Virus record (IMG/VR): IMGVR_UViG_3300028914_000001
Coordinates: 157,489-221,488 of that record
Length of the DNA stretch: 64,000 nucleotides
Strand: one strand, 5' to 3'
From: a virus
Lineage: Duplodnaviria > Heunggongvirae > Uroviricota > Caudoviricetes
The notes beneath the pieces are model-generated. The model did no database searches. It was not told the origin of the DNA and worked only from the letters and a program-made list of their open reading frames with translations. Within the stretch, counting starts at the first letter, position 1. The number at the start of each line of letters is the position of its first letter. Shown here piece by piece: positions 1-64,000 of this stretch. The position numbers and the translations under genes are program-made.

Positions 1-999
1 ATTACAGTAATTGATGATATCGCTTGCCGTAATCACAGCACTTGCATTCTTCTTGATGTACGATACTACTTCGGAAACTATGGCACATAGAGGTCGCTGG
101 CAATCCTGACCTAAAACCGTAGACATGAACTTGACAAAATTGACACAATCATTCATGTAAGCACGGGAATCATATTTAGTTGAAAGCGTCTTCGTTACAG
201 TAGGGTCAACCTCAGTAAGGAAATGCAAAACACCTGCATAATCCACATTGTTGTCTTGGGCAGCCTTATTCAATATGTCATTGAGCGGCAAGTTAACGGG
301 AGGAAGGTTATCCTTTCTACCATTACCCTTATCGTCTTTCTTATCATCAATAATTTCAGGCTTCTTGTTTTCTTTAGGAGGCTCCATAGGAGGAACTCCT
401 TTGAATGGATTTTCTTCCTCACCCTTCCCTTTGCCCGCTTTTTTGACCGTGGGTTTACCTTTCGCTTTCTTCGCTTCTTCGACTTGGGAGTCACCGTTTC
501 CGTTGTTCCCTTCTTCGACTTGGGACTCACCGTTCCCCGTGTTCCCTTCTTCAACTTGGGTCTCGCCGTTTCCGTTGTTCTCAGTAGACTTTGCTCGTTT
601 ACCACCTCGTTTTTTCTTTGCAGGCGCACCCGTTCCGTCAGCAGAGGCTGATTCAGCATCCTTCTTTTTATGTGAGCCTTTCGGGTTTTTTGGATTAGTA
701 TCTTTTGTATCGTTCACTTTACTTTCAGCGTTGCCATCTCCAAACAATACATTATCCATAGCTGTCGGCTCGGTTGGTTTTGGGTTTTCCTCGTTTTTTT
801 TCTTATTGTCCTTCAATTCAGCCGTAGATACAGTCTCGTCAGGGGAGTTCATGAACGCTGCAACATCCCCTTCAAGACTCGCAAGGTCAATATAGTTGGC
901 TGAATCGTCGCCAACATTCCCTACGGCGAAATCATCATCGTCTGGCAAATCGTTAACGTTAATTCCTTCAATCAAAACCCTCGTATCACCTTTCATCAT
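1..999 (-). CDS. Acidic/Lys-Glu-rich late protein, runs off the left edge; putative head-internal protein
   Basis: Not in the ORF track because it has no stop in the window. My translation from ATG 999 gives MMKGDTRVLIEGINVND...; no in-frame stop in the stretches I read (both ends and the repeat region). TATAAACTAT box at 1022-1031. Confidence 0.7.
   Translation of the reverse strand, partial: MMKGDTRVLIEGINVNDLPDDDDFAVGNVGDDSANYIDLASLEGDVAAFMNSPDETVSTAELKDNKKKNEENPKPTEPTAMDNVLFGDGNAESKVNDTKDTNPKNPKGSHKKKDAESASADGTGAPAKKKRGGKRAKSTENNGNGETQVEEGNTGNGESQVEEGNNGNGDSQVEEAKKAKGKPTVKKAGKGKGEEENPFKGVPPMEPPKENKKPEIIDDKKDDKGNGRKDNLPPVNLPLNDILNKAAQDNNVDYAGVLHFLTEVDPTVTKTLSTKYDSRAYMNDCVNFVKFMSTVLGQDCQRPLCAIVSEVVSYIKKNASAVITASDIINYCN
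475..582 (-). repeat. 3 x 36-bp imperfect tandem repeat encoding about GNNGNG(D/E)SQVEE
   Basis: Units start at 475, 511 and 547 (ttcttcgacttgggagtcaccgtttccgttgttccc and variants), in frame within the 1..999 CDS. Confidence 0.85.
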
Positions 1000-1021
1000 G
1001 CACTCACGATAAAATTCATCT

Positions 1022-1031
1022 ATAGTTTATA
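1022..1031 (-). promoter_or_regulatory. Late promoter box TATAAACTAT
   Basis: Exact motif, intergenic, about 22 nt upstream of ATG 999. Confidence 0.75.
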
Positions 1032-1063
1032 TTGCAGAACCAACGTCATTTTTGGTACCGTAC

Positions 1064-1096
1064 AAAAAGAGCCACCATCACATAGACGGTGGCCCT
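1064..1096 (-). terminator. Intrinsic terminator after the 2117-aa gene
   Basis: gccacc...ggtggc stem with an A-run on the left. Confidence 0.55.
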
Positions 1097-1115
1097 TAAT
1101 ATTATTTACGCTATA

Positions 1116-4100
1116 CTAGGATACCCCAAGTGTAGTCTTAATTTTTCCCTTGCAAGTATCACTAATACACTTGGCGAATTTAGCCCCGCTCAACTTACTA
1201 TTTGGGGCAGGTGCCTTGTAATTTTCTTCCAAGTATTTTATAGCTCCATCGTATGTCGGGTTATCAGTTGACTGCTGATATTCGAGTACAAGAGGCTTAG
1301 CGAACACCCAGTTCCGTGCCATGATAATATCGGCAAGTTCATCTTTGTATACACCCTGCATTGTATTAACGATATCATTGACATCTTTCGGGGTAAGGCT
1401 GTATTCCTTCTGAGTATCAGCGCTATTCAGGCTATACGCAATCCATGAAGGCCTTACACATCCATGGGCACTGATAAATTTATCAACCAACTCCTCCAGG
1501 ATTTTCTTGGTTTTCACATCACTACTGGTCGCTTTCAAAATTTGAGCATTGCCCATAGCCTTCAACTTGGATGCGAGTGCAGTATTGATGGAAATGCCAA
1601 GGCTTCCGGCAAGGTCAACAAAGTCGTCTGGCAGCAAATCAACAATCCTGCGACCGAGAGCACTATCAGGACCGTATTTAATCAAGTCGCTTGCTACTGT
1701 GGTAACAAGGTCTCTTACACACTGCCCGTTAATCGGCTCGCCGCCAAAATCAATCTTCGTTTTCGGCCTGAGACTTTCATCATTGAAGTTGCTTACACGC
1801 CATGCACAGTATGCGATGGCAGATTTCATCACAGCAGAGACCTGAGAACCACCGTACAACAGCTTCAAGTAATGAAGTTTTTTCATAACCTGTGCCGGGA
1901 CTACTTTATTCTCGTAGTCCTCATGCCATTGGCCAAGCTTCCGCATGACATCATCAAATCTATTCTCCAATGCAATGCAGCCCAATGCGTTTCTTATCTG
2001 GAAACGACCGAAAGGAATATCCTTATCACCTTCGTTAAGCCAGTACACTCTTGTCACGATGTAATCCTTAGCCCTTTGCTTAGTCTCTCCTTTCTCGTTA
2101 ACGTAAGTTTCGTAGTTGACCGTCTTTACATCAGATACTCGGGTAGTTCCATTGACATGCACCAGAAGCGTATCACCCTCATGCAAGATGGTGCTCGCAG
2201 TAATGCGCATCGTGCCATCGTCATTCACTCCAATGACATCCATCGTTTCGTTAAAGTTTATGGCACTACCTTCCTTTAGGTCAGGGTTTCCTTCCCTATC
2301 CATATCAGCAAGAATATCTTGCAGCTTATTATCGTCAGCAGCGTCATCACTGATAACGTTTTGAATCAAGTCATCTACACTGTTCGTCGGATAACCAGTT
2401 TTTCCACGCAGGAAATTCCTAGCGCTTGTAGCAGGGTTGTTATTAGACGACTTGTTGAACACACCTGTTGCCAATGCGAGTTCCGCATCAACATTTACAA
2501 GCTCGTCCAGAAGGGCGTCATCGACAAGATGGATTCGACCAGATTTAACTCCCTCAGAGCTCAAAGCCTTCGCCTGCGAAGCGAGAAGCTCGATAAACTC
2601 CTTACGGTTATTTCCGAATCCACGGCTGCCTGCCGCATTGAGGATTTCTCTTGCAAGCCTGTACTCCAGCAGTTTCAGCTCGGATATACGATACCTTGCA
2701 AGCGTATCACCCTTAAAGGTATTCATCACCTTTCCGTTTTTATCCCTTACAGGATAGTCCTTGAAGAATTTCTTATTTGCAGTTTCCTTATCAAGCGTGT
2801 CTTGGTCACTCGACTTATTCATGATGTCAACGGCGGTCGGGTACCTACTTCCATATTCATCAAGATAACGCTCAAAGTCAGCCTTAGCCTTTTCGAAAGT
2901 AATGTTTATTTGTCCAACTTCCAATGCCAGAGTTTCATCGTCTCGAATATCAAAGGCCAATGTACCAGCATGTACCGCCTTAGCAACATTCTTGTTAAGG
3001 CCGATAACTTCACGGTCCCTACCTGTTTCCTTTGCGACATCACGACGACCATAAGCAGCGCCAGACGGAGAGGCATCACGGGCTCTAGCCTTAAGTCCTT
3101 CTTCGTAATAAGCGAATGCCGTGATAAGTCTTGCGTTGTTATTCACTAGCACGGTCATCGGATTCATTACGACCTCTCTCATAACCGTATTAAGAATACG
3201 GACATCAAGCGCTTGCAGAGGCTCGCCATTAGACAATTTGTTCACCGTGTTAGTGAACGCACTGTACAATGTTGCAAAATGCTCGTTTACGACAGTCTTT
3301 TTTCTCTGTTCTTCATTGTTCAGCGTCTGCTGACGATAAGTCATCTTGGTATTACGCTTACTGTGGCCAACAGTGTTGTATTCTTCGGTAAGGTCCATAA
3401 GAGACTTGAAGAAGCTATGCACCTTATCCAAGTTAATATTATCGCCATCAAACGTATAAGGCGACTTGACACCCTCAGCTTCGACAAAGCGGCCAATACC
3501 ATTCGAATAAACATCTTTAATGTCATCAGCAACCTGAGCATATTTACCTTTCAAATCCGCTTTATTGAAATACGACTCCAACGCAGAGAGTTCATTTTCG
3601 GAAATACTCTTATACGGCATCGCATCAATACGAGAAACATCACCTATACCGTTACGATAGTCAATAGATAGGCTGTCTTCTGGAACAGTCTGTCTCAGTC
3701 TATTCATCATAACACGAAGAGCGTTGCTCTCACGGAACGCATCGGTAAGCTTACCCAGTTCCTCAGACGCATTGCTTTCGAAGTTATAGACGCAAAAGTC
3801 AATAATAGCGTTTCCGGGACTGTCAAAACCTTTAACAGTTGAAGCGACAAAAGGAACTATCATTCCCCCGGCATCAACCTTCATGCCCAATGCATCCCTA
3901 CGAATGGCATCTCCATTCTTCACAACGATATCGGCAACCTTAGCCACATAATCGGTATCATTATGAATTTTCTTGTTTATTGCCGCATAGATTTTAACCT
4001 CATCTTTAAGCTGTTTCTGAACACTATCCTGTCTAGCATTATCCATACCACCCAAGGCACTCTTGCTAACAGCATTCAGCGCATCGATTTTTTCCTGCAA

Positions 4101-7100
4101 TTCATTTGCGAAATTATCATTGAACGAATCAACAAGAGTATCACGGTCGAACGCAGGGTTGACATCATTCTTTGATGCATCCTCGGCGGCATATTTAACC
4201 ATCAAGGCACCCATTGTCGGAATAATCTTCTTGTCGATATCATCATATTGACCCGTGCCAAGATATCCACGCAACACTTGCTTGGTAAAGTACATCGGTG
4301 CCGGAGATGCATCGGCATCATCCCCAAGGAGACTATCCATTCTGATAGTATTGTCGTCAACATCCGGGCTAGCCGCAACCGCATCGTTCACGATTCTCAA
4401 GAACTGACGGTTAAAGTCAAACTTATTACGAACATTGATGTCATTCTTGACAAGATGCGCTATTTTGATGCCAAGTTCACCATTGTTTTGCAGGTAGAGC
4501 AACTTCTCTGCGAGCTTATCTTTAAGCGAGTTGACCTCGTCCGCAGTAAGAATAGCATTTCTTTTGCCACGAGTAACTTCATCCAAAGCTTCCTGGTACG
4601 CTTGCTTTGCTACCATCTCATCCTTATTACCCGGCGTCGTGGTATCTACAGGCTCCCCTTGCATGTCATCGGCATCGGTTTTCCTTCCGTTGATTTCTTC
4701 ACTATCACCAGTTTCTATCGGATAGTCTTCAACCTCAACCTTGGTAAACCTATCTTTCAACCGATTAATGAAGTCATCGAAATCACGGAACTTGATATCT
4801 TCGACCGCAGATGCAAGTTCTACAGTACCATACTTTTTGTTCAATTCCTCGATTATGGCGTCTTTCAACGTCTGTGCGTCGTCCGCATCAAACGGTGCAT
4901 ACTCTTCCGAGAATACCTTGGCATATGCTTTCTCAAACGCATCGTGCAATACATCAATATCACTATCGCTGAACTCATCTTCGCTATTAGACTCGGTATC
5001 CTCATCGACGGCAGCTGACTCATTTGCATCTGCATCCATAGCCTTAGCCGCTTGCAGCATCTTCTTGTAATCCCAGTCTTTCAAATTCCACCTATTCGGA
5101 GCAACTGCATCCAAGATTTCTTCAACATCATCTGTGGAGTACCAGAGAGTGCTGTCAAGGTTATACATATCCTTCAAGTGATTGACAATACGCTTCGGCA
5201 CAGCATCCTTATTCACCGTATCGAATGTCGGACGGACCCATTTAAAGTGGCCTGTCTGAGGATTATACTCTTCGTAATAAAGGACCAACGGCTTTGCTGG
5301 GTTCACAAACGGCTTTATAGTATCCGCCCTTTCTTCTGCTTGCTGCATCGTGCTGGACAGAATCTCATCAAACAACTGAACTACGCCAGACATATCCGTC
5401 GGAGAAGTGAAGTCCACCGTCATGCCCTCAGACTTCATGGACCTCAATGCTTCCAAAACCTTCTTAAACGAGTCGTTGGCTTCCTTCGAGTTGAACATGA
5501 TTCGGCCAGCCATTCCATGCTTAGCAACCGCTTCACAATACTTTCCGATAGGAGAGTTCAGCACGTCGTTTACACTTGAATTGATGACATCATGGTCATG
5601 GAGACTCAATCCACGACTCAACGTCTTCACCGTCTCGTTGTTCACCATATTGCCATCGGCATCTTGTGTTGCCACAAACGCCATACCGTGCGGGATAGCA
5701 AGGAAGTATACATGTCCCTCGCCCGTACTTTTAACTTTTCGGGAAATAATGTTCTTCAAGTCTGTTTTCGCAAGAGTCTTATCAATACCCGGAAGGCTCT
5801 GAATGTCGTGGGAAGCACCATCAACCGTCTTGAAAACGAATCGTGTTTCGGCTTCAAATCCAGTACGTGTAGTCACATTCTCAATATTTTGTGCAATATG
5901 GGTATTAGCGCCGACATCCTCACCCATCTGGATAGATGCCTTCATTTCGGACAGCCATTCATCGATAGGAACGTCTTCATCACGAAGGCGTTCTACGGCA
6001 GGGGTAACCCTCTTGGTATCTTGTCCTTTGACAACGATGCCAGCACCGATTCCCATGTCAACATGAGCCGTGTTAACAGCACCGTTTCCTGTAAATTCAC
6101 GGCCAGTGTTCGTATTCTTACTCGGCATTCCTTCGGCAACGGCGACTGCACGAAGATTATTTTTGTCTGCAGCAGACCTCTTTGGCTGTTCATTAAGCGC
6201 CTTATCCAAGTTAATACTATCAACCACATCTCTTTGAGAAACCTTATCTTTATGATAAGTCACCCATCTATCGCCATGCTTGTTGAATATATCACCATGC
6301 CCAGCAGCGACGCAATCACGAATAAGAGACTCGTCCCTGAGCATTTCAATAAAATCTTTAGTCGAAATAGCAAGAACCTTATTCTGCTGGTCAACACCAG
6401 TCGGCTTACCGTTTTCTTCCAATTCATCGGCTATTGCCTTATATTGGTGCTGTCTAAGAATGTTGCAGAAAGCATCCATAGAACTACCAGGCAAGGCAAG
6501 CATATCCACTACATATCGTGGATATACAAGAACGTCAGGAATGTTCGCCGCAGTAAGCCTATCAGGGGACACCACCTTCATTTGAGACTCGCCCATGTTG
6601 GCAAGAGAACCCCAGTTCGTCTGAATTCCATCTAAGCTTCCAACGATAGGTTCCAATGCGCTCTTTGCCACATCATGCGTCTTTCTCGTAAAGAGTTCCT
6701 TCACGCTAGAAGCATTGTCTCGCTTATCGCTGGCCTCCTTCCTCATCTTGCGGGCATTATCCATGAAATCGAAGATGTATTTAATGAACGCAGCATAGAG
6801 CACGGTATCATCGAAGTCGCCGTAGTTCGGAACACTGGCCTTACCAGAAAGCAGTTTATAGTTCCTTTCCAGGGCGTCTTCAAGCTCGACATACTTGCTG
6901 CCGGATACAACGTTAAGCATCCTCTCATCTTGTCGTTTTTCTAGCGTGGGCTCACCCTTTTCGTTCTCTTTAACCACAAAGCTATTCTCTGCCAACTTCG
7001 TCAATTCCGTACCGATAAGCTTCAAGAAAAGCTCGAATACCTTCGGGGCATCGGCGATACCATCTTGGCCAACACCGCATTTAACTGACGCAACAGCAGG

Positions 7101-7469
7101 ATACTGTCTTGCGTACTTTTCAAGGGCTTCCGGGGTCCTTGCAGATTTGATGAACACACTGCGAACACGACTCTTCGGGAGAATGCTTGCTGCAAGTTCA
7201 AGCAAGAATGCATTGTCTTTTCCATCATATGTGTCGGCAGCCCATTCGAACGTGATTGGCTTCAATACCTCCCTAGTATTGCCGTTGCCATCCGTTGTCG
7301 TCGTAACCATGGACCTAATCTTTGGCGAAGCAGACTTCTGCGCCATTTCCAATGTAATCGGGAACTTGTAATCCCTGAGCGCTCTAAAGTTGTCTCCAGC
7401 CTCGCTCTTCATTTTCTTGTCAATCTCGGCAGAAGACATTCCTTCGAGCAAAATTTGCAGCATATTCAT
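1116..7469 (-). CDS. Giant 2117-aa late protein of unknown function; probable virion-internal/ejection protein
   Basis: Long ORF, late box at 7503, starts MNMLQILLE|G (gp21-type LxE site), own terminator; no enzyme motif recognised. Confidence 0.6.
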   Translation of the reverse strand: MNMLQILLEGMSSAEIDKKMKSEAGDNFRALRDYKFPITLEMAQKSASPKIRSMVTTTTDGNGNTREVLKPITFEWAADTYDGKDNAFLLELAASILPKSRVRSVFIKSARTPEALEKYARQYPAVASVKCGVGQDGIADAPKVFELFLKLIGTELTKLAENSFVVKENEKGEPTLEKRQDERMLNVVSGSKYVELEDALERNYKLLSGKASVPNYGDFDDTVLYAAFIKYIFDFMDNARKMRKEASDKRDNASSVKELFTRKTHDVAKSALEPIVGSLDGIQTNWGSLANMGESQMKVVSPDRLTAANIPDVLVYPRYVVDMLALPGSSMDAFCNILRQHQYKAIADELEENGKPTGVDQQNKVLAISTKDFIEMLRDESLIRDCVAAGHGDIFNKHGDRWVTYHKDKVSQRDVVDSINLDKALNEQPKRSAADKNNLRAVAVAEGMPSKNTNTGREFTGNGAVNTAHVDMGIGAGIVVKGQDTKRVTPAVERLRDEDVPIDEWLSEMKASIQMGEDVGANTHIAQNIENVTTRTGFEAETRFVFKTVDGASHDIQSLPGIDKTLAKTDLKNIISRKVKSTGEGHVYFLAIPHGMAFVATQDADGNMVNNETVKTLSRGLSLHDHDVINSSVNDVLNSPIGKYCEAVAKHGMAGRIMFNSKEANDSFKKVLEALRSMKSEGMTVDFTSPTDMSGVVQLFDEILSSTMQQAEERADTIKPFVNPAKPLVLYYEEYNPQTGHFKWVRPTFDTVNKDAVPKRIVNHLKDMYNLDSTLWYSTDDVEEILDAVAPNRWNLKDWDYKKMLQAAKAMDADANESAAVDEDTESNSEDEFSDSDIDVLHDAFEKAYAKVFSEEYAPFDADDAQTLKDAIIEELNKKYGTVELASAVEDIKFRDFDDFINRLKDRFTKVEVEDYPIETGDSEEINGRKTDADDMQGEPVDTTTPGNKDEMVAKQAYQEALDEVTRGKRNAILTADEVNSLKDKLAEKLLYLQNNGELGIKIAHLVKNDINVRNKFDFNRQFLRIVNDAVAASPDVDDNTIRMDSLLGDDADASPAPMYFTKQVLRGYLGTGQYDDIDKKIIPTMGALMVKYAAEDASKNDVNPAFDRDTLVDSFNDNFANELQEKIDALNAVSKSALGGMDNARQDSVQKQLKDEVKIYAAINKKIHNDTDYVAKVADIVVKNGDAIRRDALGMKVDAGGMIVPFVASTVKGFDSPGNAIIDFCVYNFESNASEELGKLTDAFRESNALRVMMNRLRQTVPEDSLSIDYRNGIGDVSRIDAMPYKSISENELSALESYFNKADLKGKYAQVADDIKDVYSNGIGRFVEAEGVKSPYTFDGDNINLDKVHSFFKSLMDLTEEYNTVGHSKRNTKMTYRQQTLNNEEQRKKTVVNEHFATLYSAFTNTVNKLSNGEPLQALDVRILNTVMREVVMNPMTVLVNNNARLITAFAYYEEGLKARARDASPSGAAYGRRDVAKETGRDREVIGLNKNVAKAVHAGTLAFDIRDDETLALEVGQINITFEKAKADFERYLDEYGSRYPTAVDIMNKSSDQDTLDKETANKKFFKDYPVRDKNGKVMNTFKGDTLARYRISELKLLEYRLAREILNAAGSRGFGNNRKEFIELLASQAKALSSEGVKSGRIHLVDDALLDELVNVDAELALATGVFNKSSNNNPATSARNFLRGKTGYPTNSVDDLIQNVISDDAADDNKLQDILADMDREGNPDLKEGSAINFNETMDVIGVNDDGTMRITASTILHEGDTLLVHVNGTTRVSDVKTVNYETYVNEKGETKQRAKDYIVTRVYWLNEGDKDIPFGRFQIRNALGCIALENRFDDVMRKLGQWHEDYENKVVPAQVMKKLHYLKLLYGGSQVSAVMKSAIAYCAWRVSNFNDESLRPKTKIDFGGEPINGQCVRDLVTTVASDLIKYGPDSALGRRIVDLLPDDFVDLAGSLGISINTALASKLKAMGNAQILKATSSDVKTKKILEELVDKFISAHGCVRPSWIAYSLNSADTQKEYSLTPKDVNDIVNTMQGVYKDELADIIMARNWVFAKPLVLEYQQSTDNPTYDGAIKYLEENYKAPAPNSKLSGAKFAKCISDTCKGKIKTTLGVS

Positions 7470-7502
7470 ACTAAAATCCCTGTAATGGACTCAAATTCAC
7501 AT

Positions 7503-7512
7503 ATAGTTTATA
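7503..7512 (-). promoter_or_regulatory. Late promoter box TATAAACTAT
   Basis: Exact motif about 33 nt upstream of ATG 7469. Confidence 0.75.
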
Positions 7513-7535
7513 TAACGACATTAAAACCGATATCG

Positions 7536-7564
7536 AAAAAAGCGGGCATAACCCGCTTTATTTT
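7536..7564 (-). terminator. Intrinsic terminator of the fibre-GT operon
   Basis: aaaaaagcggg-cataa-cccgcttt hairpin. Confidence 0.7.
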
Positions 7565-7592
7565 AAACCTGACCTCGTATCAAGGTGCTTGG

Positions 7593-8315
7593 CTAGTCGC
7601 CCAACACCTCGAACTCACGGGGCACGTTACGGATAGGCAGGTTGTGTTCCCTTATCACATCCACATACGTCTGCAATGCCTCTCGGTAGTCACTGTGCTG
7701 GTCAGCATCACCGCCCACGCTTCCGTTAAGCAAGGTTTCAACGGTAATGGCGACCCGAAGGTGCAAATAGTCGCATTCAAGGCCAAGGAATTGGTCTTCG
7801 CTGCCCCACCGTGTGAATCTAGGTTCGAACAGGAATCCATTGTTGTACGCAATAACGTCCTGAATAGCACCGACCCTCATACAAAACCCGCAGGAATAGA
7901 AGGGATTGCATAAAATACCCGTATCCACCAATGTAGCCCCGCTCAGCGGAACGAATATCTTATGATGACGGGCGTCGTGCTCACAGGAATACAGCATACA
8001 GTCAATATGATTGCCACGCATAAGGTCAAGAACACGTTCAATATTGTATTCTGCCGGATAGCGGTCCCCGTCGAAGAACTCCACATAGTCGTCATAGCTC
8101 GGTCTGAACGTGTCCAGAATATACTGCAATCCTGTGTTTCTGTTCATGCCCCTATGACCCGCCGACGGCATAACGACATAGCGACAACCAATGGCATCAC
8201 ACTCCTTAATGTCATCTGCGGTAGGAGCATCAAACACGAACACGGTCTGCTGGTCGTGAGGAAATCTTCCGATATTCTCCGTTTGATTATGCGACAAAAT
8301 TACACGATAGAGCAT
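7593..8315 (-). CDS. GT-A fold glycosyltransferase (GT2-like)
   Basis: RNTGL, FFDGD (DxD) and RWGSED (GWGxED-like) motifs; start overlaps the tail-fibre stop (TAATG). Confidence 0.7.
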   Translation of the reverse strand: MLYRVILSHNQTENIGRFPHDQQTVFVFDAPTADDIKECDAIGCRYVVMPSAGHRGMNRNTGLQYILDTFRPSYDDYVEFFDGDRYPAEYNIERVLDLMRGNHIDCMLYSCEHDARHHKIFVPLSGATLVDTGILCNPFYSCGFCMRVGAIQDVIAYNNGFLFEPRFTRWGSEDQFLGLECDYLHLRVAITVETLLNGSVGGDADQHSDYREALQTYVDVIREHNLPIRNVPREFEVLGD

Positions 8316-11300
8316 TAGTACCCCATAACATATATTTTACCGTCAATTTTCACAAAGTATGCAGTAGCCGTTGCCAACACAGGGGCCTGAATACTCTCGC
8401 CAGCAGTTGGTCCCCAGGCAACTTGTTTATTTTCCGTAGGAACCCTATTAAACGTAGGACGGATATAATGGTTAGAAGAGTGGGTTGAATCCGCCCATCG
8501 GTTAGCAGTAACAGAACCACCGTTGTTGTTATAGAAGTATATGTAGAAGCTTCTATCATCCATGCCGGGTGCAAGCATACCTCCAGCGTGAGTCCCATCT
8601 ACATCCATAATAGATTCGCCGTTGCTAACCCTCGCATTAGCCCGGATGTTGATAGTAACCTCATAAACGACACCTTCCAACAAATTATCCGTTACAATAT
8701 AAAGTCCTTTTTCAGGATTCTCAAATGTTGCAACGTGAGGCGCTGTTCCTTCAGGGTCGTTATCAAAAATACCTTCTGCCACGATTTTATGCCATGTGTT
8801 CCAGATTATTTTGTTACTTCCGTTCGGGCGAAGACCCAATGGATTTTGTGAACCATCTGGGTGGTCGTATGCCACGACATCAGACCTGTTATTATATACC
8901 GTAAACTCACCATCCTGCAAAACAGAGTATCTAACACAGGGCTGGGGAGAAGCGCTCACTCTGGCACTAGATATCGTAACGTACTGATTATTTCCACGAT
9001 ATGGGACAATCACGCCATCGTCCTGTATAATAATAAGGTTAGCACTATTACCGCTTCCGCCCGGTTTCCATGCAACGGTAGCGACATTATCCTCGGTTCC
9101 AACGACAGTAAGCACGTCATTTACAGAAGGAGCCCTGGCACCGTCTACTCCACGGTTGCCCAGAACCATCTTGTTCATATACATGCCGATACCACCCAGC
9201 GACCATATCATCGGGTAGTTCTTGCTGTTTCCCGTGATGAAGGAGCCAAACTCCGTAATGTAAGAGCTTGCCGAGTTCTCATTTGGGCCAATAGTAGTGC
9301 CATCCAATCCGCCGAGGATTAGCTGATTGTTTATGCTTGCCGCAAGAGCCAGCGAACCGTAGATGTGCAGGTTGTTGAAGTGCAGCTTTTCGGTTGTGCC
9401 GCCAGCCAGTGTAATCAACCTACCAACCAACGTACCATAGGATATGTTAGAACGGCTCAGGACATGCCTTGTACCCGACTCGTACACATATGAACAATCA
9501 CTGAGAGCAATGCTAGACTCCGAAAGTTTCATCACTCCGTATTGAAGGTTATGCGGCACTTGTCCTTCCGCAGATTCCGTCAGCTGCACAAGGCTATATC
9601 CAAGGGATATGTCCATGAAGTTAATTTCACTTTTTTTCACGTCACCTGTGTAGATATAGTTACTTGTAATAGCCGAACCACACAGCTTGATTCTGCTGTG
9701 ATTGATGGCTACGGAATCCAGCGTCCTATCCTTATACCAGCTATTGAGATACGGCATCAGGGTAGATGAATAACCATCATATATTGCAGATATTTCAGAA
9801 TATGCCGAGTGGATGTTGACTATGCCAGCCGACGTGAGTGACACACGGCTGTAATTTACACTACTAGCCTTAGCATCTTCGCCTGACTTACGCCAGAACT
9901 GTGTGTTATATCCGATAATATCGCTATAACAAACGTCCGCACGGTCGTCGTATTCCGACATAGATGGAAGTTCGTCCTTGTGGTCGTTTGTAAACGTAAC
10001 CCTAGACATGTAAAGTGCAGGGAGATGGTGGCTATAGAAGGCAATCAAGTCAGAATAACATACCACTCGGTTAAGTGCTGTAGACTGGCCAATCACTCGG
10101 CTGTCGTACATCTCCTTGACATCGAGGGAACGCCCGATGATACTTGACTGGTATGCCCTCTCAATGGAGCTAACTTCTGCAAAAATTGCACTCGTCACGC
10201 TGCCATAAACGAGCGTACGTTCCGCCACTATCAATGCACGGCATGTCGGGTAAGCATCTCTCGCTCCTATAATATTGTTAGCACCAGCAACCGCAGAGAA
10301 CACCGCACCCGTCAACTCGTTACTGATTCCGTTCAATACGGTATTGTAATGTGAGTCGGTAATCTTGTTATCCATTCCGCTGAGGATGGCATTATAGTGG
10401 GCCGATGCCATCATAACGCTGTTCTTACCAGCATTAAGATTATGGTCGCCTGCACTGACGCTGCCTTCCATGAGAGCGTATGAGTCATAACCGAGCTTAT
10501 ACTTGGGGATGCCATCGGATATCTTAACTGCATCGGCAACACAAAGGACGCCTACATAATTAAGGGCTGATTCAAACTCAGGGAAAGTCGGGTTTTCAAT
10601 AATCGTGAATTTCTTACCATCAAACTCGACCACATGCCGAACACCTGTGTAGTCATCACCCTCGTCGATAGCCAGGTAGATTGCTTTCGTTGCGTTATAT
10701 ACAGACGTTCCGCCTCGGCCTCTCGTAACTCCACCAAGAGGGCAAACATCTCCCGTTCCTCCAGTGATTTGATTGTCCTCAGCATCTGTCCAGTATGAGG
10801 ACGACCTGACCTTGTCAATAGACTCATCGGTCGTATTGGCAATAATCGCATTCCAGTCATCCATTGTCGGAATTCTCCAACCAGTAGAAGACAACTGTTG
10901 GCGAATAGCCGGAATAGCGAAGTTATCATCGTCATTATACCGCTTTATGAAGTTATACATCTGTACTTTCGGGAGTTTCAGTTTCTTAATCCGCAGGAAC
11001 TGATATTGGCTATAATCCCGAGTGTCATCAGAGTTAATAACATAATAAACATGATACTTACGCTCTTCGACACCAATTTCATAGTTACTGAACGGGTTTT
11101 GTGTCAAATCCATTTCAGCAACGAAGTCAGACCTATCGTCCAATTCAGGCGGATACCAGCCGACCCTAGTGATGCCATTTTCCGTCGTCGAAATTTCCGT
11201 CGGAGTCCTGGTTATCGTAATGTACGGCATGTCATAACCCCTTGCGTCACGACCATCGCCGCACATGTCAGTAACCGTACCTATTGCATCGACGTAATCA

Positions 11301-13276
11301 TTCGACTCAACATCCTCTGGATAATCATACGATTTTCCAGTCTGGTTAATGAACGAATAAATTTCATAATACAGCTTTGTACGGAGCCACAACTTGCCGA
11401 ATCGAGCAGCATAACCTTCACCCTCGATGTTACTGCTTGGGGTCATGTCAAAATACACATGCTCATCAATCACCGCATCACCCAGTGAACCGATTCCGTC
11501 AGCATATGTAATATCTCCATAGAATGCCGAATATGAGTCCGATTGTCCATCGGTTGCCTTTCTTGCATAAATTCCGTGACCCGAAGGTTGCTGTTGGGGA
11601 TATCCGATTCCCCCAAAGTGAGGCATATTATCCGAATACACATCGTCAATAGCCTTGCCTTCATCTACGGCAAGCCTGTTCCTGACCGAGTTGGAATTAT
11701 AATCCTTGGCATCGACCAAGTTTCTAAGGCCTGTGGATACCTTGTCATTAGACTTGATTTCTTCTGACTTGGGACAACAACCCTGCTTGGCATTCTTCTG
11801 GTTACGGAGATAGCCCATCTCAATCTGCATGTTGATAATAGCTTCGCCCATAGCGGCATTTGCGACAAGCTGGTTCTTATACCAGTCAAGGGCGTCGTCT
11901 TCATACAGGTTATAGAACACGGCGCTTTCACGGATTACAGAAGAATCCTCTGCCGCAACAGAGAGGTCGATGAAAATATCAGACTGGAATTCAGACAGAC
12001 CGTCACCCGTGTCGCTCAACGTGACCGGGGAATCCCATTCGCATACGGCGAACAGGACAGGTTCAGCCTCGGTATCAATCTGGTACTGGGCCGTCATGTC
12101 ACCACTGTCGTCAGAACAACCGTACTGCCTCATCGGAACGGCATATATACCGATACGGTTGAATTTAAACGAAACCTGCTTTGTATTGAACAGAGCCAAC
12201 TCATCTTCTGTCGCCAACGGATTCATTGCAGTGACATCTCCGTCACCATCTTTGAAATATACACCGTCCTCAGCGTTTCCGTTCAATTTCAAGTCAACTT
12301 TAAGCCTGATTCCAGTTGCATACTCGTTGTCTGCCGTCTTGGTCGTGCTCGTCACCGAGTAGTCGCTAAACGGGAAATACTTGGTGGCCTTAGACATGTT
12401 TCTGCATCCTGTATTCTCGTCATACAGGAGGCCTGATGCGTTTACCGGGGCGCAATACTTGTTGAAGTTAGAGATAGAAAGCACTTTCCAATACTGGAGG
12501 CACAACTTGTTGTAGTCCTCGTCCATATCGGTCTGCTCATTCTGTGTATATGTATACACGGAAGGGAACCATCCATCAAAGTCCTCTGAAAGCGGCAATC
12601 CGTTAGCGTAATTACGTTCATCTCCGTGGGGCACATTCTCCAGGCCCGCCTTGTAGCCTTCATAGTTACGAAAGTCTGTGGATACCCTTGGAACCGTAAT
12701 TGCACCAACTTTCTCTACTGGATAGAAATTTTCAACACCTTCACTTCCAGAGCCAAGGAATGTGCCCATACCAGTTGTATTCCATCCTTCACCTGCCGCT
12801 TTGTATCCAGTATAAAGCAAGGGAGCTGGCAACGGAATTTCAGAATTCGATGTTTCAAATTCGTTTTCGGTTTGAGACGCAGTAACTTCAATACCCTTAT
12901 AGACACAGGCACCCTTCAATCCATTCTTGTCTCCAACCCACGTAACGAGGTTATTCCTTCCGTTCCCGTCGAGGACATATCGATAGTTCTTCTTGATGTT
13001 GCTGTCATAGTTCACCGACTTGAACTTAGAGCTAGCCTTTGTCGTCTGGTAGCCATCTCCATTCATGTCGCCCTGGAAGATATTGTAGATAATATCTCCG
13101 TTTTCCGTCAGCTTCGTCATATTAGGGCCAAGCTTTTCTTTAGCTTCTTCCTGCAATTCATCAGGAACGAACGCCAGGGCATACCAGCCAATCCACCAGT
13201 GCTGCCCCGTAACCTTGGATGAAGAAGCCAATAGTTCAAGTCCCTTGTTAGTTATCTGTGTTTTTCTGCCTGCCAT
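8315..13276 (-). CDS. Tail fibre / receptor-binding protein (about 1653 aa) with FISUMP-like and beta-repeat regions
   Basis: Start revised to ATG 13276 (MAGRKTQITNKGLELLA, typical fibre-anchor start), just downstream of late box 13301. FKFNRIGIYA...LFAV anchor motif; internal GWRIPTMDDW...VLCVAD; N/G-rich beta repeats. Confidence 0.7.
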   Translation of the reverse strand: MAGRKTQITNKGLELLASSSKVTGQHWWIGWYALAFVPDELQEEAKEKLGPNMTKLTENGDIIYNIFQGDMNGDGYQTTKASSKFKSVNYDSNIKKNYRYVLDGNGRNNLVTWVGDKNGLKGACVYKGIEVTASQTENEFETSNSEIPLPAPLLYTGYKAAGEGWNTTGMGTFLGSGSEGVENFYPVEKVGAITVPRVSTDFRNYEGYKAGLENVPHGDERNYANGLPLSEDFDGWFPSVYTYTQNEQTDMDEDYNKLCLQYWKVLSISNFNKYCAPVNASGLLYDENTGCRNMSKATKYFPFSDYSVTSTTKTADNEYATGIRLKVDLKLNGNAEDGVYFKDGDGDVTAMNPLATEDELALFNTKQVSFKFNRIGIYAVPMRQYGCSDDSGDMTAQYQIDTEAEPVLFAVCEWDSPVTLSDTGDGLSEFQSDIFIDLSVAAEDSSVIRESAVFYNLYEDDALDWYKNQLVANAAMGEAIINMQIEMGYLRNQKNAKQGCCPKSEEIKSNDKVSTGLRNLVDAKDYNSNSVRNRLAVDEGKAIDDVYSDNMPHFGGIGYPQQQPSGHGIYARKATDGQSDSYSAFYGDITYADGIGSLGDAVIDEHVYFDMTPSSNIEGEGYAARFGKLWLRTKLYYEIYSFINQTGKSYDYPEDVESNDYVDAIGTVTDMCGDGRDARGYDMPYITITRTPTEISTTENGITRVGWYPPELDDRSDFVAEMDLTQNPFSNYEIGVEERKYHVYYVINSDDTRDYSQYQFLRIKKLKLPKVQMYNFIKRYNDDDNFAIPAIRQQLSSTGWRIPTMDDWNAIIANTTDESIDKVRSSSYWTDAEDNQITGGTGDVCPLGGVTRGRGGTSVYNATKAIYLAIDEGDDYTGVRHVVEFDGKKFTIIENPTFPEFESALNYVGVLCVADAVKISDGIPKYKLGYDSYALMEGSVSAGDHNLNAGKNSVMMASAHYNAILSGMDNKITDSHYNTVLNGISNELTGAVFSAVAGANNIIGARDAYPTCRALIVAERTLVYGSVTSAIFAEVSSIERAYQSSIIGRSLDVKEMYDSRVIGQSTALNRVVCYSDLIAFYSHHLPALYMSRVTFTNDHKDELPSMSEYDDRADVCYSDIIGYNTQFWRKSGEDAKASSVNYSRVSLTSAGIVNIHSAYSEISAIYDGYSSTLMPYLNSWYKDRTLDSVAINHSRIKLCGSAITSNYIYTGDVKKSEINFMDISLGYSLVQLTESAEGQVPHNLQYGVMKLSESSIALSDCSYVYESGTRHVLSRSNISYGTLVGRLITLAGGTTEKLHFNNLHIYGSLALAASINNQLILGGLDGTTIGPNENSASSYITEFGSFITGNSKNYPMIWSLGGIGMYMNKMVLGNRGVDGARAPSVNDVLTVVGTEDNVATVAWKPGGSGNSANLIIIQDDGVIVPYRGNNQYVTISSARVSASPQPCVRYSVLQDGEFTVYNNRSDVVAYDHPDGSQNPLGLRPNGSNKIIWNTWHKIVAEGIFDNDPEGTAPHVATFENPEKGLYIVTDNLLEGVVYEVTINIRANARVSNGESIMDVDGTHAGGMLAPGMDDRSFYIYFYNNNGGSVTANRWADSTHSSNHYIRPTFNRVPTENKQVAWGPTAGESIQAPVLATATAYFVKIDGKIYVMGY

Positions 13277-13300
13277 ATCGATAGTCTCTGAAATACAACA

Positions 13301-13348
13301 ATAGTTTATAATGTGGTACAAAACCAAAACCGTACGCTTATAAACTAT
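13301..13348. promoter_or_regulatory. Divergent pair of late boxes (13301-13310 minus, 13339-13348 plus)
   Basis: atagtttata and tataaactat separated by 28 nt. Confidence 0.8.
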
Positions 13349-13373
13349 ATTCAGAAAAAATTCAGGAATGATT

Positions 13374-14711
13374 ATGACTAATCGACTCAAACTATTCACC
13401 GAATCGGTTTCCCAAATGGACATAGGGCCAGCCGAGGTGAGCGCCCTCACCAAATTATTCAAGGTCTGCCTCGAAAGCGCCCTCATGCTTGATGACGAGG
13501 AGAATAAGGAGTACGATACAGACACGTCTGGATACGACTTTAGTGAAGACGACTATTATACCGGGAATAAAAATGAACGTCCAAGTATGTACGATTCCGA
13601 GTATGATGACGTTGATGAACCAGATACAAGATTGTCAGGTGAACTCCGTGACGAGCTCAAAACAGACCAGTCCATATGGCGTGACGATGACTTCGGATTA
13701 AACACACCACCAGAGCAAACAGAAAATATCGATTACGAATCAAATGTCGGAACCTCGTTGGCTAACGCTTATATCAAGTTTGCCCCCAAGTTGCTCGACA
13801 AAAAACTATGCACCGCAGAAGATGTAGACAATATGGGCAAGTTCATCGATTGGCTAATCAAAAAGTTCAAGTCCATCGACGCATCAAAGTACATGCAGCG
13901 GTTCGTCAACATGTATAGTCCAGATAACAAATCTAGGTCCAAAACGAAGAAAATCTTAGGCGATGGAGGTGAACTAGACAAGGCATTAGACTTCTTCAGC
14001 AAAGGCCAGCCAGTAATAACATTGCTGAAAGAAATCAAGAAGGATTTAGGCGATAAACTCTCGAAGGCATCTCTCTCTAGCGACTCAAACACATTCTCTG
14101 GTGCAAAGGACGACACCGACAATGCAATAGCAGGTCTTAATGAACGCCCTGACGACTCAAGCATATTCTCTGTTGCAAAGGACATCAACCGTTACGTTAC
14201 GCAAAAGTTCAACTCGGTTGATGGCGCACGAGATATCTACACAGACGATGAGTTCGCAGCGGATGACACGGGATTCGACAACAGCACAGAACTTGACGCT
14301 TACCTTCCACCAGCGGAAGATAATGTACCCATGGCAGCCGATACAAACACAATGAGCAATTACACCGAAACGAACGCCAAAAAGAACACCGAATCAGAGA
14401 CAGTCTCCGACACGAACGTCAAAGAGAACACCGAATCAGCGACCGACTCCGACAAGCGTTTTCCAGTCGACACTGACCCAAAAGATGTAGATGACGCAAT
14501 AACCAGCTTTGTTAACTTCGTCCCGACAGTAGACATCCCGGAGGCTGAGTTGAATACGTTCATCAATGAAGTTGACAACAAAAAGAGAAGCAAGGCTAAG
14601 TCCATCGCAGACAAACGTGCCAGTCTCACGCATGAACATCACGGAGATGTAGCAAACGCATCCACATTAAAGCGTGGTTCTCATATATTCGCTGGACTAA
14701 AACGTAGATAG
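13374..14711 (+). CDS. Acidic late protein with the conserved 27-aa leader; putative head-internal protein
   Basis: AGGA upstream of ATG 13374 (ATG 13368 is an alternative). Leader FTESV...FKVCLE; D/E-rich; 42-bp duplication around 14363-14452. Confidence 0.65.
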   Translation: MTNRLKLFTESVSQMDIGPAEVSALTKLFKVCLESALMLDDEENKEYDTDTSGYDFSEDDYYTGNKNERPSMYDSEYDDVDEPDTRLSGELRDELKTDQSIWRDDDFGLNTPPEQTENIDYESNVGTSLANAYIKFAPKLLDKKLCTAEDVDNMGKFIDWLIKKFKSIDASKYMQRFVNMYSPDNKSRSKTKKILGDGGELDKALDFFSKGQPVITLLKEIKKDLGDKLSKASLSSDSNTFSGAKDDTDNAIAGLNERPDDSSIFSVAKDINRYVTQKFNSVDGARDIYTDDEFAADDTGFDNSTELDAYLPPAEDNVPMAADTNTMSNYTETNAKKNTESETVSDTNVKENTESATDSDKRFPVDTDPKDVDDAITSFVNFVPTVDIPEAELNTFINEVDNKKRSKAKSIADKRASLTHEHHGDVANASTLKRGSHIFAGLKRR

Positions 14712-14725
14712 CTCCATATTTTAAC

Positions 14726-14758
14726 AAAAAATGCCGACTAAATGTCGGCATTTTTTTT
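14726..14758. terminator. Bidirectional intrinsic terminator
   Basis: aaaaaatgccgac-taaat-gtcggcattttttt between convergent genes. Confidence 0.85.
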
Positions 14759-15977
14759 ATTCAAACGATGCAGTCACCTTAGGCAGCGAGGGCTTTCCAT
14801 CCAAGTCGCTCGCATTGATGACAGGAATAGTATCATCCTTCGCTTGGCTCCTAATGTGGGCAATAAGTTTTTTCACCATTGACTTCTGGTAAGCCGAGTA
14901 GGAACCTATCTTCGACAGAGGATTCTCCGAGGCAACAAGAACTATTGATACCGCATTCTTATTTGCCGCCTCATCGTTGTATTCAAGGCCGCTGGCATAA
15001 TAGGCATCCTGGTCAAGCTGTACGAACTGCAAGAATCCAGAGTTGTTAAGTATTCCCGTCTTTGATTCGGACGCTATCTCCGGGTCCCCTTCTATCTGGC
15101 CAACAAGGTAGTGGGCACTCGATTGTGAGCCTTCCTTCATAAACTCGTCAGCCATCTCAGGGAACGTCTTTGTATCGCTGATTCCAATGATAATCTTATC
15201 AATTTTCTTGTCGAATCTCGATATGAAATTACGGCTCAACGATAGTTCAACCTCGTCAACCTTATTTCCATTAGCATCATTGATAGGCAGGAATGTTGCA
15301 CTCGGGTCCCCCTCGACTATTACTGACGGTTCGTTTGTCTTATTATCAGCCGTCGGGTTGTTGTACATCTCGATTGTCTTTTCAGACACATGCGGGATAG
15401 TCAGGTATTCACTTCCCTGATTCAGTACACCCTTTCCAACAGGCATTGCGGTAAAAATGTCTATGCTAGCCTCGGTCAATACCGCATGTTCAGCAACACC
15501 CTCATTGTTGTTAGCCCCCGTTCCTGCATTATGATATGCCTTATCGCTGGTCATCAGTATCTTGCTTTCGCCGTCCCATACGATATGGCCACCGTTAGGG
15601 CAATCTATTGTACTCATCTGTTTCGCCCTGTCGTAGTAACGCATGAATCCATCACCGCCAAGGTTGTAAACAGCGACATTAGGATACGAGTTTTTCGCCG
15701 TGTAGTTATAGTCAAAGAAACCATCCTTGGACGGAGAAACAGCAACATACCTGCCCTGTCTAATGTCCCCATCGATGAAGTACACTTTCAGATAATACCC
15801 CTTCTCCGGGACAGCATTCAGGCAAGTCATATCAGGCCGGACGAAATACTGAGCATCATCATCGATTTCGTCGGTTTCCCCAATAATTCTTGCCTGTACA
15901 CCACCCCTCAATTCAGGGTCAACCTTGTTCGTCACAACCAAGGCGTCATACAGGAAATGTTCTCTCATTTGTCCCAT
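14757..15977 (-). CDS. gp5-like baseplate hub/spike: N-terminal OB fold plus degenerate Amidase_2/PGRP domain
   Basis: ALVVTNKVDPELRGGVQARI (gp5/VgrG OB start). C-terminal IDKIII..SSAHYLV..QFV..AYYA..NKNAVSI..YSAYQ pattern. Lies downstream of baseplate genes. Confidence 0.7.
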   Translation of the reverse strand: MGQMREHFLYDALVVTNKVDPELRGGVQARIIGETDEIDDDAQYFVRPDMTCLNAVPEKGYYLKVYFIDGDIRQGRYVAVSPSKDGFFDYNYTAKNSYPNVAVYNLGGDGFMRYYDRAKQMSTIDCPNGGHIVWDGESKILMTSDKAYHNAGTGANNNEGVAEHAVLTEASIDIFTAMPVGKGVLNQGSEYLTIPHVSEKTIEMYNNPTADNKTNEPSVIVEGDPSATFLPINDANGNKVDEVELSLSRNFISRFDKKIDKIIIGISDTKTFPEMADEFMKEGSQSSAHYLVGQIEGDPEIASESKTGILNNSGFLQFVQLDQDAYYASGLEYNDEAANKNAVSIVLVASENPLSKIGSYSAYQKSMVKKLIAHIRSQAKDDTIPVINASDLDGKPSLPKVTASFE

Positions 15978-18900
15978 ATATTACCACACTGTGATGTTTC
16001 CGTATCGTCGATTTCGTAGTTCATGTTCACGCTAGTCTTACCCGTTGACGTGAAAGTTACGTTATTAACATATATTTTCCCGTGTGGAAGCTCCAAATAC
16101 TTGATGAAATCATCGAACACAACCTGAATCGGCTTGAAGCACTTGATATTCTTTATCAGGGTACTAAGCTTCTCGTCGCCAACTACACCGTTGTCGAAGT
16201 TTGCATCACTGCGGAACTTTACCTTGACGTGCGGAGTAGGAACCCACTTGCTTATCTTACCCTGTTCATAGTCGGCATTTTCACGGGCGCTAACCTGGTC
16301 TTCCTCAATGAGTTCATCATAAGGACGGTTAACATCAGTCCACATCGTGATAACCTCGGCAACAAGGCCGAAGGTTTCCATGAGCATTTCAAGACCCGGC
16401 TTAGTTCCTCCCAAAGTGTAATACTGCGGGAGGTTAGACACAGTTTCTCTCAAAGCCTTCTCACGAGCTTCCCTCGTTGCGTACATACGGTTTGAATCCA
16501 CGTCATTTTTCGCATCGGTGATGTCATATCCCATGAAACGAGCAAGGTACCCAATCAGCTCGTAGTCGATTACATTAGCATCCCTCAGATAAATCAAGCG
16601 TTCAAGTTTTTCGACCAGAGGATACTTCATGTCAGGTATTCCCTTGAATTTTTCATCCATGTCATATCTAGGTGCGACTGACGCATAGTCATGCTTAGAG
16701 TTGAACTGCGGCATAGGCTGTTCAGTCGTATCGAGATTTTCCACATACGGGCTGGCAAAGTTGTAGCTCCTGATATGGAACGGCATTACGTACGAGGATA
16801 TTCCGTTGTCGATATCCTCGGCAATCATGCGTTCGACTTCCGGGTATGTATACGGATGATACACATACTCATCAATCATTTCATCGGTGCTTGCATTGTC
16901 CCACTCGTTGTTGTGATACCTATCGACATCGAGCTTCTTGATTTTCATTATACGCTTTTCCTGACATGGTGTCCACAGACCCTTCTTTACAATATACCTC
17001 TTCGGCATGTCGTCATGAAGATTGTCGTACGCAAATACTATGTCACCTTCCTGGAACTCGTATTCACCATTGATGCAATTCAGATACTGCTTATACTGTC
17101 CCAAGGTATCGACATCGTCAAGATGCCCTTGATACGGGATATACACGCCCTTGAATACATATCCACCAAGCATGTCAATTTCATCGAGGGCCGTATCAGC
17201 GAACTTGTAATGGAACGCCTTGTCATTGATAACCGTCGATACGATTGCATTGTAGTATTTATCGTTCACATACAGAACAATCCTCGTTCCAACCTTGAAT
17301 CCATGAGGTATCTCGGTTTCCACATAACTCGCCTTGTGCTTTGTATCGATGCTATCCACGATAGGAATGCCATACTTGAATATCTCGTATGTTGACTTAC
17401 GATTAACCATAACTTCGCTGACGAGGTACTTGAACCATTTACCTTCATTGCATGTCATCTTGCAGTTGTTCACAGGGCGACCTGCCGATTCCTTGATACT
17501 CTTCGGCACAACCTTGTATGTAAACATGCGGGCAGTTGACACAGTATCGACCACAAAGCGTCCTCCAAATTCCAGAGGATATACCCCACTGATATACACG
17601 CAGCTCTTCTTTGGAACCAAGTCCATCCTGTCATGCACGACGACGGTCACGGTTTCGTTACCGTCAAACGTGATTGATTCAATCAGGTTATCATCTCCCT
17701 TTGCACTGGACGGGTTGGTCGAAGTGATGTCCATGATGTTCTGGTGGCTATACAGATAAAACGGAGTCTCGATTGTATCTCCCGAGAGCTCAGTCCAATC
17801 CATTATGCCTACCTTGTAGAATGTATCACCCACCTTCAAGACATCGCCGTCTTCAGGAGAAACCATAGAATACGAGTTCTCCAACTTGTTAGATGAACCC
17901 GATGCCCCGGTATCATAATGAAGCCATGTACTTCCTGCAAGAGGCACATGAACAGAATCAATCTTAATTCCATACACATAGTCGTCCACGACGACATCAA
18001 CCTTATGCTTGTTTCCAAGTACGGCGCCTATCCATCCGTTAGTATCATCCGTTGTAGTAGGAGCGTTCAGAATAGTAACCTTCGTATAGGGTGAATATCC
18101 GTGCTTATATGCTGTACGCACATACAGATACCCCGCCTTGTATTTCTCATCGGCCTGGTCTTCGGTATAGTAATCTATTTCAGTTATCGGATTGTATATA
18201 TCACGATATCCAGTAACAGTCACCTTTCCCGACGCCTCGATACTCTCTTCGTCATAATCAGAATGCCTTATGTATGTGAAGGTATCCTGGTCGATAACGG
18301 TAATCGTGTCAAACTCGTTTACAGGAGTGTTGAAATCAAACATTTCATACGGGCTTGCTGCTCCACTAACCCGAATCTTACTCTTGTCTGGAAGGTTATG
18401 CTTCAACGCAGTCACAGTCACCATATACGAGCCATCCTTGTTTTCGTCGGCAATCAAGCTGACTGGATATACATTCAGCGTATTAGCAAGACCTTTCAAC
18501 GCAATGCCTTCGCCAGGAATTGTACTTGCGACTGAATAGTTTTCCATATTTTTCAGGACTATGTCATTCTCTTCATACGTCGTGTAGAACTCACAGAAAC
18601 CCGTCCTAGCTTTACCCGACGTATTGTATGTCGCCATGTTCAACAGGAAGTCTCTATCCTTCCATCCAAAGATAAGTCGGTTATCGTCCGCCTTTTCAAT
18701 GAACAACCTGTTCAACACATCACTCAACTTTTTATATTGACCGACATCAACCGTATCGCCATAGTCAAGCTGGGAGGTACGGAAAACCCCCGCCATGTAA
18801 TCATTGTATATCGGTTTACGAGCAATGTCAGCAACGGTATACATGTACGGAACAATAAAATCTTTCTCAATCTCACTCTCGGTTTCGTTACCAGAGATAG

Positions 18901-21142
18901 GCTTCACCACCCGATATACGGACTTCGTATACGGCCAGTAAATCATGTCACCTACCTTGTATGCGGTTTCTTCTTCATACTTATGGACACGCATCACAAC
19001 ATTAGATTCGTCGGTATACGCACACTTCAATAGATAGGAACCGTCCGCCGGAAGCCAGTAATCCCCTGTGTAGATATCGTCATAGCGATACCTGCATTGT
19101 GCCGTATTGCTTTCAGTATCGACTTCGCCAAGTACAGCTCTCGACTTATCATCGAGCCTTGTCAGGAAAGTGAACTCAAATACACCATTCGACAGTACCG
19201 GGATAGCCTTGTCGAAATACACATGATACTTCGCACCAGCCGGGTCCATCAAAGTACACTGCTTAATCGTGTACAATTCAGGCTCTGCCGTCCGTACAAT
19301 CCCATCGTCACCAAGTTCAATCTTACTCAGTAGGCAGAAGTCTCCCGTCTCAGGAACTACTCTACTGTACATTGTCACGTCGCTGTCATCCGTAGTGTCA
19401 GCATCATATATGCCCATGGCAGCATCCATAACATACACATCAACTACCAGCGATTTCGCCTCGCTGACAGAGACCCGATTTCCATGTCCTATCGACGGGA
19501 ACTTCAACTGCGAATTGTCTTTCAGCTTTCTGAAATACGAGCGGCCTTCCGACACAGAATAACTTGCAGTGGGAACATCGAACACATCATCAAAGGCATC
19601 CTTCCATGCATCCGATTCAGTGCCGTTGTAGCGATATTCGAAATAATAGTTGCCTCCTGACTCGATTGCAATACTATCCGGGATATCCACAAAGTTCTTT
19701 GGCTTTACGTTAATATAGTAATCGCTATCATTCGGGTCTTCCGCATAGCTGTACATATTCTCGAAACGAAGTTCCCCAATTTTCTTATTACTCCTAGTAG
19801 TGAATGGATAAACAGTATCGCCTTCGGCGACCTTATCCACATTTATCGAAGCGCTCGGGTCCCATTCTATTATCGAGGTCGTCTTTGAATAGTCGTATCC
19901 AAGATGAGAATATGATAGAGCATACTTGTATAGACGATTCGGCGATGTCATGACCCTCACTCGGGACATCCCGCTGTTAAGGTCTATCGGAGTCCTAAAC
20001 CTTATTCTCATTACGTTTCCGCACGGCTCAGTTTCAAGCTTATAAGCCCCAGATAGAGTAATATCGTTTACACCACTGGTGCCGATAACCTCATTGCTCT
20101 CAATCATGAACGTGTCGCCTACATTGAGGTTCACTACATTGGACAACGTCAAATAACCGAACCTAGACTGCGACGGGTTCAAGTCATCAGGGATGAACTC
20201 TACCTTTTCTATTCTGTATTCCTGATAAATGTACGAATCCTTTCCGTTGACAAACTCGTACAGCTCCTTGAAATAGAATATTCCTGTCGGAGTATCACCG
20301 TTCCATTCGAAAATACCACGGTTACTAACACTATCAATGAAAATCGTGTTTGAAGAACCTGTATTTCCGAGGTAGTTGTACAAGTCAACATCTATGGTGT
20401 CAGTACCGATTTCCTCTCTATATTTAGACGAGGCATTTTCGACATCGTTAATCGTGACATCAAACTTGATACTGTACACATTGGCATTGTTAACCTGGCC
20501 GACAAAGGATACCACTACCTCGCTCACATCTTTTGGAATAAACTTAATCAGTCTGGGCGCACCGTTAATCATCTTGTTCAGCGTATTCTTGAACGGGTCC
20601 TGAGATGTCCTCATCGGGTCAAGAATAAGCATGTTATCCGCCTTATTGACATAATACGGATAAACACTATTATCCTTGAACTGGATATAGACGACATCGC
20701 CATCCTTTGACGGGTCACCATCAGGATTACCCCGCATCATATTCCTGAGTACATCCAGCGAAATCGTTTCACTGAACTCTCCTTCATAGTAGATATTATT
20801 CTTAGTATAATCCAATGCACCTATCGTATTGTATGTTGCGTTGGTTCTCGGGAGAGACAGATAGTACACATAAAGGTTGTTGCTATCGCATGCCGACAGT
20901 TTCTTCGCAAACTCGTCGATGCGCTTCTTCATTTCCTTAGCCGTACTCTCGGTCGCAAAATAGTTGAACGTAAACCTTGTAGAATCTTCAAGGTTCCTGT
21001 AAGCGTTATTCAGGTAATCACTGAACAACTGCATAAGCGTAACAACGTCCTCTTCTTCCTTCAAGAAGTCAGGGACATAGTTCATGAAATCTACGAAGCG
21101 GAACAAACCGCCATCATTCACTGCAATAGGATTCTTTGCCAT
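15965..21142 (-). CDS. Large baseplate wedge protein (gp7-like) with repeated beta-barrel modules
   Basis: N-terminal FMNYVPDFL..LFSDYL; C-terminal LIGYLARFMGYD..LPQYY..GTKPGLEML (tail protein I-like); repeated T-x-x-x-H-G/N...V..V.D..TFTY units; follows gp6. Confidence 0.65.
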   Translation of the reverse strand: MAKNPIAVNDGGLFRFVDFMNYVPDFLKEEEDVVTLMQLFSDYLNNAYRNLEDSTRFTFNYFATESTAKEMKKRIDEFAKKLSACDSNNLYVYYLSLPRTNATYNTIGALDYTKNNIYYEGEFSETISLDVLRNMMRGNPDGDPSKDGDVVYIQFKDNSVYPYYVNKADNMLILDPMRTSQDPFKNTLNKMINGAPRLIKFIPKDVSEVVVSFVGQVNNANVYSIKFDVTINDVENASSKYREEIGTDTIDVDLYNYLGNTGSSNTIFIDSVSNRGIFEWNGDTPTGIFYFKELYEFVNGKDSYIYQEYRIEKVEFIPDDLNPSQSRFGYLTLSNVVNLNVGDTFMIESNEVIGTSGVNDITLSGAYKLETEPCGNVMRIRFRTPIDLNSGMSRVRVMTSPNRLYKYALSYSHLGYDYSKTTSIIEWDPSASINVDKVAEGDTVYPFTTRSNKKIGELRFENMYSYAEDPNDSDYYINVKPKNFVDIPDSIAIESGGNYYFEYRYNGTESDAWKDAFDDVFDVPTASYSVSEGRSYFRKLKDNSQLKFPSIGHGNRVSVSEAKSLVVDVYVMDAAMGIYDADTTDDSDVTMYSRVVPETGDFCLLSKIELGDDGIVRTAEPELYTIKQCTLMDPAGAKYHVYFDKAIPVLSNGVFEFTFLTRLDDKSRAVLGEVDTESNTAQCRYRYDDIYTGDYWLPADGSYLLKCAYTDESNVVMRVHKYEEETAYKVGDMIYWPYTKSVYRVVKPISGNETESEIEKDFIVPYMYTVADIARKPIYNDYMAGVFRTSQLDYGDTVDVGQYKKLSDVLNRLFIEKADDNRLIFGWKDRDFLLNMATYNTSGKARTGFCEFYTTYEENDIVLKNMENYSVASTIPGEGIALKGLANTLNVYPVSLIADENKDGSYMVTVTALKHNLPDKSKIRVSGAASPYEMFDFNTPVNEFDTITVIDQDTFTYIRHSDYDEESIEASGKVTVTGYRDIYNPITEIDYYTEDQADEKYKAGYLYVRTAYKHGYSPYTKVTILNAPTTTDDTNGWIGAVLGNKHKVDVVVDDYVYGIKIDSVHVPLAGSTWLHYDTGASGSSNKLENSYSMVSPEDGDVLKVGDTFYKVGIMDWTELSGDTIETPFYLYSHQNIMDITSTNPSSAKGDDNLIESITFDGNETVTVVVHDRMDLVPKKSCVYISGVYPLEFGGRFVVDTVSTARMFTYKVVPKSIKESAGRPVNNCKMTCNEGKWFKYLVSEVMVNRKSTYEIFKYGIPIVDSIDTKHKASYVETEIPHGFKVGTRIVLYVNDKYYNAIVSTVINDKAFHYKFADTALDEIDMLGGYVFKGVYIPYQGHLDDVDTLGQYKQYLNCINGEYEFQEGDIVFAYDNLHDDMPKRYIVKKGLWTPCQEKRIMKIKKLDVDRYHNNEWDNASTDEMIDEYVYHPYTYPEVERMIAEDIDNGISSYVMPFHIRSYNFASPYVENLDTTEQPMPQFNSKHDYASVAPRYDMDEKFKGIPDMKYPLVEKLERLIYLRDANVIDYELIGYLARFMGYDITDAKNDVDSNRMYATREAREKALRETVSNLPQYYTLGGTKPGLEMLMETFGLVAEVITMWTDVNRPYDELIEEDQVSARENADYEQGKISKWVPTPHVKVKFRSDANFDNGVVGDEKLSTLIKNIKCFKPIQVVFDDFIKYLELPHGKIYVNNVTFTSTGKTSVNMNYEIDDTETSQCGNIWDK

Positions 21143-21151
21143 TTTCGCCCC

Positions 21152-23752
21152 TTAAATTTCCCTGTCATAGGAAATCGTAATGTCCTCGGGATGTATCTCG
21201 CATTGGACGATTTCGTTATCCATCGAATAGTTCGTTATGTTGCCGTCCTTGTCGATAAGGCTCTTGGCAACCTTGTACAACAAGACATTGCGGACAAGCT
21301 TCACGTACTCCAATCCGTAACGGATGTAATCGTACATGAAGTTCCCGTTCTTTTCCACCATGGATGTTATAACGTCAGTATCGATGAACGCCAGCTTATT
21401 TTCCTTGGTTATAGTCCAACCTTTTATAGCATTGATGACATCATAATACCTGTTCGCCCTCTCGATATCACCAGTTCCACGAGTATCCTTGTACTTGGCA
21501 TAAATCGACTTAAACATGGACTGCATCAAAAGGTCCCATATGTAGGCAACAAACTTGTCTACATCATCCTCGTTGATTCCGTCTCTGACAACATACTTGC
21601 CATCAGCCGTCGTCGCAAGGTACTGCTTGTAGTATGCACTGATAAGATTTGCCATTTCGGTCTGTGCCGGAACCGGGAAGGTAAGGTTCTCCGTATATGA
21701 GTTATGCCCCGGAGCATGGTGACTATATCCTAGCGTTATGTCAAATCCTGCCTTGTTGATAGAGCCGGAAGTAATGAACTCGCTAGTTGCATCGCCAAGC
21801 CAAGTCAATTCAGTCAAATCCAACCCATCGTACTTATCATCGGCAGCCTCAAACGTGACGTTCACGCCAGCAACCTCAGGGAAAGTATGTATCAACGACG
21901 CAATCCTTGACCTGTAAATTCCCGTCTTGAAATCAGTGTTATCCTTGAGGTACTTGTAGACGGTGTATTTCAGCTTTTCCTTAATGTCGCTGAAATTGTT
22001 TCCACGATAAAGTATAAGTTCAAGCTTAATATTGTAGTTATGGACTACCGGGTACACATACATGTGGTATCCAGCACCAACCGTAATCATGCCACGACGG
22101 TTCAGTGCCCTCATGATACTATCGATTTCGCTTCCAACCTCGACAAAGTCATACGGGGTAACCTTCGCACCGAACACAGTATCCACATACGGGAGGGTGA
22201 TGATATCTTGGAATGACTGGCCACGAGGCATAGCCTGCATGATAATCTGCCGATGATAGGCAGGGTTGCCGCCATATTTAGAAGCAAGTGCCTCGGCCAC
22301 ATTCTGCACAGCAGTTTCCATGGCATCCCTGAACTTGTATGCGGATGTCTTGTCGGGCATCTTCTGGTTATCGTATTGCCAGATATACATCAAGCCATTG
22401 ACCTTGAATCCCGAAAGGAAATATTCGTCAGGAGCCGTCGGATAATACTTGTCGTCTTTCAGCCTGTAAAGGTCCTTGATGGCGGTGAACCTGACCTGAT
22501 TCATGTACTTGATATCAAGCGTTCCGTCAGGCAGCTTCGTGTTCAGAATATCCTCGCCGAAGGCAGTAGCATACTTGATGTCGGCATACCTGCTGAGGAA
22601 AATCTGGTAACTCAGCTTGTTCACAAGCCTGTCCAAAGTAGAATAGATTGACGGTGCATTATTCTTGATGGAATCAATACTTTCGATGTCAAGCCCACCC
22701 CTTACGTCGCTTGTCAAAGCAAAGCTAAGGTCATCCAGCTTGATATCAGACTCATTTTCATACTCGTTTCTGATGTGGATATTGGACTTGTACGGGGTAA
22801 TCTTCGTTCCAACGACGTTGATGAGGTTTCCCCTTTCACCGTTGGTGTAGAAATAGCGGACCTTCACTTCACCGTAAGGGATGGCGGATTTCAAACCGTC
22901 GCCAAACCTGACTTGAACGCTTCCATCGTTGGCTGTTTCAAGCAAGACCGTATAGTTGGTCGTGGAGTTCTCCCCTTCGACGAAAGCCTCGATGTCGTTC
23001 ACTCTGTTTTCCATCGCAGGGTCGATAAAACCTCTGCGTGAAATTCTCCAATAAATGTTTCCGTTGATTGCATCGGTGCTATCAAAGTTATCTACGAGGG
23101 ACGCATCGGTCGTTACACTGGTGAATGTATTCTTTCGGCTTTCAAACTTGTGGTCGTCAGCATAGTTAGGGTCATTCTCGCCAAAATAGTCACTAAATCC
23201 ACCGTCAGCAAGATAGAACGTCTGGTTCTGACTGCCGTTGGACACAAAGACAGTTTCCTTAAAGTACCCCTCAGCACAAACACAGGTTCCAGACACTTGT
23301 TTCAGCAAACCCGTTTCATCCGGGTCGTTATTACGGTCATACTCCCATTCGGAATCGCTGACGGCAGTCAGGATGCTGCTTCCGATACTGAACTGAGTTC
23401 CCATCGGGATGAATATCTTAATCTTTCCGTAAATACCAGTCTTCTTTGTCTGTATGGCAAACGCAGCTTTCGCCGGGACAGGTCTACGGATACTATAACC
23501 AAGCATTCTTGCACCAGCATAAATTGCTGGCATATTGTAGGCAGTTTCCAGAAAGGCGTTATTGAACGAGCTTTCACCGTAGTAGGCCATAAGGTCTGCC
23601 ACGCCAGAGAAAAGTTCAATCATCATTCTTCCGTATGAAGAGGTGCTGAAATCAGCAAGCTTGCCACCCTTAGCCTTAAAGATAGTCAACAGGTTATCCC
23701 TGATGTCATCATACGATATGTTGGTGTATTTTCGAGATATATTCGTTGCCAT
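21152..23752 (-). CDS. gp6: Baseplate wedge subunit, T4 gp6-like
   Basis: YTNISYDDIRDNL..DF..SS.GRMMIEL..YY..FLETA; VRFGDG; GGLDIESIDSIKNNAP...RLV. Confidence 0.85.
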   Translation of the reverse strand: MATNISRKYTNISYDDIRDNLLTIFKAKGGKLADFSTSSYGRMMIELFSGVADLMAYYGESSFNNAFLETAYNMPAIYAGARMLGYSIRRPVPAKAAFAIQTKKTGIYGKIKIFIPMGTQFSIGSSILTAVSDSEWEYDRNNDPDETGLLKQVSGTCVCAEGYFKETVFVSNGSQNQTFYLADGGFSDYFGENDPNYADDHKFESRKNTFTSVTTDASLVDNFDSTDAINGNIYWRISRRGFIDPAMENRVNDIEAFVEGENSTTNYTVLLETANDGSVQVRFGDGLKSAIPYGEVKVRYFYTNGERGNLINVVGTKITPYKSNIHIRNEYENESDIKLDDLSFALTSDVRGGLDIESIDSIKNNAPSIYSTLDRLVNKLSYQIFLSRYADIKYATAFGEDILNTKLPDGTLDIKYMNQVRFTAIKDLYRLKDDKYYPTAPDEYFLSGFKVNGLMYIWQYDNQKMPDKTSAYKFRDAMETAVQNVAEALASKYGGNPAYHRQIIMQAMPRGQSFQDIITLPYVDTVFGAKVTPYDFVEVGSEIDSIMRALNRRGMITVGAGYHMYVYPVVHNYNIKLELILYRGNNFSDIKEKLKYTVYKYLKDNTDFKTGIYRSRIASLIHTFPEVAGVNVTFEAADDKYDGLDLTELTWLGDATSEFITSGSINKAGFDITLGYSHHAPGHNSYTENLTFPVPAQTEMANLISAYYKQYLATTADGKYVVRDGINEDDVDKFVAYIWDLLMQSMFKSIYAKYKDTRGTGDIERANRYYDVINAIKGWTITKENKLAFIDTDVITSMVEKNGNFMYDYIRYGLEYVKLVRNVLLYKVAKSLIDKDGNITNYSMDNEIVQCEIHPEDITISYDREI

Positions 23753-23776
23753 AATAAACTGCCTTTATTTCACAAA

Positions 23777-23786
23777 ATAGTTTATA
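23777..23786 (-). promoter_or_regulatory. Late promoter box TATAAACTAT (baseplate operon)
   Basis: Exact motif 24 nt upstream of the gp6 ATG. Confidence 0.75.
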
Positions 23787-23810
23787 ATCTGGTACGACTT
23801 TCAGACCATG

Positions 23811-23854
23811 AAAAAAGGCGGCGTAAATATATACACCACCTTTTAGAATTTATT
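23811..23854 (-). terminator. Intrinsic terminator
   Basis: aaaaaaggcggcgta...tacaccacctttt imperfect hairpin that pairs with G-U on the minus strand. Confidence 0.55.
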
Positions 23855-23864
23855 TCAGTTATTA

Positions 23865-25340
23865 TTATGCGAGCTGCTGTTTGTAGCCATCAATGATAGC
23901 TTTTGCCGCATTAGCAGTGGATTCTGCCTTATGAAAGTCTTGAATGATAGATTCGCATTGAGCTTTCATCTTTGCAAGGCGAATATCGTTATCAAGAACT
24001 GCTTTCTTTTGCGGAGCAACAGATTCAGCCACCATCTTCTGCGTATTGTACTTTCTGACAATGGATTCAAGCTGAGCTTTCAGACGAACGTTGCCAGTTG
24101 CCTGACGGTACGCACTGACGATAGATTCACATTGAGCCTTGAGCCTCTTCTGCTCTATCGATTCAGCAAGTATCTTCTGGTTAGCTGCTTTTACAATCGC
24201 TTCACACTTTGCCTGAGCAACATGCTTCTTGCGAATATGCTCGTAGTTGTTAATCACAGATTCCAGGCATGCACGAAAGTTCTTGCGGTGTACGGATTCG
24301 GTCAACGGCTTTTTATCCGTTTCCTCTTCGTCACCTTCACCTTTGTCTTCGCCGCCTTCACCACCTTCATCAACAACACCCGGAAGTTCTTCTTCGCTAG
24401 CGCTTGGAGCTTCGGATTCATCGCCCTCTGAGGCAGGTTCCTCCGAGGCAGGAGCAGATTCCTCTGATGCACCTTCGCCACCTTCGCCCTCGTCACCAAG
24501 GTCTAGGTCGCTGAACGGGTCATAGTTGTCTTCAGTAGACGGTTCCTCAGAACTTTCAGGAGCGGCACCTTCACCACCTTCGGCTGGAAGTCCAAGGTCA
24601 GGCTCTGCACCCGGTTCTGCACCCGGTTCTGCCGGAGCTTCCGTACCAGCATCAAGACCATCGAGTCCAAGGTCAGGTTCACCACCCATATCGCCAAGAC
24701 CAGCATCGGCACCAGCATCTTCCTCAGGAGTAAGATGGGTCGTAGTGTCAAGTTCGGCCAAACCACTGTCGCCAAGGTCAGGTTCGCCTTCCATGCCCGG
24801 TTCCATGCCAGCGCCATCAATACCCTCGGTTCCTCCGCTCGGGATACGGTCATCGCCCGTCATGTCAGCAGCAACACCATCCGGCTGAGCTGGGTTGACA
24901 TTCTGCTTGCTGAGACGGTCAGCAGCATCCTTAATCTGCTGCTTGATGTAACCAGCGACATCCTGTCTGGTGTCATTCAACATCTGAATCGTTGCACCAG
25001 CCACGTCGATATCGTCATCAGTAATTTCCTGCTTATGAACATTCTCGATGTAGTCCTGGAACTGACTCATGTATTGGTCGCCTTCTTCCACGGAAATCGG
25101 GTCAACAGTAGAATTGAACATCGCACCAGACTGCACAGGAGCATCGACATTAACATCCATGATGGAACGAGGGTCTACAACCTCATCACCTTCTGGGGTA
25201 GTAATCATGTCAATACCAGAGTCGTCCGGCCCATACTTGATTGGACCTTCATCCATAATTGACTCGAAAAGAGCGGGCGAAGCATCAAAGGCCATGTTTG
25301 CTTCGAGCACCGTCGGTTTCTGTTCTTTTTCGTTAGACAT
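23865..25340 (-). CDS. Probable prohead core/scaffolding protein (very acidic, C-terminal helical repeats)
   Basis: Start revised to ATG 25340 (GAGG upstream, late box 25372). E/G/P/A-rich disordered middle; many LxE|S-type sites; about 5 KAQCESI-like repeats. Confidence 0.55.
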   Translation of the reverse strand: MSNEKEQKPTVLEANMAFDASPALFESIMDEGPIKYGPDDSGIDMITTPEGDEVVDPRSIMDVNVDAPVQSGAMFNSTVDPISVEEGDQYMSQFQDYIENVHKQEITDDDIDVAGATIQMLNDTRQDVAGYIKQQIKDAADRLSKQNVNPAQPDGVAADMTGDDRIPSGGTEGIDGAGMEPGMEGEPDLGDSGLAELDTTTHLTPEEDAGADAGLGDMGGEPDLGLDGLDAGTEAPAEPGAEPGAEPDLGLPAEGGEGAAPESSEEPSTEDNYDPFSDLDLGDEGEGGEGASEESAPASEEPASEGDESEAPSASEEELPGVVDEGGEGGEDKGEGDEEETDKKPLTESVHRKNFRACLESVINNYEHIRKKHVAQAKCEAIVKAANQKILAESIEQKRLKAQCESIVSAYRQATGNVRLKAQLESIVRKYNTQKMVAESVAPQKKAVLDNDIRLAKMKAQCESIIQDFHKAESTANAAKAIIDGYKQQLA

Positions 25341-25371
25341 TTTCTTCCTCGTAAAACGATTCATTATACAC

Positions 25372-25381
25372 ATAGTTTATA
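25372..25381 (-). promoter_or_regulatory. Late promoter box TATAAACTAT
   Basis: Exact motif about 31 nt upstream of ATG 25340. Confidence 0.75.
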
Positions 25382-25403
25382 GGATTTAATCAACTGTTAA
25401 AAA

Positions 25404-26795
25404 TTAGTTTTCGTCATATTCTATCTTAATATCGGGTACGCAGTACCCCGGCTTAGTCTTTCCGTCGATTTCGAGCTGCAAGTAGACATAATCCGTCTCC
25501 CCAGCAAGCATCGGATTGTAGATAGACCCCATCGGACGGCATATATTGTAGTTTCCTACCATGCAAATCGGATGAACAAACACCGAATTTCCGACATTCA
25601 ACTCGCAAACCGCCTCGTACGCATTGATACAGGCACCGTGTTTCAACGTAATTTCCGGGTCAACGAAGATTTCCTCTTGGTCAGTTCCGCCATTTAGCAC
25701 TGTTACACCATCAACCGCTATGTTATTCACATCAGCTGCATTCGGGATTCGGCAATCCTTGATGAACCTCATTGGGAAACGGGAGCCATCATGGTTGATA
25801 AAATGGTAGATTACACCCGGTGCAAGAGTCAGCATAGGCTTTCTTGCCCCATTCAGATAATATTCAGGATGGCCATGCGGGCCACACTTCACCTGTACGT
25901 CAACCGTCTCAATCAGCTTGTCGGTAACCTTTCCACCGGGTTCAGCCTGTGAAGGCAGCAATGCCCATGAGATAAAGTAGCCTGTCGTTGGCGGAAAATT
26001 AGGAATATGGTAGACGATTCCATTCGGGTGAGCCAGCATAAACTTCACATCAACCGAAATCGTCACATACTGCACGTTATTCTCGGCAACGCCACGGTCA
26101 ACGACAAATTCAGGGTCGTTCGTAAGGTCTATACCAGTACTCGGGTCTACAAACCTGATAAAGTCGGCTTCGGTAGGCATAAAGGTATGATTGAAGAACT
26201 TAACCCTGACCGGGTTACCATCCTGCTTGTTCGGAATAGGTATCATCGGTTGGCGCACGCCATTCATGACCATCACGTTTCCGAAACCGTAGTCCTTCCA
26301 CTCGACATTATACGAAGTGGTCGTCAGGCGATAGTCGAGCATCTGACCGCTATTTCCCGCCACAGTCAAATAGAACGGGTGCTCCTTGCTGTAATTCCAG
26401 ATGTCGTTCACGGCAATTACAGACTTCGTGTTAGTCGGCTGATGATAATCCACGGAGTTTCCTATATACAACCTAGCGGTATCTGGCTCCGCTGGTCGAG
26501 GTCCGACTGGATACAAACGCACGTTACTCAACTGAACGTCAGGCGGGTCTTTCAAAACGAGCTTAAAGACACACTCGAAGGAATACGCCTTGCATTCAGG
26601 GTCATCCGGCCTGTAAATACAGTACGTCGCACTGTCGCTTGCATCATCCGACGGTTTAGTATCGCCATTCAAATGTTCATCGGAGTACACCGAGGGAACA
26701 CATGAATCGATGCGTTTTAGGCCAAGGCTCTCAACATGTGTTCCGAAATCTCCATCCTTGCCTGTATATTTGTATAGTTCCAACCTAGCGGACAT
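25404..26795 (-). CDS. Beta-rich hypothetical, probably structural
   Basis: Start revised to ATG 26795 (GGAGG upstream); two related NG.RQP/NG.RKP beta modules; in a late operon. Confidence 0.55.
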   Translation of the reverse strand: MSARLELYKYTGKDGDFGTHVESLGLKRIDSCVPSVYSDEHLNGDTKPSDDASDSATYCIYRPDDPECKAYSFECVFKLVLKDPPDVQLSNVRLYPVGPRPAEPDTARLYIGNSVDYHQPTNTKSVIAVNDIWNYSKEHPFYLTVAGNSGQMLDYRLTTTSYNVEWKDYGFGNVMVMNGVRQPMIPIPNKQDGNPVRVKFFNHTFMPTEADFIRFVDPSTGIDLTNDPEFVVDRGVAENNVQYVTISVDVKFMLAHPNGIVYHIPNFPPTTGYFISWALLPSQAEPGGKVTDKLIETVDVQVKCGPHGHPEYYLNGARKPMLTLAPGVIYHFINHDGSRFPMRFIKDCRIPNAADVNNIAVDGVTVLNGGTDQEEIFVDPEITLKHGACINAYEAVCELNVGNSVFVHPICMVGNYNICRPMGSIYNPMLAGETDYVYLQLEIDGKTKPGYCVPDIKIEYDEN

Positions 26796-26797
26796 TG

Positions 26798-29011
26798 TTA
26801 TCCTCCCATAAAGTACACATCGAGTGCATCGTTGATTGCATTGGAATATCCGTCCGAGCACCCCAACATTTTTGCGTGATTCTTATTAAATGCGCTATTA
26901 TATTCTTTCGCTATCTCATTCACCACACCCAAATAAGGAAGGAGCGCCTTCATGCTCATCCGCTTCGGATAATTTATCCTTGCCAATACAGCATTTGTAT
27001 TCTTGAATAGCAACCCATTGACATACACATAGAACGACCTCATCGCTCTATTTATTCGGTCAGCCTGCACATTTCCACCGTCTTCCACCGTACCTAGATT
27101 ACCCGAAAAATGGAACCCGCCCTTAGAGGTAATGACCCCAGCTTGCTTAGCGAGATTCATTCTAAACATGAAATCATCTTCTGCGTGGGCGGCATTGATA
27201 AACTCCTTCTTCGCCGCATCTCCAAATGCTGCCGGAGCCCTACTGGCAAGCACCTTTAAAAGTGACCATAGCCTGTATTCAGTAACCTTATCGTTAATTT
27301 CAGCGCTGCCTGCATACGCAATTCCATTAGATACTGCATTGAACGCATAAACATACTGAGCAGGTGTTATCTCCCTCGATATTACCGGGTTCTCGCAATC
27401 CTCATCAACACGAGCACTGTTGTTCATATTACGGTTGAAACTTTCGACAAAGTCATCCAATATGGACACAACAGGCTTGTTTTCATTTCTATACTTACTC
27501 ATCGTCCGAGAAGCATAATCGGACAAGCTGTCCTTTGCATATCGATGCATCATGACATACAGGTTCGGCTTTTTCGCAATAATTCGCTCAATCGGGAAAT
27601 GCGGGATGTTCGTCAAGAACATTATCTTGTAGTTGAATATGTAGTCCCGGTCAATTCCATCGTCCTTGTATTCAGCACAATTCTTGTCAATAGAAGCATA
27701 AAACTTCTTACATGAAGGAATATCATACTCTCCTATCTTCGCATCGGAAGGAGAAAACGTCATGATACAGCCGTTGAAGGTGTCATGAACAGACTTTATC
27801 AAAATGTACGCAGCAATAAGCTTATTACGAAGATTTGCCACAGGTTCATTATTTGTATCCTTACGTGTAGATACTTTGCCGATAACCTTGTCTATCTCCG
27901 AGCTATTCAGGAAGTCGATATACACTTTCAACTTCGTTATACGGGTATCAAACGCATCATCAAACTTCACTGGTTCCCTTGCCACATCCTTATTGGTAGG
28001 TCCAAGCTTAAATAGTTCAATAATTACTTTATTACATAGATTACGGATTTCATCTTCCGTTATATCAGGAGAAATGAGATTGATATTGCCATCAGGACCT
28101 TTTTCTACCTTTCCTGACTGAATCAAATCAAACAGCAAGTTCATGTACGGGTCAGTCGCTGTCGCCAACGATGCATCACTATGCTCCGTGGTATTCTCTG
28201 CAATAAAGCTATACTTGTCTTCGGCAGCACAAGCGACACGATAGCACGCAGCGAAAGCATGGCCAAATGTGTCCCCTTCTTCTATTTGTTCGGTCGGGTC
28301 TCGACCAAGACTGTCGCCATAAGTATAGCCAGACATCGCAAGTTTACCTGCCCAAAGACAGTCATCCATATCACGAACGTTTCGAGCATTCTTGACGATA
28401 TTAGACAAGGCTCCCATCAACTTTTCAACTTCCGTCGGCTGGCTTTGCATCTTATCAGGGTCGATTACATCAACCCGCTCGCCATCATCCGTAGTTTCTA
28501 CAATGATTCCTTTCTTTACGAAATACCCACGGATTTCATCACGAGTGTAGGACTCATATAGAGAGTCCGGGTTTTTCCTATACGCAGCAGATGCTTGTTT
28601 TTTCTCGTATACCTTCTCCAATAATCCTGCCGCTTCACTGTCGGTAGCAGACATATTCTGCACGTTATGAAATGCCCTTCTAACAGACTCGTCGTAGGCC
28701 TGCCTGCCTTCCAAGTACATACGAAGCGTATTCTTGTCTTCTGACAAGGTCGACACGTCCGTATGTTCAATACGAACATTATACAGGTCAATTTCGATTG
28801 CCCTGAACAACTCCTCTATTTTTGTATGACAGATGGTCGAGTTTTCCATTGCAATACCATCCAAGCGAGAACCGCTGAAATACGCAATGAAATTACGAAT
28901 AAAATCGTCATCGAGCGAATCGACGAGTAATGTATCCGAATCTGGTATAGTCATCAACGTCTTTTGATAGACATTGTCAACTACATCTTGTAGGACCTCA
29001 TCATTCTCCAT
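26798..29011 (-). CDS. Hypothetical 737-aa late protein
   Basis: Long ORF co-oriented downstream of late box 29575; no motif recognised. Confidence 0.6.
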   Translation of the reverse strand: MENDEVLQDVVDNVYQKTLMTIPDSDTLLVDSLDDDFIRNFIAYFSGSRLDGIAMENSTICHTKIEELFRAIEIDLYNVRIEHTDVSTLSEDKNTLRMYLEGRQAYDESVRRAFHNVQNMSATDSEAAGLLEKVYEKKQASAAYRKNPDSLYESYTRDEIRGYFVKKGIIVETTDDGERVDVIDPDKMQSQPTEVEKLMGALSNIVKNARNVRDMDDCLWAGKLAMSGYTYGDSLGRDPTEQIEEGDTFGHAFAACYRVACAAEDKYSFIAENTTEHSDASLATATDPYMNLLFDLIQSGKVEKGPDGNINLISPDITEDEIRNLCNKVIIELFKLGPTNKDVAREPVKFDDAFDTRITKLKVYIDFLNSSEIDKVIGKVSTRKDTNNEPVANLRNKLIAAYILIKSVHDTFNGCIMTFSPSDAKIGEYDIPSCKKFYASIDKNCAEYKDDGIDRDYIFNYKIMFLTNIPHFPIERIIAKKPNLYVMMHRYAKDSLSDYASRTMSKYRNENKPVVSILDDFVESFNRNMNNSARVDEDCENPVISREITPAQYVYAFNAVSNGIAYAGSAEINDKVTEYRLWSLLKVLASRAPAAFGDAAKKEFINAAHAEDDFMFRMNLAKQAGVITSKGGFHFSGNLGTVEDGGNVQADRINRAMRSFYVYVNGLLFKNTNAVLARINYPKRMSMKALLPYLGVVNEIAKEYNSAFNKNHAKMLGCSDGYSNAINDALDVYFMGG

Positions 29012-29022
29012 AACATTACCGC

Positions 29023-29550
29023 TTAGTTGTCGTCACTTCCGTCATCAGAACCTTCGTCATCATCTGATTCATCGGTTTCCGAAGCATCTTCCTTTTCTGA
29101 TTTATCTTCCTTTTCTGATTTATCTTCCTCTGACGGTTCATCATCTTGCTTTGCAGGAATGTCTTCCTTTTCGTCGTACGGGACACCTGTCACGGCCTCA
29201 TAAGCGACCTTTGCATTCTCGATGATTCCACGAAGTGCATAAACAAGCTTATCCTGGTCGCTAATCAGCAAGTCTTCATCTTCGTTCGTTGGCCCTTCCG
29301 CAGCTTCCATTGCACCAGAGGCGTCAGCCGCTACCGTGCCATCTCCACACGGGCCACCGGGGACGCTTGACATCTCGCCCCAGCCAAAACCCATAGGGAA
29401 TGCGGGTCCATATGCCCTTCCGGGAGCGTATGCACCGATAAATTTACGGGAACCAAACCCAATCGTTGGCTGGAACCTAGGCGTTCCACCTTTCTTGCCC
29501 TTGGCTTTTTTGCGTTTCCAGTGAGCTTCTGTAAGAATTTTTGCATCCAT
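29023..29550 (-). CDS. Small protein with basic N-part and acidic tail; putative head-internal protein
   Basis: MDAKILTE|A, then a K-rich segment; EDKSEK repeats; late box upstream. Confidence 0.55.
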   Translation of the reverse strand: MDAKILTEAHWKRKKAKGKKGGTPRFQPTIGFGSRKFIGAYAPGRAYGPAFPMGFGWGEMSSVPGGPCGDGTVAADASGAMEAAEGPTNEDEDLLISDQDKLVYALRGIIENAKVAYEAVTGVPYDEKEDIPAKQDDEPSEEDKSEKEDKSEKEDASETDESDDDEGSDDGSDDN

Positions 29551-29574
29551 AAGTCAATCCAGCATTATTCTAAC

Positions 29575-29622
29575 ATAGTTTATAATGTAGTGGCATGAAT
29601 TCCCGCAAGCAATATAAACTAT
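29575..29622. promoter_or_regulatory. Divergent pair of late boxes (29575-29584 minus, 29613-29622 plus)
   Basis: atagtttata and tataaactat separated by 28 nt. Confidence 0.8.
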
Positions 29623-29643
29623 TGAGTGAAAAAGAGGCACAAA

Positions 29644-30357
29644 ATGAACCCATACAGCGTATTAAACGTAGAACCAGAATGCACCGACGAACAGGTGAAA
29701 GCGGCGTACCGCAAGTTGGCGATACAGTTTCACCCCGACCACTCGAAAACCGACACTTCCGACAAGATGGCGGAAATCACCGAGGCATACAATCTTATAA
29801 AAACCGAAGAACTCCGCAAGAAATACGACAAAGAACACCAGAACAACGCAGATTTCACCCTATGGTCAAAGCTCTTCGGTGAATGCAACATCTGCAAGAA
29901 CTTCCATAAGAAGCCCGTAGACAAAAAATACCAGAAAAGAGGAAGGAATGTAACCAGAACTATCAGACTCGGCGACGAAAAGCTGTTCTGTCCCGGCGAG
30001 ATTACCGTAAAGTATGTTCGAAAGTGCCTTTGCTATAACTGCTCTGGAACGGGCGCTAGCAGGTTCAGAAAATGCACCCACTGCAACGGTATCGGAAAAG
30101 TCCGCACGGTCGAACGCAGGGAAGACGGATTGCACGATGTAGTCCTTGCCTGCAAATACTGCAACGGACGTGGTTTGGAACCACAGGAAAAATGCACTGC
30201 ATGCAATGGCACAGGGTTTATCGAAAAGAACGTCACGCTTACATTCATGCATGACGGCAAACAGATGGACTATACTTTCGTTGGAAAGGGTCACAGCGGA
30301 AAGAACAATGGCGAGAACGGAAGCGTAATCGTCCACCTCAGAGGAAAGAAGAAATGA
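29644..30357 (+). CDS. dnaJ: DnaJ-family co-chaperone (J domain plus Cys-rich Zn finger)
   Basis: NPYSVL..AYRKLAIQFHPD; four CxxCxGxG repeats; GAGG before ATG 29644 (GTG 29626 is an alternative). Confidence 0.9.
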   Translation: MNPYSVLNVEPECTDEQVKAAYRKLAIQFHPDHSKTDTSDKMAEITEAYNLIKTEELRKKYDKEHQNNADFTLWSKLFGECNICKNFHKKPVDKKYQKRGRNVTRTIRLGDEKLFCPGEITVKYVRKCLCYNCSGTGASRFRKCTHCNGIGKVRTVERREDGLHDVVLACKYCNGRGLEPQEKCTACNGTGFIEKNVTLTFMHDGKQMDYTFVGKGHSGKNNGENGSVIVHLRGKKK

Positions 30358-32681
30358 TTTCAGGTCACTACACAGGGGAGCTTAAAACAGCTATCGACGA
30401 TGCCGCCGCACAGACTACCGACAGGGAAGGTGCATTCTACTCGATTCTGAATAAGTATGGCTTCTATGACATCGACGACGAAAACAACGGTCTAACCCCG
30501 TGGCAACGAGATTCGGTTCCAGATTACAACAAGCGACGCATGAGCGCACTCGCATCCGCAATCTCCGATATGATTAAGGATTTCCTTGGAAACGAGTCCT
30601 ACGGCGTGATGACAACTAAATTGGAAGAAATCATCAACAAGCTTGATGGCTTCCTTACATGTACCAAGTCAAAGACCGATACTTTGCAGGCAGGTATCTC
30701 CGCCAGTGGAGTTTTCGCCCCGGTCGGCGCCTCTGCAGAAAGCATGTATACAGCGAATGCCGCTGCAATGGGAATAAACCCGTATGACATTGACATTCTT
30801 CCGCCTCTCCTGATTGGATTGGGCGGACTTCCTATCAGCATGGGTTCATGCTTCCGTAGAGGACACTTTATGCCCGACTGGTCGTTCCTATATGACCATG
30901 AGATTAAGAAGAGTCCGACAATCTACGACTCGGAAGGAAGCCTATACATCGGTGCAGGCATCCCTCTCGACATCGGAGGCAGCACCCGTGAGATGGTTCT
31001 CAAAAAGATTTTTGCGGTAGTTACCGTTGACGAGAACGGCGAGCCGCAAGGTGATGTAAAGGGCGGCATTCAGGAAGAGCAATTTGAGCTTATCATGAAG
31101 GCATCCAATGCTGTTGTCGCCGGAAAGAGTTACAAAGACCTTGACAGCGATGTTAAAAACCTTAGCCTGACGGAATCACAGATTAGATTCTCCTTCTACC
31201 GCTATGTCCAAATGGCTGTGTGGGGCCCGATTGTATACAACCAGAACTGGCCTTACTACCATTGGGGCATGCTAAGCCACAATTCTTGCCCTGATTGCGT
31301 TAAAACCGCTTTGGTCAGCTACTTAAAGACTGCTGGTTTCGCTTGCGACGTAAGTGGAAACTTTGCGACATCAGCATTTTTGAGCTATTGCCTACGAACT
31401 GGAATGTATTACCATCTAGGCTACTCAAAACCAATCTCGATAGTTCCGCTCAAAGGGGACAGGTACATCCTTAACGGAACCGTAGTAACCCAAGACAAGA
31501 ATACAACGAGGTCAATTACCGTTGAAGGTGTTCCTCGTGACGAAAAACTCGCTAACTTATATTTTACTTACATTGCAGACATCCTTTCTCGACTGACATA
31601 CGGAACAAACCCGGAATCGCTCGACATGGATATGAGAAAACGCCGTTGCGACGAAGCAAACCTCATTTACAAGTATGTCGGATTTAATGCGCCGGAGTAC
31701 GGAACAGACCTATCTCGTATAGACAACCGCTGCAAGCGAATCAGCATGATTTCACGTAACTTGAAAGGCCTTGTCAACGCAAGAATCCTTGTCCACGAAA
31801 ACGTCGCATCCAGTTTACCCCCGGCAACCGACGTTACCATAGACAACAAGGCTAGCGAAGGCGAGATGTCAACAAGGACTAAGAACGTGATTACTTACCT
31901 CGCTCGTCTGGCTGGTGTAAAATATGTGATGGTAACTTCGCTTTACCGTAGTCCAGAAAAACAGGCGACCATCATGTTCAATAGCCTGCAAAAGAGTGGC
32001 CAGCCAACCGTCGCATACGGTTCACGGGGGCGAGCGGTAAATGACGAGTACGCTCGCATCTGGTACAAGTTTTATGGAAAGGGAAATGACGGTCTCGAAC
32101 CGAAGATTGCAAAGGACGGCTCAATAGTTACCGACCGTCTCGGAAAGCCAGTCTATGTACAGTCCTATGCCAAGGGGCCCTTCCCTCCTGGTTCTGCAGG
32201 TGCAAAGGCTGCACTGAACGCAATGATAGCAAAGTGCAAGGCATTAGGGTACGAAAACCCAGTCTCCAACCATACGAAGGACCCGAGCATTTCCCAATGT
32301 GTCGATATTGCGACTAGCGTATGTTATGCGAAGTTCCCGAAGGTTACGGAAGCACAGATGAAAAAATTCTCTTCAATCTGCTACATGTCATCCGAACCTT
32401 ACAAGAACAGCCCGAACGGAAAACAGGACAATACATATCAGACCCTTCTGATGGATTACTATGCTCCAAAGGGTTTTGGACCAAAAGAGGTGGACCCGTG
32501 CATCCACCTTGAAATCAGTCAGAAAGACCCTAAGTTGTCGATGTTCGATTCGGAAAACATGGACTTGACTCAGTTGCTACCAAAAATAGAGGTTGGCCTT
32601 GACAATAGCAACCTGACTGACGACAGCAACTGGGATAACGCCTACGCCAAGGACCACAACGACAAGCTTAACGCTTCTTAG
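30354..32681 (+). CDS. Modular peptidoglycan hydrolase: pesticin/T4-lysozyme-like plus M15-type Zn peptidase
   Basis: DWSFLYDHE..LYIGAGIPL..RRCDEANLI; VTSLYRSPEKQ..SNH..VDI..IHLE. Confidence 0.55.
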   Translation: MISGHYTGELKTAIDDAAAQTTDREGAFYSILNKYGFYDIDDENNGLTPWQRDSVPDYNKRRMSALASAISDMIKDFLGNESYGVMTTKLEEIINKLDGFLTCTKSKTDTLQAGISASGVFAPVGASAESMYTANAAAMGINPYDIDILPPLLIGLGGLPISMGSCFRRGHFMPDWSFLYDHEIKKSPTIYDSEGSLYIGAGIPLDIGGSTREMVLKKIFAVVTVDENGEPQGDVKGGIQEEQFELIMKASNAVVAGKSYKDLDSDVKNLSLTESQIRFSFYRYVQMAVWGPIVYNQNWPYYHWGMLSHNSCPDCVKTALVSYLKTAGFACDVSGNFATSAFLSYCLRTGMYYHLGYSKPISIVPLKGDRYILNGTVVTQDKNTTRSITVEGVPRDEKLANLYFTYIADILSRLTYGTNPESLDMDMRKRRCDEANLIYKYVGFNAPEYGTDLSRIDNRCKRISMISRNLKGLVNARILVHENVASSLPPATDVTIDNKASEGEMSTRTKNVITYLARLAGVKYVMVTSLYRSPEKQATIMFNSLQKSGQPTVAYGSRGRAVNDEYARIWYKFYGKGNDGLEPKIAKDGSIVTDRLGKPVYVQSYAKGPFPPGSAGAKAALNAMIAKCKALGYENPVSNHTKDPSISQCVDIATSVCYAKFPKVTEAQMKKFSSICYMSSEPYKNSPNGKQDNTYQTLLMDYYAPKGFGPKEVDPCIHLEISQKDPKLSMFDSENMDLTQLLPKIEVGLDNSNLTDDSNWDNAYAKDHNDKLNAS

Positions 32682-33783
32682 GGCGCCCGTATTTCATATT
32701 CAACATCATAATTCCAGCTTCGGAACTGTATGTGTGGGCCATGATAAATTCAGGGTCTACACAGCCGTCTGGCGTCATCTTGAATTCGGAGCAATTTAGA
32801 ACAGCCTCGTTAATATCCTTTACCTTGCCGCCGAAGCCCTTTGACTGAGGGTTGTCATTGCGGAATTTTGACCAGTCGAACCACCTGAACCCCATATTCA
32901 TAACAGTACGAAGGTCATCAATACCAGCGTCGTCAGCATCGAAGATGATAACGCCGTTTTCCTTGTACTCGGTGAAGTTCGGGTTTGCCTCGACAAAGCT
33001 CTTGAAATGTTTCAAACCACCGACAGCAACCGAGTTCTTGATAAAGGTAGAGTCGATTGCACCTTCAAGCATGAAGAACGGCCTGTTGAAATGTAGAAAG
33101 TCGCCATTGTACAACTCACGCTTAGCGCCCGCATAGTTTCGATAGCGCATCTTCGATTGGTCACTCAAATCTCTGGCATCGAACTGAACCCATGAACCAC
33201 CAAAACGGTAGTATGGAATAATCAAACGGTTTCCATACTCGTTCCCGGTAGGAAGACCATAAGCATTCAACTTCAAGGTTCCATCAGGGTTCTTATCCAA
33301 GAAGCGCTTATCCCTCTTGCATACGAACCAATCCTTATACACCTTTTCTCTTATGCGGCGGTTCTGGCAAAACTCAACAGCTCTCCGGGCATCGGCATCA
33401 TTCGGGTCATCAAGGGGGACAAGTTCACCTTCTTTGAACGGGTACGCACCCTCGACATAGACACGTTTGTGATGCTCCTGCGGATTTTTCTTACCCTCGC
33501 AATGCAAGGTAAAAATAAGCTTATTGTAAAGTTCAGGATATGACTCCTTGAACTCCCACATGACATGGTGCATCGGATGACATTTGTAGCAAACGAAGTT
33601 CCATGTATCCTTGTACACATATGCCTTGCGTTCAGGTTTCTGGAACTCGCTGACATTCATATTCCCGCAATACGGGCATACGAAGTTAAACGAGTTGAAG
33701 TCTTCAACCATGTGATACTGGCCGAAGGCAGTCTCAACTGCGTTTCTCATATCTGCATCAGGAATGTCCCTAAAATCATACAT
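32668..33783 (-). CDS. gp61: DNA primase, T4 gp61-like
   Basis: CPYCG...CYKC zinc finger; RLIIP; TOPRIM EGAIDS and FDAD. Confidence 0.9.
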   Translation of the reverse strand: MYDFRDIPDADMRNAVETAFGQYHMVEDFNSFNFVCPYCGNMNVSEFQKPERKAYVYKDTWNFVCYKCHPMHHVMWEFKESYPELYNKLIFTLHCEGKKNPQEHHKRVYVEGAYPFKEGELVPLDDPNDADARRAVEFCQNRRIREKVYKDWFVCKRDKRFLDKNPDGTLKLNAYGLPTGNEYGNRLIIPYYRFGGSWVQFDARDLSDQSKMRYRNYAGAKRELYNGDFLHFNRPFFMLEGAIDSTFIKNSVAVGGLKHFKSFVEANPNFTEYKENGVIIFDADDAGIDDLRTVMNMGFRWFDWSKFRNDNPQSKGFGGKVKDINEAVLNCSEFKMTPDGCVDPEFIMAHTYSSEAGIMMLNMKYGRPKKR

Positions 33784-34676
33784 TATGCAAAGTAGTCCAC
33801 GTTAGATACAATTTTTACGCTAAATTCAGAGCTTGCCACAACAATGTTAATCTCGCTTCTTGGAGCATCTTTCTCCGTATTCTTCGGGTCCAGGAGGGCA
33901 CCCGGCTTCACTATATAACCCTTCATGGTCATAAGGTCATTTGCGCTGTTCTTGAAACGGCGAAGTTCAATGTTCACATCGCCGCCGATGGTATCCATGA
34001 AACGGAGAGAACCCGACGGGAACAATCTCTGCCTTCCGCCAGCAAATGTATCAAGGCATTCAGCCTCGTCTTCGACAAAGAAGCAATGTTCGTCAATCTT
34101 TCTGGTGATTTGCTGGGTTCCGCTGCCCTTGATTAGCATGCGGCATTGCAAGTCGTTGGTGACCGTAATCGAAAGAGCCTTGCAGCTAGCAATCAACTTA
34201 ATATCCTTCACGATACTGTGTAGGATTTCTGCATTGAAACCAAGGCGAGCGACAAGCTTCAACTGTTCGTTGAAGATTTTCATGTATTTTTTGTCGGCAT
34301 ACACAGAATCGTCGGCCACGCCGATACGAGCGTCCTTGTCCTTACCAATGAAAATGATGTTGTCATAGTCCAATCCACGGATAGTCTTTTCACGGGCAAC
34401 CTTGATTTCACACTTCGGGAAACCCGTAGCTTCGGCATACTTGATGAAGTCCGGGAGAGAGGAAATCTGAAGACGAGGTTCGTCGAAGCAAACGTCGTTT
34501 TCAGTGGCGATAACATGCACCATCGCACTGTCGCAAATACCATTGAAGTAGTATTTCCCGGTATACTGTCCATCGCTGCCCTTACCTTTGAATATAAGAC
34601 CAGCTTTCATTTTCATCATTGAGTTAATTGTCTTCAATACATTGAAGTATTCTTGGCTAATTCGTACGACGCCCAT
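33783..34676 (-). CDS. gp45: Sliding clamp, T4 gp45-like
   Basis: ISQEYFNVLKTINS resembles the gp45 start (LSKDTTALLKNFATINS); located in the replication operon. Confidence 0.6.
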   Translation of the reverse strand: MGVVRISQEYFNVLKTINSMMKMKAGLIFKGKGSDGQYTGKYYFNGICDSAMVHVIATENDVCFDEPRLQISSLPDFIKYAEATGFPKCEIKVAREKTIRGLDYDNIIFIGKDKDARIGVADDSVYADKKYMKIFNEQLKLVARLGFNAEILHSIVKDIKLIASCKALSITVTNDLQCRMLIKGSGTQQITRKIDEHCFFVEDEAECLDTFAGGRQRLFPSGSLRFMDTIGGDVNIELRRFKNSANDLMTMKGYIVKPGALLDPKNTEKDAPRSEINIVVASSEFSVKIVSNVDYFA

Positions 34677-34700
34677 ATGAGACCTCTTTTTTAATAATAA

Positions 34701-34729
34701 AATATAGTACGAAAAGACCCCTTTTGCAA
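34701..34729 (-). promoter_or_regulatory. sigma70-like promoter TTGCAA-17-TATATT overlapping a hairpin
   Basis: Exact 17-nt spacing; aagacccc...ggggtctt stem at 34712-34737. Confidence 0.6.
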
Positions 34730-34767
34730 GGGGTCTTAAAAAAGAATCTATCTAGCAACCTATATGG

Positions 34768-35922
34768 TTAAAAAATAACCTTTCGCTGATACCTATCATT
34801 CGAACACAAGGCAACCTGCTTTCCTGCCGCAGTTTCCGCAAAAATAACGGAACTGTCGTGAATGCTGCCCAGAAGGATGTTCATGATACGGCACTTAACG
34901 GCAAACGGAGAAAATTCCTTAGCTTCGCCAACTGAAACCATTTTGAAGATTTCACCGTACTTTTCCTTCCAAGTGATGCCGACATTGCGAGGACCGATGT
35001 ATTCAAACGTCAGCACGTCATTCTTGTTGGTGGCGGCGAGGTTCTCACAAAGCTTCGGAATAGCTTCATCAAATGTCGTACCTGGGGTAATGAACTTGGT
35101 TTCGCCATCCTTGAAGACCAAGGTTTCATACTTGCTCGGACCGACATTGGCAACCACAGTGATTGTACCGTCACTAGCCATGATTGATTGAGACTTTTCG
35201 TCGTAGTCGATAGTCACTGTTCCCACACCAATAAAGGACAGCAGCTTCATAGTAGACTTGCTCACGTTAAAGGCAAAGTTCGGGGTATTCTTAGAGTTTC
35301 CAGCATTACTCATATTGTAACGAGTAACCACAGACATATCGTCGTTACCGACACGGAACGAAACCACCCCAGACTTTCTGCAGATGTCTACGTCGGCAAA
35401 GAAATCGCTGAGACTGAACAGTTCAACCATGTCACCCTGTTCCATATCAAATGTGGCACTAGATTCGCCGAACACGGCTTCGTCGAACGGTTCCACATTA
35501 ACCATTTCAGCTTCGTACGAGAATATCGGCTCGGCTTCTTCCACCGAAGCAACTTCTGTGCCCGCCGCTTCATCTTCGCCCTTTTTCACAGTAAGGTCGG
35601 AGACATCAGGTGCCTTCAAGAATCCAGCAACATGGATGGTATCGCCCTGTCGCATGAGTGCAATCTGTTCGCTGTTGATACAGGTGTTGAGCGCCTTACC
35701 AAGGAAACGGGCATTAAAGTAAAACTCGTTGCAGTCATCGAAGTCAGACACATCGTAGTCTCCAATCCATATCGGAGTCTTGATTTTAAGACCGCATTTC
35801 AGAGTGAAATACACCTCTTTTTTGCCGACAACCACCTTAACTGGTTCATCAGCACTTTCCACACCACCAATAAGCGATGCCGCATAACGAAGAGCCGGAG
35901 AATTTGTATCAAAAAGTATCAT
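34768..35922 (-). CDS. Putative second clamp-fold protein (DnaN/beta-clamp-like, 384 aa)
   Basis: Size; three beta-then-helix units (FYFNARFLGKAL, FNVSKSTMKLL, FAVKCRIMNILL) resembling the clamp FNxxYL motif; adjacent to the gp45-like gene. Confidence 0.4.
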   Translation of the reverse strand: MILFDTNSPALRYAASLIGGVESADEPVKVVVGKKEVYFTLKCGLKIKTPIWIGDYDVSDFDDCNEFYFNARFLGKALNTCINSEQIALMRQGDTIHVAGFLKAPDVSDLTVKKGEDEAAGTEVASVEEAEPIFSYEAEMVNVEPFDEAVFGESSATFDMEQGDMVELFSLSDFFADVDICRKSGVVSFRVGNDDMSVVTRYNMSNAGNSKNTPNFAFNVSKSTMKLLSFIGVGTVTIDYDEKSQSIMASDGTITVVANVGPSKYETLVFKDGETKFITPGTTFDEAIPKLCENLAATNKNDVLTFEYIGPRNVGITWKEKYGEIFKMVSVGEAKEFSPFAVKCRIMNILLGSIHDSSVIFAETAAGKQVALCSNDRYQRKVIF

Positions 35923-35969
35923 ATAACTTCCATTAGTTTACTTTCTACATTAAAATACATTATTCCAAC

Positions 35970-35996
35970 AAAAAAGACGTGCCTTTCGGCACGCCT
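35970..35996 (-). terminator. Intrinsic terminator after gp32
   Basis: cgtgcc-tttc-ggcacg (GAAA loop on minus) with an A-run. Confidence 0.7.
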
Positions 35997-36028
35997 CTCA
36001 CCACTTTCTCTCTCTTTGTTGACATACT

Positions 36029-36048
36029 CCCACGACTAAAGTCGTGGG
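36029..36048. repeat. Perfect palindrome CCCACGACT-AA-AGTCGTGGG, resembling an IS200/IS605 end hairpin
   Basis: 9-bp perfect inverted repeat between the gp32 stop and its terminator. Confidence 0.5.
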
Positions 36049-36065
36049 CTTTCAGTTCAGCGTAA

Positions 36066-37493
36066 TTAGAACGGAAGGTCATCATCCTTGAATGCTGGTG
36101 CATTCTGCTGCATGGCCGGAGTCTGAGCCTGAGCAGTCATCTGCGGTTGAGCAGCAGCGTTGAGCTGCGGCTGAGCCGGATTGCTGAACTGCGGCTGTGC
36201 AGGGGTATTGAACTGCGGTTGGGCCGGAGCATTAAACAGCGGCTGTGCAGGAGCGGATGCCTGAACCGGGGTCGTCATCTGTGGTTGAGCGGCAGCGTTT
36301 AACTGCGGCTGAGCCGGAGATACAACAGTCGGCTGAGCAAGCGGAGTACCACCCATTCCGTTCAAAGACGGCTGTACAGGAGCATTCTGTTGCGGCTGAG
36401 CGTTAGCAGCAGGATTGATGGTCGGAGGAGTCACGAACGGGGTCTGTGCAGGCTGTTGCGGCTGAGCGTTAGCGGCGAAGCCAGCAGCGGCACCAGCATA
36501 GTTACCATTCGGATTCGGACGTGCTGCAGGAGCAGACGTGTTCGGAGTGATGTCGTCAGCACCGCCAACAGCAGCGTTACCACTCTGCGACACCAACCAA
36601 TCATTCAACATTTTTTGTGCTGTCTTATAGTCAGGAGCGAGGTCTTCCTTCTGGTATTCATCAAGGTCCACACACTGACTAAGGATTGCATAGACTTCCT
36701 CTTGTGTGTTAGCCAAGTTGCTCGGCTGGTCAACAAACTTACTGTTATCATAGCTGTTGATTGGCTTGCCGTCGATTTCCTTGCTGGATTCCTGGCAAGT
36801 GACAATGAAGTCACGTCCGCCAATAACCTGTTCAGGGTAGAAGCGGGAAGCCGTCTTCATTTCGAATGCGTCAGGGACGAATTCAGAATCCTTGGCATAA
36901 CGGTTCGCCTTGACGTTGCGCCACCTTCTCTTGGCAACAACTTCAGGTTCACGAGGATAGTCAAGCCATTCGTTCACCTTCACGGAATGGTCCCAAATCT
37001 TCACCGCACCATCAAATTCCGGCTTTACGTTATCAGCACGAATAAGGGTGTTGGCAACGTAGGAAGTTGAAGCCTGATTCAACTGGTTCACCTTCAATTC
37101 AGCAGCAGCGGCAGCATCGCCAGCATCTGCAGCCTTTTTAAGCATAGCCCAACGGTTGAACGTCCAGTCGCAGAAAGGACAGATATCCTTCTGCTTGATA
37201 CCATCGTAGGTAGTCTTCAAGCACTTAAAGTACTTCTTTTCACCATTTCCAATACGGAGATAATGGACCATAATCTTACGGAACGGGGACGGATTTGCCC
37301 TGTCGTAGTCCAGGTTTCCCTGAGCGTCACGTTTCATGTTCGGAAGAATACGGACCTGAGCCGAATAGGTCTTGTGGTCCTGGTCCAACCTGGTTTTCCA
37401 GACACGTTCGTCAACCTTATGTGTCGGTTCGGTTGAATTTTGAGGGAGGGAGCCCGCAACGGGCACGTAGTTCATGTCAATGTTATTAGTCAT
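36066..37493 (-). CDS. gp32: Single-stranded DNA-binding protein, T4 gp32-like, with long Q/P/A tail
   Basis: DERVWK..VRILP..H..KCLKT..CPFC..GRDF..SYDNSKF; ends DDDLPF. Confidence 0.85.
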   Translation of the reverse strand: MTNNIDMNYVPVAGSLPQNSTEPTHKVDERVWKTRLDQDHKTYSAQVRILPNMKRDAQGNLDYDRANPSPFRKIMVHYLRIGNGEKKYFKCLKTTYDGIKQKDICPFCDWTFNRWAMLKKAADAGDAAAAAELKVNQLNQASTSYVANTLIRADNVKPEFDGAVKIWDHSVKVNEWLDYPREPEVVAKRRWRNVKANRYAKDSEFVPDAFEMKTASRFYPEQVIGGRDFIVTCQESSKEIDGKPINSYDNSKFVDQPSNLANTQEEVYAILSQCVDLDEYQKEDLAPDYKTAQKMLNDWLVSQSGNAAVGGADDITPNTSAPAARPNPNGNYAGAAAGFAANAQPQQPAQTPFVTPPTINPAANAQPQQNAPVQPSLNGMGGTPLAQPTVVSPAQPQLNAAAQPQMTTPVQASAPAQPLFNAPAQPQFNTPAQPQFSNPAQPQLNAAAQPQMTAQAQTPAMQQNAPAFKDDDLPF

Positions 37494-37583
37494 GTTATTA
37501 CCTTCTGTTAAATTACTCTGTTATTAACTGAGGATTTCTCCTCGATTAAAGTTTATACAGTGAGCAATCATATAACAAAACAT

Positions 37584-37612
37584 AATATAACTTATTCCAA
37601 ATGCAAATGCAA
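37584..37612 (-). promoter_or_regulatory. sigma70-like promoter TTGCAT-17-TATATT for gp32 (late-like TATAAACTTT also at 37548-37557)
   Basis: Exact 17-nt spacing. Confidence 0.6.
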
Positions 37613-37617
37613 GGGTG

Positions 37618-38316
37618 CTATTGCATTTTTTTCTTCTTTTCGTATTCCAACGCTTCCGCTTGCTGACGCTTGTATTCAAGCATCTTTGCCTGTTCGGTTT
37701 TGTGCATGGTTTCCACGACTTCCCTCAGGTTCTCAGGAGTTTTGTAATCCTCTTCGTCAGCATGGAGTTCATTCAGGGCGTCCTCGATGTCGTCGAACAA
37801 GTCGTCAATGTTCCATTCGAGGTGGGCGACCACCTTGCTCTTAATGGTAGCAAAGTCGAATACGTTTCTTTCTTCCTTGCTCAACTCGGTATCTTCCACC
37901 TCGTCTGCATGGTTCGGGTTGTAATCGTCACGAATCTTGACACACTGCTGGCCCTTGTCGTCCACATAGGTCTCGGTAATCTCTTCGGCTTCCTTCTGGT
38001 CGAGAACCTTCTCATATTCAATCTCCGAAGCTTCGGTGTACTCATCTGCAATGCCGAAGTAGCTCTTTCCGACCCACTTCTTTTCAGGAGCGCTCTCACG
38101 AATCTTCTGAATCCATTTCTTATAGTGTTCGGTTTCGACAAGCTGGTAAGCCTTAGGCCCGGTCGGCAGGAACGGAGTATCGTCAAGCATCTTGCTATGG
38201 CCCGTCGCAGTCAGCCTCTGCATGTCAGCGTTCAACAGAGCAAGTTGTTTCTTCTTTTCTTGCTTGTTCTCTTCAATCACCTGTCTGTCTTTTTTCGTAA
38301 GTGTGCATCTTTGCAT
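37618..38316 (-). CDS. Charged hypothetical protein in the replication operon
   Basis: 232-aa ORF, K/E-rich, co-oriented with neighbours. Confidence 0.6.
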   Translation of the reverse strand: MQRCTLTKKDRQVIEENKQEKKKQLALLNADMQRLTATGHSKMLDDTPFLPTGPKAYQLVETEHYKKWIQKIRESAPEKKWVGKSYFGIADEYTEASEIEYEKVLDQKEAEEITETYVDDKGQQCVKIRDDYNPNHADEVEDTELSKEERNVFDFATIKSKVVAHLEWNIDDLFDDIEDALNELHADEEDYKTPENLREVVETMHKTEQAKMLEYKRQQAEALEYEKKKKMQ

Positions 38317-38317
38317 A

Positions 38318-38731
38318 TTATTTCCCCTTTTCCAAACGTGCTATAATTCTTTCTTTCAATCCCGGCGGCAAACTAGACTTGTCAAGTTCAAGCCGCCCTT
38401 CTCGCTTAGCCTTCTCGAAACCGTCAGAAATCTGGTCAACAATCAACTCGATTATATCGTCAGAAAACACGTTCTTGACAAGGAAGTCGAGGTCGAAATA
38501 TTCGTCCAGACTCGATACAATCTCGAACATGCCTATTTGAGAATCGGATTCATGCAAGAGCTGATAAACCGATTCTATACATTCGTTAAAGTAATTAGCC
38601 CGGTCCTTAATCAGCGGTTCAGGCATACTGAACAGCCCACAAGTTCCGTCGACTGCGGACGGGGTCGAGAACATAGCCTCAATCTTTCCGCAAATCATCT
38701 GCCTCTGGTGTTCATCTAGGATAGTAAACAT
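38318..38731 (-). CDS. Hypothetical protein
   Basis: Start revised to ATG 38731, below the hairpin at 38733-38759. Confidence 0.55.
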   Translation of the reverse strand: MFTILDEHQRQMICGKIEAMFSTPSAVDGTCGLFSMPEPLIKDRANYFNECIESVYQLLHESDSQIGMFEIVSSLDEYFDLDFLVKNVFSDDIIELIVDQISDGFEKAKREGRLELDKSSLPPGLKERIIARLEKGK

Positions 38732-38770
38732 AAAAACCCAGTAGTTCAATCTACTGGGTAAAATACATTT

Positions 38771-40270
38771 TTAATATAGAATCTCTACCGCCTCTACTGG
38801 CTTTTCCTTCTTCTGCCGTTGTTGAGGCTGAGGCTGAGGCTGCTGCAGCGGAGGTTGTTGTGCCTGAGGCTGGGGACCTCGATACTGGTTCCTCTGTTCA
38901 AACTCTTCCTGCAACATCGATTCCTTTTGGATACTCTCGATAAGTTCCATATCCTCGGGGTCAATATCGCTGAGTCGCATGTGAGGCCAATCGACCTTTA
39001 CATTGAACTGAACATCAGCCGAGCCCATTCGGTTCTTGCTAATCGTCACGCACAGGAACCCTGCCTTTTTCAAGGCAACGTCACGAACGATGATGTAGTA
39101 GAAGTCCACCGTATCGCCAAGACCCATGGAACCTGATGTCTGGTCCATGCCGATATCCTTCATGCGGTAGCCAGCTCGTTGCATCTGCGTTCCCGTCAAG
39201 ATAGCCATATCCCTGTTGACGGCCATGTTTCTCAACTGTTCTGCGGCATACAAGATTTTCTGGTAACTGCCTTCATGCGGACTGTATGTACCCGCATTCG
39301 GGCTCATGATACCAATGTAGTCAACAACCAAGAAGTCAATCTTGACCCCTTCCAGCTGTTCCAATTCGGAAAGATAAGCCTCGATGTCATCAGGTGTAGT
39401 CTTACGGGTAGGCATCCAGTTGATGTACAAGTTACCAGGAGTGGCGAGTTCCGGGGCATGGGAATCTTGAAGTCTGACAATAACTTCCTCATCGTCCATC
39501 TTAGCGATGTCATAACGAGACACATCAAGAATAGCGCTTGTGACACGTTCCCAAATCTTCGCCGCATCAAGTTCAAGGCTGATATACACCACGTTGTAAC
39601 CGAGCGTGGCAGCAAATGCAGCCTCGTTAACCATGAACATCGACTTACCACCGCCAGATGTACCGCCAACAAGGCTTAGGCACTTGCGGAAATAACCACC
39701 ACATGTTCCCTGTGCATCAGGGGTTTCGCTTGTAAACCGTCTTATCGCCTCAATCTTAGATGGAATACTCTTTTCCATGCTACCAAGTCTTGCCTTAGCA
39801 GCCCTGGCATCACGAATATAATGTATACCCATGTTAGTATTAAGCCGGAAGTTTAGCGCATCCTGCAACTTCGGCATAATCCCACGCATGGCGGTCGGGT
39901 CCTTGCCATGCATGTGGAGGGCGTATTCTTCCATCAATCGTTGGGATACCTGAAACTTGAAATAATTTTCAATGGTCTCTTTCTTTATGTCAGGAGCGAT
40001 TACCCCAATAGGCTTCGTAATCTTTAAGAGCTGTTCCTTCGCCTCGTCACTATATCCGGGATTCTGGTTCAGACCAGTAACAAGTTCTTGGGCAGTCGGG
40101 TAACGACTATATTTCCGATGAAACGCATTAACAAGATGAACAATCTGCTTATTCGCCTTATCATCGAAATATTCTTCTTTCATCTTGTCAGTGATACGTA
40201 AACGGACATTTTCATCCTCAAAGAAGCATCTCAGGACATAATCTTCATCACTCAAATCCGCTACTATCAT
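38771..40270 (-). CDS. gp41: Replicative helicase, T4 gp41/DnaB-like
   Basis: Walker A GGTSGGGKS, YISLE, VVDYIGI, TGTQ, KNRMG. Confidence 0.92.
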   Translation of the reverse strand: MIVADLSDEDYVLRCFFEDENVRLRITDKMKEEYFDDKANKQIVHLVNAFHRKYSRYPTAQELVTGLNQNPGYSDEAKEQLLKITKPIGVIAPDIKKETIENYFKFQVSQRLMEEYALHMHGKDPTAMRGIMPKLQDALNFRLNTNMGIHYIRDARAAKARLGSMEKSIPSKIEAIRRFTSETPDAQGTCGGYFRKCLSLVGGTSGGGKSMFMVNEAAFAATLGYNVVYISLELDAAKIWERVTSAILDVSRYDIAKMDDEEVIVRLQDSHAPELATPGNLYINWMPTRKTTPDDIEAYLSELEQLEGVKIDFLVVDYIGIMSPNAGTYSPHEGSYQKILYAAEQLRNMAVNRDMAILTGTQMQRAGYRMKDIGMDQTSGSMGLGDTVDFYYIIVRDVALKKAGFLCVTISKNRMGSADVQFNVKVDWPHMRLSDIDPEDMELIESIQKESMLQEEFEQRNQYRGPQPQAQQPPLQQPQPQPQQRQKKEKPVEAVEILY

Positions 40271-40338
40271 ATTACACCTTAACGTTAGTTATTTCATCAA
40301 TATATAAAGATACATTATCAACAAATCTTTGGCAAGAG

Positions 40339-40376
40339 AAAAAACCAGGCGGAATTACAAATATCCGCCTGGTTTT
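40339..40376 (-). terminator. Intrinsic terminator after uvsX, next to a TTGCCA-17-TATCTT promoter for gp41
   Basis: aaaaccaggcgga...tccgcctggtttt. Confidence 0.7.
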
Positions 40377-40391
40377 AATTAGGTATTTCTG

Positions 40392-41648
40392 TTACTTAAC
40401 GCCCTTAGCAGCGATTTCAGCAGCAGACTCTTCCTGCACATCCTCGATTTCATCACTGATGTTCTTCGGGGTGGCAGCAGCTTCTTCCTTCAACTTGCTC
40501 TTGCGGGCCTTTTTCTTGGTGACTTCTTCCTCGCTGAGCGGAGCTGGCATCTCACCAACAAGGTCTTTCGCAAAGAGAGACACGTCGTACATGTAGTTCT
40601 TGGCGATGTAATCAAGGAACTTCTGGTCCGTCATGAGCGGTTCCATAAATTCCCTTGTATTGCATTCGTCAGCATCGTCGTCCGTCCAACGGAATTCACG
40701 GAGAAGTTCACCCGTTTCCTTGTCGATATCGTAATCAGGACGATGGAGGAATGTACCCTTGTTGCCCTTCGGCGTTACAACCGCAACGCCAGCAGCGATT
40801 ACGTCATCGACCAATCCGTACCAGCGGTCGATACCGCCGTTCGTAAGGATACGGTATTCGCACTTACGGTCTTCCATACCGTCACGTCCCTTCTTAATCT
40901 GGGCGGTAACAATCTTACCAATCTTGGACGAACCAGATTCCTGCTTTTCCTTCGACTTGTAAGCTCTTCCAGTCGTACAAACAAGCACAATAGCATCGCT
41001 GTTGAAATACAGTTCGCAACCACCAGGGATATTCTTCGGGTCCTTGTACTGTTCGAGGGAGTCGTAAACGTGGTTGATGATAAGGGCGGTGAACTCGGCT
41101 GCGTTAATCAGCTTGGCAAGTTCGTTCTTCTTGATGGCGGTCTGACCCATGTCAGCCGTCGGCTTGTCCTTACCCGTCTGCTTGTCGATAGCCTCGACAC
41201 GCTGCAAGGAAACAAGCGGGCCCCAAGAGTCGAACAGGAGGAACACTTCATGACGTTCCTTACGGGTCAATCCCTTCTGGGCATTCGTTACAAATTCATT
41301 GATTTGGTGGATATACTTAGATTCAAACACCACGATGTCGTCAGTATTCACGCCGAGACGCTGTGCCAACTTAAAGTTGAATGCGCCTTCCGAGGACACG
41401 ACAAGGCAGTCCATCCCTGCATGATACGCACTGGCGAGGTAATAAAGGCCGATAAGGGACTTACCCATTGTTGACGGGGCTGCGATTTCCGTCATGTGGC
41501 CTTTCTTGATACCGTGGTTCAGCATACCGCTGAAAAGGATGTCAAGAACTGGGATTCCAGAACCAATGTATTCGACTGGTTCATTCTTGGTAATAATGTT
41601 TTCTGCGAAGGCTTTGTTTGCCTTCAGCCTGTCTGTCAATTTAGACAT
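40392..41648 (-). CDS. uvsX: RecA-like recombinase UvsX
   Basis: SGIPVLDILFSG, APSTMGKS, FDSWG, INHVY, IPGG; start revised to ATG 41648 (AGGAG upstream). Confidence 0.9.
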   Translation of the reverse strand: MSKLTDRLKANKAFAENIITKNEPVEYIGSGIPVLDILFSGMLNHGIKKGHMTEIAAPSTMGKSLIGLYYLASAYHAGMDCLVVSSEGAFNFKLAQRLGVNTDDIVVFESKYIHQINEFVTNAQKGLTRKERHEVFLLFDSWGPLVSLQRVEAIDKQTGKDKPTADMGQTAIKKNELAKLINAAEFTALIINHVYDSLEQYKDPKNIPGGCELYFNSDAIVLVCTTGRAYKSKEKQESGSSKIGKIVTAQIKKGRDGMEDRKCEYRILTNGGIDRWYGLVDDVIAAGVAVVTPKGNKGTFLHRPDYDIDKETGELLREFRWTDDDADECNTREFMEPLMTDQKFLDYIAKNYMYDVSLFAKDLVGEMPAPLSEEEVTKKKARKSKLKEEAAATPKNISDEIEDVQEESAAEIAAKGVK

Positions 41649-41734
41649 ATCGTACTCCTGTCTGGTTCGACGCTCAACCCAGGGGGTCATGGTCTTCAGA
41701 CTCGTTAATGTGTTGACATTCTATGTTTATAAGA

Positions 41735-42151
41735 TTACTGGTGCCCGACCGAGACCTCATGGTCAAGAATCTTCTGGCAGGCAAACCTGTTTTCACGGAT
41801 GATTCCCAAGACCGATTTCATCGATTCAAGGTATTCTTCCTGCTCAGCAATCTTCTTGTTCCAGTCCACGATACGGGGGTCTCCGTTGATTCTGTTCATC
41901 AGAAGCGTATTATTCGTGTAGCGGGGAATCGTCTTGAACTTGTGCTTGTGAGTGACCTCTGACAGAATTTCATCTTTCTTCAACTTCATCTCACACACAA
42001 GACGGGTTTCCTCGTCCACAAGACGGGCGAAAGTATATTCATGGTTTGAAATATTTCTCAGGTACTCGACAATCTCCGGGACGGTCTCGGGTATCGTGAT
42101 GTACTTTTCGGCCATCGGCAAAACGTCATTCTTGAATTTATCTTCCGTCAT
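41735..42151 (-). CDS. uvsY: Recombination mediator UvsY-like
   Basis: 138-aa helical protein next to uvsX; INGDPRI...EYLES pattern. Confidence 0.6.
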   Translation of the reverse strand: MTEDKFKNDVLPMAEKYITIPETVPEIVEYLRNISNHEYTFARLVDEETRLVCEMKLKKDEILSEVTHKHKFKTIPRYTNNTLLMNRINGDPRIVDWNKKIAEQEEYLESMKSVLGIIRENRFACQKILDHEVSVGHQ

Positions 42152-42221
42152 TACAACTCCAAAGGAAAAATGGGAACCCAGCGGATTCCCATTAAAAATA
42201 TATTGTTTTTCGGTTATTCCA

Positions 42222-43598
42222 TCATTCTTCCTGAGAATCTGTCGGAATTTCCTCTACTGGGCATTCCTTGGTTCCCGGTTGAACGCCGTTGTCGATGTCC
42301 TCTACGGTTACGGTTTCGCCCTTTTTCTTGCGACCTTTTGACTTCGGCTTCTTTTCCTTTTTCTTATCTTTGGTTTCATCCACCGATACAGGAACGACAT
42401 CCTCGAATGCGGCAAGAGCCTCCTCGGCGATTGCCTCCCGGTCAAACTTCGCCTTGATTTCAGCAGGGATACTTTCGAGCATTTCACGCCACTTCTTCAG
42501 ATTCTTCGGCGAAATATGCAGTTCCTTCATGATAGCCTGCGGCTTCACACCATCAGTCAGCATCTGCAACAGATGCTGGAACGGCTCGCTGCCCTCGATG
42601 ATGTTATAGCATTCCCGGTCGTAAACAATCTTTACGGCATCGTCCGAGACAGGAAGTCTAGCCGCATGGATATCTTCAAGAACCTTAGGATAGTCCTTTC
42701 CGCTCATGATGGAAGCAATGACTCTGCCAATAAGCTCCCCATCAAGGTTGTACTCGACCTTTTCATCGACAGGAGCTTCAACCTTTACTTCTTCGGCAAT
42801 TTCCTGAACCTTCGTTTCAACCTCTTCCTTGGCCTTAGTCGCCTTCGGCGGGAACCTAGGGGTAATTTCCGGGAACTTGTAGAGGTAGTAATGCCAGAAT
42901 GCACTTGCCTTTTCAGTGAAAGACTTATCGGACTCTTCGTCAACGGCATCTGACTCAAGAAGTTTGAAAATACGGACGGCACATTCAGTAAACCTTGGAA
43001 TCTGAGTCGTCAGAATATCCTTGTTCATCGGCTGCCAACGGGAGTCAATCCATTGAGCTTGATTTGCCGGAGTGAACGGGCTAGACAACGGATTACTGTT
43101 GACATCCTGCACGCTAAACATAATTGCACTCGACACAGGGAACTTTTCGTCGTCCATGGTGTACGTGTTGTAATCCTTCGCCTTGAACTCAAAACCGTCA
43201 TTTTCCCTGACGTATTCCTTATATAGCGTGATGGAACGGGCATGGAGCCGCTGAATAGCGTAGCTGACAAGGTTGCCGACGTTGAAATTGTCATGCTTTT
43301 CGGTGTAGATATACTCGTCAGTGGACAAGAACAGGCCCCAGTCACCGTTGCCGCAATGTTTTAGGAACGCCTTGATGATTTCGCTTACCTTCCTCCAACG
43401 TTCGTCAGCCTTGATAAAGACAAAACGGTCGCTTGCGTCGATAATTTCCTTCTTGGCTTCCTGGAACCATTCAGGTTCATCCTTCACGAAGATGTAAATT
43501 TTCTTAAACCCAACATTCTCGTGGTACTTGCACCACATTTTGAACTTCATCTTGGTTTTGTTAGCCAGTCTGGCCAATAGATATACTCTTGGATTCAT
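42222..43598 (-). CDS. GT2/GT92-like glycosyltransferase domain fused to an HTH and a charged tail
   Basis: WCKYH..VGFKKIYIF..DWGLFLSTDEYI; GVKPQAIMKELHISPKNLKKW. Confidence 0.5.
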   Translation of the reverse strand: MNPRVYLLARLANKTKMKFKMWCKYHENVGFKKIYIFVKDEPEWFQEAKKEIIDASDRFVFIKADERWRKVSEIIKAFLKHCGNGDWGLFLSTDEYIYTEKHDNFNVGNLVSYAIQRLHARSITLYKEYVRENDGFEFKAKDYNTYTMDDEKFPVSSAIMFSVQDVNSNPLSSPFTPANQAQWIDSRWQPMNKDILTTQIPRFTECAVRIFKLLESDAVDEESDKSFTEKASAFWHYYLYKFPEITPRFPPKATKAKEEVETKVQEIAEEVKVEAPVDEKVEYNLDGELIGRVIASIMSGKDYPKVLEDIHAARLPVSDDAVKIVYDRECYNIIEGSEPFQHLLQMLTDGVKPQAIMKELHISPKNLKKWREMLESIPAEIKAKFDREAIAEEALAAFEDVVPVSVDETKDKKKEKKPKSKGRKKKGETVTVEDIDNGVQPGTKECPVEEIPTDSQEE

Positions 43599-43696
43599 AA
43601 TAGTAACCCTTAAAATTCAATAATAAATTACATTTTTTAACAAAACGGAAATGTCGGACAGTTTCCTGCCCGACATTGAGGTATCTATGTCCAATA

Positions 43697-45115
43697 TTAA
43701 AACGGTGGGTCATCCCCAAACGGACTATCAAACACATGGTCAGCATTGATGTCTGGCACAGGTGATTGCTGCTGAATGCCCATAAGAGTTGCTGCCGGAA
43801 CCGCAGAAATCGGAGATTCCATATCCTCCTGAATACGGTCGATTTTGGCGGCCTGTGCATTCTTTTCGTTCATGAACGTCACGTTGCACATGCTAACTTC
43901 GGTCCTTGGGTGGAAAGCGTAGAATCCACGCTGGCGTAAATTCTTAATCAAATCTATTTGGTGCTTAGTGATACCAATGCTTTCCAACGACTCCGCTTGC
44001 ATAAATTCACCTGTACCAACACGGCTGCAAGCTTCGGTGATAGCAGACTTGATATTGTCCGGAGTGCAACTAAGGTCGATAAGGGTCTTGTTTCTAAGGT
44101 ACTGGTCAAGCCACCCTTCCCTCTTTGCCGTCTCGTAGATGTCGCCGCAGGTCTGGATGAACTTCCCCGCACCATCCTTTCCCACGCAGGTAGCCTTAGG
44201 GAAACCGGGCGTTTTAGGGTTAGGAACACACATTCCGTGAATATTATCGCTATCGTCACCAGAAACGATTTTCTTGGCGAGATATTCAGACGGGGAATCG
44301 CACGAGAGGAACTTGCCATTGAGATGGTCGTAGAATACCGCCTTGCTGCATTCAATCTGCATCATATCGCTATCTCTCGTAGCAATCACAATGCTGGTAT
44401 ACTTATCCTGCAAAGACGATACCGCACCATAAATAATGTCATCGCCTTCCGCACCGTCAAGTTGCACAACAGTCGCACGATAATACTTTCCGAGTTCAAA
44501 CGCAAACTTATCCTTGTAAGACTGCCACTCAGACTTAGGTGTCAATGCCGACCAATCACTATACTTGCGTTTTCCCTTGTAACTAGGAATAATCGGAGTT
44601 TTGCTTTCATTCTTAGACTTCTTGCTTACTTCGTAAAGATTCCACAGAAGGTCCTGTTTTTGCGGAGGAAGTTCTCCGAGAAGCTTATGGGGCTTATCCC
44701 TAAAAGTCTGGTATTCCTTAACGGCAATTCTGTCAACCGTATATTCTTCCTTCTTCTTGTCAGGCTTGCCGATACGGTAGGCATAGTTTTCCGTTTCCGT
44801 GTAGATGTAGGTATCATCGTGGTACACGATTGTATGCTTTCCGTAATAATCCTTGACGAAATCCTTTCTCCAAGAGAAACCGTCAACCGCAATGATGATA
44901 TCCAGCGGATTGAAACGCTGAATCAAATCATTCATCGCAGTGACCATCTTGTTGCGCCACAGACGGAGTTCATCTTCCTTGCTCTGAATACCATAATCGT
45001 CCCCAGCCTTTTCAGCAGCCTGGACCGAATGGATAGCCTGGTAAGCGACTGACGACCAGTCGATAACCATAAGCCTGTTTGTGTCATACTTGTAGGTAGT
45101 TGGGGTACTTATCAT
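43697..45115 (-). CDS. rnh: RNase H / 5'-3' exonuclease (T4 rnh, FEN family)
   Basis: LMVIDW, VDG.SWRK, YKGKR, EGDDII, RDSDM.Q, GD.SDNI. Confidence 0.9.
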   Translation of the reverse strand: MISTPTTYKYDTNRLMVIDWSSVAYQAIHSVQAAEKAGDDYGIQSKEDELRLWRNKMVTAMNDLIQRFNPLDIIIAVDGFSWRKDFVKDYYGKHTIVYHDDTYIYTETENYAYRIGKPDKKKEEYTVDRIAVKEYQTFRDKPHKLLGELPPQKQDLLWNLYEVSKKSKNESKTPIIPSYKGKRKYSDWSALTPKSEWQSYKDKFAFELGKYYRATVVQLDGAEGDDIIYGAVSSLQDKYTSIVIATRDSDMMQIECSKAVFYDHLNGKFLSCDSPSEYLAKKIVSGDDSDNIHGMCVPNPKTPGFPKATCVGKDGAGKFIQTCGDIYETAKREGWLDQYLRNKTLIDLSCTPDNIKSAITEACSRVGTGEFMQAESLESIGITKHQIDLIKNLRQRGFYAFHPRTEVSMCNVTFMNEKNAQAAKIDRIQEDMESPISAVPAATLMGIQQQSPVPDINADHVFDSPFGDDPPF

Positions 45116-45136
45116 ACTTTACTCCTTAATGTTGAT

Positions 45137-45185
45137 AATATAGTATACATGATAGGGTCTGTCAAGCCAAAAAAGTATAAACTAG
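45137..45185. promoter_or_regulatory. Divergent promoters: sigma70-like TTGACA-17-TATATT (minus, rnh) and late TATAAACTAG (plus, 45176-45185)
   Basis: Canonical -35 at 45160-45165 and -10 at 45137-45142; late box 21 nt before ATG 45207. Confidence 0.75.
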
Positions 45186-45206
45186 AGATAATTACGAGGT
45201 TATCCC

Positions 45207-48200
45207 ATGTTTACGACCCTTCAAAAGGAATATGCTATACTGTTCTACATCCGTTATAAGCTAGGGCAAGAAGACAACAACGGCTTCTTGCATGAACTGT
45301 ATACTGAAAAGAATGTCAAAAGCATTCTTGAAAAGCTGGTAAACAACAAGACTAAGGACACTTCGACTATCAGTACCGAGCAGGTCGTTGAAAGAGTATT
45401 GCCATCCGTCAACATAGACACCTTGACCAACCCGAGAGCAACACACCCTAAATTCAACGTCCTTCCATACAACCCGGTAAGCTTCATGGAACTCTACATG
45501 GGTAAAACGATAAACAACGTGCTGATGAATATGAAGGAGAGGATATTCGTAGACGACATTACGGATGCAAAGGACGGCATGGCCGCATATTTTGTATCGA
45601 TATTTTCTCGAAATATGATGGTTAACGATAATTTTGCGAAATTTGCAACCATCGAACAACATCCATCAGCAGATAAAATCGTCCATACGCTCCGCACGCA
45701 ATTCCCGGACTCCTACCTTGCAAATGATACCGAAGCACTATCCAAGTATGCCACCCAGATGGTTCGGGAAAACTTCACCCACAAAGATTTGGGTACAGTA
45801 ATCATGTACCTCCAAAAGAAATTCGGAAACTCGCTCAACAGAACATCTATCGTCAATGCTATCGCAAGTGCCTCCAAGTATAAAGAAAATGATGATGACA
45901 CCACGTTCGATGAAATTCGAGACACTGCTGAAGAAAGCACGATGGCAATGGTGCAATCGACATCTAGCATAGACAACATGTTCAAAACCTCGGCAAAGTA
46001 CAGGTTCTCTGGAACCATGAAATACAAGAGAGGGGCGAAAGATTCCAGCGGAAATACCGCACCTAACACAATCGAGCTCAGTTTAAGAAAGCAGGATATG
46101 GAAGGCAAACTACATATAGACTGCTTTACCCAATTCATCACCGTCCTAAACAAGCTTCTTCACCTTGAAGGACTGCCCGGAGTAAATACGAGCCAATATA
46201 ATAGCCTGAACACAGTACTGCTCTCAGAGGAACAGTACCACGCACTATTCCCGGAATACTTCGTTACTGTCGGAATCCTTAAAACTAAGGAGAAGACAGC
46301 TTCAGAAATGGGCACCACCACGATGAAAAGCGGTGACGAATCAACGAACATTATCGACCGTTATACTGGCGAGGACGAAGACAAATATGACAGCGAGGAT
46401 GAAGAAACATACGACTCTTCCGTTCTTACCCTCGGAAAGACCAAAAAACTTATGCTGGCAAAGATGCTGGCAACACTTAATGGACACCCGGAAACTGTCC
46501 CGGACCAAATCGAATCGGCAAAAGGAAAGAAATCCGCTATTTACGAACTGAACCGTATTTTCATCACGGAATTATTCAACTCCCCATATCCCACAATACA
46601 GGCGTTGGTCGGCTTCCTTACGCATGACGAACTTCCGCCAGATATGGAATCCCATGACGACGAGCTGTTCATACTCAGACAGAAATACCTTAAAGACAAT
46701 GCGGAGGACGCAAAAGTATTTGGTGAACGAGACACCAATGTCAAGGCATTCGCTACCGTACTTAGCGAACTCTCAAAGGCCGCACATATGGGCCCAAACG
46801 ACAGATTGCCGTCACAGAATATCGTCATTTCCAACGGAGCCAATCAATACGTACTGACTGGATTGCCTAGCGTAGTTAACGCAATGGTAGCGCATGCAAT
46901 CAAGGGACAATACATTGACGGGATAACGGTCACAAGCAAAAATCCTATATACGACGCAATCAACTTCCTCATCAAATCCAATCTGCTCCGCAAAAACGGA
47001 AAAACTTACGTACTTGTAACAGACGCAAACCAAATAAACAGTGTCGTAGACTCGCTTCCATGGAAACAGCTCGAAACCCTTCATCACACGATGATGGTAA
47101 CTGCCCTTCACAACTGTTCGTACCTCTACAAGCAAAACGGCTGGGTTAAAATGACTCCCCAGGAAAGTTCACGGCACGAGTACGAGAAAATCAAGGATGA
47201 CGCCAAGACTAAGGATGATTTTTACTTCACAGGAAAACTTGTCAAGATTATGGAATCCGTCCAAGGAAATGTCAAACCATATTTTGACGACCTGAGAGAC
47301 ATCAACGATGTTATCGCCCGCATCAAAATGGATTACGGCATAACAAGCGTAGAACCAGCACAAGCCCCGACGGTTGACGAAAACACCCTTTCGGTTAACG
47401 ACCGTGTAATACAGATGTTCAGCACAGACGATTCTTCGGAAGCTATCGACAGCCTTTCCCAAGATTACTATCTAAGAAGTGTCGAAAGCAAGTACGAGGA
47501 AATCGTTGACAAAAAGTGCAAGGAAGTTACCGCCGCACTCAGGCAGAACAAGCACCTTGACGAGGACACCAGAAAAGCCCTTATCAGGAAGTTTGGCCAT
47601 GTCGGCGGGAAAACCAAGATAATCAACAGGGTATTCGACGGTGTCAAGAAGTCAGCATCAGGTAACGTCGCAGAGAAATTCAACAAGCAGGACGAACAGA
47701 GGATGTTCCAGATTGCACAAGATGTAATCCGGCTCTACAACTTCGTCCGAAACGACGTTGAAAAACATAACCCGACGATTGCAAAAGAATTTCCGCAAAC
47801 CCGCCAGTATGTCCAATCAGCAGACCTCGACACTATGTCAAAGGGCCAGAGCCTAACCGGGAAGAACTATATCGAAAATGGCTCTGCCGTAGACAAAGAC
47901 TTTTTACTGAACGCATACCTCATTGATGTACTTTTCGAGACCATATACCTCATGACCATCCTCTTCGACCTCCCGGCACGAACCGAGTACAGCGTACAGG
48001 ATATCATGCAAATGTCCGACGTGTCTGAAATGATACGCTATATCAAGGAAAACATGAATATCGCCATGGAAGGCAACATGGTCTACACTCAGCTCCTGAC
48101 TGCAATCAAGAGAAAGTCTAACATACTGTTCAATTCTCCGATGTTGAATATAATCATCGCAGTCATGTTGAGCAATCCTGACCTGAAGCAGTTGAGCGTC

Positions 48201-48320
48201 GGTGAAGCCAACAAGCTTAACGGAAAGAATAGACACTTGACTTCTGGAAAGGTATTGTCAGACATCGCCGCACACCAAATGGCACATGTTACAGCGAATT
48301 CGAAAAAAAGAACCCGCTAG
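45207..48320 (+). CDS. Hypothetical 1037-aa late protein, probably virion-associated
   Basis: Long ORF, GAGG upstream, late box; no motif recognised. Confidence 0.6.
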   Translation: MFTTLQKEYAILFYIRYKLGQEDNNGFLHELYTEKNVKSILEKLVNNKTKDTSTISTEQVVERVLPSVNIDTLTNPRATHPKFNVLPYNPVSFMELYMGKTINNVLMNMKERIFVDDITDAKDGMAAYFVSIFSRNMMVNDNFAKFATIEQHPSADKIVHTLRTQFPDSYLANDTEALSKYATQMVRENFTHKDLGTVIMYLQKKFGNSLNRTSIVNAIASASKYKENDDDTTFDEIRDTAEESTMAMVQSTSSIDNMFKTSAKYRFSGTMKYKRGAKDSSGNTAPNTIELSLRKQDMEGKLHIDCFTQFITVLNKLLHLEGLPGVNTSQYNSLNTVLLSEEQYHALFPEYFVTVGILKTKEKTASEMGTTTMKSGDESTNIIDRYTGEDEDKYDSEDEETYDSSVLTLGKTKKLMLAKMLATLNGHPETVPDQIESAKGKKSAIYELNRIFITELFNSPYPTIQALVGFLTHDELPPDMESHDDELFILRQKYLKDNAEDAKVFGERDTNVKAFATVLSELSKAAHMGPNDRLPSQNIVISNGANQYVLTGLPSVVNAMVAHAIKGQYIDGITVTSKNPIYDAINFLIKSNLLRKNGKTYVLVTDANQINSVVDSLPWKQLETLHHTMMVTALHNCSYLYKQNGWVKMTPQESSRHEYEKIKDDAKTKDDFYFTGKLVKIMESVQGNVKPYFDDLRDINDVIARIKMDYGITSVEPAQAPTVDENTLSVNDRVIQMFSTDDSSEAIDSLSQDYYLRSVESKYEEIVDKKCKEVTAALRQNKHLDEDTRKALIRKFGHVGGKTKIINRVFDGVKKSASGNVAEKFNKQDEQRMFQIAQDVIRLYNFVRNDVEKHNPTIAKEFPQTRQYVQSADLDTMSKGQSLTGKNYIENGSAVDKDFLLNAYLIDVLFETIYLMTILFDLPARTEYSVQDIMQMSDVSEMIRYIKENMNIAMEGNMVYTQLLTAIKRKSNILFNSPMLNIIIAVMLSNPDLKQLSVGEANKLNGKNRHLTSGKVLSDIAAHQMAHVTANSKKRTR

Positions 48321-50065
48321 AACTGGCGACGGTAATTCTTGAGAAGGCCCTCTGCGGCCTTCTTCTTCTTTTTCTCCAACTGCTGGGCCCGTTTCTCCGC
48401 CTTTTCCTTTCGCTTCTGCTTGATGTCGTCAAGCTTCACATCAGCAGCAACCTTACCGTTAAGGTCTTCTATCGTAACTGGAATCTTGTCGGCATTGTAA
48501 TATTTCATCCTTTCACGGAAATGGCGAACCATGTAGTTCTCGTTGACGTGGTCTCCCAGTGTACGGCCATGAACCATGTATGAAGCGTCATCGACAATAT
48601 CGTAACAAGTGGCAATTTCCTTGCCCGGACACTTACGGACGATACGTCCAATAGACTGCATAATCATGTACATCGACTTTCCTGGGTCGCCAAACACAAG
48701 GTTGTTCAACTGCTTTACATTCACGCCAGCCTGCAAGCACCCGTATGTACCGAGAAGGATGTGGCCATAAGATGTATCCATATCCTGTCTGATAACATTT
48801 CGTGCGTTCGCCTTGACATCACCCTTGATGATGCTATACTTAAACTCTGGATGATTTTCCTGCAAGTAAGCCGCAACACGTTCCATCGGCTCGATATTTC
48901 GGAACAGGATTACCGTGTTCTGGTCCGTCGTTATCCTCTTCTCGTTGATAAGCATGTCAAGAATATCAAATCGGCTTCGGTTGCCAGTCACGACGGCATA
49001 CTCCTCATCAAACTTCGAGTAGCAGATTGTCGTTCGGCAATCCAAAGGATATGGCACAAAAAGACCAACCACTCGTGCAGGCGTGATAATGCCTTTCTCG
49101 GCTAGTTCCCAAAGGCTGACAATGTGATACTTCTTTCCGAGAGACGACTCTATATAGGCAGCTTCAAGACCCTCATCAGGAATCGTACCCGATACGCCTA
49201 TCTTAAAGTTTTCTGCCGAGGTGCAATAGTCAAGAATCTGACGCAGCACCGGGCCACGGCATCCTTGACACTCGTCAACAATCACCGCATCAAACCGCTT
49301 GAAGAAGGACGGCTCCTTGTTCTGCAGACTCTGCCACGTCGTTATCACAATAGGTTTCAACATGACTTCTTCGCCAAGGTTCAGCTCGGCAAGTTTCTTC
49401 TTTTGGGCGGCGGTCAGCTTATCCTTCGAATCGCCATAGATTAGCGTACAGTTGTCGTGCGCCTCGTCCCATGAATAGTCGTCATAGAAGTTCTGCATCA
49501 ACTGGACTACCAGCCCGGAGTTCGGAACGACAACGGCAATCTTCTTGTGTTCAACCTCGGTCATGTAACGGGCCATCACATAGATTGACAGCGACTTTCC
49601 TGATGCAGTACAGGCCTTCAACGAGCCACGACGATGCAGCATGGCTTGATAAATCAATTCAACTTGATGGTCATAGAGGGACAGCTTGAACCCCTTCTTG
49701 CGGTCGTGGATGTTCAGCGTGTCGGCATACTTGATGATTTCATCCCTGGTCAGAACAACCTTTGGCGTGAACATCGAGTGAATCCTCGGCGACAACTTGA
49801 AGCCGATACCCGGAAACCGTCCTTTGAGCAAGGTGCAAACCCTGGCTATCAGACCGATGGGGATAGTCCGCTCTTCACTCTCATAGAAGTTGACATACTC
49901 CTTATGGTATCCATTTTTATACTTTTCCGTGTATGTAGCCTGCTTGTCCTCGTACTTGATGGCACTGTTCAGGTAATTGTAGACCTGTCTGGTTTCAAAG
50001 TCATTGCCTTCGTATACGGTGACTTGCGCTAAGTTATCTTTCAAGAAGTCAAAATAAACAATCAT
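48317..50065 (-). CDS. uvsW: SF2 helicase UvsW
   Basis: TASGKS, VVVP, TWQSL, DECQ, SGT, GVN, QSIGR, YDIVDD. Confidence 0.9.
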   Translation of the reverse strand: MIVYFDFLKDNLAQVTVYEGNDFETRQVYNYLNSAIKYEDKQATYTEKYKNGYHKEYVNFYESEERTIPIGLIARVCTLLKGRFPGIGFKLSPRIHSMFTPKVVLTRDEIIKYADTLNIHDRKKGFKLSLYDHQVELIYQAMLHRRGSLKACTASGKSLSIYVMARYMTEVEHKKIAVVVPNSGLVVQLMQNFYDDYSWDEAHDNCTLIYGDSKDKLTAAQKKKLAELNLGEEVMLKPIVITTWQSLQNKEPSFFKRFDAVIVDECQGCRGPVLRQILDYCTSAENFKIGVSGTIPDEGLEAAYIESSLGKKYHIVSLWELAEKGIITPARVVGLFVPYPLDCRTTICYSKFDEEYAVVTGNRSRFDILDMLINEKRITTDQNTVILFRNIEPMERVAAYLQENHPEFKYSIIKGDVKANARNVIRQDMDTSYGHILLGTYGCLQAGVNVKQLNNLVFGDPGKSMYMIMQSIGRIVRKCPGKEIATCYDIVDDASYMVHGRTLGDHVNENYMVRHFRERMKYYNADKIPVTIEDLNGKVAADVKLDDIKQKRKEKAEKRAQQLEKKKKKAAEGLLKNYRRQF

Positions 50066-50222
50066 AATAAATGGATAAACTAGGGGTGAAATTGATGTTT
50101 TTCTAAACTAAAATATCTTTTTTACACCCGAAGTTTATATTTTAATATAAAAAAATGAGAACATATAGTGTTACCTGGAGGCAAAGGAGATAAAATTTCT
50201 ATGAAACTTTCGTATTGGACGC

Positions 50223-50251
50223 TTGACAAAACTTCACTTTTATTGTAGCTT
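50223..50251 (+). promoter_or_regulatory. sigma70-like promoter TTGACA-17-TAGCTT, near-leaderless
   Basis: Canonical -35; ATG 8 nt after the -10. Confidence 0.65.
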
Positions 50252-50259
50252 TAGCGACG

Positions 50260-51804
50260 ATGAATTCGAACCTTGAACTTTCTTTACGTATTTTAGACCA
50301 GTTTTCCGAAACTGACAGCCGTTACTCTTTCGATAAAATGCTGATTCCTAACAGTATTTTTGACTTCATGATGGCTAAAGCGGAAAATCTCAAAGGTGTG
50401 GAAAGGAAAAACTTCGAATTTTTGCTGTATATAGTCAACACGGTATATCGCCGCTACCAGATAGCCTTCAACCTGGCTACCAAGCATAACTGGAAAATCG
50501 ATATTGACAAGTGGGCAGTCCCCATTTACTCCAAAATCTATGACAGGATACTCGGTTCCAACTACTTGGAATACGTACACATTCTCGAACAATGGGGCAT
50601 CATTGGCCGTAGCCGTTCCTACATCAAGGGAAGCAAGGATATTCCGGGAAAATGCAAGCATTATTGGTTCACACCCAAGTTTTTAACCTATGTTCAGCGT
50701 TATTTGCACACTAGGGCACAGGAAGAAGCCGGAGATATCAAGAAAAGAAAGGGTGGTGTCCGTGTAGTCATGGTGACCAACCCCCGTCTTTATCGAAAAT
50801 TGGCCGAAAGAGCCGAAGAAGTTCATTCAGAACAAATGAACATGCCTGAAATTAAGGAACTTTACGAAGACTTGACGCATTTTAGCATCGATGAAGACGA
50901 AAGTTACGATATTTTGGGCAATCTTGTCGATAGCGGTTCGATTCCCGTCGAAAGATTGACCTCTGAAATGAACAAAGTCAAGCTTTTCAATAGCTACACG
51001 ACCGATAAATACGCTCTTTACTGCAAACGTGACCCGTATGGCCGTGTTCATACTAACATCACCCAGTTGAAAAAAGAGGTTAGAAAGAGCTGCATCTACT
51101 GTGATGGCAAGCCGACGGTCGAAATCGACATCAAGAGTTCTCAGGGTGCATTCTTGTATCGTGTTCTTGACCGATACATTTCTAATTTTGATGGCCGAGA
51201 ACATATTGTGATTTCTCCTAAGGGAGAGAATTCGGAAGCCTACTGGAATTCCTTTGAGGAAGACGAATGCATCTCGGCATTCCACTCCGAATTGGATAGA
51301 TACAGAAATCTGCTTGTTTCTGGTGGTTTGTATGAATACTTCCTTAACTATGTAAACAAAACTTTGCATACGAATGTAGACCGTAATAAGGTAAAGAAAG
51401 AATTCCTTACATGCCTTTTCTGCGGACGTTTCTATTCTAAGAAAAAGCATAAGCTTGTCGAAGCCATTCAGAAGCTCTGGAAGGAAGCATTCCCTAACCT
51501 CTACAAGGCAATCCAGATTATCAAGCGTGGGCACTACTCTGAGTTGGCCCATGAGCTGCAACGTACTGAAAGCCACCTCATTTTCAGCGTGGTTTATCGC
51601 AGAATCAAGGACGAATTGCATTGCCCTGTTTGTACCGTACACGATAGCATCATAGTGTCCTCCGATGTTGCTACCCGTGCCAAGCAAATCTTCGACGACG
51701 CTTTGAAGGAATTGGAAATCCCTACCTTTACCGAGCAGGAACAGATGGAAGCAACGATTGAAGACACCTTTATTGCTGACAAGACCTTGACAACCAAGAT
51801 TTAA
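50260..51804 (+). CDS. wHTH plus PolA/T7-RNAP-superfamily palm-domain protein without exonuclease domains
   Basis: DPYGRVH (DxxGR), motif A EIDIKSSQ, motif B RNKVKKEFLTCLF, LQRTES, motif C TVHDSI. Confidence 0.7.
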   Translation: MNSNLELSLRILDQFSETDSRYSFDKMLIPNSIFDFMMAKAENLKGVERKNFEFLLYIVNTVYRRYQIAFNLATKHNWKIDIDKWAVPIYSKIYDRILGSNYLEYVHILEQWGIIGRSRSYIKGSKDIPGKCKHYWFTPKFLTYVQRYLHTRAQEEAGDIKKRKGGVRVVMVTNPRLYRKLAERAEEVHSEQMNMPEIKELYEDLTHFSIDEDESYDILGNLVDSGSIPVERLTSEMNKVKLFNSYTTDKYALYCKRDPYGRVHTNITQLKKEVRKSCIYCDGKPTVEIDIKSSQGAFLYRVLDRYISNFDGREHIVISPKGENSEAYWNSFEEDECISAFHSELDRYRNLLVSGGLYEYFLNYVNKTLHTNVDRNKVKKEFLTCLFCGRFYSKKKHKLVEAIQKLWKEAFPNLYKAIQIIKRGHYSELAHELQRTESHLIFSVVYRRIKDELHCPVCTVHDSIIVSSDVATRAKQIFDDALKELEIPTFTEQEQMEATIEDTFIADKTLTTKI

Positions 51805-51836
51805 TAAACTATATTTGTGGAAAAAGGACTAATATC

Positions 51837-52826
51837 ATGGATATCCAATACTTCAAAAACCCTAACATGAACGTGCTCAACTGCACACACTATGACCTTG
51901 ATGGAGTGGGGTCCCATCTTATCATCAAGACAATCTTTCCTAACGCAAAGTACGCCAAGATGTACTACGGCAAGGATAATGACCTCTTGACATTCAACAC
52001 TATTCCTAACAAGGAACAGTACAACGCCATCATCTTTACCGATTATACGCCAGTAAAATTCATGGACAGTGTTCGTGCAACTGGCATTCCTACCATGGTT
52101 CTTGACCACCATGCTAGCGCATCTGATTTCAACGACCCGGCTAATGCAATCATTATCGACAAGTCTGCTTGCGGCGCCCGTCTTGCCTATGATTTCTACC
52201 GTGATGTCAAGGATATTTCCCACCTCGAAGAACTCATCAATTATATCGACACGTTTGACCGTTGGATTAGAACCGATAAGGCACGATTCGAACATGCATA
52301 CAAGATGAACATGCTGTTCAAGGACAAGTACAAGCTCAATTTCGATGCTTGGATTGAAGCCTACAAGGATGGCCATACCGAATTCACGGAAGATGAAATT
52401 GCTTTCCTCAACCAGATTGACAGTGAAGTTGAACAGACATACAATAATCTGCAGTTTACAGACCTTCCTGGTGGCGGTGTATTGACCCGTTGCGACAAGC
52501 ATTCGACAGAAGTCGGTATTCGTATTCAGGACAGCGAAAAGTATAACTACTGGATTAACATCTATAATAACAAGCGTGAAAACAAAATCGGTTTGATGTT
52601 CCGTGGATATAACCCGAACATTTCCTTTGACAAGTTTGCTAGAAAGATTGAAATTCATGTTCCTGGCTCGAACATGGGTGGACACGGACTGTCATGTGGA
52701 GGCAAGGCCGATAATGAGACTGATGCAATGCGAATGGTCGCCATGTCAATCCCGTACATTCAGCAGCAGATTGACGGCACCTTTGTACAGGACGAAGAAA
52801 TGCTGAGTAAGCCTGACGAAATATAA
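51837..52826 (+). CDS. DHH-family phosphoesterase
   Basis: THYDLDG, FTD, LDHH, SACGA, GGH; AATAAACTAT upstream at 51803. Confidence 0.88.
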   Translation: MDIQYFKNPNMNVLNCTHYDLDGVGSHLIIKTIFPNAKYAKMYYGKDNDLLTFNTIPNKEQYNAIIFTDYTPVKFMDSVRATGIPTMVLDHHASASDFNDPANAIIIDKSACGARLAYDFYRDVKDISHLEELINYIDTFDRWIRTDKARFEHAYKMNMLFKDKYKLNFDAWIEAYKDGHTEFTEDEIAFLNQIDSEVEQTYNNLQFTDLPGGGVLTRCDKHSTEVGIRIQDSEKYNYWINIYNNKRENKIGLMFRGYNPNISFDKFARKIEIHVPGSNMGGHGLSCGGKADNETDAMRMVAMSIPYIQQQIDGTFVQDEEMLSKPDEI

Positions 52827-52856
52827 ACTCTTGGTGCAAAAACCCAAGCAGTCAAC

Positions 52857-53984
52857 ATGAAAATTCTACAAATCAGGACGGTGCTTGCAACCGTCCTTCT
52901 TTCTTTATGTATCGGCCAGGTTTATGCCTGGTCTCTTCTATCCAACGCTGTCAACTCGGTTCTAAACCACGACATGTCGTTCGCCTTCTCTCTTGCCATC
53001 CTGTTCCTCGGCCTGTCTGCAGCTTTCATGGGAAAGTTCGTGGAAAGAAACCCGAAGGCGACCTACATCATGTCCGTGATTTTCTTCGTTGCCGGATTCC
53101 TCCTAAGTGGATTCGCTTGCAGCGTAGGAAGCGTCGGGATGTTCTATGCATCGTATGGCGTACTCTTCGGATGCGCATGCGGTCTCGGGTATGTAGCCCC
53201 AATCAAGACGCTGATGCTCTACTTCCGTCATAACAAGGCTGTCGCATCTGCCATTGCCATCCTATCGTTCGGGTTGGCAAAGTCTGTTGCAAGTCCGCTG
53301 TACACATACCTTACCTCAACCTATGCTATCGACCAAGTGTTCTATCTCCTTGCTCTAATCTATACTGTTCCGCTTATCGTGACATCGTTCCTGTTCAGGA
53401 AGTTCCCGGTCAATTACAAACCACCTATGGTCGAGACAATCGATATCGGAAAGACGGTTAGAACATTGCCTTACATTTCAATCTGGTTGTTCTTCTTCCT
53501 CAACATCGCTTGCGGCCTAGCCTTCATCAGTCAGGAAGCTCAACTATATTCCCACTATGGCGTGGCAATCGGGATGGCAACCTTGCTGTGTACATTGAGT
53601 GCTGTTTTCAATGCTGGCGGGCGTTTTGGGTTTGCTTGGATTAGCGACAAGTTCGGTCGATACGTTCCGTACATCATCCTGTTCGCATTGAGTTCCCTGC
53701 TGTGCTTGATTAACTTTGGATTTGCTGGACTGGGCCTGTTCGTTGTCAGCGTCATGCTCATCAACGCTTGTTATGGCGGAGGTTTCTCCGCTTTGCCTGC
53801 ACTGCTCGCAAGCAAGTACGGGATAACGAATACATCAACCATCCATTCTCTGACATTGAGCGCTTGGGGTATTGCAGGAATTGCTTCACTCTTCTTGAAG
53901 CAGCTCCCGGTTGATACCTTGTTCATCACATGCTTCATACTGTATGGCTTCAACCTTCTGTTGCTGTACCTGAGCAAACGATAA
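52857..53984 (+). CDS. MFS transporter, oxalate/formate antiporter (OFA)-like
   Basis: GQVYAWS, AFSLAILFLGLSA, GLGYVAPIKTL, NAGGRF..SDKFGR, YGGGFS; about 11-12 hydrophobic segments. Confidence 0.85.
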   Translation: MKILQIRTVLATVLLSLCIGQVYAWSLLSNAVNSVLNHDMSFAFSLAILFLGLSAAFMGKFVERNPKATYIMSVIFFVAGFLLSGFACSVGSVGMFYASYGVLFGCACGLGYVAPIKTLMLYFRHNKAVASAIAILSFGLAKSVASPLYTYLTSTYAIDQVFYLLALIYTVPLIVTSFLFRKFPVNYKPPMVETIDIGKTVRTLPYISIWLFFFLNIACGLAFISQEAQLYSHYGVAIGMATLLCTLSAVFNAGGRFGFAWISDKFGRYVPYIILFALSSLLCLINFGFAGLGLFVVSVMLINACYGGGFSALPALLASKYGITNTSTIHSLTLSAWGIAGIASLFLKQLPVDTLFITCFILYGFNLLLLYLSKR

Positions 53985-53997
53985 ACTATATGTAATT

Positions 53998-54639
53998 ATG
54001 AATGACTTACTGAAAACCTATAAGACGTTTGTCGATTCGGTCTATGCCAACTTTGGCAAGGCTGCTGCAAAACCCATTATCAGAGAAGGGTTCAAAGCGT
54101 TATGTGAAGCTATTGACGATAACATGGTCAAGCTGGTCGAGTACCTAAATCAACCAGCTGCTACGCCAATACATAACTCTGATGGCGTTCTGATGACAGG
54201 GCGTAAGGCTTTCAACTACTTCGAGAACGCCTCTATAAAAGAAGGAATGTGGGGTGTTCATTTTACCTACCTAGAACCATTCTATTATATATTGGAAGAG
54301 GGGTTTTCTAACGGAACGACTAATTTGGACCAACTTGCCTATACAGGAAACTACGAAGGTGGGCGAGGAAAGGATGGATGGTTCTTTGCACTTCCATTAG
54401 ATAGCAAATACTTGAAGTCGTATGACATGGGTTACGGTGACTACGGGTTCCTTATAAAGACTGATTGCGTATTGGTTGACCACTTGGGCGATGGTGATAC
54501 TGAGATGTTGTTCCGTGGCAGTGATGTAATTGAAATGATACCTTTCTATTACGACGAAGACTCCGAGATGTGGATATCAAAGTCCGACGGGGCTGAATAC
54601 GCTACTCTTGAAGAGTTAATCGCTAAGTACGCCAAATAA
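53998..54639 (+). CDS. Leader-bearing late protein with an ADP-ribosyltransferase-like signature
   Basis: Leader FVDSV...FKALCE; VHFT..ILEEGF..WFFA..YG..DTE; GATAAACTAT at 53980. Confidence 0.45.
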   Translation: MNDLLKTYKTFVDSVYANFGKAAAKPIIREGFKALCEAIDDNMVKLVEYLNQPAATPIHNSDGVLMTGRKAFNYFENASIKEGMWGVHFTYLEPFYYILEEGFSNGTTNLDQLAYTGNYEGGRGKDGWFFALPLDSKYLKSYDMGYGDYGFLIKTDCVLVDHLGDGDTEMLFRGSDVIEMIPFYYDEDSEMWISKSDGAEYATLEELIAKYAK

Positions 54640-54659
54640 GTGGATTGTTACCTGTTTTC

Positions 54660-54689
54660 AGCCGACCTGCAATAGTGGTCGGCTTTTTT
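54660..54689 (+). terminator. Intrinsic terminator
   Basis: agccgacc...ggtcggctttttt. Confidence 0.75.
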
Positions 54690-54740
54690 GTTGCTGGAAT
54701 AATATATTTTAAGCTAGAATAAAGATTGGAGGAAACCGAT

Positions 54741-55193
54741 ATGGTATCGGCTGGCCTTTTGATAACAGACGGCGAGAAGTTCCTTGTGGAGCTGCCGTTG
54801 CACCAGACTCCTGGTGAACACCATTTTGATTTGCCCAAGGGTCACGTCGAGGATTTCGACAGTGACTTTAGGGGCACTGCGTTTAGAGAAGCTAAGGAAG
54901 AGACTGGTTACGATTTTGACTCTTATAAGGACCGTGCATACGCATTGTGTAATGAACCTGTCAGCTACATCAAGGGCAAGCAGATTGTCCTGTACCGTCT
55001 CGACCTGACGAAAGAAGAGATGCCTAGTATCGGCGAGTACAAGTGCCAGAGTTTCTTCCCGGACAAGAGGACGGGCAAGAATGTTCCTGAGGTTATTGGC
55101 TATGCCTACAAGCCGCTTTCCGAAATCAGGAAGTGGCTCTTCAAGGGTTATAGCCGCACGTTTGACAGGCTCGGTATTTTCAAGGAAGGATAA
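54741..55193 (+). CDS. nudE: Nudix hydrolase, T4 NudE-like (no leader)
   Basis: DLPKGHVE...AFREAKEETG Nudix box; GGAGG before ATG 54741. Confidence 0.85.
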   Translation: MVSAGLLITDGEKFLVELPLHQTPGEHHFDLPKGHVEDFDSDFRGTAFREAKEETGYDFDSYKDRAYALCNEPVSYIKGKQIVLYRLDLTKEEMPSIGEYKCQSFFPDKRTGKNVPEVIGYAYKPLSEIRKWLFKGYSRTFDRLGIFKEG

Positions 55194-55693
55194 TGTCACT
55201 GTTTGAAGTCATCGTCTATTCGCTCGGGATATTCCCCATGCTCCTTGTACTCGGAATGATTGCGAGGGAGTGGTGGGTGTTCCGTAAGAATAGGGTTAAG
55301 GGAAGCTCTAAGACCAAGGGCGAGCCGCCTACACCAGTTCTCCCGAAGGCAGAGTTAGCAAAGTCTGATTTCGATGACATAGCGAAGAAAAAGCGGGAGG
55401 TCGAACTCGCCGCAGAGATACGCCGCATCCTTGCCAAGTCGGTTACACGTCAGGGCGAAGGTGAATACGACTTCGACGCAAACAAGCTTACCGCAGTTGA
55501 ATACCAGCTTCTTTTGAACTATGCCAAATCCCGCAAGGAGGAACTTAATTCCTATGTGGAGATGTGCAACAAGATAAGTGAAGAACCCGAAGCTGATTGC
55601 AGCGAGGAAATGAAATTGATTTACGGAAACATCGGCCTTATCGAATTGGCTAAATTCGTCGAGGCTTTCTCTGACAAAGCAAATCGTTGGTAA
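55193..55693 (+). CDS. Hypothetical membrane-anchored protein
   Basis: N-terminal hydrophobic helix followed by WWVFRK. Confidence 0.6.
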   Translation: MSLFEVIVYSLGIFPMLLVLGMIAREWWVFRKNRVKGSSKTKGEPPTPVLPKAELAKSDFDDIAKKKREVELAAEIRRILAKSVTRQGEGEYDFDANKLTAVEYQLLLNYAKSRKEELNSYVEMCNKISEEPEADCSEEMKLIYGNIGLIELAKFVEAFSDKANRW

Positions 55694-57063
55694 TGGAGGC
55701 AAAAATGAACAACGATAAATACCTAAACATAATGGAATTCCTGGCAAAGGCGCTTTATGATGTCGGTGCCACGGTAAAGCATATCTACAAGGAAGAGCAT
55801 CCTGCGATTCCGCCTATCCCGACGACGCCGCAGCCAGTGCCGCCTAGTCCGCCTAGGTACACTGTCGAACAGGAAATCCCTTTCCCGCCAGCGCCGAATT
55901 GCCCGCCACCCGTGGTGGTCAGACAGCCAGAACGCTATGGTGGTCTTGGTTTCAAACCGCTTATGAAGCCGAAGGAACCCTGGTTTGATAAGCAACGTCC
56001 GATACCTGGCCCGAACCAGTTCTGCAACATGCAGGACTACACCTTCCAGCAGTTGAACGGTAATGTCCCGGCGGAAGCTACCATCTTGGCTGACCCGTTC
56101 ATGAAACCGAACCAGAAAGTGAATCTTGAATCGAATCCCGATTATTTTGGCTTTGACCATAACAAGAACACCCCAATACGGATGAAAACCATGGTTGACA
56201 CCGCTGATGGACACCCAGAGCCGATTGGCAATCTGATTAAGGAACACCCGGCGGCTCTTGACGCAGCTAAAACCAATGTGCAGAAGATGAATCCATCCCT
56301 CGGTATTTGTCAGAACCTGAGCAACGGTAAGATAGAACGGGAAATCGAGTCCCTTACCAAAGCGTTGAACGATATGACTCTTATGGGCAAACCGGGTTCT
56401 ATGAGCGAGGTGTCCAATAAGCTCGTCGGCCTAACTTTTGCTCGTACCTATCTCAACTTCCTGCCGAATGAAACTGGAAAGAAATTCATTGTTAACGAAC
56501 TCAAAGATAATCCAGTTGCACTCAAGGCTTTCAACGATGCCGTCGACGAGAATGAAGGAATGAGAGCTAAGGCTATTGCTGAGCGTCAATATGAAAGTCA
56601 ACGTGTCATGTCGCAACGTGGTATCAGTATCGGAAAGGATTTAAAAGCCTCGATGGACAATTTCTATAGCCCTAAGCCAGATGAACTTATGGCTAAGCAG
56701 GTAGACTTTCCGACAACTCCGCAAGACTTAATCAAAGCTGCCATGACAAAAAAATACCTGAAAAGCATCGACGCAAAGAAAACCGTAGGTAAAATGACCG
56801 ATATGCTGGATACATGCAACAACTTGGCTAAATCTCCCGCAATACCTGGAAACGAGGCAATGAAGGAAGCCGAAATGTCGCTGACCGAGGAAAACTTGAA
56901 GAAGGATGCATCGGAGATAAAGGCAGATGACCGTCCAGTAATACCTGAAAAAGAGGAAACTCCCGATGCTCCGGCTGAACAGCCGAAAGAAAACGTCAAG
57001 GAAAAGAAATTGAAAGCGAAAGCTAAGGAACAGAAAACATTAGCCAATTCTAACAAGGAGTAA
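55687..57063 (+). CDS. Proline-rich hypothetical protein
   Basis: 458-aa ORF with PPIPTTPQPVPPSPP; start uncertain. Confidence 0.55.
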   Translation: MVMEAKMNNDKYLNIMEFLAKALYDVGATVKHIYKEEHPAIPPIPTTPQPVPPSPPRYTVEQEIPFPPAPNCPPPVVVRQPERYGGLGFKPLMKPKEPWFDKQRPIPGPNQFCNMQDYTFQQLNGNVPAEATILADPFMKPNQKVNLESNPDYFGFDHNKNTPIRMKTMVDTADGHPEPIGNLIKEHPAALDAAKTNVQKMNPSLGICQNLSNGKIEREIESLTKALNDMTLMGKPGSMSEVSNKLVGLTFARTYLNFLPNETGKKFIVNELKDNPVALKAFNDAVDENEGMRAKAIAERQYESQRVMSQRGISIGKDLKASMDNFYSPKPDELMAKQVDFPTTPQDLIKAAMTKKYLKSIDAKKTVGKMTDMLDTCNNLAKSPAIPGNEAMKEAEMSLTEENLKKDASEIKADDRPVIPEKEETPDAPAEQPKENVKEKKLKAKAKEQKTLANSNKE

Positions 57064-57066
57064 AAA

Positions 57067-57336
57067 ATGGCAACGAAGAAAACGAAGACCTATAACTTTG
57101 GAAAAGCACTTGAAGCCTTGAAGGGCGGTAAAACTATCCGTCGTCAGGGTTGGAACGGAGTCGGTATCTTTATCGCTCTCCAAGTTCCCGATAAGAAGTC
57201 CAAGATGAGCCAGCCGTACCTCTACATCGACACCCTCGGTTTGCAGACGACAAACCCGAAGGCTCCGAAGGGTCGTGTACCGTGGGCACCGAGCCAGACT
57301 GACCTGCTTGCCGAAGACTGGGAAATCATCAAGTAG
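57067..57336 (+). CDS. tad2: DUF2829 / Thoeris anti-defence Tad2-like sponge
   Basis: NFGKALEALKGGK.IRR.GWNG...PY.YI...VPW.PSQTDLLAEDW. Confidence 0.85.
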   Translation: MATKKTKTYNFGKALEALKGGKTIRRQGWNGVGIFIALQVPDKKSKMSQPYLYIDTLGLQTTNPKAPKGRVPWAPSQTDLLAEDWEIIK

Positions 57337-57355
57337 GAATTTTCCCCACACAAAT

Positions 57356-57383
57356 AAAGCCTCCGTGTTACACGGGGGCTTTT
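57356..57383. terminator. Bidirectional intrinsic terminator
   Basis: aaagcctccgtg-tta-cacgggggcttt between convergent genes. Confidence 0.75.
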
Positions 57384-57406
57384 CTGATGTTTCACGTGGA
57401 ACAATT

Positions 57407-57991
57407 TTAGAACTTGATACCTTCCCTCTTGAAGGTCTTGTCAAACTCTGGCCATAGCCACTTGCCTATTTCCTTCAATGGAAGATATTCGTAGGAGCAT
57501 GCTTCTGGCATTGCGGCGTTCTTCTTAGGGTCATGGAAGTATGACTTGCAGGAATAAGATGTCAACGGTGGAAGCTCTTTCAGATTTATCCTGTAAAGCA
57601 TCAGGTTGTTTCCTTTACGGAATGGCACCTGCTTGCGGAAAATTCCCTTGGCATCGTTGTAATACTTATGCCAGTTGTACCCGGTTTCTTCCAACGCTTC
57701 CCTGAATGCGGCATCTTTTACACTTTCGCCATCGTTCTCGACGTGGCCTTTCGGTAGGTCATACTGGTGTGGCTTTCCCTTCTTGTTTCCTGTCGGAAGT
57801 TCTGCAAGGAATACTTCACCATCGGTGATGAGAAGTCCAGACGAGCATGACGGATGTTCCTCATTGTTTCTCGGGTCTGCAAATTCAAGCAGGGTCTTGG
57901 CTAAATCCTTGACAGCTTCAAACTGTGCCTTTGATGCAAGTATATGCTTGGCTGACTCGTTGAATGTATCTATGACATATTGTGGGGTCAT
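57407..57991 (-). CDS. Nudix hydrolase paralogue with a 47-aa N-terminal extension containing the leader
   Basis: DLPKGHVE...AFREALEETG; leader FNESA...LAKTLLE; late box at 58017-58026. Confidence 0.85.
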   Translation of the reverse strand: MTPQYVIDTFNESAKHILASKAQFEAVKDLAKTLLEFADPRNNEEHPSCSSGLLITDGEVFLAELPTGNKKGKPHQYDLPKGHVENDGESVKDAAFREALEETGYNWHKYYNDAKGIFRKQVPFRKGNNLMLYRINLKELPPLTSYSCKSYFHDPKKNAAMPEACSYEYLPLKEIGKWLWPEFDKTFKREGIKF

Positions 57992-58016
57992 TTTAGGTCA
58001 CATGTTAAATCTAATG

Positions 58017-58026
58017 ATAGTTTATA
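58017..58026 (-). promoter_or_regulatory. Late promoter box TATAAACTAT
   Basis: Exact motif 25 nt upstream of ATG 57991. Confidence 0.75.
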
Positions 58027-58040
58027 TTCCAAAAAAGACT

Positions 58041-58074
58041 AAAAAAGGAGCCTGCCTTGCGGCAAGCTCCCTTT
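58041..58074 (-). terminator. Terminator after the major capsid gene
   Basis: aaaaaaggagc-ctgcc-ttgc-ggca-agctcc hairpin. Confidence 0.7.
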
Positions 58075-58100
58075 CAGTTCCGTTTAAGGAATTCGAGTGA

Positions 58101-59594
58101 TTACCACTCTTCTTCCTTAGCAGCCGTACCGAACGGACGGTCGAGCGTGTGGCCAGCCTTGTCTGCAACACCAACGGTGTCGAGAGTTACGCCCACAGTC
58201 GGACCTTCGTTAGATTCCCACGGGATGTCACCAGTGAAGGAAACACCGAGGAGGTCGTTGTTCACGAAGCGAACAACACGGTAGAACAAGCCGCAACCGA
58301 GCAAGTTGCTGACAATGGCGTAACGGCTCTTCACGATGAGACGTGGGCTTCCGTCTTCCTGTCCTGCAGTCTTGCAGAAGATATACGGGATGTACGGCAT
58401 GAAGATGATACCAGATTCGCCCTGACGTGGTCCCTTGTAACCAACGAGAGCGTAGTCCTGCCAAGAATAGATATCCTGGTAGAGCTTAATCTGACCGTTC
58501 AGGAGAGAACCAGCGTCGGAAACGCCACCACCCGGCTGAACAGCGGCATCTGTACCGAGGTAAGTCGGGATATAGATACCAGAGTTGAGAGTAGAGATTG
58601 CAGCAACGATGCTCGGAGAGCAGATTGCAAAGTTACCAGAGCCCATGCGGGTCGTAAGAGAAATCTTACGGGCAACTGCGATAATCGTGTTCACGATACC
58701 GCCAGCAATCTTTTCAGCGACCCAACGGCCATCCTGGAAGTTTGCGTGACCAGAGAGGTCAACGGTGATAGCGGCTTCACCACCAAACATCGGGTTCTGA
58801 GCGACAGACACCATAGCAGCGAGGATTTCACGGTCGATTTCCTGCTGAATCTCAAATTGGAGACCTTCGAGCAAGAGTGCTTCAACGTCTTGGCCATGGG
58901 CTGCCGCCATATCCTGTTGAAGTTCCAAGGTGTAATGGCTCTTGATAGCCTTCGTACCAACACGGATAGCACCACTTACGACCTTGATAGAGGCCTTCTT
59001 GATGTTGTAGTGGCCAGTGTTTTCATCGTAGTAGTCACCAGTACCCGGCTGGTCGCCAAAGTGGTTGGTGAGGTAAGCGTTACCAGTCTTGTTGGCAGAG
59101 TTCATTGCAGCGCCATCATAAGACGGACCACCGAACGTGCCTTCACCGTAGTTGGAGAGCATTTCGCCAGCCATCGTTGTCCACGGGTTGAAGGTGCCCT
59201 TCACACCAGTGTGGTCAGACACGAGGTCATAACCAATTTCCTTCTTGAGACCCTTACGGAAACCAACAGTCTTCGGAGCTTCGTCGTCATAGAGGAAACG
59301 AAGTGCGAAGTAAATTCCGTTAGGAGTTGTGGTCGGGATGGTAGCTACGGTCTGCATAGCCAAGAGGTCAGGGAACTGACGACGTACCAGCGGCAAAGCG
59401 TACTGCTGGTATTGGGCTACGTCAGCACTGACGTTAGCAGATTCTGGGAGGAAACCCTTGTTGAGCTTGCACTGGGTTTCAAGAAGTGTGGAAACCACAG
59501 CAGCTTCAGCACGGGACTTGAGCTTACGACCAAGGTTGGATTCCAAAATTGGAGCCCACTTGCTCGTAGCTGACTTAGGTCTGAACTGTTGCAT
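58101..59594 (-). CDS. gp23: Major capsid protein, T4 gp23-like
   Basis: KWAPILES, LPLVRRQFP, GIYFALR, YTLELQQDM.A.HG.D.E, EIDREI, GNFAICSP, PYIP, KSRYA; start revised to ATG 59594 (59612 is an alternative). Confidence 0.95.
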   Translation of the reverse strand: MQQFRPKSATSKWAPILESNLGRKLKSRAEAAVVSTLLETQCKLNKGFLPESANVSADVAQYQQYALPLVRRQFPDLLAMQTVATIPTTTPNGIYFALRFLYDDEAPKTVGFRKGLKKEIGYDLVSDHTGVKGTFNPWTTMAGEMLSNYGEGTFGGPSYDGAAMNSANKTGNAYLTNHFGDQPGTGDYYDENTGHYNIKKASIKVVSGAIRVGTKAIKSHYTLELQQDMAAAHGQDVEALLLEGLQFEIQQEIDREILAAMVSVAQNPMFGGEAAITVDLSGHANFQDGRWVAEKIAGGIVNTIIAVARKISLTTRMGSGNFAICSPSIVAAISTLNSGIYIPTYLGTDAAVQPGGGVSDAGSLLNGQIKLYQDIYSWQDYALVGYKGPRQGESGIIFMPYIPYIFCKTAGQEDGSPRLIVKSRYAIVSNLLGCGLFYRVVRFVNNDLLGVSFTGDIPWESNEGPTVGVTLDTVGVADKAGHTLDRPFGTAAKEEEW

Positions 59595-59693
59595 AATGTT
59601 ATCCTGTGCCATCTGGCACTGTTTGAGTTCTACTTTAAGTTTATTGAGGTATTTCGACAAAAAATTTTTTACCTCAAAATCTGCATTGAAATG

Positions 59694-59721
59694 AAAAAAA
59701 CCCTCCGAATGGAGGGTTTTT
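59694..59721 (-). terminator. Terminator between portal and capsid genes (late-like AATAAACTTA at 59636-59645 follows)
   Basis: aaaaaaaccctcc-gaat-ggagggttttt. Confidence 0.75.
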
Positions 59722-59745
59722 GAGGTGATTTTCGGCTGTATTTCG

Positions 59746-61449
59746 CTAGAAGGCTCCTGTCTCGGGTGGCGGGGCCATTCCGCCGAAGTCGCCCAAGGAC
59801 TCGCCTTCGCCGCTATCGGCATCGGTTTCTTCACCGAGGAGAACCTTCTGTTCATGCTCACGCCACTTGCGGTTCTGAGTGAGGTCGGCATCTGAAATAC
59901 CGAGACCGTAACGGAGACAGTATTCTTGGGAAAGCGGGTTGTTCGGGGCATCGTCCTTCACAGCAAATTCCATCATGCTCTGGAATACTGCGAGACGGGT
60001 AGTCCATACGTCGGCATCGATGTAGCTCTGGAAACCATTGCTTCGCTTGAACTTGATGTCGAAGTTCTCTTCCAACTTGATATTCTCGGTAAATTCTTTC
60101 CTTGTATTGAGCACCATGATGAAGAGTCTTACGAGAGCTTGTTCGAACGGTGTCTGGTAACGGTCAACGAGTCTAGCGAATGCTACTTCCGCCTGAGTAA
60201 CTTCACCAACCTTACCGTTGGAGTAGTTTACACTGTCGCCAGCCAATGCTGTGATACGTCCAGGAGGCACCATCAAGGCGTTGACGAGGTTTCTCTTGAA
60301 GAATTTGAGGTCGTCGATGTTGCCTAGCTGGTCACCGCCAGGTAGTCTTTCAATGGTTGAACCTGACGAACCGCCCTGAACAGGGATGATGAAGTGTTCC
60401 GATAGGCCGATTGCCTTACCCCAGTTGGTAATTTCACCCGTAGTGGCGTTATAGTCAATCTGACGGCTGAACATCTTGGCCTGTTCCTTCATTGTCGCTT
60501 CGGCCTGCGGTTTAGGCTGGCCAGCCACGTCAACTTTTAGAATCATCTTTTCGGAGCCCCAGAGAACACGGTACATAACAACGCTATCTTCAATCGTATT
60601 CAGTTGGTTGTGTGCCTTCACTGCTGGTTCGAGGATTGAACGGGGGTCGTTCACGCCGCCTGGGCCGTAAAGGTCGAGGGAGAGGAACAAAATCTGGTTC
60701 GGAGAGTAGTCGATGTAATTCTTGCTGGTATGTGCGTATGTTCCAGTAAGCATTTGACGATAGCCGATAATCAAGTTATCCTGGACGACCACAATCATAT
60801 TTTCGCCCGGTAACATGTTCAGTCCGACGATTTCATTGGTTTCCTCGTCATATACGACTTCGAGGAAGAGTCGGCCTTCGATGAGCATCTTTCTCATGTA
60901 CTGCCAAGCAGTCTTCTGGAACTTGAAAATCTTCCTGAGCACATCCCTTTTGAAGATTGTCTGCAAGCTCATCTTTGTCACTTCGGCAATTTCAGAATAT
61001 TCGTTGACCTGCAAGCTGCAAATGTCGCCCTTGTCGTCCTTATAGATTGCCTCATTGCAAATCTGGGTCAGAGACTCGTTCACCTCCGAGCGTGTGGCGA
61101 TGATGTTGTACTTCAACATGCGTTCCACGTTGTTTCGCCAGTAGAGTTGCACCTGATTTTCGGCGATGGTATCTTGAACCTTGGTGGGGTCAATCTGCCC
61201 GTCGTTAATCATGATGGTCGGCATGTAGGTGGAGAATCCGTCAGGTGACATACCGTTCGGGTACATCATCTGCTGGACGCCCTGTCCTACCGCATTCCTG
61301 GACCTTGATATTTCATGGTTCAGGTCTTCTCCGTTGAACATTCGGTCAAAAAGTTCGCCTCTCGGGTTATTTTCGCCGTAGTCTCTCACATGCGTCATGA
61401 CCATGGACGCAATGTTTTCGGGTCTTTTCTTTTTCGATGAAAAAAGCAT
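59746..61449 (-). CDS. gp20: Portal protein, T4 gp20-like
   Basis: EVNESL..ICNEAI, IEGRLF, SILEPA.K..NQL..IEDS.V.YR, LPGG.QLG.IDD..FF...L..ALMVP. Confidence 0.93.
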   Translation of the reverse strand: MLFSSKKKRPENIASMVMTHVRDYGENNPRGELFDRMFNGEDLNHEISRSRNAVGQGVQQMMYPNGMSPDGFSTYMPTIMINDGQIDPTKVQDTIAENQVQLYWRNNVERMLKYNIIATRSEVNESLTQICNEAIYKDDKGDICSLQVNEYSEIAEVTKMSLQTIFKRDVLRKIFKFQKTAWQYMRKMLIEGRLFLEVVYDEETNEIVGLNMLPGENMIVVVQDNLIIGYRQMLTGTYAHTSKNYIDYSPNQILFLSLDLYGPGGVNDPRSILEPAVKAHNQLNTIEDSVVMYRVLWGSEKMILKVDVAGQPKPQAEATMKEQAKMFSRQIDYNATTGEITNWGKAIGLSEHFIIPVQGGSSGSTIERLPGGDQLGNIDDLKFFKRNLVNALMVPPGRITALAGDSVNYSNGKVGEVTQAEVAFARLVDRYQTPFEQALVRLFIMVLNTRKEFTENIKLEENFDIKFKRSNGFQSYIDADVWTTRLAVFQSMMEFAVKDDAPNNPLSQEYCLRYGLGISDADLTQNRKWREHEQKVLLGEETDADSGEGESLGDFGGMAPPPETGAF

Positions 61450-61455
61450 AATTTC

Positions 61456-61668
61456 CTACCTGGGGTACTTAAATCTGATGCCTTCGAACATCACATAAAA
61501 GGTTGGTTTACGTTCGGATATGTAGAATGACTTTAACGATTCGTTGAGTATGTTCTTGGACAAAAGTCTCCTGTTGTTAACCTCCGCATCGACTATCGTG
61601 CGGAAATCACACAAGTCCACTTGGAAGACTGGAAGACCGTTGTATCTGTATAATTCACCCATAGTCAC
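61456..61668 (-). CDS. Small hypothetical late protein
   Basis: 70-aa ORF between late box 61699 and the portal gene. Confidence 0.55.
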   Translation of the reverse strand: MTMGELYRYNGLPVFQVDLCDFRTIVDAEVNNRRLLSKNILNESLKSFYISERKPTFYVMFEGIRFKYPR

Positions 61669-61698
61669 ACAATAAATTATATTTTTGGTGATTTATCA

Positions 61699-61708
61699 AT
61701 AGTTTATA
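61699..61708 (-). promoter_or_regulatory. Late promoter box TATAAACTAT (portal operon)
   Basis: Exact motif. Confidence 0.75.
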
Positions 61709-61781
61709 CCCCATGCGTTGATAGCGCTGGATGAAAAATGTATTTTATCGATGTAAGTACCTTTATTTTACAGGGATTATC

Positions 61782-62117
61782 ATGAGCAAGACTATTGATT
61801 TGACCATTAGCGACAGAGTTGCAATCGGACGTTATGTGAACCTTATCCGTTGCACAATCCCAATCCGTCTAGTAATCGACGAGTTTAACGACAAGTTCGT
61901 TCCGACCGCAGAGGAATTGAAGAAGGCTGGTGCCGTAATCGAGATGGGCAAGCTAGCCAAGATTAAGGACGATTTTGTCAAGTCTTTCACCGATGAAGAT
62001 GTTCCGCAGGTTATCCGGGATGGCATTGCGGAATTTATCGAGAAACTTGAATCTAACAAGAATGCCGACGCTGCGTACGTAGAAAGGGTCACCTCTGCAT
62101 TGAAGAAGTTGATTTAA
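61782..62117 (+). CDS. Hypothetical protein
   Basis: Start revised to ATG 61782 (AGGGA upstream). Confidence 0.55.
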   Translation: MSKTIDLTISDRVAIGRYVNLIRCTIPIRLVIDEFNDKFVPTAEELKKAGAVIEMGKLAKIKDDFVKSFTDEDVPQVIRDGIAEFIEKLESNKNADAAYVERVTSALKKLI

Positions 62118-62118
62118 T

Positions 62119-63012
62119 ATGTTGATGTCCCGTTATTATTACATGATGTCTGATTTCTATCTCCATGCGGACGAGAACACGACATCAACGATGGTTGAGA
62201 ACTTTGCCGAGCAGCTGGACAAACTGTACGACTCCGGCGAGGCAAACAACACGGTAATTCCAATCTTTATTGTGCGTGGAGGCGATGAGTCTAACCCGAC
62301 GTGCAGTCTGGAACCGTTGTACTTTATTGCTATCGACGGGGTGCCTCTCATATTCTCCACCTGTTACCGTCTTTCTGGCGATTCGTTGAAATCTATTGAC
62401 AGTAATGCAGACGGCGGCTCATTTATAACGGAGATGCTCGCATACAACAACACCCATGTGTACCAGCTAGGGGCAATCGACTCGGTAACATCTGTTGACG
62501 ATGCTCTGCAGCAGGCTACGGCTGGCAATCTATTGGAAAGCGACCAGATTGATGCCGAAATGCTGAATACGCTTCTTATCCAGAACGAGATTGAGCCTAT
62601 TCGGAAATTGGAACTCCCGAATGCAGGATATGTCGAGGTCTATGCTTTGACTGGTGCCGAGATGGACGCCTTGCAGAAGGACAAGAACTATAACAATCCG
62701 TACGGACAGACGATTGTCGACTACGATAATTCAGATGGGGTGTACTACCTTGTCGGAATCGGCGGTAACGCTGCCATTCGTGAAGTTGCGGTAAGATGCG
62801 GCTCCGATGGGTTCATGTACACGATTTGGACGAACAACTCTCCAAAATTTCTCAATCGGGCCACCGTTATTGCAGAGGATTTTCCAATAGAAGCAATAGA
62901 AAATGACCTCACCGACATGAGCAAGGCCCTTGGGGAGCATATCATCATGCACATGAGGAAAAAGAAACTCTTGGATAGCCAGGAAATCAATGCCGTAAAC
63001 GGAACGATTTAG
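62119..63012 (+). CDS. Acidic hypothetical protein
   Basis: 297-aa ORF abutting the previous gene. Confidence 0.55.
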   Translation: MLMSRYYYMMSDFYLHADENTTSTMVENFAEQLDKLYDSGEANNTVIPIFIVRGGDESNPTCSLEPLYFIAIDGVPLIFSTCYRLSGDSLKSIDSNADGGSFITEMLAYNNTHVYQLGAIDSVTSVDDALQQATAGNLLESDQIDAEMLNTLLIQNEIEPIRKLELPNAGYVEVYALTGAEMDALQKDKNYNNPYGQTIVDYDNSDGVYYLVGIGGNAAIREVAVRCGSDGFMYTIWTNNSPKFLNRATVIAEDFPIEAIENDLTDMSKALGEHIIMHMRKKKLLDSQEINAVNGTI

Positions 63013-63021
63013 CGCCACGAT

Positions 63022-63031
63022 TATAAACTAT
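63022..63031 (+). promoter_or_regulatory. Late promoter box TATAAACTAT
   Basis: Exact motif 22 nt upstream of ATG 63054. Confidence 0.75.
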
Positions 63032-63053
63032 TTTTTGATTGAAATGGTGAATT

Positions 63054-64000
63054 ATGGCGATAAATCTATACATACGACTGGCAACTACATTCAACGAATT
63101 CGAAAATATTAATCAGCACTACAAGGAAATTTATCGTTTCCATGCGACTGGTAGTGATGCCAATGCCCGTGTCCAAAATTATCGACTTCGCCATTTCCTA
63201 ACAGCAGGTGCGCCTAATTCCACCGTTACACCTAACAGTGGGTTGATGGTATATGATGGAACTGGCATTATGCCCTTGACGGGTTCGTACAATGACTGGA
63301 ACACGCCGAATAGACCTCCTCGGATTGATAATGGCAACAAACAGTTCGATACTGAACTCATAATGAGATTCGACAGAGACAGCATCTTTAGTCAACTTTC
63401 CAATAATGCACAGGTTTGGATTACCACACCGTACAGTAATGATAACGGCGGCTTTTCGACGTTTGATGTTGAGTCTTCGTTCTCGTTTCTAGGATATTCG
63501 AATGACGGGGTATTTGTCAAAAACCCAATGAATGTCGTGCTGGAGCATAAGGTCGGAGGTGGCTCGGTAACAAGGATTTATACTGATAAGAATACCCTCC
63601 CGAACGGAGGTGACTCTGGTTGTGACCCCAACGGTAACCTATACAAAGTTGAAACCGTTGTGGTTCAAACGCAGGGTGAACACGGGCTTCAGGTAGGGGA
63701 TGCTGTTACCCTTTACAGCAGGGATGCTTGCCATACCGCATACATGGCAAACTGGGGAAGAAGGTTTGGTAAGGAGGATGGTGAAAAATACCTTGGCGAT
63801 TTTGTCGTCACGAGCGTACCTAACTCATACACGTTTACTTATCAAACATACCATAACCCAATGCTCATAAATAGGGTCACTCACCCTGAAGAGTATCCGT
63901 GCCAACATACAAGTTATGACTGGCCAGACCTTGTATGGGAGCGTTGGGAACTATATGAATATAGTGAGACAGTATCCGTGGATACAAGCGGAGCATCCCC
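63054..64000 (+). CDS. Late structural protein, truncated at the right edge, with the beta module also seen in the gp7-like protein
   Basis: My translation gives MAINLYIRLA...VVVQTQGEHGLQVGDAVTL...FVVTSVPNSYTFTY; not in the ORF track because it has no stop in the window. Confidence 0.65.
   Translation, partial: MAINLYIRLATTFNEFENINQHYKEIYRFHATGSDANARVQNYRLRHFLTAGAPNSTVTPNSGLMVYDGTGIMPLTGSYNDWNTPNRPPRIDNGNKQFDTELIMRFDRDSIFSQLSNNAQVWITTPYSNDNGGFSTFDVESSFSFLGYSNDGVFVKNPMNVVLEHKVGGGSVTRIYTDKNTLPNGGDSGCDPNGNLYKVETVVVQTQGEHGLQVGDAVTLYSRDACHTAYMANWGRRFGKEDGEKYLGDFVVTSVPNSYTFTYQTYHNPMLINRVTHPEEYPCQHTSYDWPDLVWERWELYEYSETVSVDTSGAS

Follow-up and report, generated by a model that had tools for sequence, protein, structure and literature searches.

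The genome of an uncultured T4-like rumen phage (422 kb) encodes at least 25 carriers of an N-terminal leader that ends in a near-invariant glutamate and is joined to largely unrelated protein bodies. This leader probably acts as a capsid-targeting propeptide and would represent an extended, hairpin-shaped variant of the capsid-targeting sequence (CTS) of phage T4, serving a much larger cargo set. The window analyzed here is a stretch of 64,000 nucleotides of this genome, and all coordinates refer to it unless the genome is named. The leader was recognized in three genes, denoted A, B and C:

13368..14711, plus strand: gene A, 447 aa, leader followed by an acidic body (ORF call; alternative ATG start at 13374)
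13395..13475, plus strand: leader core of gene A, 27 residues, from the invariant Phe to the predicted P1 Glu (HMM and alignment)
53998..54639, plus strand: gene B, 213 aa, leader followed by a weakly ADP-ribosyltransferase-like fold (ORF call, AlphaFold, fold search)
54028..54108, plus strand: leader core of gene B, 27 residues (HMM and alignment)
57407..57991, minus strand: gene C, 194 aa, leader, short linker and Nudix hydrolase (Pfam; paralogue alignment)
57884..57964, minus strand: leader core of gene C, 27 residues (HMM and alignment)

The leader family

A preceding sequence-only reading of the window had aligned the 27-residue cores of these three genes without gaps; both the alignment and the positions hold, and the observation turns out to have been understated. 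An HMM built from the three leaders alone and run against the 5,023 stop-to-stop ORFs of the 422-kb genome identifies two further N-terminal copies (E 0.0018 and 0.017) along with weaker ones, and the iterated HMM recovers 25 carriers with E values of 7e-7 or better (to 1e-17), the next match being at E 0.3. The same reading had expected such a scan to yield more late genes with unrelated bodies and shuffled controls to be weaker, as is indeed the case: the best decoys (reversed or shuffled ORFs) reach E values of about 1-4 and never better. All HMM matches start 3-11 residues past a Met, a residue that forms no part of the HMM.

The leader is 30-40 residues long, typically about 33, and terminates in C/L-[FLMY]-E, after which come A/S/G and an acidic linker. 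The invariant Phe is present in all 25 carriers, and a Glu is found exactly 26 residues on in 20 of them but is absent from that position in the other five. In a profile of 148 sequences, Met1 and the Phe are each conserved in 100%, the Glu (P1) in 92% and A/S/G at P1' in 83%; P3 is Cys in 68% and Leu in 18%, and P2 is always hydrophobic. Charged or polar residues alternate with hydrophobic ones throughout the profile, and the hairpin is amphipathic. At the invariant sites, synonymous codons vary (TTT 13 and TTC 12 for Phe; GAA 15 and GAG 5 for Glu), so the conservation is at the protein level, and conservation of the leader as an RNA element is ruled out. No Pfam or PHROG family covers the leader itself.

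A search of 1.84 billion protein clusters detects the leader in 128 of them, mostly at residue 1. Among the retrieved clusters, it starts at residue 1-3 in 94 of 127 and on an internal Met in 22 more; in one subfamily, it sits within a longer open frame, which suggests that a free N-terminus may be dispensable. A tblastn search with one leader against 50,697 phage records produces chance-level matches only (E 2 or worse), which fell in Staphylococcus and Lactococcus phages, so that cultured phages show no leader at this sensitivity, and megablast of the region returns no match. In a 355-kb distant relative with 68% identity in the capsid protein, the 27-position HMM gives a single match, and a longer profile reveals leaders that have diverged toward the subtype represented by gene B. 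The late box described below is not enriched in this relative.

Late-promoter-like boxes, putative cargo bodies and head genes

The box ATAAACTA resembles the T4 late promoter TATAAATA and is accordingly described here as late-promoter-like. The window contains 15 copies of it where 1.8 are expected, and the whole genome contains 63, the expectation being 19. An ORF start follows 56 of the 63 boxes, and about 24 of these ORFs bear the leader; the box is also found ahead of large structural genes. Conversely, about 20 of the 25 carriers are preceded by ATAAACTA, and the remainder lie just downstream of other late genes. The boxes that the sequence-only reading had placed before genes A, B and C are all present, ending 20, 9 and 26 nt, respectively, ahead of the ATG. 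These boxes and the associated features are:

13339..13348, plus strand: late-promoter-like box TATAAACTAT before gene A (ATAAACTA at 13340-13347)
13302-13309, minus strand: second box, back to back with that of gene A, for a divergent 1653-aa gene (box scan)
53980..53989, plus strand: late-promoter-like box GATAAACTAT before gene B (ATAAACTA at 53981-53988)
54660..54690, plus strand: hairpin and T-run 3' of gene B (read by eye in the sequence; absent from the consensus scan list)
58017..58026, minus strand: late-promoter-like box TATAAACTAT before gene C (ATAAACTA at 58018-58025)
54741..55193, plus strand: leaderless Nudix paralogue of gene C (Pfam NUDIX, E 8e-8)

Given the late box on one side and the hairpin with its T-run on the other, gene B looks like a single-gene cassette consisting of box, gene and terminator. 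Its leader belongs to a subtype with the ending G-F-x-A-L-C-E, and all 12 of its homologues are found in related phages. In agreement with the earlier suggestion of a two-helix leader, AlphaFold predicts helices at residues 3-19 and 21-38 followed by an alpha/beta body, with the conserved Glu at the end of helix 2; the confidence over the leader is moderate (pLDDT 68-83). A Foldseek search of the predicted fold against PDB finds no match at E 0.001 or better. The top rows of the VIA-align output are nearly all proteins of the ADP-ribosyltransferase (ART) fold, the best Z score of 5.2 being under the level of about 8 for this tool. The homologues share invariant His88, Tyr115 and Glu169. Taken together, the modelled fold weakly suggests that the body of gene B might be ADP-ribosyltransferase-like.

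The body of gene C is a Nudix hydrolase (Pfam NUDIX PF00293, E 1e-9, 39 bits against a cut-off of 21), and the sequence R-E-A-L-E-E-T-G, which contains the R-E-x-x-E-E part of the Nudix box, is invariant in its orthologues and in the paralogue. The gene is flanked by two terminator-like hairpins, and its place just downstream of the capsid gene is kept in close relatives. The body of gene A is acidic (pI 4.5, D+E 21%) and is without a match in Pfam, PHROG or ESM Atlas. Thus, the bodies proposed from sequence alone stand for genes A and C, and the ART-like assignment of gene B is weak.

The leaderless Nudix protein is 45% identical to gene C, with residues 44-192 of the latter aligned to residues 2-151 of the paralogue ORF (numbered from the TTG at 54726, so that the ATG at 54741 is residue 6), and the homology begins where the leader of gene C stops. 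The box scan reveals no ATAAACTA upstream of this gene, and the consensus scan lists no sigma-70-like early promoter before it; its 'early' timing is therefore treated as an assumption. Similarly, the carrier with an Amidase_2 domain has a leaderless paralogue with 31% identity that begins where the leader stops; the latter is encoded in a late operon and is a probable endolysin. Because both leaderless paralogues begin at the leader end, the tag is modular, as the sequence-only reading had proposed in calling the leader portable.

Across the carriers, BLAST detects relatedness of the bodies in only one of 300 pairs. Pfam domains on the carriers are Nudix, SLT, Amidase_2, WG repeats, PG_binding_1/3 and SPOR, and most bodies are unannotated by Pfam and PHROGs. 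The carriers reach 146 kDa, and several are large (539-1357 aa). Domains that bind or cleave peptidoglycan are found on many of them, which would also fit a tail- or envelope-associated role.

The genes next to gene C and the prohead protease gene provide the relevant genomic context:

58101..59594, minus strand: major capsid protein of the gp23 family (Pfam Gp23, E 4e-64)
59746..61449, minus strand: portal protein of the gp20 family (Pfam Portal_T4, E 2e-68)
genome 154229-154729, minus strand: Pfam match of the gp21-type prohead protease (Peptidase_S77, PF03420; E 8e-14, above the curated cut-off)

The portal protein, as assigned by its Pfam match, marks this region as the head genes of a T4-like phage. 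The N-terminal propeptide of the capsid protein contains conserved sites of the pattern hydrophobic-hydrophobic-Glu, which matches that of the leader end. In an alignment with T4 gp23*, the T4 cut site falls near residues 38-40 of the capsid protein, numbered from the start at 59594 (residues 44-46 in the longer numbering of the query used for this alignment), and the conserved Glu sites lie at and near this position. The start and both Glu sites are kept in 26 distinct relatives. A Pfam Gp23 search identifies no gp24-like second capsid copy, another known substrate of the protease. The S77 protease gene, which extends over genome 154229-154960 on the minus strand, adjoins a scaffold-like gene at genome 153083-154036 on the same strand, and one leader carrier is located directly upstream.

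Probable capsid targeting and alternative roles of the leader

By analogy with T4, we infer a pathway of binding, packaging, cleavage and ejection of the tagged cargo. Late promoters would drive the expression of at least 25 unrelated leader-bearing proteins, and the amphipathic helix-turn-helix of about 33 residues would attach to the prohead core during assembly or to the inner shell; the cargo fused to it would thereby be enclosed in the prohead. The gp21-type (S77) protease would then cut after the near-invariant Glu, in a site with Cys or Leu at P3, Phe, Leu, Met or Tyr at P2 and Ala, Ser or Gly at P1'. The freed mature proteins would remain in the head and exit with the DNA at the next infection. 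The predicted cargo would include a Nudix hydrolase, a possible ADP-ribosyltransferase, a lytic transglycosylase, an amidase, peptidoglycan-binding proteins and many orphans.

A more elaborate scheme is conceivable but speculative. The hairpin would be a scaffold-like domain that binds the shell or core directly; an effector copy without a usable tag would serve the current infection and a late tagged copy would be pre-loaded for the next one, and the many tagged proteins that bind peptidoglycan would assemble into a periplasmic conduit upon ejection. This scheme is based on the leaderless Nudix and amidase paralogues and on nested genes with a late box inside a longer frame, in which such a box would yield a tagged short form.

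The hairpin might instead be a docking module for another late assembly, such as the tail, the baseplate or a periplasmic ejection conduit, and perhaps is never cleaved. Many carriers contain cell-wall domains (SLT, Amidase_2, PG_binding_1/3, SPOR) and several of the large ones are encoded among tail- and baseplate-sized late genes, as would be expected under such a role, which nevertheless appears unlikely: docking would not require a near-invariant Glu, a small residue after it and an acidic linker, all at fixed spacing, the same tag is borne by cytoplasmic-type enzymes (Nudix, ART-like fold), one carrier lies within the protease-scaffold module, and the capsid propeptide has conserved sites that match the leader end in form.

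Less probable still is a role as a pro-domain, removable or autoinhibitory, or as an oligomerization domain, which would control activity or co-assembly without capsid targeting. Several carriers are enzymes potentially harmful to the producing cell (amidase, transglycosylase, possible ART), and the amphipathic character of the hairpin is compatible with this role, as is the occurrence of the amidase in a leaderless form. However, it is improbable that a single hairpin of 33 residues would inhibit as many as 25 unrelated folds, small acidic orphans included, and the coupling to a site of the prohead-protease type would be left unexplained given that the T4 protease acts inside proheads (PMC9026906).

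An export, lysis-timing or lipoprotein-type signal that directs the proteins to the envelope is highly improbable. The frequent peptidoglycan-related bodies and the conserved Cys three residues before the leader end might suggest such a signal, but there is no hydrophobic core, so the leader is not a Sec, Tat or lipobox signal, and the lipobox reading of the Cys is ruled out; moreover, the probable endolysin (the leaderless Amidase_2 protein) lacks the leader, and the substrates of Nudix-type bodies are cytoplasmic. The notion that the resemblance reflects chance, composition or an RNA or translation-start element has a negligible probability: the leaders share as little as 20-40% pairwise identity or so, but this reading is refuted by the decoys (E 1 or worse, whereas carriers reach 1e-9 to 1e-17), by the variation of synonymous codons at invariant positions and by recurrence of the pattern in the 128 protein clusters, nearly always at residue 1.

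The closest parallel to the favored capsid-targeting role is the T4 CTS, which is present on IPI, IPII, IPIII and Alt and is removed by gp21 (Mullaney and Black 1996; reviewed in PMC9026906, PMC3012670, PMC5694885), and which loads unrelated, even foreign, proteins (PMC9026906, PMC3012670). The leader, as judged from sequence, is likewise an N-terminal tag on otherwise unrelated late proteins with a Glu cut-type site at its end, and the genome encodes a gp21-family (S77) protease, a scaffold-like gene and a T4-type capsid and portal. As in the case of the packaged T4 ART Alt, the cargo includes enzymes that likely act early on the host, and in both systems the cargo set differs between relatives. 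In contrast to the T4 CTS (10-19 residues), the leader consists of about 33 residues with a predicted helix-turn-helix and has no significant sequence similarity to the CTS. The sequence-only reading had invoked cleavage at the T4 motif (L/I)-x-E; the motif found here, C/L-[FLMY]-E, is related but different, with a hydrophobic P2 and a Cys at P3 in 68% of the copies. Furthermore, T4 has a handful of carriers compared with at least 25 in this genome, with cargo up to 146 kDa, and many of the cargo proteins here, unlike those of T4, bind or cut peptidoglycan.

Phages phiKZ and SPN3US possess long N-terminal propeptides on inner-head and ejection proteins, for which prohead targeting has been inferred (PMC5694885, PMC10052503, PMC7411985). 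These are also jumbo phages, in which many head-internal proteins are cut after Glu by a gp21-related protease, and their propeptides, too, are longer than those of T4. They differ in that the propeptides run to more than 100 residues (PMC5694885). Their cleavage motif is A/S/G-x-E, and their capsid and scaffold genes are not T4-type. To our knowledge, no single conserved portable sequence is shared by these propeptides across unrelated bodies. In phage P1, the first 30 residues of DarB are sufficient as a packaging signal (PMC9024508). This stretch, which is similar to the leader in length and position, sends a reporter into the capsid, its natural cargo being a large anti-restriction protein, whereas a sequence relation to the leader was not found. 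We know of no cargo family that shares the DarB signal and of no shared cleavage motif. The helix-loop-helix coat-binding domain of the P22 scaffolding protein and the cargo-loading peptides of encapsulins bind the interior of an HK97-fold shell and enclose whatever is attached to them. They are located at the C-terminus, and no protease removes them; their likeness to the leader is one of functional analogy only.

Should the leader function in this way, phages of this clade would pack dozens of unrelated proteins, among them enzymes and very large proteins, into the head in advance, which goes well past the documented repertoire of T4. The carriers would then amount to a ready catalogue of candidate injected effectors and anti-defence proteins of an uncultured group of rumen phages, most of them without a known family. 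If the scheme with separate untagged and tagged copies were true as well, the injected proteome would be unusually large for a T4-type myovirus. The Cys at P3 and the hydrophobic P2 may point to a shifted specificity of the S77 protease. A portable 33-residue tag that carries its own release site would also lend itself to use as a protein-packaging handle, a purpose that the T4 CTS has already served.

A shared N-terminal leader behind late boxes

The genome is one IMG/VR virus record (422,150 bp, 46.5% G+C, with direct terminal repeats and estimated to be complete), of which the window covers bases 157489-221488. It contains the following three genes, each of which encodes a protein with the same N-terminal tag of about 33 residues (the leader):

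13368-14711, plus strand: gene A, ORF with an acidic body
53998-54639, plus strand: gene B, ORF with a tentatively ART-like body
57407-57991, minus strand: gene C, ORF with a Nudix body

The three leader cores are found at the nucleotides where the sequence-only reading had placed them and align without gaps over 27 residues, which begin with an invariant Phe and end in a Glu. Each gene is also preceded, as that reading held, by a T4-like putative late-promoter motif (late box), ATAAACTA, which ends 9-26 nt 5' of the ATG. In the window, 15 copies of this motif stand against 1.8 expected; the whole genome has 63, where 19 would be expected, and in 56 of these 63 an ORF starts at most 70 nt after the box. 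The ten-base form, TATAAACTAT, is present in 40 copies (1.4 expected). At 13302-13347 and 29576-29621, divergent late genes are preceded by two late boxes set back to back, one on each strand, with about 30 nt between them. For the body of gene B, the top fold matches almost all belong to the ADP-ribosyltransferase fold, but the best Z is only 5.2, and Foldseek detects no significant match, so that the earlier label "ART-like" is a mere lead. Just upstream of gene B (52857-53984, plus strand) is a gene for a 375-aa multi-pass membrane protein that resembles MFS-type transporters when the translation is read by eye. Gene C adjoins a convergent 89-aa gene (57067-57336, plus strand) whose product matches the Tad2-like (Thoeris anti-defence 2) domain of Pfam at E 2e-22.

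An HMM built from the three cores alone and run with all filters off against every stop-to-stop ORF of the genome identifies two further copies (E 0.0018 and 0.017) along with weaker ones, all near an N-terminal Met. Iteration of the HMM, together with inspection of the ORFs behind late boxes, yields 25 leader-bearing proteins (carriers), all with E of 7e-7 or lower in the final search, for which 24 of the 25 served as seeds and one did not; the next match has E 0.3, and the best E values for reversed and shuffled ORF sets are about 1-4. The additional leader genes with unrelated bodies that had been anticipated are thus present, and the initial observation is confirmed and larger than first noted. 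In the 25-row alignment, Met and Phe are invariant, and Glu is located exactly 26 residues past Phe in 20 rows. At the invariant positions, the choice between synonymous codons is free (TTT 13, TTC 12; GAA 15, GAG 5), so the constraint acts on the peptide rather than on DNA or RNA.

Sequence, predicted fold and modularity of the leader

The pooled profile (25 carriers and 123 database representatives) starts with M and 2-10 variable residues, followed by [LI]-F-x-E-S-[IV]-x-K-L-G-L-S-x-x-Q-x-E-A-[VI]-x-x-[LI]-x-K-[AV]-C-[FL]-E; past the Glu come A, S or G and then an Asp/Glu-rich stretch. The terminal Glu is conserved in 92% of the pooled sequences, the preceding residue is hydrophobic in 100%, and the one further back is mostly Cys (68%) or Leu (18%). 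Hydrophobic positions are spaced 3-4 residues apart on either side of a G-L-S/T/P turn. For gene B, AlphaFold, supplied with ten homologues, predicts helices 3-19 and 21-38, with the Glu ending helix 2 (confidence across the leader is moderate, pLDDT 68-83). A subtype ending in G-F-x-x-L-C-E is found in gene B and in the gene at genome position 309606 (minus strand) and is clearest in a more distant relative (68% capsid-protein identity), which has three strong copies. In a comparison of seven close gene C orthologues, 14 columns vary within the first 22 residues (57925-57991, minus strand) and only 7 within the 145-residue body (Fisher p = 3e-10); helix 2 and the predicted cut site are nearly fixed. 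The start of this tag evolves much faster than its Nudix cargo; gene B displays no such contrast between leader and body.

The tag is modular. After removal of the first 45 residues, a BLAST comparison finds only one related pair of carrier bodies out of 300. The annotated bodies are a Nudix hydrolase (gene C), an SLT lytic transglycosylase, Amidase_2, WG repeats, and PG_binding_1 and PG_binding_3 domains, and a weaker, 26th candidate contains a SPOR domain; most of the remaining bodies have no family match in Pfam or PHROGs. The predicted mature carriers range from about 3 to 146 kDa, with body pI from 4.1 to 9.9. For two carriers, the genome also encodes a paralogue that lacks the leader:

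54741-55193, plus strand: leaderless Nudix, 45% identical to gene C
genome 118571-119302, minus strand: leaderless Amidase_2, 31% identical to the tagged amidase at genome 274844-275959

The alignment of the Nudix pair begins at the end of the leader and linker, and the leaderless gene lacks a late box and is preceded by a terminator-like hairpin and a T-run. This pair recalls the T4 arrangement of packaged Alt versus early-made ModA/ModB. The leaderless amidase has an SH3-like tail, is encoded amid a run of leader-bearing genes (L007, L008 and L009) and is probably the endolysin, as it resembles an ordinary one in a late operon; thus, late expression alone fails to predict the tag.

When 1.84 billion representative proteins are searched with a profile of the leader, 128 clusters match (E of 0.001 or lower; length 50-2875 residues). 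Pfam domains in 123 cluster representatives include PG_binding_3 in 14, PG_binding_1 in 10, and single cases of Amidase_2, SLT, WG repeats, DUF2501 and Fib_succ_major (Fibrobacter succinogenes major domain); the last of these, on one leader-bearing representative, is a possible clue to the host of certain relatives. A tblastn search of deposited phage records with one leader returns nothing better than E 2, and a literature search for the leader in rumen jumbo phages found nothing.

The leader is located at residue 1-3 in 94 of the 127 retrieved clusters and is internal but Met-initiated in 22, most of which form one subfamily represented in this genome by L017 (genome 359681-361492, minus strand). 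At least 19 clusters (among database clusters P0015-P0067) have a common layout, namely, an N-terminal module of roughly 60-75 residues that is the same in most, a variable middle of 0 to about 430 residues, and a conserved [Y/D]-K-L-[L/I]-G-E-[S/T] junction followed by the leader and a variable body. The [Y/D]-K-L part of the junction corresponds to the late box translated in frame, and the expected TAT-to-GAT change behind the Tyr-to-Asp substitution (compare the gene B box, GATAAACTAT) would leave ATAAACTA intact. Two arrangements would fit this layout: nesting, with a late promoter inside the gene giving a tagged short form of the longer protein, or a polyprotein that contains an internal cut module. 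A single 449-aa ORF in a distant relative with 69% capsid-protein identity (L050:5944-7290, plus strand) contains two tandem leaders, the second beginning at an internal Met near residue 278; this ORF either encodes a cargo polyprotein or is a fusion of two genes.

Head genes and the likely role of the leader

The head genes of this genome are of the T4 type:

58101-59594, minus strand: gp23-family major capsid protein (Pfam E 4e-64)
59746-61449, minus strand: gp20-family portal
genome 154229-154729, minus strand, immediately before the window: Peptidase_S77 (gp21) prohead protease
downstream of the protease gene: scaffold-like gene, 317 aa

The capsid protein is only about 30% identical to its best match in 50,697 deposited phage genomes; IMG/VR contains 62 related loci, whose capsid proteins are 61-98% identical to this one, and many of these loci lie on contigs of 200-420 kb. 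The region upstream of the capsid gene (59595-59745, minus strand) has a terminator-like hairpin and, in place of the consensus box, the variant AATAAACTTA.

A 245-aa carrier containing a C-x-C...C-x-H motif is encoded directly upstream of the S77 protease and scaffold-like genes, a position equivalent to that of the prohead-core genes in T4. Comparison with 26 distinct relatives sets the capsid protein start at the Met at 59594 rather than at ATGs further upstream in the long ORF. The N-terminal region contains two hydrophobic-hydrophobic-Glu sites kept in every relative; the T4 maturation site falls on the first in an alignment to mature T4 gp23*, and the second is about 12 residues further on. 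The presumed natural substrate of the protease therefore has a site of the type that ends the leader.

In T4, gp21 cleaves after (L/I)-x-E, and the capsid targeting sequence (CTS), an N-terminal propeptide of 10-19 residues, attaches to the core, loads proteins that may even be foreign, and is later removed (PMC9026906, PMC3012670, PMC5694885); in P1 DarB, the N-terminal 30 residues are enough for packaging (PMC9024508). By analogy, the leader is likely to be a capsid-targeting, protease-removed propeptide that would work like the T4 CTS, although it is not a sequence member of that family, is three times longer, and differs in its predicted hairpin and P3/P2 pattern. The main rival explanation, a docking tag for tail or envelope assembly, is compatible with the many peptidoglycan-related carrier bodies but leaves the fixed Glu site unexplained. 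Chance, an RNA element and an export signal were rejected as readings of the leader.

The principle of a capsid-targeting propeptide is already established for T4; the new details, which could be tested, are the predicted hairpin, the number of candidate cargo proteins, the tagged and untagged paralogue pairs, and the nested genes.

Follow-up and report, generated by a model that had tools for sequence, protein, structure and literature searches.

Why would a T4-like phage that encodes a family B polymerase also carry a second, very small polymerase of the family A type? The 514-residue protein that raises this question is encoded in the window analysed here, a 64,000-nucleotide stretch of a complete 422,150-bp genome with terminal repeats from a T4-like rumen phage. 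An earlier note on this DNA had described the protein as a compact polymerase of the PolA/T7-RNA polymerase (RNAP) superfamily with an N-terminal winged helix, and a fold model and profile alignment support this description. The reading frame and all of the motifs quoted in that note are present where it had placed them, and they recur in relatives (Table 1). The gene very probably encodes a polymerase of this superfamily that is minimal, exonuclease-less and predicted to be catalytically intact, with a core of ~300 residues fused to a ~190-residue domain that contains the winged helix.

Table 1 Features of the polymerase locus, in window coordinates.
Feature	Position	Strand	Basis or remark
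UvsW-type SF2 helicase	48317..50065	-	T4 UvsW 2oca E 1.7e-44; ResIII/Helicase_C
σ70-type promoter-like site	50223..50251	+	TTGACA, 17 nt, TAGCTT; ends 8 nt before ATG
Polymerase ORF	50260..51804	+	514 aa, wHTH domain + minimal family-A-superfamily polymerase core
N-terminal domain, residues 1-192	50260..50835	+	contains winged helix (predicted)
Polymerase core, residues ~193-500	50836..51759	+	short helical thumb, palm, small fingers
T/DxxGR hairpin D258-P-Y-G261-R262-V-H264-T-N266-x-T268 ... R275	51031..51084	+	alignment conservation
Motif A D290-I-K-S-S-Q295	51127..51144	+	catalytic Asp; Gln at steric-gate position
Y358	51331..51333	+	123/123; site of family A DNA polymerase 'DIH' histidine
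Motif B (O-helix) R375-x3-K379-x3-L383-x3-F387-C388	51382..51423	+	alignment
Q434-R-T-E437-S438 helix	51559..51573	+	site of Q849 in Klenow / Q615 in T7 DNAP
Motif C T459-V-H461-D462-S463	51634..51648	+	second catalytic Asp, beta-hairpin turn

The predicted structure has a thumb-palm-fingers fold that contains both catalytic Asp residues, and its core is structurally similar to that of the T7-like single-subunit RNAPs. In this core the thumb is short, the palm carries the two invariant Asp residues (D290 at the end of strand E284-291) and the small fingers have an RxxxK motif; the T/DxxGR hairpin is also part of it. In the N-terminal domain the model places a helix-turn-helix and then a β-hairpin wing (helices H91-98 and H102-111, wing strands 115-117/133-137; wHTH segment Y102-I115 ... 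Y121-G124), a predicted winged helix whose structural Z scores are weak, at 5.7 or less. Contacts with proteins are also among the roles of winged-helix domains. Searches of Pfam, PHROG and NCBIfam matched no exonuclease or other known domain in the protein, in agreement with the earlier reading, and returned nothing real for nine relatives. The R275-to-D290 spacing is 15 residues, as against 23 between R682 and D705 of Klenow. The shorter spacing would agree with the "short last thumb helix" of RNAPs and of the SCCmec primase-polymerase CCPol (PMC7581432).

Residue conservation was counted in a 123-sequence alignment of relatives with 18-61% identity, in which R262, R275, D290, Y358, K379, K422, E437, H461 and D462 are invariant (123/123). 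Within the hairpin, D258 of the DPYGR stretch (D258-R262) is kept in 120 and H264 in 122 sequences. The Q295 position holds Gln in 122 and His in one, and Glu in 0/123 diverse members. Motif B is more variable: R375 is Arg in 95 and Lys in 18, position 383 (R375+8) is Phe or Tyr in 82, and F387, at the site of Klenow Y766 and T7 RNAP Y639, is Phe in 109 and Tyr in 13. Q434 and S438 are retained in 122/123 and 112/123, respectively, and S463 of the VHDS stretch (V460-S463) in 113/123. Because the quoted motifs are conserved throughout this alignment, they are not a product of chance, and Gln at the steric gate, Phe at the Y766/Y639 position and HDS are family-wide traits.

Klenow E710, Y766 and E883, like G542 and Y639 of T7 RNAP, matter for sugar choice or catalysis, and Gln is isosteric with Glu. 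Compared with the canonical family A DNA polymerases (DNAPs; Klenow, Taq, T7 gp5 and Pol theta), the protein has no 3′-5′ or 5′-3′ nuclease and much smaller thumb and fingers. The signature residues of these DNAPs, the gate Glu of DYSQIE, the Tyr of motif B YG and the Glu of HDE, are replaced by Q295, F387 and S463, the DIH His is replaced by Tyr, and the DNA_pol_A model PF00476 gave no match to the protein even at E ≤ 10. The motif set of T7-like RNAPs, read from the T7 and N4 sequences as D-x-[ST]-[CS]-[SN]-G (motif A), R-x3-K-x3-M-x3-Y-G (motif B) and H-D-[SC] (motif C), is present only in part: HDS, DxxGR and S-S are found, but the winged-helix family has Gln in place of the Gly at motif A +5, F/Y/L in place of the Met at R+8 and Phe in place of the Tyr that is invariant at R+12 in these enzymes. 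We know of no T7-like RNAP with Phe at the Y639/Y766 position. The specificity loop and the N-terminal domain of the T7-type enzymes are also absent, and PF00940 did not match the protein. Other residues lean toward RNAPs across the family, namely the D in DxxGR, [N/S]-S at motif A +3/+4, Y358, the acid at Q434+3 and HD[S/C], a pattern also visible in the N4 RNAPII and T7 RNAP sequences.

Among all PDB sequences, the best match of a deeper family profile was N4 RNAPII, with an alignment that is exact at motifs B and C and an E-value of 0.055 that makes it only suggestive; phmmer and the first family profile returned nothing from the PDB sequences. N4 RNAPII (gp15+gp16) is a two-chain enzyme that requires gp2 and SSB. 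Comparisons by hhalign with single T7 and N4 sequences and with shallow T7-like profiles were insignificant, though collinear at motifs B and C. Motif B pairs with R518/K522/Y526/Y530 of T7 DNAP and with R..K..M..Y of N4 RNAPII, motif C with VHDE and TVHDC of the same two enzymes and, in a weak collinear hhalign alignment, Y358 with the His of GDIH in T7 DNAP.

Among published kinds, divPolA2 comes closest (Yutin et al., Virol J 2024, PMC11348598; representative AUR84708 from Vibrio phage 1.063.O). It is a phage protein of ~430 residues that likewise combines a divergent PolA palm and fingers with an N-terminal globular domain of unassigned family, lacks an exonuclease and is encoded beside a regular PolB. 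The catalytic cores of the two are homologous: hhalign gave probabilities of 95.2% and 95.3% (E 2.9e-8 and 2.1e-8) over 177-189 columns with the motifs in register, whereas the same method gave <4% against the shallow T7 DNAP and RNAP profiles. In these alignments D290 pairs with D256, Q295 with E261 (DYKAFE), HDS with FDE (VFDE) and the T/DxxGR hairpin with GGRMY...ER. Together with the collinear, statistically weak alignment to T7 DNAP, they support what had been read from the letters, that is, Q at the gate, F at the Y766/Y639 position and HDS in motif C. The structure matches in BFVD place proteins of Barbavirus and of Aeromonas phages ahead of canonical PolAs. The differences from divPolA2 are nonetheless considerable, as it keeps the DNAP-type gate Glu of D-Y-K-A-F-E (E261, invariant), the Tyr and F-D-E, whereas these are D-I-x-[NS]-S-Q, Phe and H-D-S in the winged-helix family. 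The N-terminal domains have no similarity detectable by sequence profile (hhalign probability 0.5%), and the first family profile did not find the divPolA2 of the Vibrio phage 1.063.O genome. Moreover, divPolA2 occurs in variable neighbourhoods and the winged-helix polymerase in a conserved uvsW/replication context. The authors who described divPolA2 left undecided whether it is a repair DNAP or an RNAP (PMC11348598), and no grouping with a functionally characterised family was seen, the nearest family being itself uncharacterised.

The protein also resembles the TV-Pol family (Iyer 2008, PMC2579912) and the SCCmec primase-polymerase CCPol-MP (Bebel 2020, PMC7581432), which have a minimal, nuclease-free superfamily A core and an accessory DNA-binding module that enables priming, and which are predicted or shown to act as primase-polymerases beside the main replicase. 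The features of the TV-Pol core (bihelical thumb, Arg hairpin, palm with two Asp residues, RxxxK fingers, no nuclease) are all present here; since they are common to the whole superfamily, they indicate resemblance rather than membership. The D5-type helicase and the resolvase, integrase or transposase to which TV-Pols are linked are absent around the winged-helix polymerase, and the first family profile had no match in Ma-LMM01, a phage that contains a TV-Pol element, although this is weak evidence. CCPol keeps a Glu at the E710 position (E174) as well as F762, and it uses dNTPs (PMC7581432). Its accessory module is a separate OB-fold protein, whereas here the module is a fused winged helix. 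In two known cases such an accessory DNA-binding module makes a PolA core a de novo initiator (PMC7581432, discussion).

The gene had been treated as a singular oddity, which it is not. A profile search at E ≤ 1e-3 collected 7,774 representatives of 50%-identity clusters, nearly all unnamed and on huge-phage contigs. The polymerase is thus one member of a phage family that is very large and unstudied, with features of both DNA and RNA polymerases in its active site; the gene is conserved in rumen and gut huge phages, and there is no Pfam, PHROG or NCBIfam model for it. It is present once in the 422,150-bp genome and is, in all likelihood, single-copy and conserved across a large clade of huge T4-like phages. 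A feature-based search of the ESM Atlas returned unnamed clusters only, and the only matches in GTDB genomes were three contigs from rumen MAGs, which are probably phage DNA assigned to the wrong bin. Megablast of the gene region against phages gave no match, and no fused forms were found among longer proteins, the latter being weak evidence.

As expected from the earlier note, a family B polymerase is present in the phage genome (370568-372052, inside a 983-aa open frame). The genome also carries a DnaG-type primase, a DnaB-like helicase, SSB, UvsX, UvsW and a 5′-3′ exonuclease, in addition to an SF2 helicase. With PolB and these proteins encoded, the winged-helix polymerase is not the replicase, and the analysis supports its being an accessory to the T4-type PolB replisome. 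PF00476 matched nowhere in the phage genome (controls matched in 10 genomes); the PF00940 search of the genome was also empty, but its controls matched nowhere either. PF00623 had no match in the genome, a difference from the Jug phages, which encode RpoC (PMC12880540).

The gene neighbourhood is in keeping with replication and recombination. In 27/40 loci uvsW is the divergent upstream neighbour of the polymerase gene, an adjacency that holds at loci with merely 33-35% polymerase identity, and uvsW, the 5′-3′ exonuclease and a Rad50-like gene adjoin it in 27/40 loci. In a lineage of ~24% identity the polymerase gene is followed directly by a DNA-polymerase-like ORF of phrog_17, and in two very divergent lineages it has a replication context. 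Directly downstream are a DHH phosphoesterase and other nucleotide-metabolism genes, an island kept only in close relatives; distant relatives have a Nudix gene nearby. An MFS gene is also among the neighbours.

The "canonical TTGACA promoter" of the earlier note fared less well. The −35 element is perfect (50223-50228) and the spacer is 17 nt, but the −10 element (50246-50251) matches the consensus at 3/6 positions, and a consensus promoter scan did not list the site. Relatives at 81-83% protein identity have TTGCTG or TTGCTA, 17 nt and TATATT at the equivalent site. As a promoter-like site occurs at the same position with an altered −35, a σ70-type promoter upstream of the gene is plausible, although TTGACA itself is not conserved. 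The site also resembles the early promoter class of the phage, cTTGACAAAA-N-TATATT. Abundant upstream motifs comprise 18 such σ70-type early promoters and 53 T4-late-like TATAAACTAT sites, with no long conserved T7-style class among them, and to judge from these motifs general transcription in the phage looks driven by host RNAP. The promoter-like site ends 8 nt before the ATG of the polymerase gene, which is not preceded by a Shine-Dalgarno sequence, and the mRNA may be leaderless or near-leaderless. Rfam had no match in 49500-52500, and an intergenic hairpin at 50075-50138 (z −2.97 as ssDNA) was dropped, as it showed no covariation and its right arm is lost in one relative (L008).

What might such an enzyme do? 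The earlier note had suggested an accessory primase, an origin-transcript role or an unusual nucleotidyltransferase, all of them conjectural. Tentatively, and at somewhat less than even chances, we favour a polymerase that is targeted by its winged helix, initiates chains de novo and supplies replication with primers of RNA or with ribonucleotides in them. The winged-helix domain would anchor the enzyme to certain sites or structures of the phage DNA, and this hold would supply the template grip that lets a minimal PolA core start a chain without a primer, much as the promoter-binding domain of T7-type RNAPs or the MP subunit of the SCCmec CCPol primase does. Expressed early or in the middle period from the putative σ70-type promoter, together with the divergent uvsW, the enzyme would synthesise short chains, of RNA or with ribonucleotides in them, to prime replication or set it off in initiation of the origin or R-loop type; the change from gate Glu, Tyr and HDE to Gln, Phe and HDS could then be read as the loss of a strict block against ribonucleotides. 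This priming role is suggested by the fold, the invariant catalytic set, the lack of an exonuclease or other known domain, the accessory status, the replication context and the RNAP-leaning residues, with the N4 RNAPII match as a merely suggestive addition. It is suggested also by Q295, which is never Glu whereas the homologous divPolA2 and the dNTP-using CCPol keep Glu, by the extra DNA-binding module, as in known de novo initiators, and by the R275-D290 spacing. Against it, the Phe or Tyr frequent at R375+8 is DNAP-like, RNAPs having Met, and the Phe at the Y639/Y766 position is known from no T7-like RNAP. In addition, Gln at the gate could still block a 2′-OH, a DnaG-type primase is already encoded, the seemingly host-driven transcription of the phage leaves little evident room for a general RNAP, the modelled winged helix has the weak Z scores given above, and the uvsW/5′-3′ exonuclease synteny may suit a repair role equally well. 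More doubtful is the larger claim of a previously unrecognised class of minimal single-subunit polymerases that use ribonucleotides de novo for origin or R-loop priming in huge T4-like phages. If true, the Gln/Phe sugar pocket would be neither the DNAP nor the T7 RNAP solution, and, of the single-chain enzymes in the PolA/T7 superfamily that make RNA, the protein would be the smallest and would stand as a surviving intermediate between the DNA and the RNA polymerases.

That synteny brings in the main rival, an exonuclease-less, primer-dependent DNAP for repair, gap filling or recombination-associated synthesis, which would work with the neighbouring UvsW and 5′-3′ exonuclease as a "split Pol I" or Pol theta-like enzyme and use the winged helix as a substitute thumb or clamp. 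We consider it unlikely, given that the gate and motif C Glu residues, nearly universal in family A DNAPs and kept by divPolA2 and CCPol, are replaced family-wide by Gln and Ser, that gap filling is normally done by the T4-type PolB and that generic repair needs no winged helix to direct it to a sequence or structure. Another candidate, on the model of CCPol-MP or the predicted TV-Pols, is a DNA primase-polymerase with de novo initiation from dNTPs, in which the fused winged helix would take the place of a separate ssDNA-binding subunit. It has in its favour the architecture of the minimal core (PMC2579912), the precedent of a PolA core that becomes a primase with a DNA-binding partner (PMC7581432) and the replication-module context. 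It is rendered improbable by the Gln of the family where CCPol keeps E710/F762 (PMC7581432), by the lack of a D5-type helicase, integrase or resolvase context, by the DnaG-type primase that the phage already has and, weakly, by the empty search of TV-Pol-bearing Ma-LMM01.

A minimal single-subunit RNAP that serves as a general transcriptase of the phage, with its own promoters (for example, of middle genes) recognised by the winged helix, would also agree with the RNAP-like residues and with N4 RNAPII as the top match, and no multisubunit or T7-type RNAP was detected in the genome, with the PF00940 controls blank as noted. However, both of the abundant upstream motifs resemble promoters of the early and late kind used by host RNAP, which leaves no obvious niche for a general RNAP, no T7-style promoter class emerged, and the conserved context is one of replication and recombination rather than transcription; this role is very unlikely. 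Equally slight is the chance of another role for the palm fold, such as template-independent tailing, production of a nucleotide that serves counter-defence as a signal or decoy, or non-catalytic DNA binding. The adjoining DHH phosphoesterase and nucleotide-metabolism genes and the Nudix gene of distant relatives would suit it, but the downstream island is restricted to close relatives, and the invariant, full set of template-dependent motifs argues against lost catalysis or templating.

Whichever chemistry applies, three positions relevant to sugar choice or catalysis are changed and the changes are conserved family-wide, which makes the family a natural experiment on the choice between rNTPs and dNTPs by PolA-type enzymes. 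It also informs the DNAP-to-RNAP transition proposed for TV-Pol-like ancestors. A self-contained polymerase of ~500 residues with a built-in DNA-targeting domain could serve as a tool enzyme, and in the phage it may explain how replication starts in 400-kb T4-like genomes without sole reliance on host RNAP transcripts.

The earlier note had placed a 514-aa polymerase at 50260-51804, and this plus-strand reading frame does encode a protein of that length, in which every quoted motif could be located (table). Since searches of Pfam, PHROGs and NCBIfam returned no credible match to it, neither an exonuclease nor any other known domain can be recognized, in keeping with the claim that exonuclease domains are missing. 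The gene is single-copy in the 422,150-bp genome, a complete virus record with terminal repeats to which the window belongs. The genome is T4-like: its capsid is of Gp23 type, its portal of gp20 type, and its replication and recombination genes make up a complete T4-type set; the family B polymerase (PolB) anticipated for such a phage is present, as are a gp32-like SSB and UvsX. Searches of the genome for PF00476 and PF00623 gave no match, and that for PF00940 was empty, its controls likewise matching nowhere.

Features of the polymerase (residues), the window and the genome (nucleotides)
Feature	Position	Strand	Remarks
wHTH-like stretch	Y102...I115, Y121-G124		polymerase N-terminal part
DPYGR	258-262		polymerase
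DIKSSQ	290-295		motif A
R-x3-K-x7-F	R375, K379, F387		motif B
VHDS	460-463		motif C
DnaG-type primase	32668-33783		
DnaB-type helicase	38771-40270		
'Family 3' conserved neighbor ORF	42222-43598	-	~460-560 aa; relatives e.g. L024:3608-5296
5'-3' exonuclease	43697-45115		
1037-aa ORF	45207-48320	+	between 5'-3' exonuclease and uvsW
UvsW orthologue	48317-50065		match to T4 UvsW (2oca), E 1.7e-44
DHH phosphoesterase (PF01368), then 375-aa MFS transporter (PF07690, E 1e-16)	51837-53984	+	directly 3' of polymerase gene
Late-type motif	1031, 7512, 13310, 23786, 25381, 29584, 58026, 61708	-	
Late-type motif	13339, 29613, 45176, 63022	+	
Sigma-70-type early promoters	genome 4093-28495 (most), 97680, 417892, 421615		all outside the window

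A first search recovered 58 relatives of ~500 aa, none of them named, on contigs of up to 439 kb, and tblastn located others in 'huge phage' records (LR7565xx) of 595-735 kb. An exhaustive profile search covering 1.84 billion cluster representatives returned 7,774 proteins at E ≤ 1e-3 (5,955 at ≤ 1e-10 and 1,927 at ≤ 1e-30), most of 380-470 aa and matched over the full length, including the N-terminal domain. A few relatives bear automatic names, among them 'putative DNA polymerase I' and 'family A palm domain-containing protein', indicating that annotation pipelines had already noticed the fold; the jumbo-phage survey of Iyer et al. (PMC7824862) makes no mention of the family. The family is very large and so far undescribed. 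Among 123 diverse members, R262, R275, D290, Y358, K379, K422, E437, H461 and D462 are invariant, while Q295 is found in 122 and S463 in 113; position 387 is F in 109 and Y in 13, position 375 is R in 95 and K in 18, and position 383 is F or Y in most. Related contigs come from rumen samples. Close relatives also lie on three GTDB MAG contigs, all rumen (L217, L218 and L219; 317 kb, 148 kb and 31 kb), labeled Bacteroidaceae, Prevotella and Fibrobacter; these probably stem from huge phages and were assigned to bacterial genomes by faulty binning, which makes their labels unreliable as host evidence.

An AlphaFold model of the polymerase, built with 34 homologues as input, was confident (pLDDT 83.8, pTM 0.77). 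Its structural matches were Pol theta (4x0p; Z 13.5, 257 residues aligned, rmsd 4.2), Klenow and Aquifex Pol I (both Z 13.2), apicoplast Pol (Z 12.9), T7 DNAP (Z 12.2), T7 RNAP (Z 10.6, 243 aligned, rmsd 3.3) and N4 RNAPII (Z 9.2), and Foldseek agreed (E 1e-5 to 1e-3). In the model a β-strand ends at D290 and a hairpin turn carries H461-D462, a predicted placement that is the canonical palm arrangement.

The description of mixed DNA- and RNA-polymerase signatures proved accurate. Profile alignment with divPolA2, the divergent phage PolA-like polymerase of Yutin et al. 2024 (PMC11348598), equates, at 95% probability, D290 with the invariant D256, Q295 with the invariant E261 and H461-D462-S463 with F-D-E; by sequence, the divPolA2 motif D-Y-K-A-F-E plainly corresponds to DYSQIE of PolA. 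Alignment to the T7 DNA polymerase profile, collinear but statistically weak (E 0.014), pairs Y358 with the H of GDIH, R375 with R518, K379 with K522, L383 with Y526, F387 with Y530, Q434 with Q615 and HDS with H653-D654-E655. Taken together, the two alignments fit the earlier assignment of Gln to the steric gate (Klenow E710), HDS to motif C and Phe to the Y639 position. The top match of a deeper family profile among all PDB sequences was N4 RNAPII, at motif B and T-V-H-D-C, although at E 0.055 it is suggestive only. Translations of N4 gp15 and gp16 contain DxxGR with the Asp, D-x-[ST]-[CS]-[SN]-G, R-x3-K-x3-M-x3-Y-G, H-S-x-D and H-D-[SC], the motif set of T7 RNAP. The family shares with these RNAPs the Asp of DxxGR, S-S, HDS and an acid three residues past Q434, but has Q in place of G, F/Y/L in place of M and F in place of Y.

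The cores of divPolA2 and the family are homologous, whereas their N-terminal domains show no detectable relationship, and divPolA2, which occurs in variable genomic contexts, retains Glu/Tyr/DE. A search of divPolA2's own genome with the first family profile did not find it. Other minimal superfamily-A enzymes are TV-Pol (PMC2579912) and the SCCmec primase CCPol-MP, whose CCPol retains E710 and F762 and is a de novo DNA primase only together with its DNA-binding partner (PMC7581432); their genomic contexts differ from that of the family. The first profile found no link to TV-Pol in one TV-Pol-bearing phage (Ma-LMM01), a weak test. The polymerase is grouped with minimal divergent PolA-type phage polymerases, among which its family is distinguished by the conserved Gln/Phe/HDS active site and carries a fused winged helix.

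A UvsW-type helicase is the divergent upstream neighbor of the polymerase gene in 27 of 40 viral loci, including lineages with just 33-35% polymerase identity. Beyond it, on the upstream side, come genes for the 5'-3' exonuclease (in 20 loci), for a protein with a GT2 domain and for a Rad50-like ATPase. In a lineage of ~24% identity (L041, L042, L047, L051) the gene is directly 5' of a phrog_17 'DNA polymerase' ORF, followed by Nudix and AAA+ genes. The gene has thus been kept in replication modules in two very distant lineages. The phrog_17 ORF (401-429 aa in these loci, L044 and L049; e.g. L042:11185-12471) covers only the C-terminal part of the profile, positions 1016-1226 of 1445, and could represent a replicative polymerase that has been split or truncated; it directly follows the polymerase gene in five of the six loci and lies four ORFs further downstream in L049. 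Conservation of the downstream DHH/MFS island is restricted to close relatives; an MFS transporter is unusual phage cargo. The 1037-aa ORF, without a match in Pfam or PHROG, is likewise conserved only in close relatives (8 loci). The 'family 3' ORF, in relatives flanked by the Rad50-like ATPase and the 5'-3' exonuclease, has there a glycosyltransferase family 2 domain (PF13704); its product may play a part in DNA modification.

Two motifs are strongly enriched upstream of genes. Of the 53 copies that the 422-kb genome holds of a late-type motif, TATAAACTAT / TATAAACTA(T), 42 precede a start codon on the same strand by no more than 60 nt (typically by ~30-35 nt). TATAAACTA(T) looks to be this phage's equivalent of TATAAATA, the late promoter of T4; a copy precedes the 1037-aa ORF and none the polymerase gene. 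A long, conserved sigma-70-type early promoter, cTTGACAAAA-N-ATTTAATTAGGTATATTTATA (-35 TTGACA, 17-nt spacer, -10 TATATT), has 18 copies, most grouped in one same-strand block that is probably the early region. From these motifs, and by analogy with T4, we infer that host RNAP drives general transcription.

We firmly predict that this polymerase is active and template-dependent, lacks an exonuclease and is accessory to the PolB replisome. The earlier interpretation is supported in part, and the enzyme is no singular case but a member of a very large family. Tentatively, we favor an enzyme that would initiate synthesis de novo, at defined sites or structures in DNA, and accept ribonucleotides as substrates, its products priming or triggering phage replication. 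This is suggested by the winged helix, fused family-wide, by the RNAP-type motif C, and by the charged gate Glu, which is kept in divPolA2 and CCPol and is missing from all 123 members, yet lies one mutation away from Gln.

Against this reading stand the DNAP-like aromatic at R+8, the Phe of the family at a position where, to our knowledge, all known RNAPs keep Tyr, and the higher Z scores to DNAPs than to RNAPs. That a DnaG-type primase is already encoded, and that general transcription would start from host-type promoters, also weighs against it. Among the alternatives, an exonuclease-less repair or gap-filling DNAP, partnered with UvsW and the 5'-3' exonuclease, seems to us possible but rather unlikely; a dNTP primase-polymerase is more doubtful still. 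A general transcriptase appears improbable, and some other function has a similarly slight chance.

The 'canonical TTGACA promoter' attributed to the polymerase gene held for the -35 element (50223-50228), but the TAGCTT that follows after 17 nt, ending 8 nt 5' of the ATG, matches the -10 at three of six positions, and the site is absent from a promoter scanner's list. Relatives with 81-83% protein identity have TTGCTG/TTGCTA, 17 nt and TATATT at the same position, which makes a sigma-70-type promoter plausible. A Shine-Dalgarno signal is present in the genome's genes (37% have one) and absent before this ATG; together with the short spacing of the -10-like hexamer (window 50246-50262), also kept in relatives, this points to an mRNA that is leaderless or nearly so. 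The uvsW-polymerase intergenic region (50066-50190) is strongly conserved in relatives, with blocks that include GGATAAACTAGGG, AACTAAAATATCTTTTTT and GTGAGAACATATAGTGTTA. Within it lies an inverted repeat, imperfect (50075-50091 / 50122-50138; ssDNA fold z -2.97), with no covariation across 50075-50138 and its right arm lost in one relative (L008); the arms contain oppositely oriented late-promoter-like cores, GATAAACTA (+) at 50074-50082 and TATAAACTT (-) at 50139-50131.

Follow-up and report, generated by a model that had tools for sequence, protein, structure and literature searches.

Results

The window, a 64-kb stretch within the 422-kb genome of an uncultured rumen phage, contains two Nudix hydrolase genes, here termed NudA and NudB. 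The two genes lie on opposite strands, with NudB beside the major capsid gene. When compared by megablast with 50,697 phage records, the region had no match. None of the sequenced isolates is a close relative of this lineage, and its capsid protein shares only about 30% identity with that of any isolate. Full-length NudB orthologues were present in 14 IMG/VR contigs, and both NudA and NudB were retained, under purifying selection, in each related contig of sufficient length. Counts of late boxes and leaders refer to the whole 422-kb genome, and the search for the T4 late box to the window. The locus contains the following features, given in window coordinates.

54660 to 54689, + strand: hairpin with T-run, terminator-like, upstream of NudA (read directly)
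54696 to 54713, + strand: AT-rich box GGAATAATATATTTTAAG, a candidate promoter of non-late type for the NudA operon (from conservation)
54728 to 54732, + strand: ribosome-binding site of NudA, GGAGG, 8 nt ahead of its ATG
54741 to 55193, + strand: NudA, leaderless NudE.1-type Nudix hydrolase, 150 aa (Pfam NUDIX, E 1e-7)
55193 to 57063, + strand: two genes tightly packed after NudA (ORFs overlap or abut)
57067 to 57336, + strand: Tad2-family gene, anti-Thoeris sponge family (Pfam Tad2-like, E 2e-22)
57356 to 57382, unstranded: terminator hairpin separating the Tad2 and NudB genes, which converge here (12-pair stem, 7 GC)
57407 to 57991, - strand: NudB, leader-bearing NudE.1-type Nudix hydrolase, 194 aa (Pfam NUDIX, E 1e-9)
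57410 to 57847, - strand: Nudix core of NudB, codons 49-194 (full-length alignment with T4 NudE.1)
57884 to 57991, - strand: leader of NudB, codons 1-36, ending LLE36 before Phe37, the predicted prohead-protease site (leader profile)
58018 to 58026, - strand: late box of the phage's own type, TATAAACTA, 35 nt ahead of the ATG of NudB
58042 to 58075, - strand: terminator after the capsid gene (15-pair stem, 7 GC, then T-run)
58101 to 59615, - strand: major capsid protein, T4 gp23 family, with propeptide (Pfam Gp23, E 7e-64)

Two paralogous Nudix genes

The original prediction described the genes at 54741-55193 and 57407-57991 as paralogues, and our results confirm this view. The two proteins share 66 identities over 146 positions (45%, BLASTP E 3e-43), both are recognized by Pfam NUDIX, and in a FastTree tree of 71 family members they fall into one 10-member clade with a support of 0.99. 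R-E-A-x-E-E-T-G-Y, as in the Nudix superfamily box (PF00293), is kept in both copies; the catalytic REAKEETG motif of NudA is intact, and the Nudix box of NudB spans G82-Y105 with E101/E102 as the catalytic residues. Compared with the canonical GX5EX7REUXEEXGU, both copies have one extra residue in the first part of the box, which reads G-x6-E in NudB and has Asp at +6 in NudA. T4 NudE.1 (gene e.1) shares the longer box, also with Asp at +6, and aligns over its full length at about 30% identity within the same clade. A C-terminal C-x-S-x-F ... P-E motif is likewise shared (C148, S150, F152, P162 and E163 are invariant in the alignment), and the catalytic E64/E65 of T4 NudE.1 align with E101/E102 of NudB (10.1101/2024.04.04.588121). 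On these sequence grounds we assign both copies to the T4 NudE.1 clade. Searches with tblastn yielded 441 phage records, and those listed, about 32% identical, were NudE/Nudix genes from phages of the T4 type.

The AF2 model of NudB (pLDDT 92) displays the Nudix alpha/beta/alpha fold. Foldseek matched this model to Dcp2, YmfB, RppH and Ap4A hydrolases (E 1e-7 to 1e-6), and among viral predicted structures the NudE of IME08 was the third-best match. Sequence and fold searches of the PDB gave generic Nudix matches only, and no substrate-specific assignment. The NudB core (pI 8.65) exceeds NudA (pI 5.84) in basicity by 6 charge units. Values of pN/pS were 0.08 for NudA (7 orthologues), 0.03 for the NudB core and 0.25 for the NudB leader, so that purifying selection acts on the leader as well.

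Different upstream regions

NudB lies directly after the capsid gene, as had been stated, and the gap of 109 nt that separates it from the capsid stop at 58101 is filled by the 15-pair terminator and the late box. On its other side lies the hairpin shared with the Tad2-family gene, which may serve both strands, and NudB accordingly forms a one-gene unit flanked by two terminators. The window lacks the T4 late box TATAAATA. The phage has a late box of its own, TATAAACTA, which occurs in 53 copies, usually about 30-40 nt before an ATG, and is about 15-fold enriched upstream of genes; the exact sequence is also found ahead of the baseplate wedge gene, and the capsid gene is preceded by the variant AATAAACTT. 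An exact late box had also been claimed for NudB, and was found at 58026-58018; the coordinate first assigned to it, 58017, fits the 10-mer TATAAACTAT. Upstream of NudB, the ATAAACTA core of the box is kept in 12 close orthologous loci, with flanks that diverge. In the clade at 77% identity no late box was present within 115 nt upstream of NudB, which appears to follow another gene directly in these genomes.

NudA, by comparison, was correctly described as lacking a late box, and is preceded instead by the hairpin, the different, conserved AT-rich box and GGAGG. The hairpin is kept in nine close NudA loci, but not in the distant loci L037 and L038. The AATATATTTTA core, with at most one change, is kept in 11 of 11 orthologous loci, the distant clade included. 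Two other readings of this region were rejected: GTTGCTG as a promoter word has 104 genome copies, almost all inside genes, and a sigma-70 reading (TTGCTG-18-TAGAAT) relies on a TAGAAT that is unconserved among orthologues, whereas the AT-rich box is conserved. Elsewhere in the window, a near-identical AT-rich box follows a hairpin at 35966 on the - strand.

The first of the two genes packed after NudA encodes 166 aa with a hydrophobic N-terminus and the second about 452-458 aa; neither belongs to a Pfam or PHROG family, and both are variable or absent among relatives. The last gene of the apparent NudA operon is the Tad2-family gene, whose product is by sequence a full-length member of the family of SPO1 Gp34.65, and which matches the solved Tad2 structures 9eib, 8v3e and 8sme over its full length (E 4e-13 to 1e-11). 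This gene is absent from all 14 related loci and is therefore not a conserved partner of either Nudix; an untagged copy and Tad2 in one apparent operon were encountered only in this genome.

A leader on NudB

The 47-residue extension attributed to NudB alone is evident from the alignment, where residue 2 of NudA aligns with residue 49 of NudB. Among 248 family cluster representatives, homology begins at NudB residue ~49 in nearly all matches listed, and consequently the leader is an addition; the listed matches are mostly leaderless proteins of 135-170 aa. The leader profile finds 23 otherwise unrelated proteins in the genome, with NudB at E 1e-12. When the profile was built without NudB and its orthologue, and run against all 3,615 stop-to-stop frames, NudB was still found at E 5e-5 (20.8 bits). 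NudA scored below zero, which bears out the claim that only one of the copies carries a leader, and the gene at 53998-54639 also scored below zero against the leader profile.

The NudB leader is among the most divergent of the 23 members. The alignment of these leaders is nearly ungapped, with F10 invariant, and a Glu occupies the E36 column in 18 of the 23, in agreement with the predicted cut near E36. The same number display hydrophobic-x-Glu at the aligned leader end, and most end in CLE, LFE or LLE. NudB has Phe immediately after the predicted cut, where most other leaders have Ala, Ser, Gly or Asp. The AF2 model folds the leader into two helices (residues 3-15 and 21-38), and the second helix and the cut site are almost invariant among close NudB orthologues, with one K/T change. 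Fourteen contigs keep the extension at the protein level, and the leader of the 77% orthologue is closer to the family norm. A true start downstream of the leader would be fatal to the original prediction; after codon 1, NudB has no alternative in-frame start (ATG, GTG or TTG) ahead of codon 100, which is already inside the catalytic helix, and consequently the leader must be translated.

The exact TATAAACTA lies 15-39 nt upstream of 16 of the 23 leader genes, and a one-mismatch box precedes 2 more. Most of the cargo has no PHROG or Pfam family. The cargo bodies do include an SLT transglycosylase, Amidase_2 and peptidoglycan-binding proteins, and wall-degrading cargo is consistent with proteins that are ejected from the virion and pass through the wall. 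The cargo is not all basic. The genome also encodes a prohead protease of the T4 gp21 family (Peptidase_S77, PF03420, E 8e-14), the gene of which occupies genome positions 154046-154771 on the - strand and adjoins a leader-bearing gene. In the capsid propeptide, the hydrophobic-x-Glu sites PILE, LLE and FLPE (followed by S) align with PLLE, IFE and FLTE (followed by A) of T4. A complex prediction of the leader alignment with a scaffold-like 317-aa protein encoded downstream of the protease gave a score of 0.02, to which we attach no weight in either direction.

Discussion

Head packaging is the best reading of NudB because of its membership in the leader family, its late box, the obligatory translation of its leader and the conservation of these features, and we hold it with moderate confidence. 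NudB is probably loaded into the virus head, with its twin NudA working in the infected cell. The packaging, cleavage, ejection and substrates of NudB, as well as the timing of NudA, are steps that we infer, by analogy with T4, as follows. NudB would be a late-expressed NudE.1-type Nudix pyrophosphohydrolase that is loaded into the prohead, where the two-helix leader of ~36 residues would bring it into the assembling head core in the style of the T4 capsid-targeting sequence. The gp21-family prohead protease would then cut off the leader after Leu-Leu-Glu36, and the mature enzyme (about 158 residues, slightly basic) would stay in the DNA-filled head and exit with the DNA into the next host. 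Once injected, and ahead of any phage gene expression, NudB could cleave ADP-ribose-containing or NDP-X substrates, for which the candidates are ADP-ribose, NAD, NAD-capped RNA and ApnA. NudA would be expressed within the infected cell, driven by a promoter-like, non-late element of its own, and perform the same chemistry in the cytoplasm.

The closest parallel is T4, in which internal proteins IPI-III and Alt carry a capsid-targeting sequence and have their propeptides removed by gp21 (PMC9958956, PMC5694885). There, as here, unrelated proteins from late-promoter-type genes have an N-terminal tag in common, the tag ends in hydrophobic-x-Glu, and a gp21-family protease is encoded. Alt is an NAD/ADP-ribose-related enzyme, and the proposed cargo here likewise includes one. 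The T4 tag is about 10 residues long (MKTYQEFIAE type), whereas the leader described here has 36 residues, forms two helices and is carried by ~23 cargo proteins. No likeness between the leader and the T4 sequence was evident by eye, and the leader is at best functionally like the T4 tag, not homologous to it. Moreover, T4 has a single leaderless Nudix copy, whereas this phage has two, one with a 47-residue extension and a targeting-type leader.

The two copies could also differ in timing only. The cytoplasm would then be the site of action of both, with NudA active earlier and NudB late, and the leader would serve late proteins as a module for association or oligomerisation, without delivery to the next host. 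The poxvirus pair of early D9 and late D10 Nudix enzymes resembles such a division of labour. The promoter difference is indeed the most solid contrast between the copies, both are under strong purifying selection, and the closest characterised relative, T4 NudE.1, is cytoplasmic as far as known. However, timing needs no leader, this leader is common to wall-degrading enzymes and the gene adjoining the prohead protease, and most leaders end in the motif of that protease at a fixed distance. We consider this explanation unlikely.

NudB could alternatively enter the prohead without being an injected effector, either as a zymogen that its leader holds inactive up to cleavage, as an enzyme acting in or around the assembling head, or as a protein that is degraded and expelled with the scaffold. 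Many gp21-cleaved T4 core proteins are broken up and leave the head (PMC5694885), and a further F-x-E site is present in NudB around residue 12. On the other hand, we noted no hydrophobic-x-Glu site within the Nudix core, which is highly conserved, and a pN/pS of 0.03 for this core is as expected for an enzyme that needs both its fold and its activity, which makes such a fate rather improbable to us. That the extension is no real leader, owing to chance resemblance or a downstream true start, would agree with the missing Shine-Dalgarno before the ATG at 57991 and the modest score obtained with NudB left out of the profile, but several other TATAAACTA-driven genes are also without a clear Shine-Dalgarno, and the missing early start and the conservation of the leader, more typical still in the 77% orthologue, in effect refute this barely credible option.

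If NudB does travel in the head, the pair offers a clean natural test of the leader tag, with and without the tag and the late promoter. T4 NudE.1 hydrolyses ADP-ribose, Ap3A and FAD, and also acts in vitro on NAD and NAD-capped RNA, in the accounts of Xu et al. 2002 (as relayed in PMC9503650) and 10.1101/2024.04.04.588121. The putative operon-mate Tad2 places the leaderless Nudix in the context of ADP-ribose signals. It is tempting, yet doubtful, to see in the locus a two-stage defence against ADP-ribose-based immune signalling, in which injected NudB destroys ADP-ribose-derived signals (Thoeris-type) or NAD caps ahead of any phage gene expression, followed by NudA from inside the cell, sometimes with a Tad2 sponge from the same operon. 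Were this so, NudB would give experimenters a first tractable case of an injected Nudix anti-signal enzyme, and one that brings its untagged control with it.

The packaging idea is not new in kind, as head-packaged NudE-like enzymes were already predicted by Iyer et al. 2022 (PMC9503650). These authors inferred that T4-like NudE proteins of late clusters, or fused to MuF, portal or capsid-processing-peptidase proteins, are packaged and injected, with a predicted role in countering NAD/ADP-ribose-based immunity. Their route is fusion to a head protein, whereas a cleavable leader is proposed here, and the leaderless twin in the same genome adds an internal control to such predictions. What is new is the matched pair of tagged and untagged Nudix enzymes in one genome. 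NudB in the head would directly support the published prediction that phages weaken NAD/ADP-ribose-based immunity by injecting Nudix enzymes. In genome annotation, probable head cargo in this lineage of uncultured rumen huge phages of about 420 kb can be listed by a simple rule that combines the 36-residue leader profile and the TATAAACTA box. In the PHROG searches, one portal family matched the Nudix box of NudB.

Results

The pair belongs to a single virus record of 422,150 bp that has direct terminal repeats and is rated complete; the window covers its bases 157489-221488, and the head genes are of T4 type. Megablast of the region against phage records gave zero matches, and the capsid protein reaches a best identity of only ∼30% with sequenced isolates.

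Genes of the region (window positions, strand, description)
51837-53984, +, DHH/DHHA1 phosphoesterase (329 aa) and MFS transporter (375 aa)
53998-54639, +, 213-aa gene, in this genome only among the relatives compared
54741-55193, +, NudA, the leaderless Nudix hydrolase, 150 aa, Pfam NUDIX match
57067-57336, +, Tad2-family gene (anti-Thoeris sponge family), Pfam E 2e-22
57407-57991, -, NudB, the leader-bearing paralogue, 194 aa, Pfam NUDIX match
58101-59615, -, major capsid protein, Gp23 family
59746-61449, -, portal

As originally predicted, NudA and NudB are paralogous (66 of 146 residues identical, 45%, E 3e-43; Pfam NUDIX in both), and NudB carries an extension of 47 residues, its residue 49 pairing with residue 2 of NudA. 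A maximum-likelihood tree of 71 family members places the two types as sisters in one 10-member clade (support 0.99), so they arose by duplication within this phage lineage; the longer branch is that of NudB. A third Nudix domain (whole-genome coordinates G000:C1:324138-324545, +) lies in a longer open frame of 352 aa and is unrelated to the pair.

The matches listed among sequenced phages are NudE/Nudix genes of T4-type phages, T4 gene e.1 (nudE.1) among them, at ∼32% identity. The alignment with these genes is full length; common to all are a Nudix box longer by one residue and an invariant REAxEETG, and a C-terminal motif, C-x-S-x-F ... P-E, is conserved. T4 residues E64/E65, whose double mutation abolishes NudE.1 activity (10.1101/2024.04.04.588121), align with E101/E102 of NudB and E54/E55 of NudA. 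The family activities attributed to T4 NudE-type enzymes in the original prediction are correct: ADP-ribose, Ap3A and FAD are substrates of T4 NudE.1 according to Xu et al. 2002 as cited in PMC9503650, and NAD and NAD-capped RNA are also cut in vitro (10.1101/2024.04.04.588121). AF2 modelled NudB confidently (pLDDT 92). Among solved folds the model is closest to Nudix enzymes that act in decapping or on dinucleotide polyphosphates (Dcp2, YmfB, RppH and Ap4A hydrolase), and its top matches among viral predicted structures are phage Nudix proteins, one annotated NudE. Elsewhere in the NudE.1-like family, P0130 is fused to a KptA/Tpt1 RNA 2'-phosphotransferase, P0034 and P0055 hold the Nudix domain inside proteins of 1,103 and 1,802 aa with nucleotidyltransferase-like domains, and the C-terminal tail of P0008 ends in AFVDPRMK, resembling the EFADPRN junction of NudB.

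A true start of NudB downstream of its leader (codons 1-36) is no longer a concern: no in-frame ATG, GTG or TTG occurs between codons 1 and 100, the latter within the catalytic helix, so the leader must be translated. A profile built from the shared N-terminus of proteins behind TATAAACTA boxes, the putative late box of this phage, was searched against every one of the 3,615 stop-to-stop frames in the genome and yielded 23 proteins. Their alignment is almost ungapped, with an invariant Phe10 and regular hydrophobic spacing, and in 18 of the 23 the leader ends at the same column in hydrophobic-x-Glu (CLE, LFE, CFE, IYE; LLE36 in NudB). NudB matches the profile at E 1e-12, and at E 5e-5 if the profile is built without NudB and its orthologue; judged by sequence, NudB is a genuine, if divergent, member of the family. 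The orthologue at 77% identity has a more typical leader and an identical TLLE|F junction. NudA, the capsid protein and the gene at 53998 score below zero against the 23-member profile. The model shows the NudB leader as a pair of helices (3-15 and 21-38), at a confidence below that of the core. The pN/pS ratios calculated from eight orthologues are 0.25 (leader), 0.17 (linker) and 0.03 (core). The second helix and the LLEFADPRN junction hardly vary, showing a single K/T change. The tag is a lineage trait and not an oddity of this genome: the profile also matches at least 301 proteins encoded on other metagenomic contigs, some of these contigs being 350-420 kb long.

The T4 late box TATAAATA does not occur in the window. 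Of the 53 copies of TATAAACTA in the genome, 12 fall in the window; the box shows ∼15-fold enrichment 5' of genes and is typically ∼30-40 nt ahead of an ATG. An exact copy stands 15-39 nt upstream of 16 of the 23 leader genes, with a one-mismatch box at two more; TATAAACTA also stands before the baseplate wedge gene, and the capsid gene is preceded by a variant, AATAAACTT. By analogy, "late" seems a reasonable label for this box. The exact box predicted for NudB was found at 58026-58018 (-), 35 nt 5' of the ATG and directly past the 15-pair terminator of the capsid gene, which NudB indeed adjoins; a second terminator lies 3' of NudB. The box is kept in the 12 close orthologous loci despite diverged flanks. 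NudA is preceded instead by a hairpin with a T-run, an AT-rich box of another sequence, GGAATAATATATTTTAAG, and GGAGG; this AT-rich box persists at each of the 11 orthologous loci, those of the distant clade among them. A layout of hairpin, T-run, GGAATAAT(A/G)TATTTTAA and a gene ∼38 nt on is shared at 35966 (-) and 54696 (+), with looser copies elsewhere in the genome, and may represent a second, non-late promoter class.

NudB orthologues, 77-95% identical, were found in 14 IMG/VR contigs; each is full length, includes the leader and lies 3' of the capsid gene, and NudA is present at every related locus long enough to show it. In L038, a distant-clade locus, both genes lie on the same strand ∼0.9 kb apart, which agrees with a tandem origin. 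At L037, of the same clade, NudA (L037:7440-11640) is split by ∼3.7 kb that encode an Eco57I-type N6-adenine DNA methyltransferase and a Mutator-family (IS256-like) transposase, and NudB is intact; judged by its sequence, the locus has lost the untagged copy in a natural knockout. Gene content between the pair is variable, the 166-aa and 458-aa genes there being diverged or missing among relatives. The Tad2 gene, last in the apparent NudA operon, is full length against solved Tad2 structures (9eib, 8v3e, 8sme; E 4e-13 to 1e-11) and absent from all 14 related contigs, and thus looks like a recent accessory insertion. A late box with one mismatch, GATAAACTA, lies just 18 nt 5' of the ATG of the gene at 53998-54639. 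The DHH/DHHA1 and MFS genes adjoin NudA in all relatives reaching that far, and a near-consensus sigma-70 promoter (TTGACA-17-TATATT) lies at 51787; a transporter gene is unusual in a phage.

Discussion

Several lines of evidence suggest that the leader is a head-targeting propeptide. First, a prohead protease of the gp21 family (Peptidase_S77) is encoded just beyond the window edge, within a T4-like gene order described below. Secondly, PILE, LLE and FLPE|S in the capsid propeptide align with PLLE, IFE and FLTE|A of T4 gp23, the last of which is the known maturation site in T4; the protease specificity consequently appears T4-like, matching the leader ends. Thirdly, recognisable leader cargo includes SLT transglycosylase, Amidase_2 and peptidoglycan-binding proteins, wall enzymes of the kind commonly released from virions for passage through the wall. 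Finally, TATAAACTA lies upstream of most of the leader genes.

The most economical reading, which we consider rather probable, is that NudB would be expressed late, enter the prohead by its leader, be trimmed after E36 and possibly also at F-x-E12, and be carried in the head, NudA being the copy that acts in the cytoplasm. Counting against head carriage are the divergence of the NudB leader, the Phe that follows its predicted cut (a small residue in most other leaders) and the fact that the leader, compared with the T4 capsid-targeting sequence, has no sequence likeness to it. The NudB core is more basic than NudA by 6 charge units (pI 8.65 vs 5.84), which fits a life beside DNA, though the cargo also includes acidic proteins. 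That NudB may be ejected into the next host and act there on immune signals is weakly suggested by context, namely the apparent operon of NudA with Tad2 (in this genome only) and the family members fused to KptA/Tpt1.

Iyer et al. argued for packaging and injection of T4-like NudE proteins on the basis of late-cluster position and of MuF, portal and capsid-peptidase fusions (PMC9503650), and one PHROG portal family matches the NudB Nudix box. Head-packaged NudE is thus a kind already known and predicted; new here are the long two-helix leader and the matched pair of tagged and untagged paralogues.

The head-assembly genes at G000:C1:153083-155805 (-) follow a T4-like order, a leader-bearing 245-aa protein, the gp21-type protease and a helical, charged 317-aa scaffold candidate; protease followed by 317-aa protein parallels gp21 followed by gp22 in T4. 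The 245-aa protein, directly upstream of the protease, has the best-conserved leader and, of all leader carriers, is the most conserved across metagenomes. A public database assigns one homologue of the scaffold candidate to a Prevotella sp. MAG, which hints weakly at the host.
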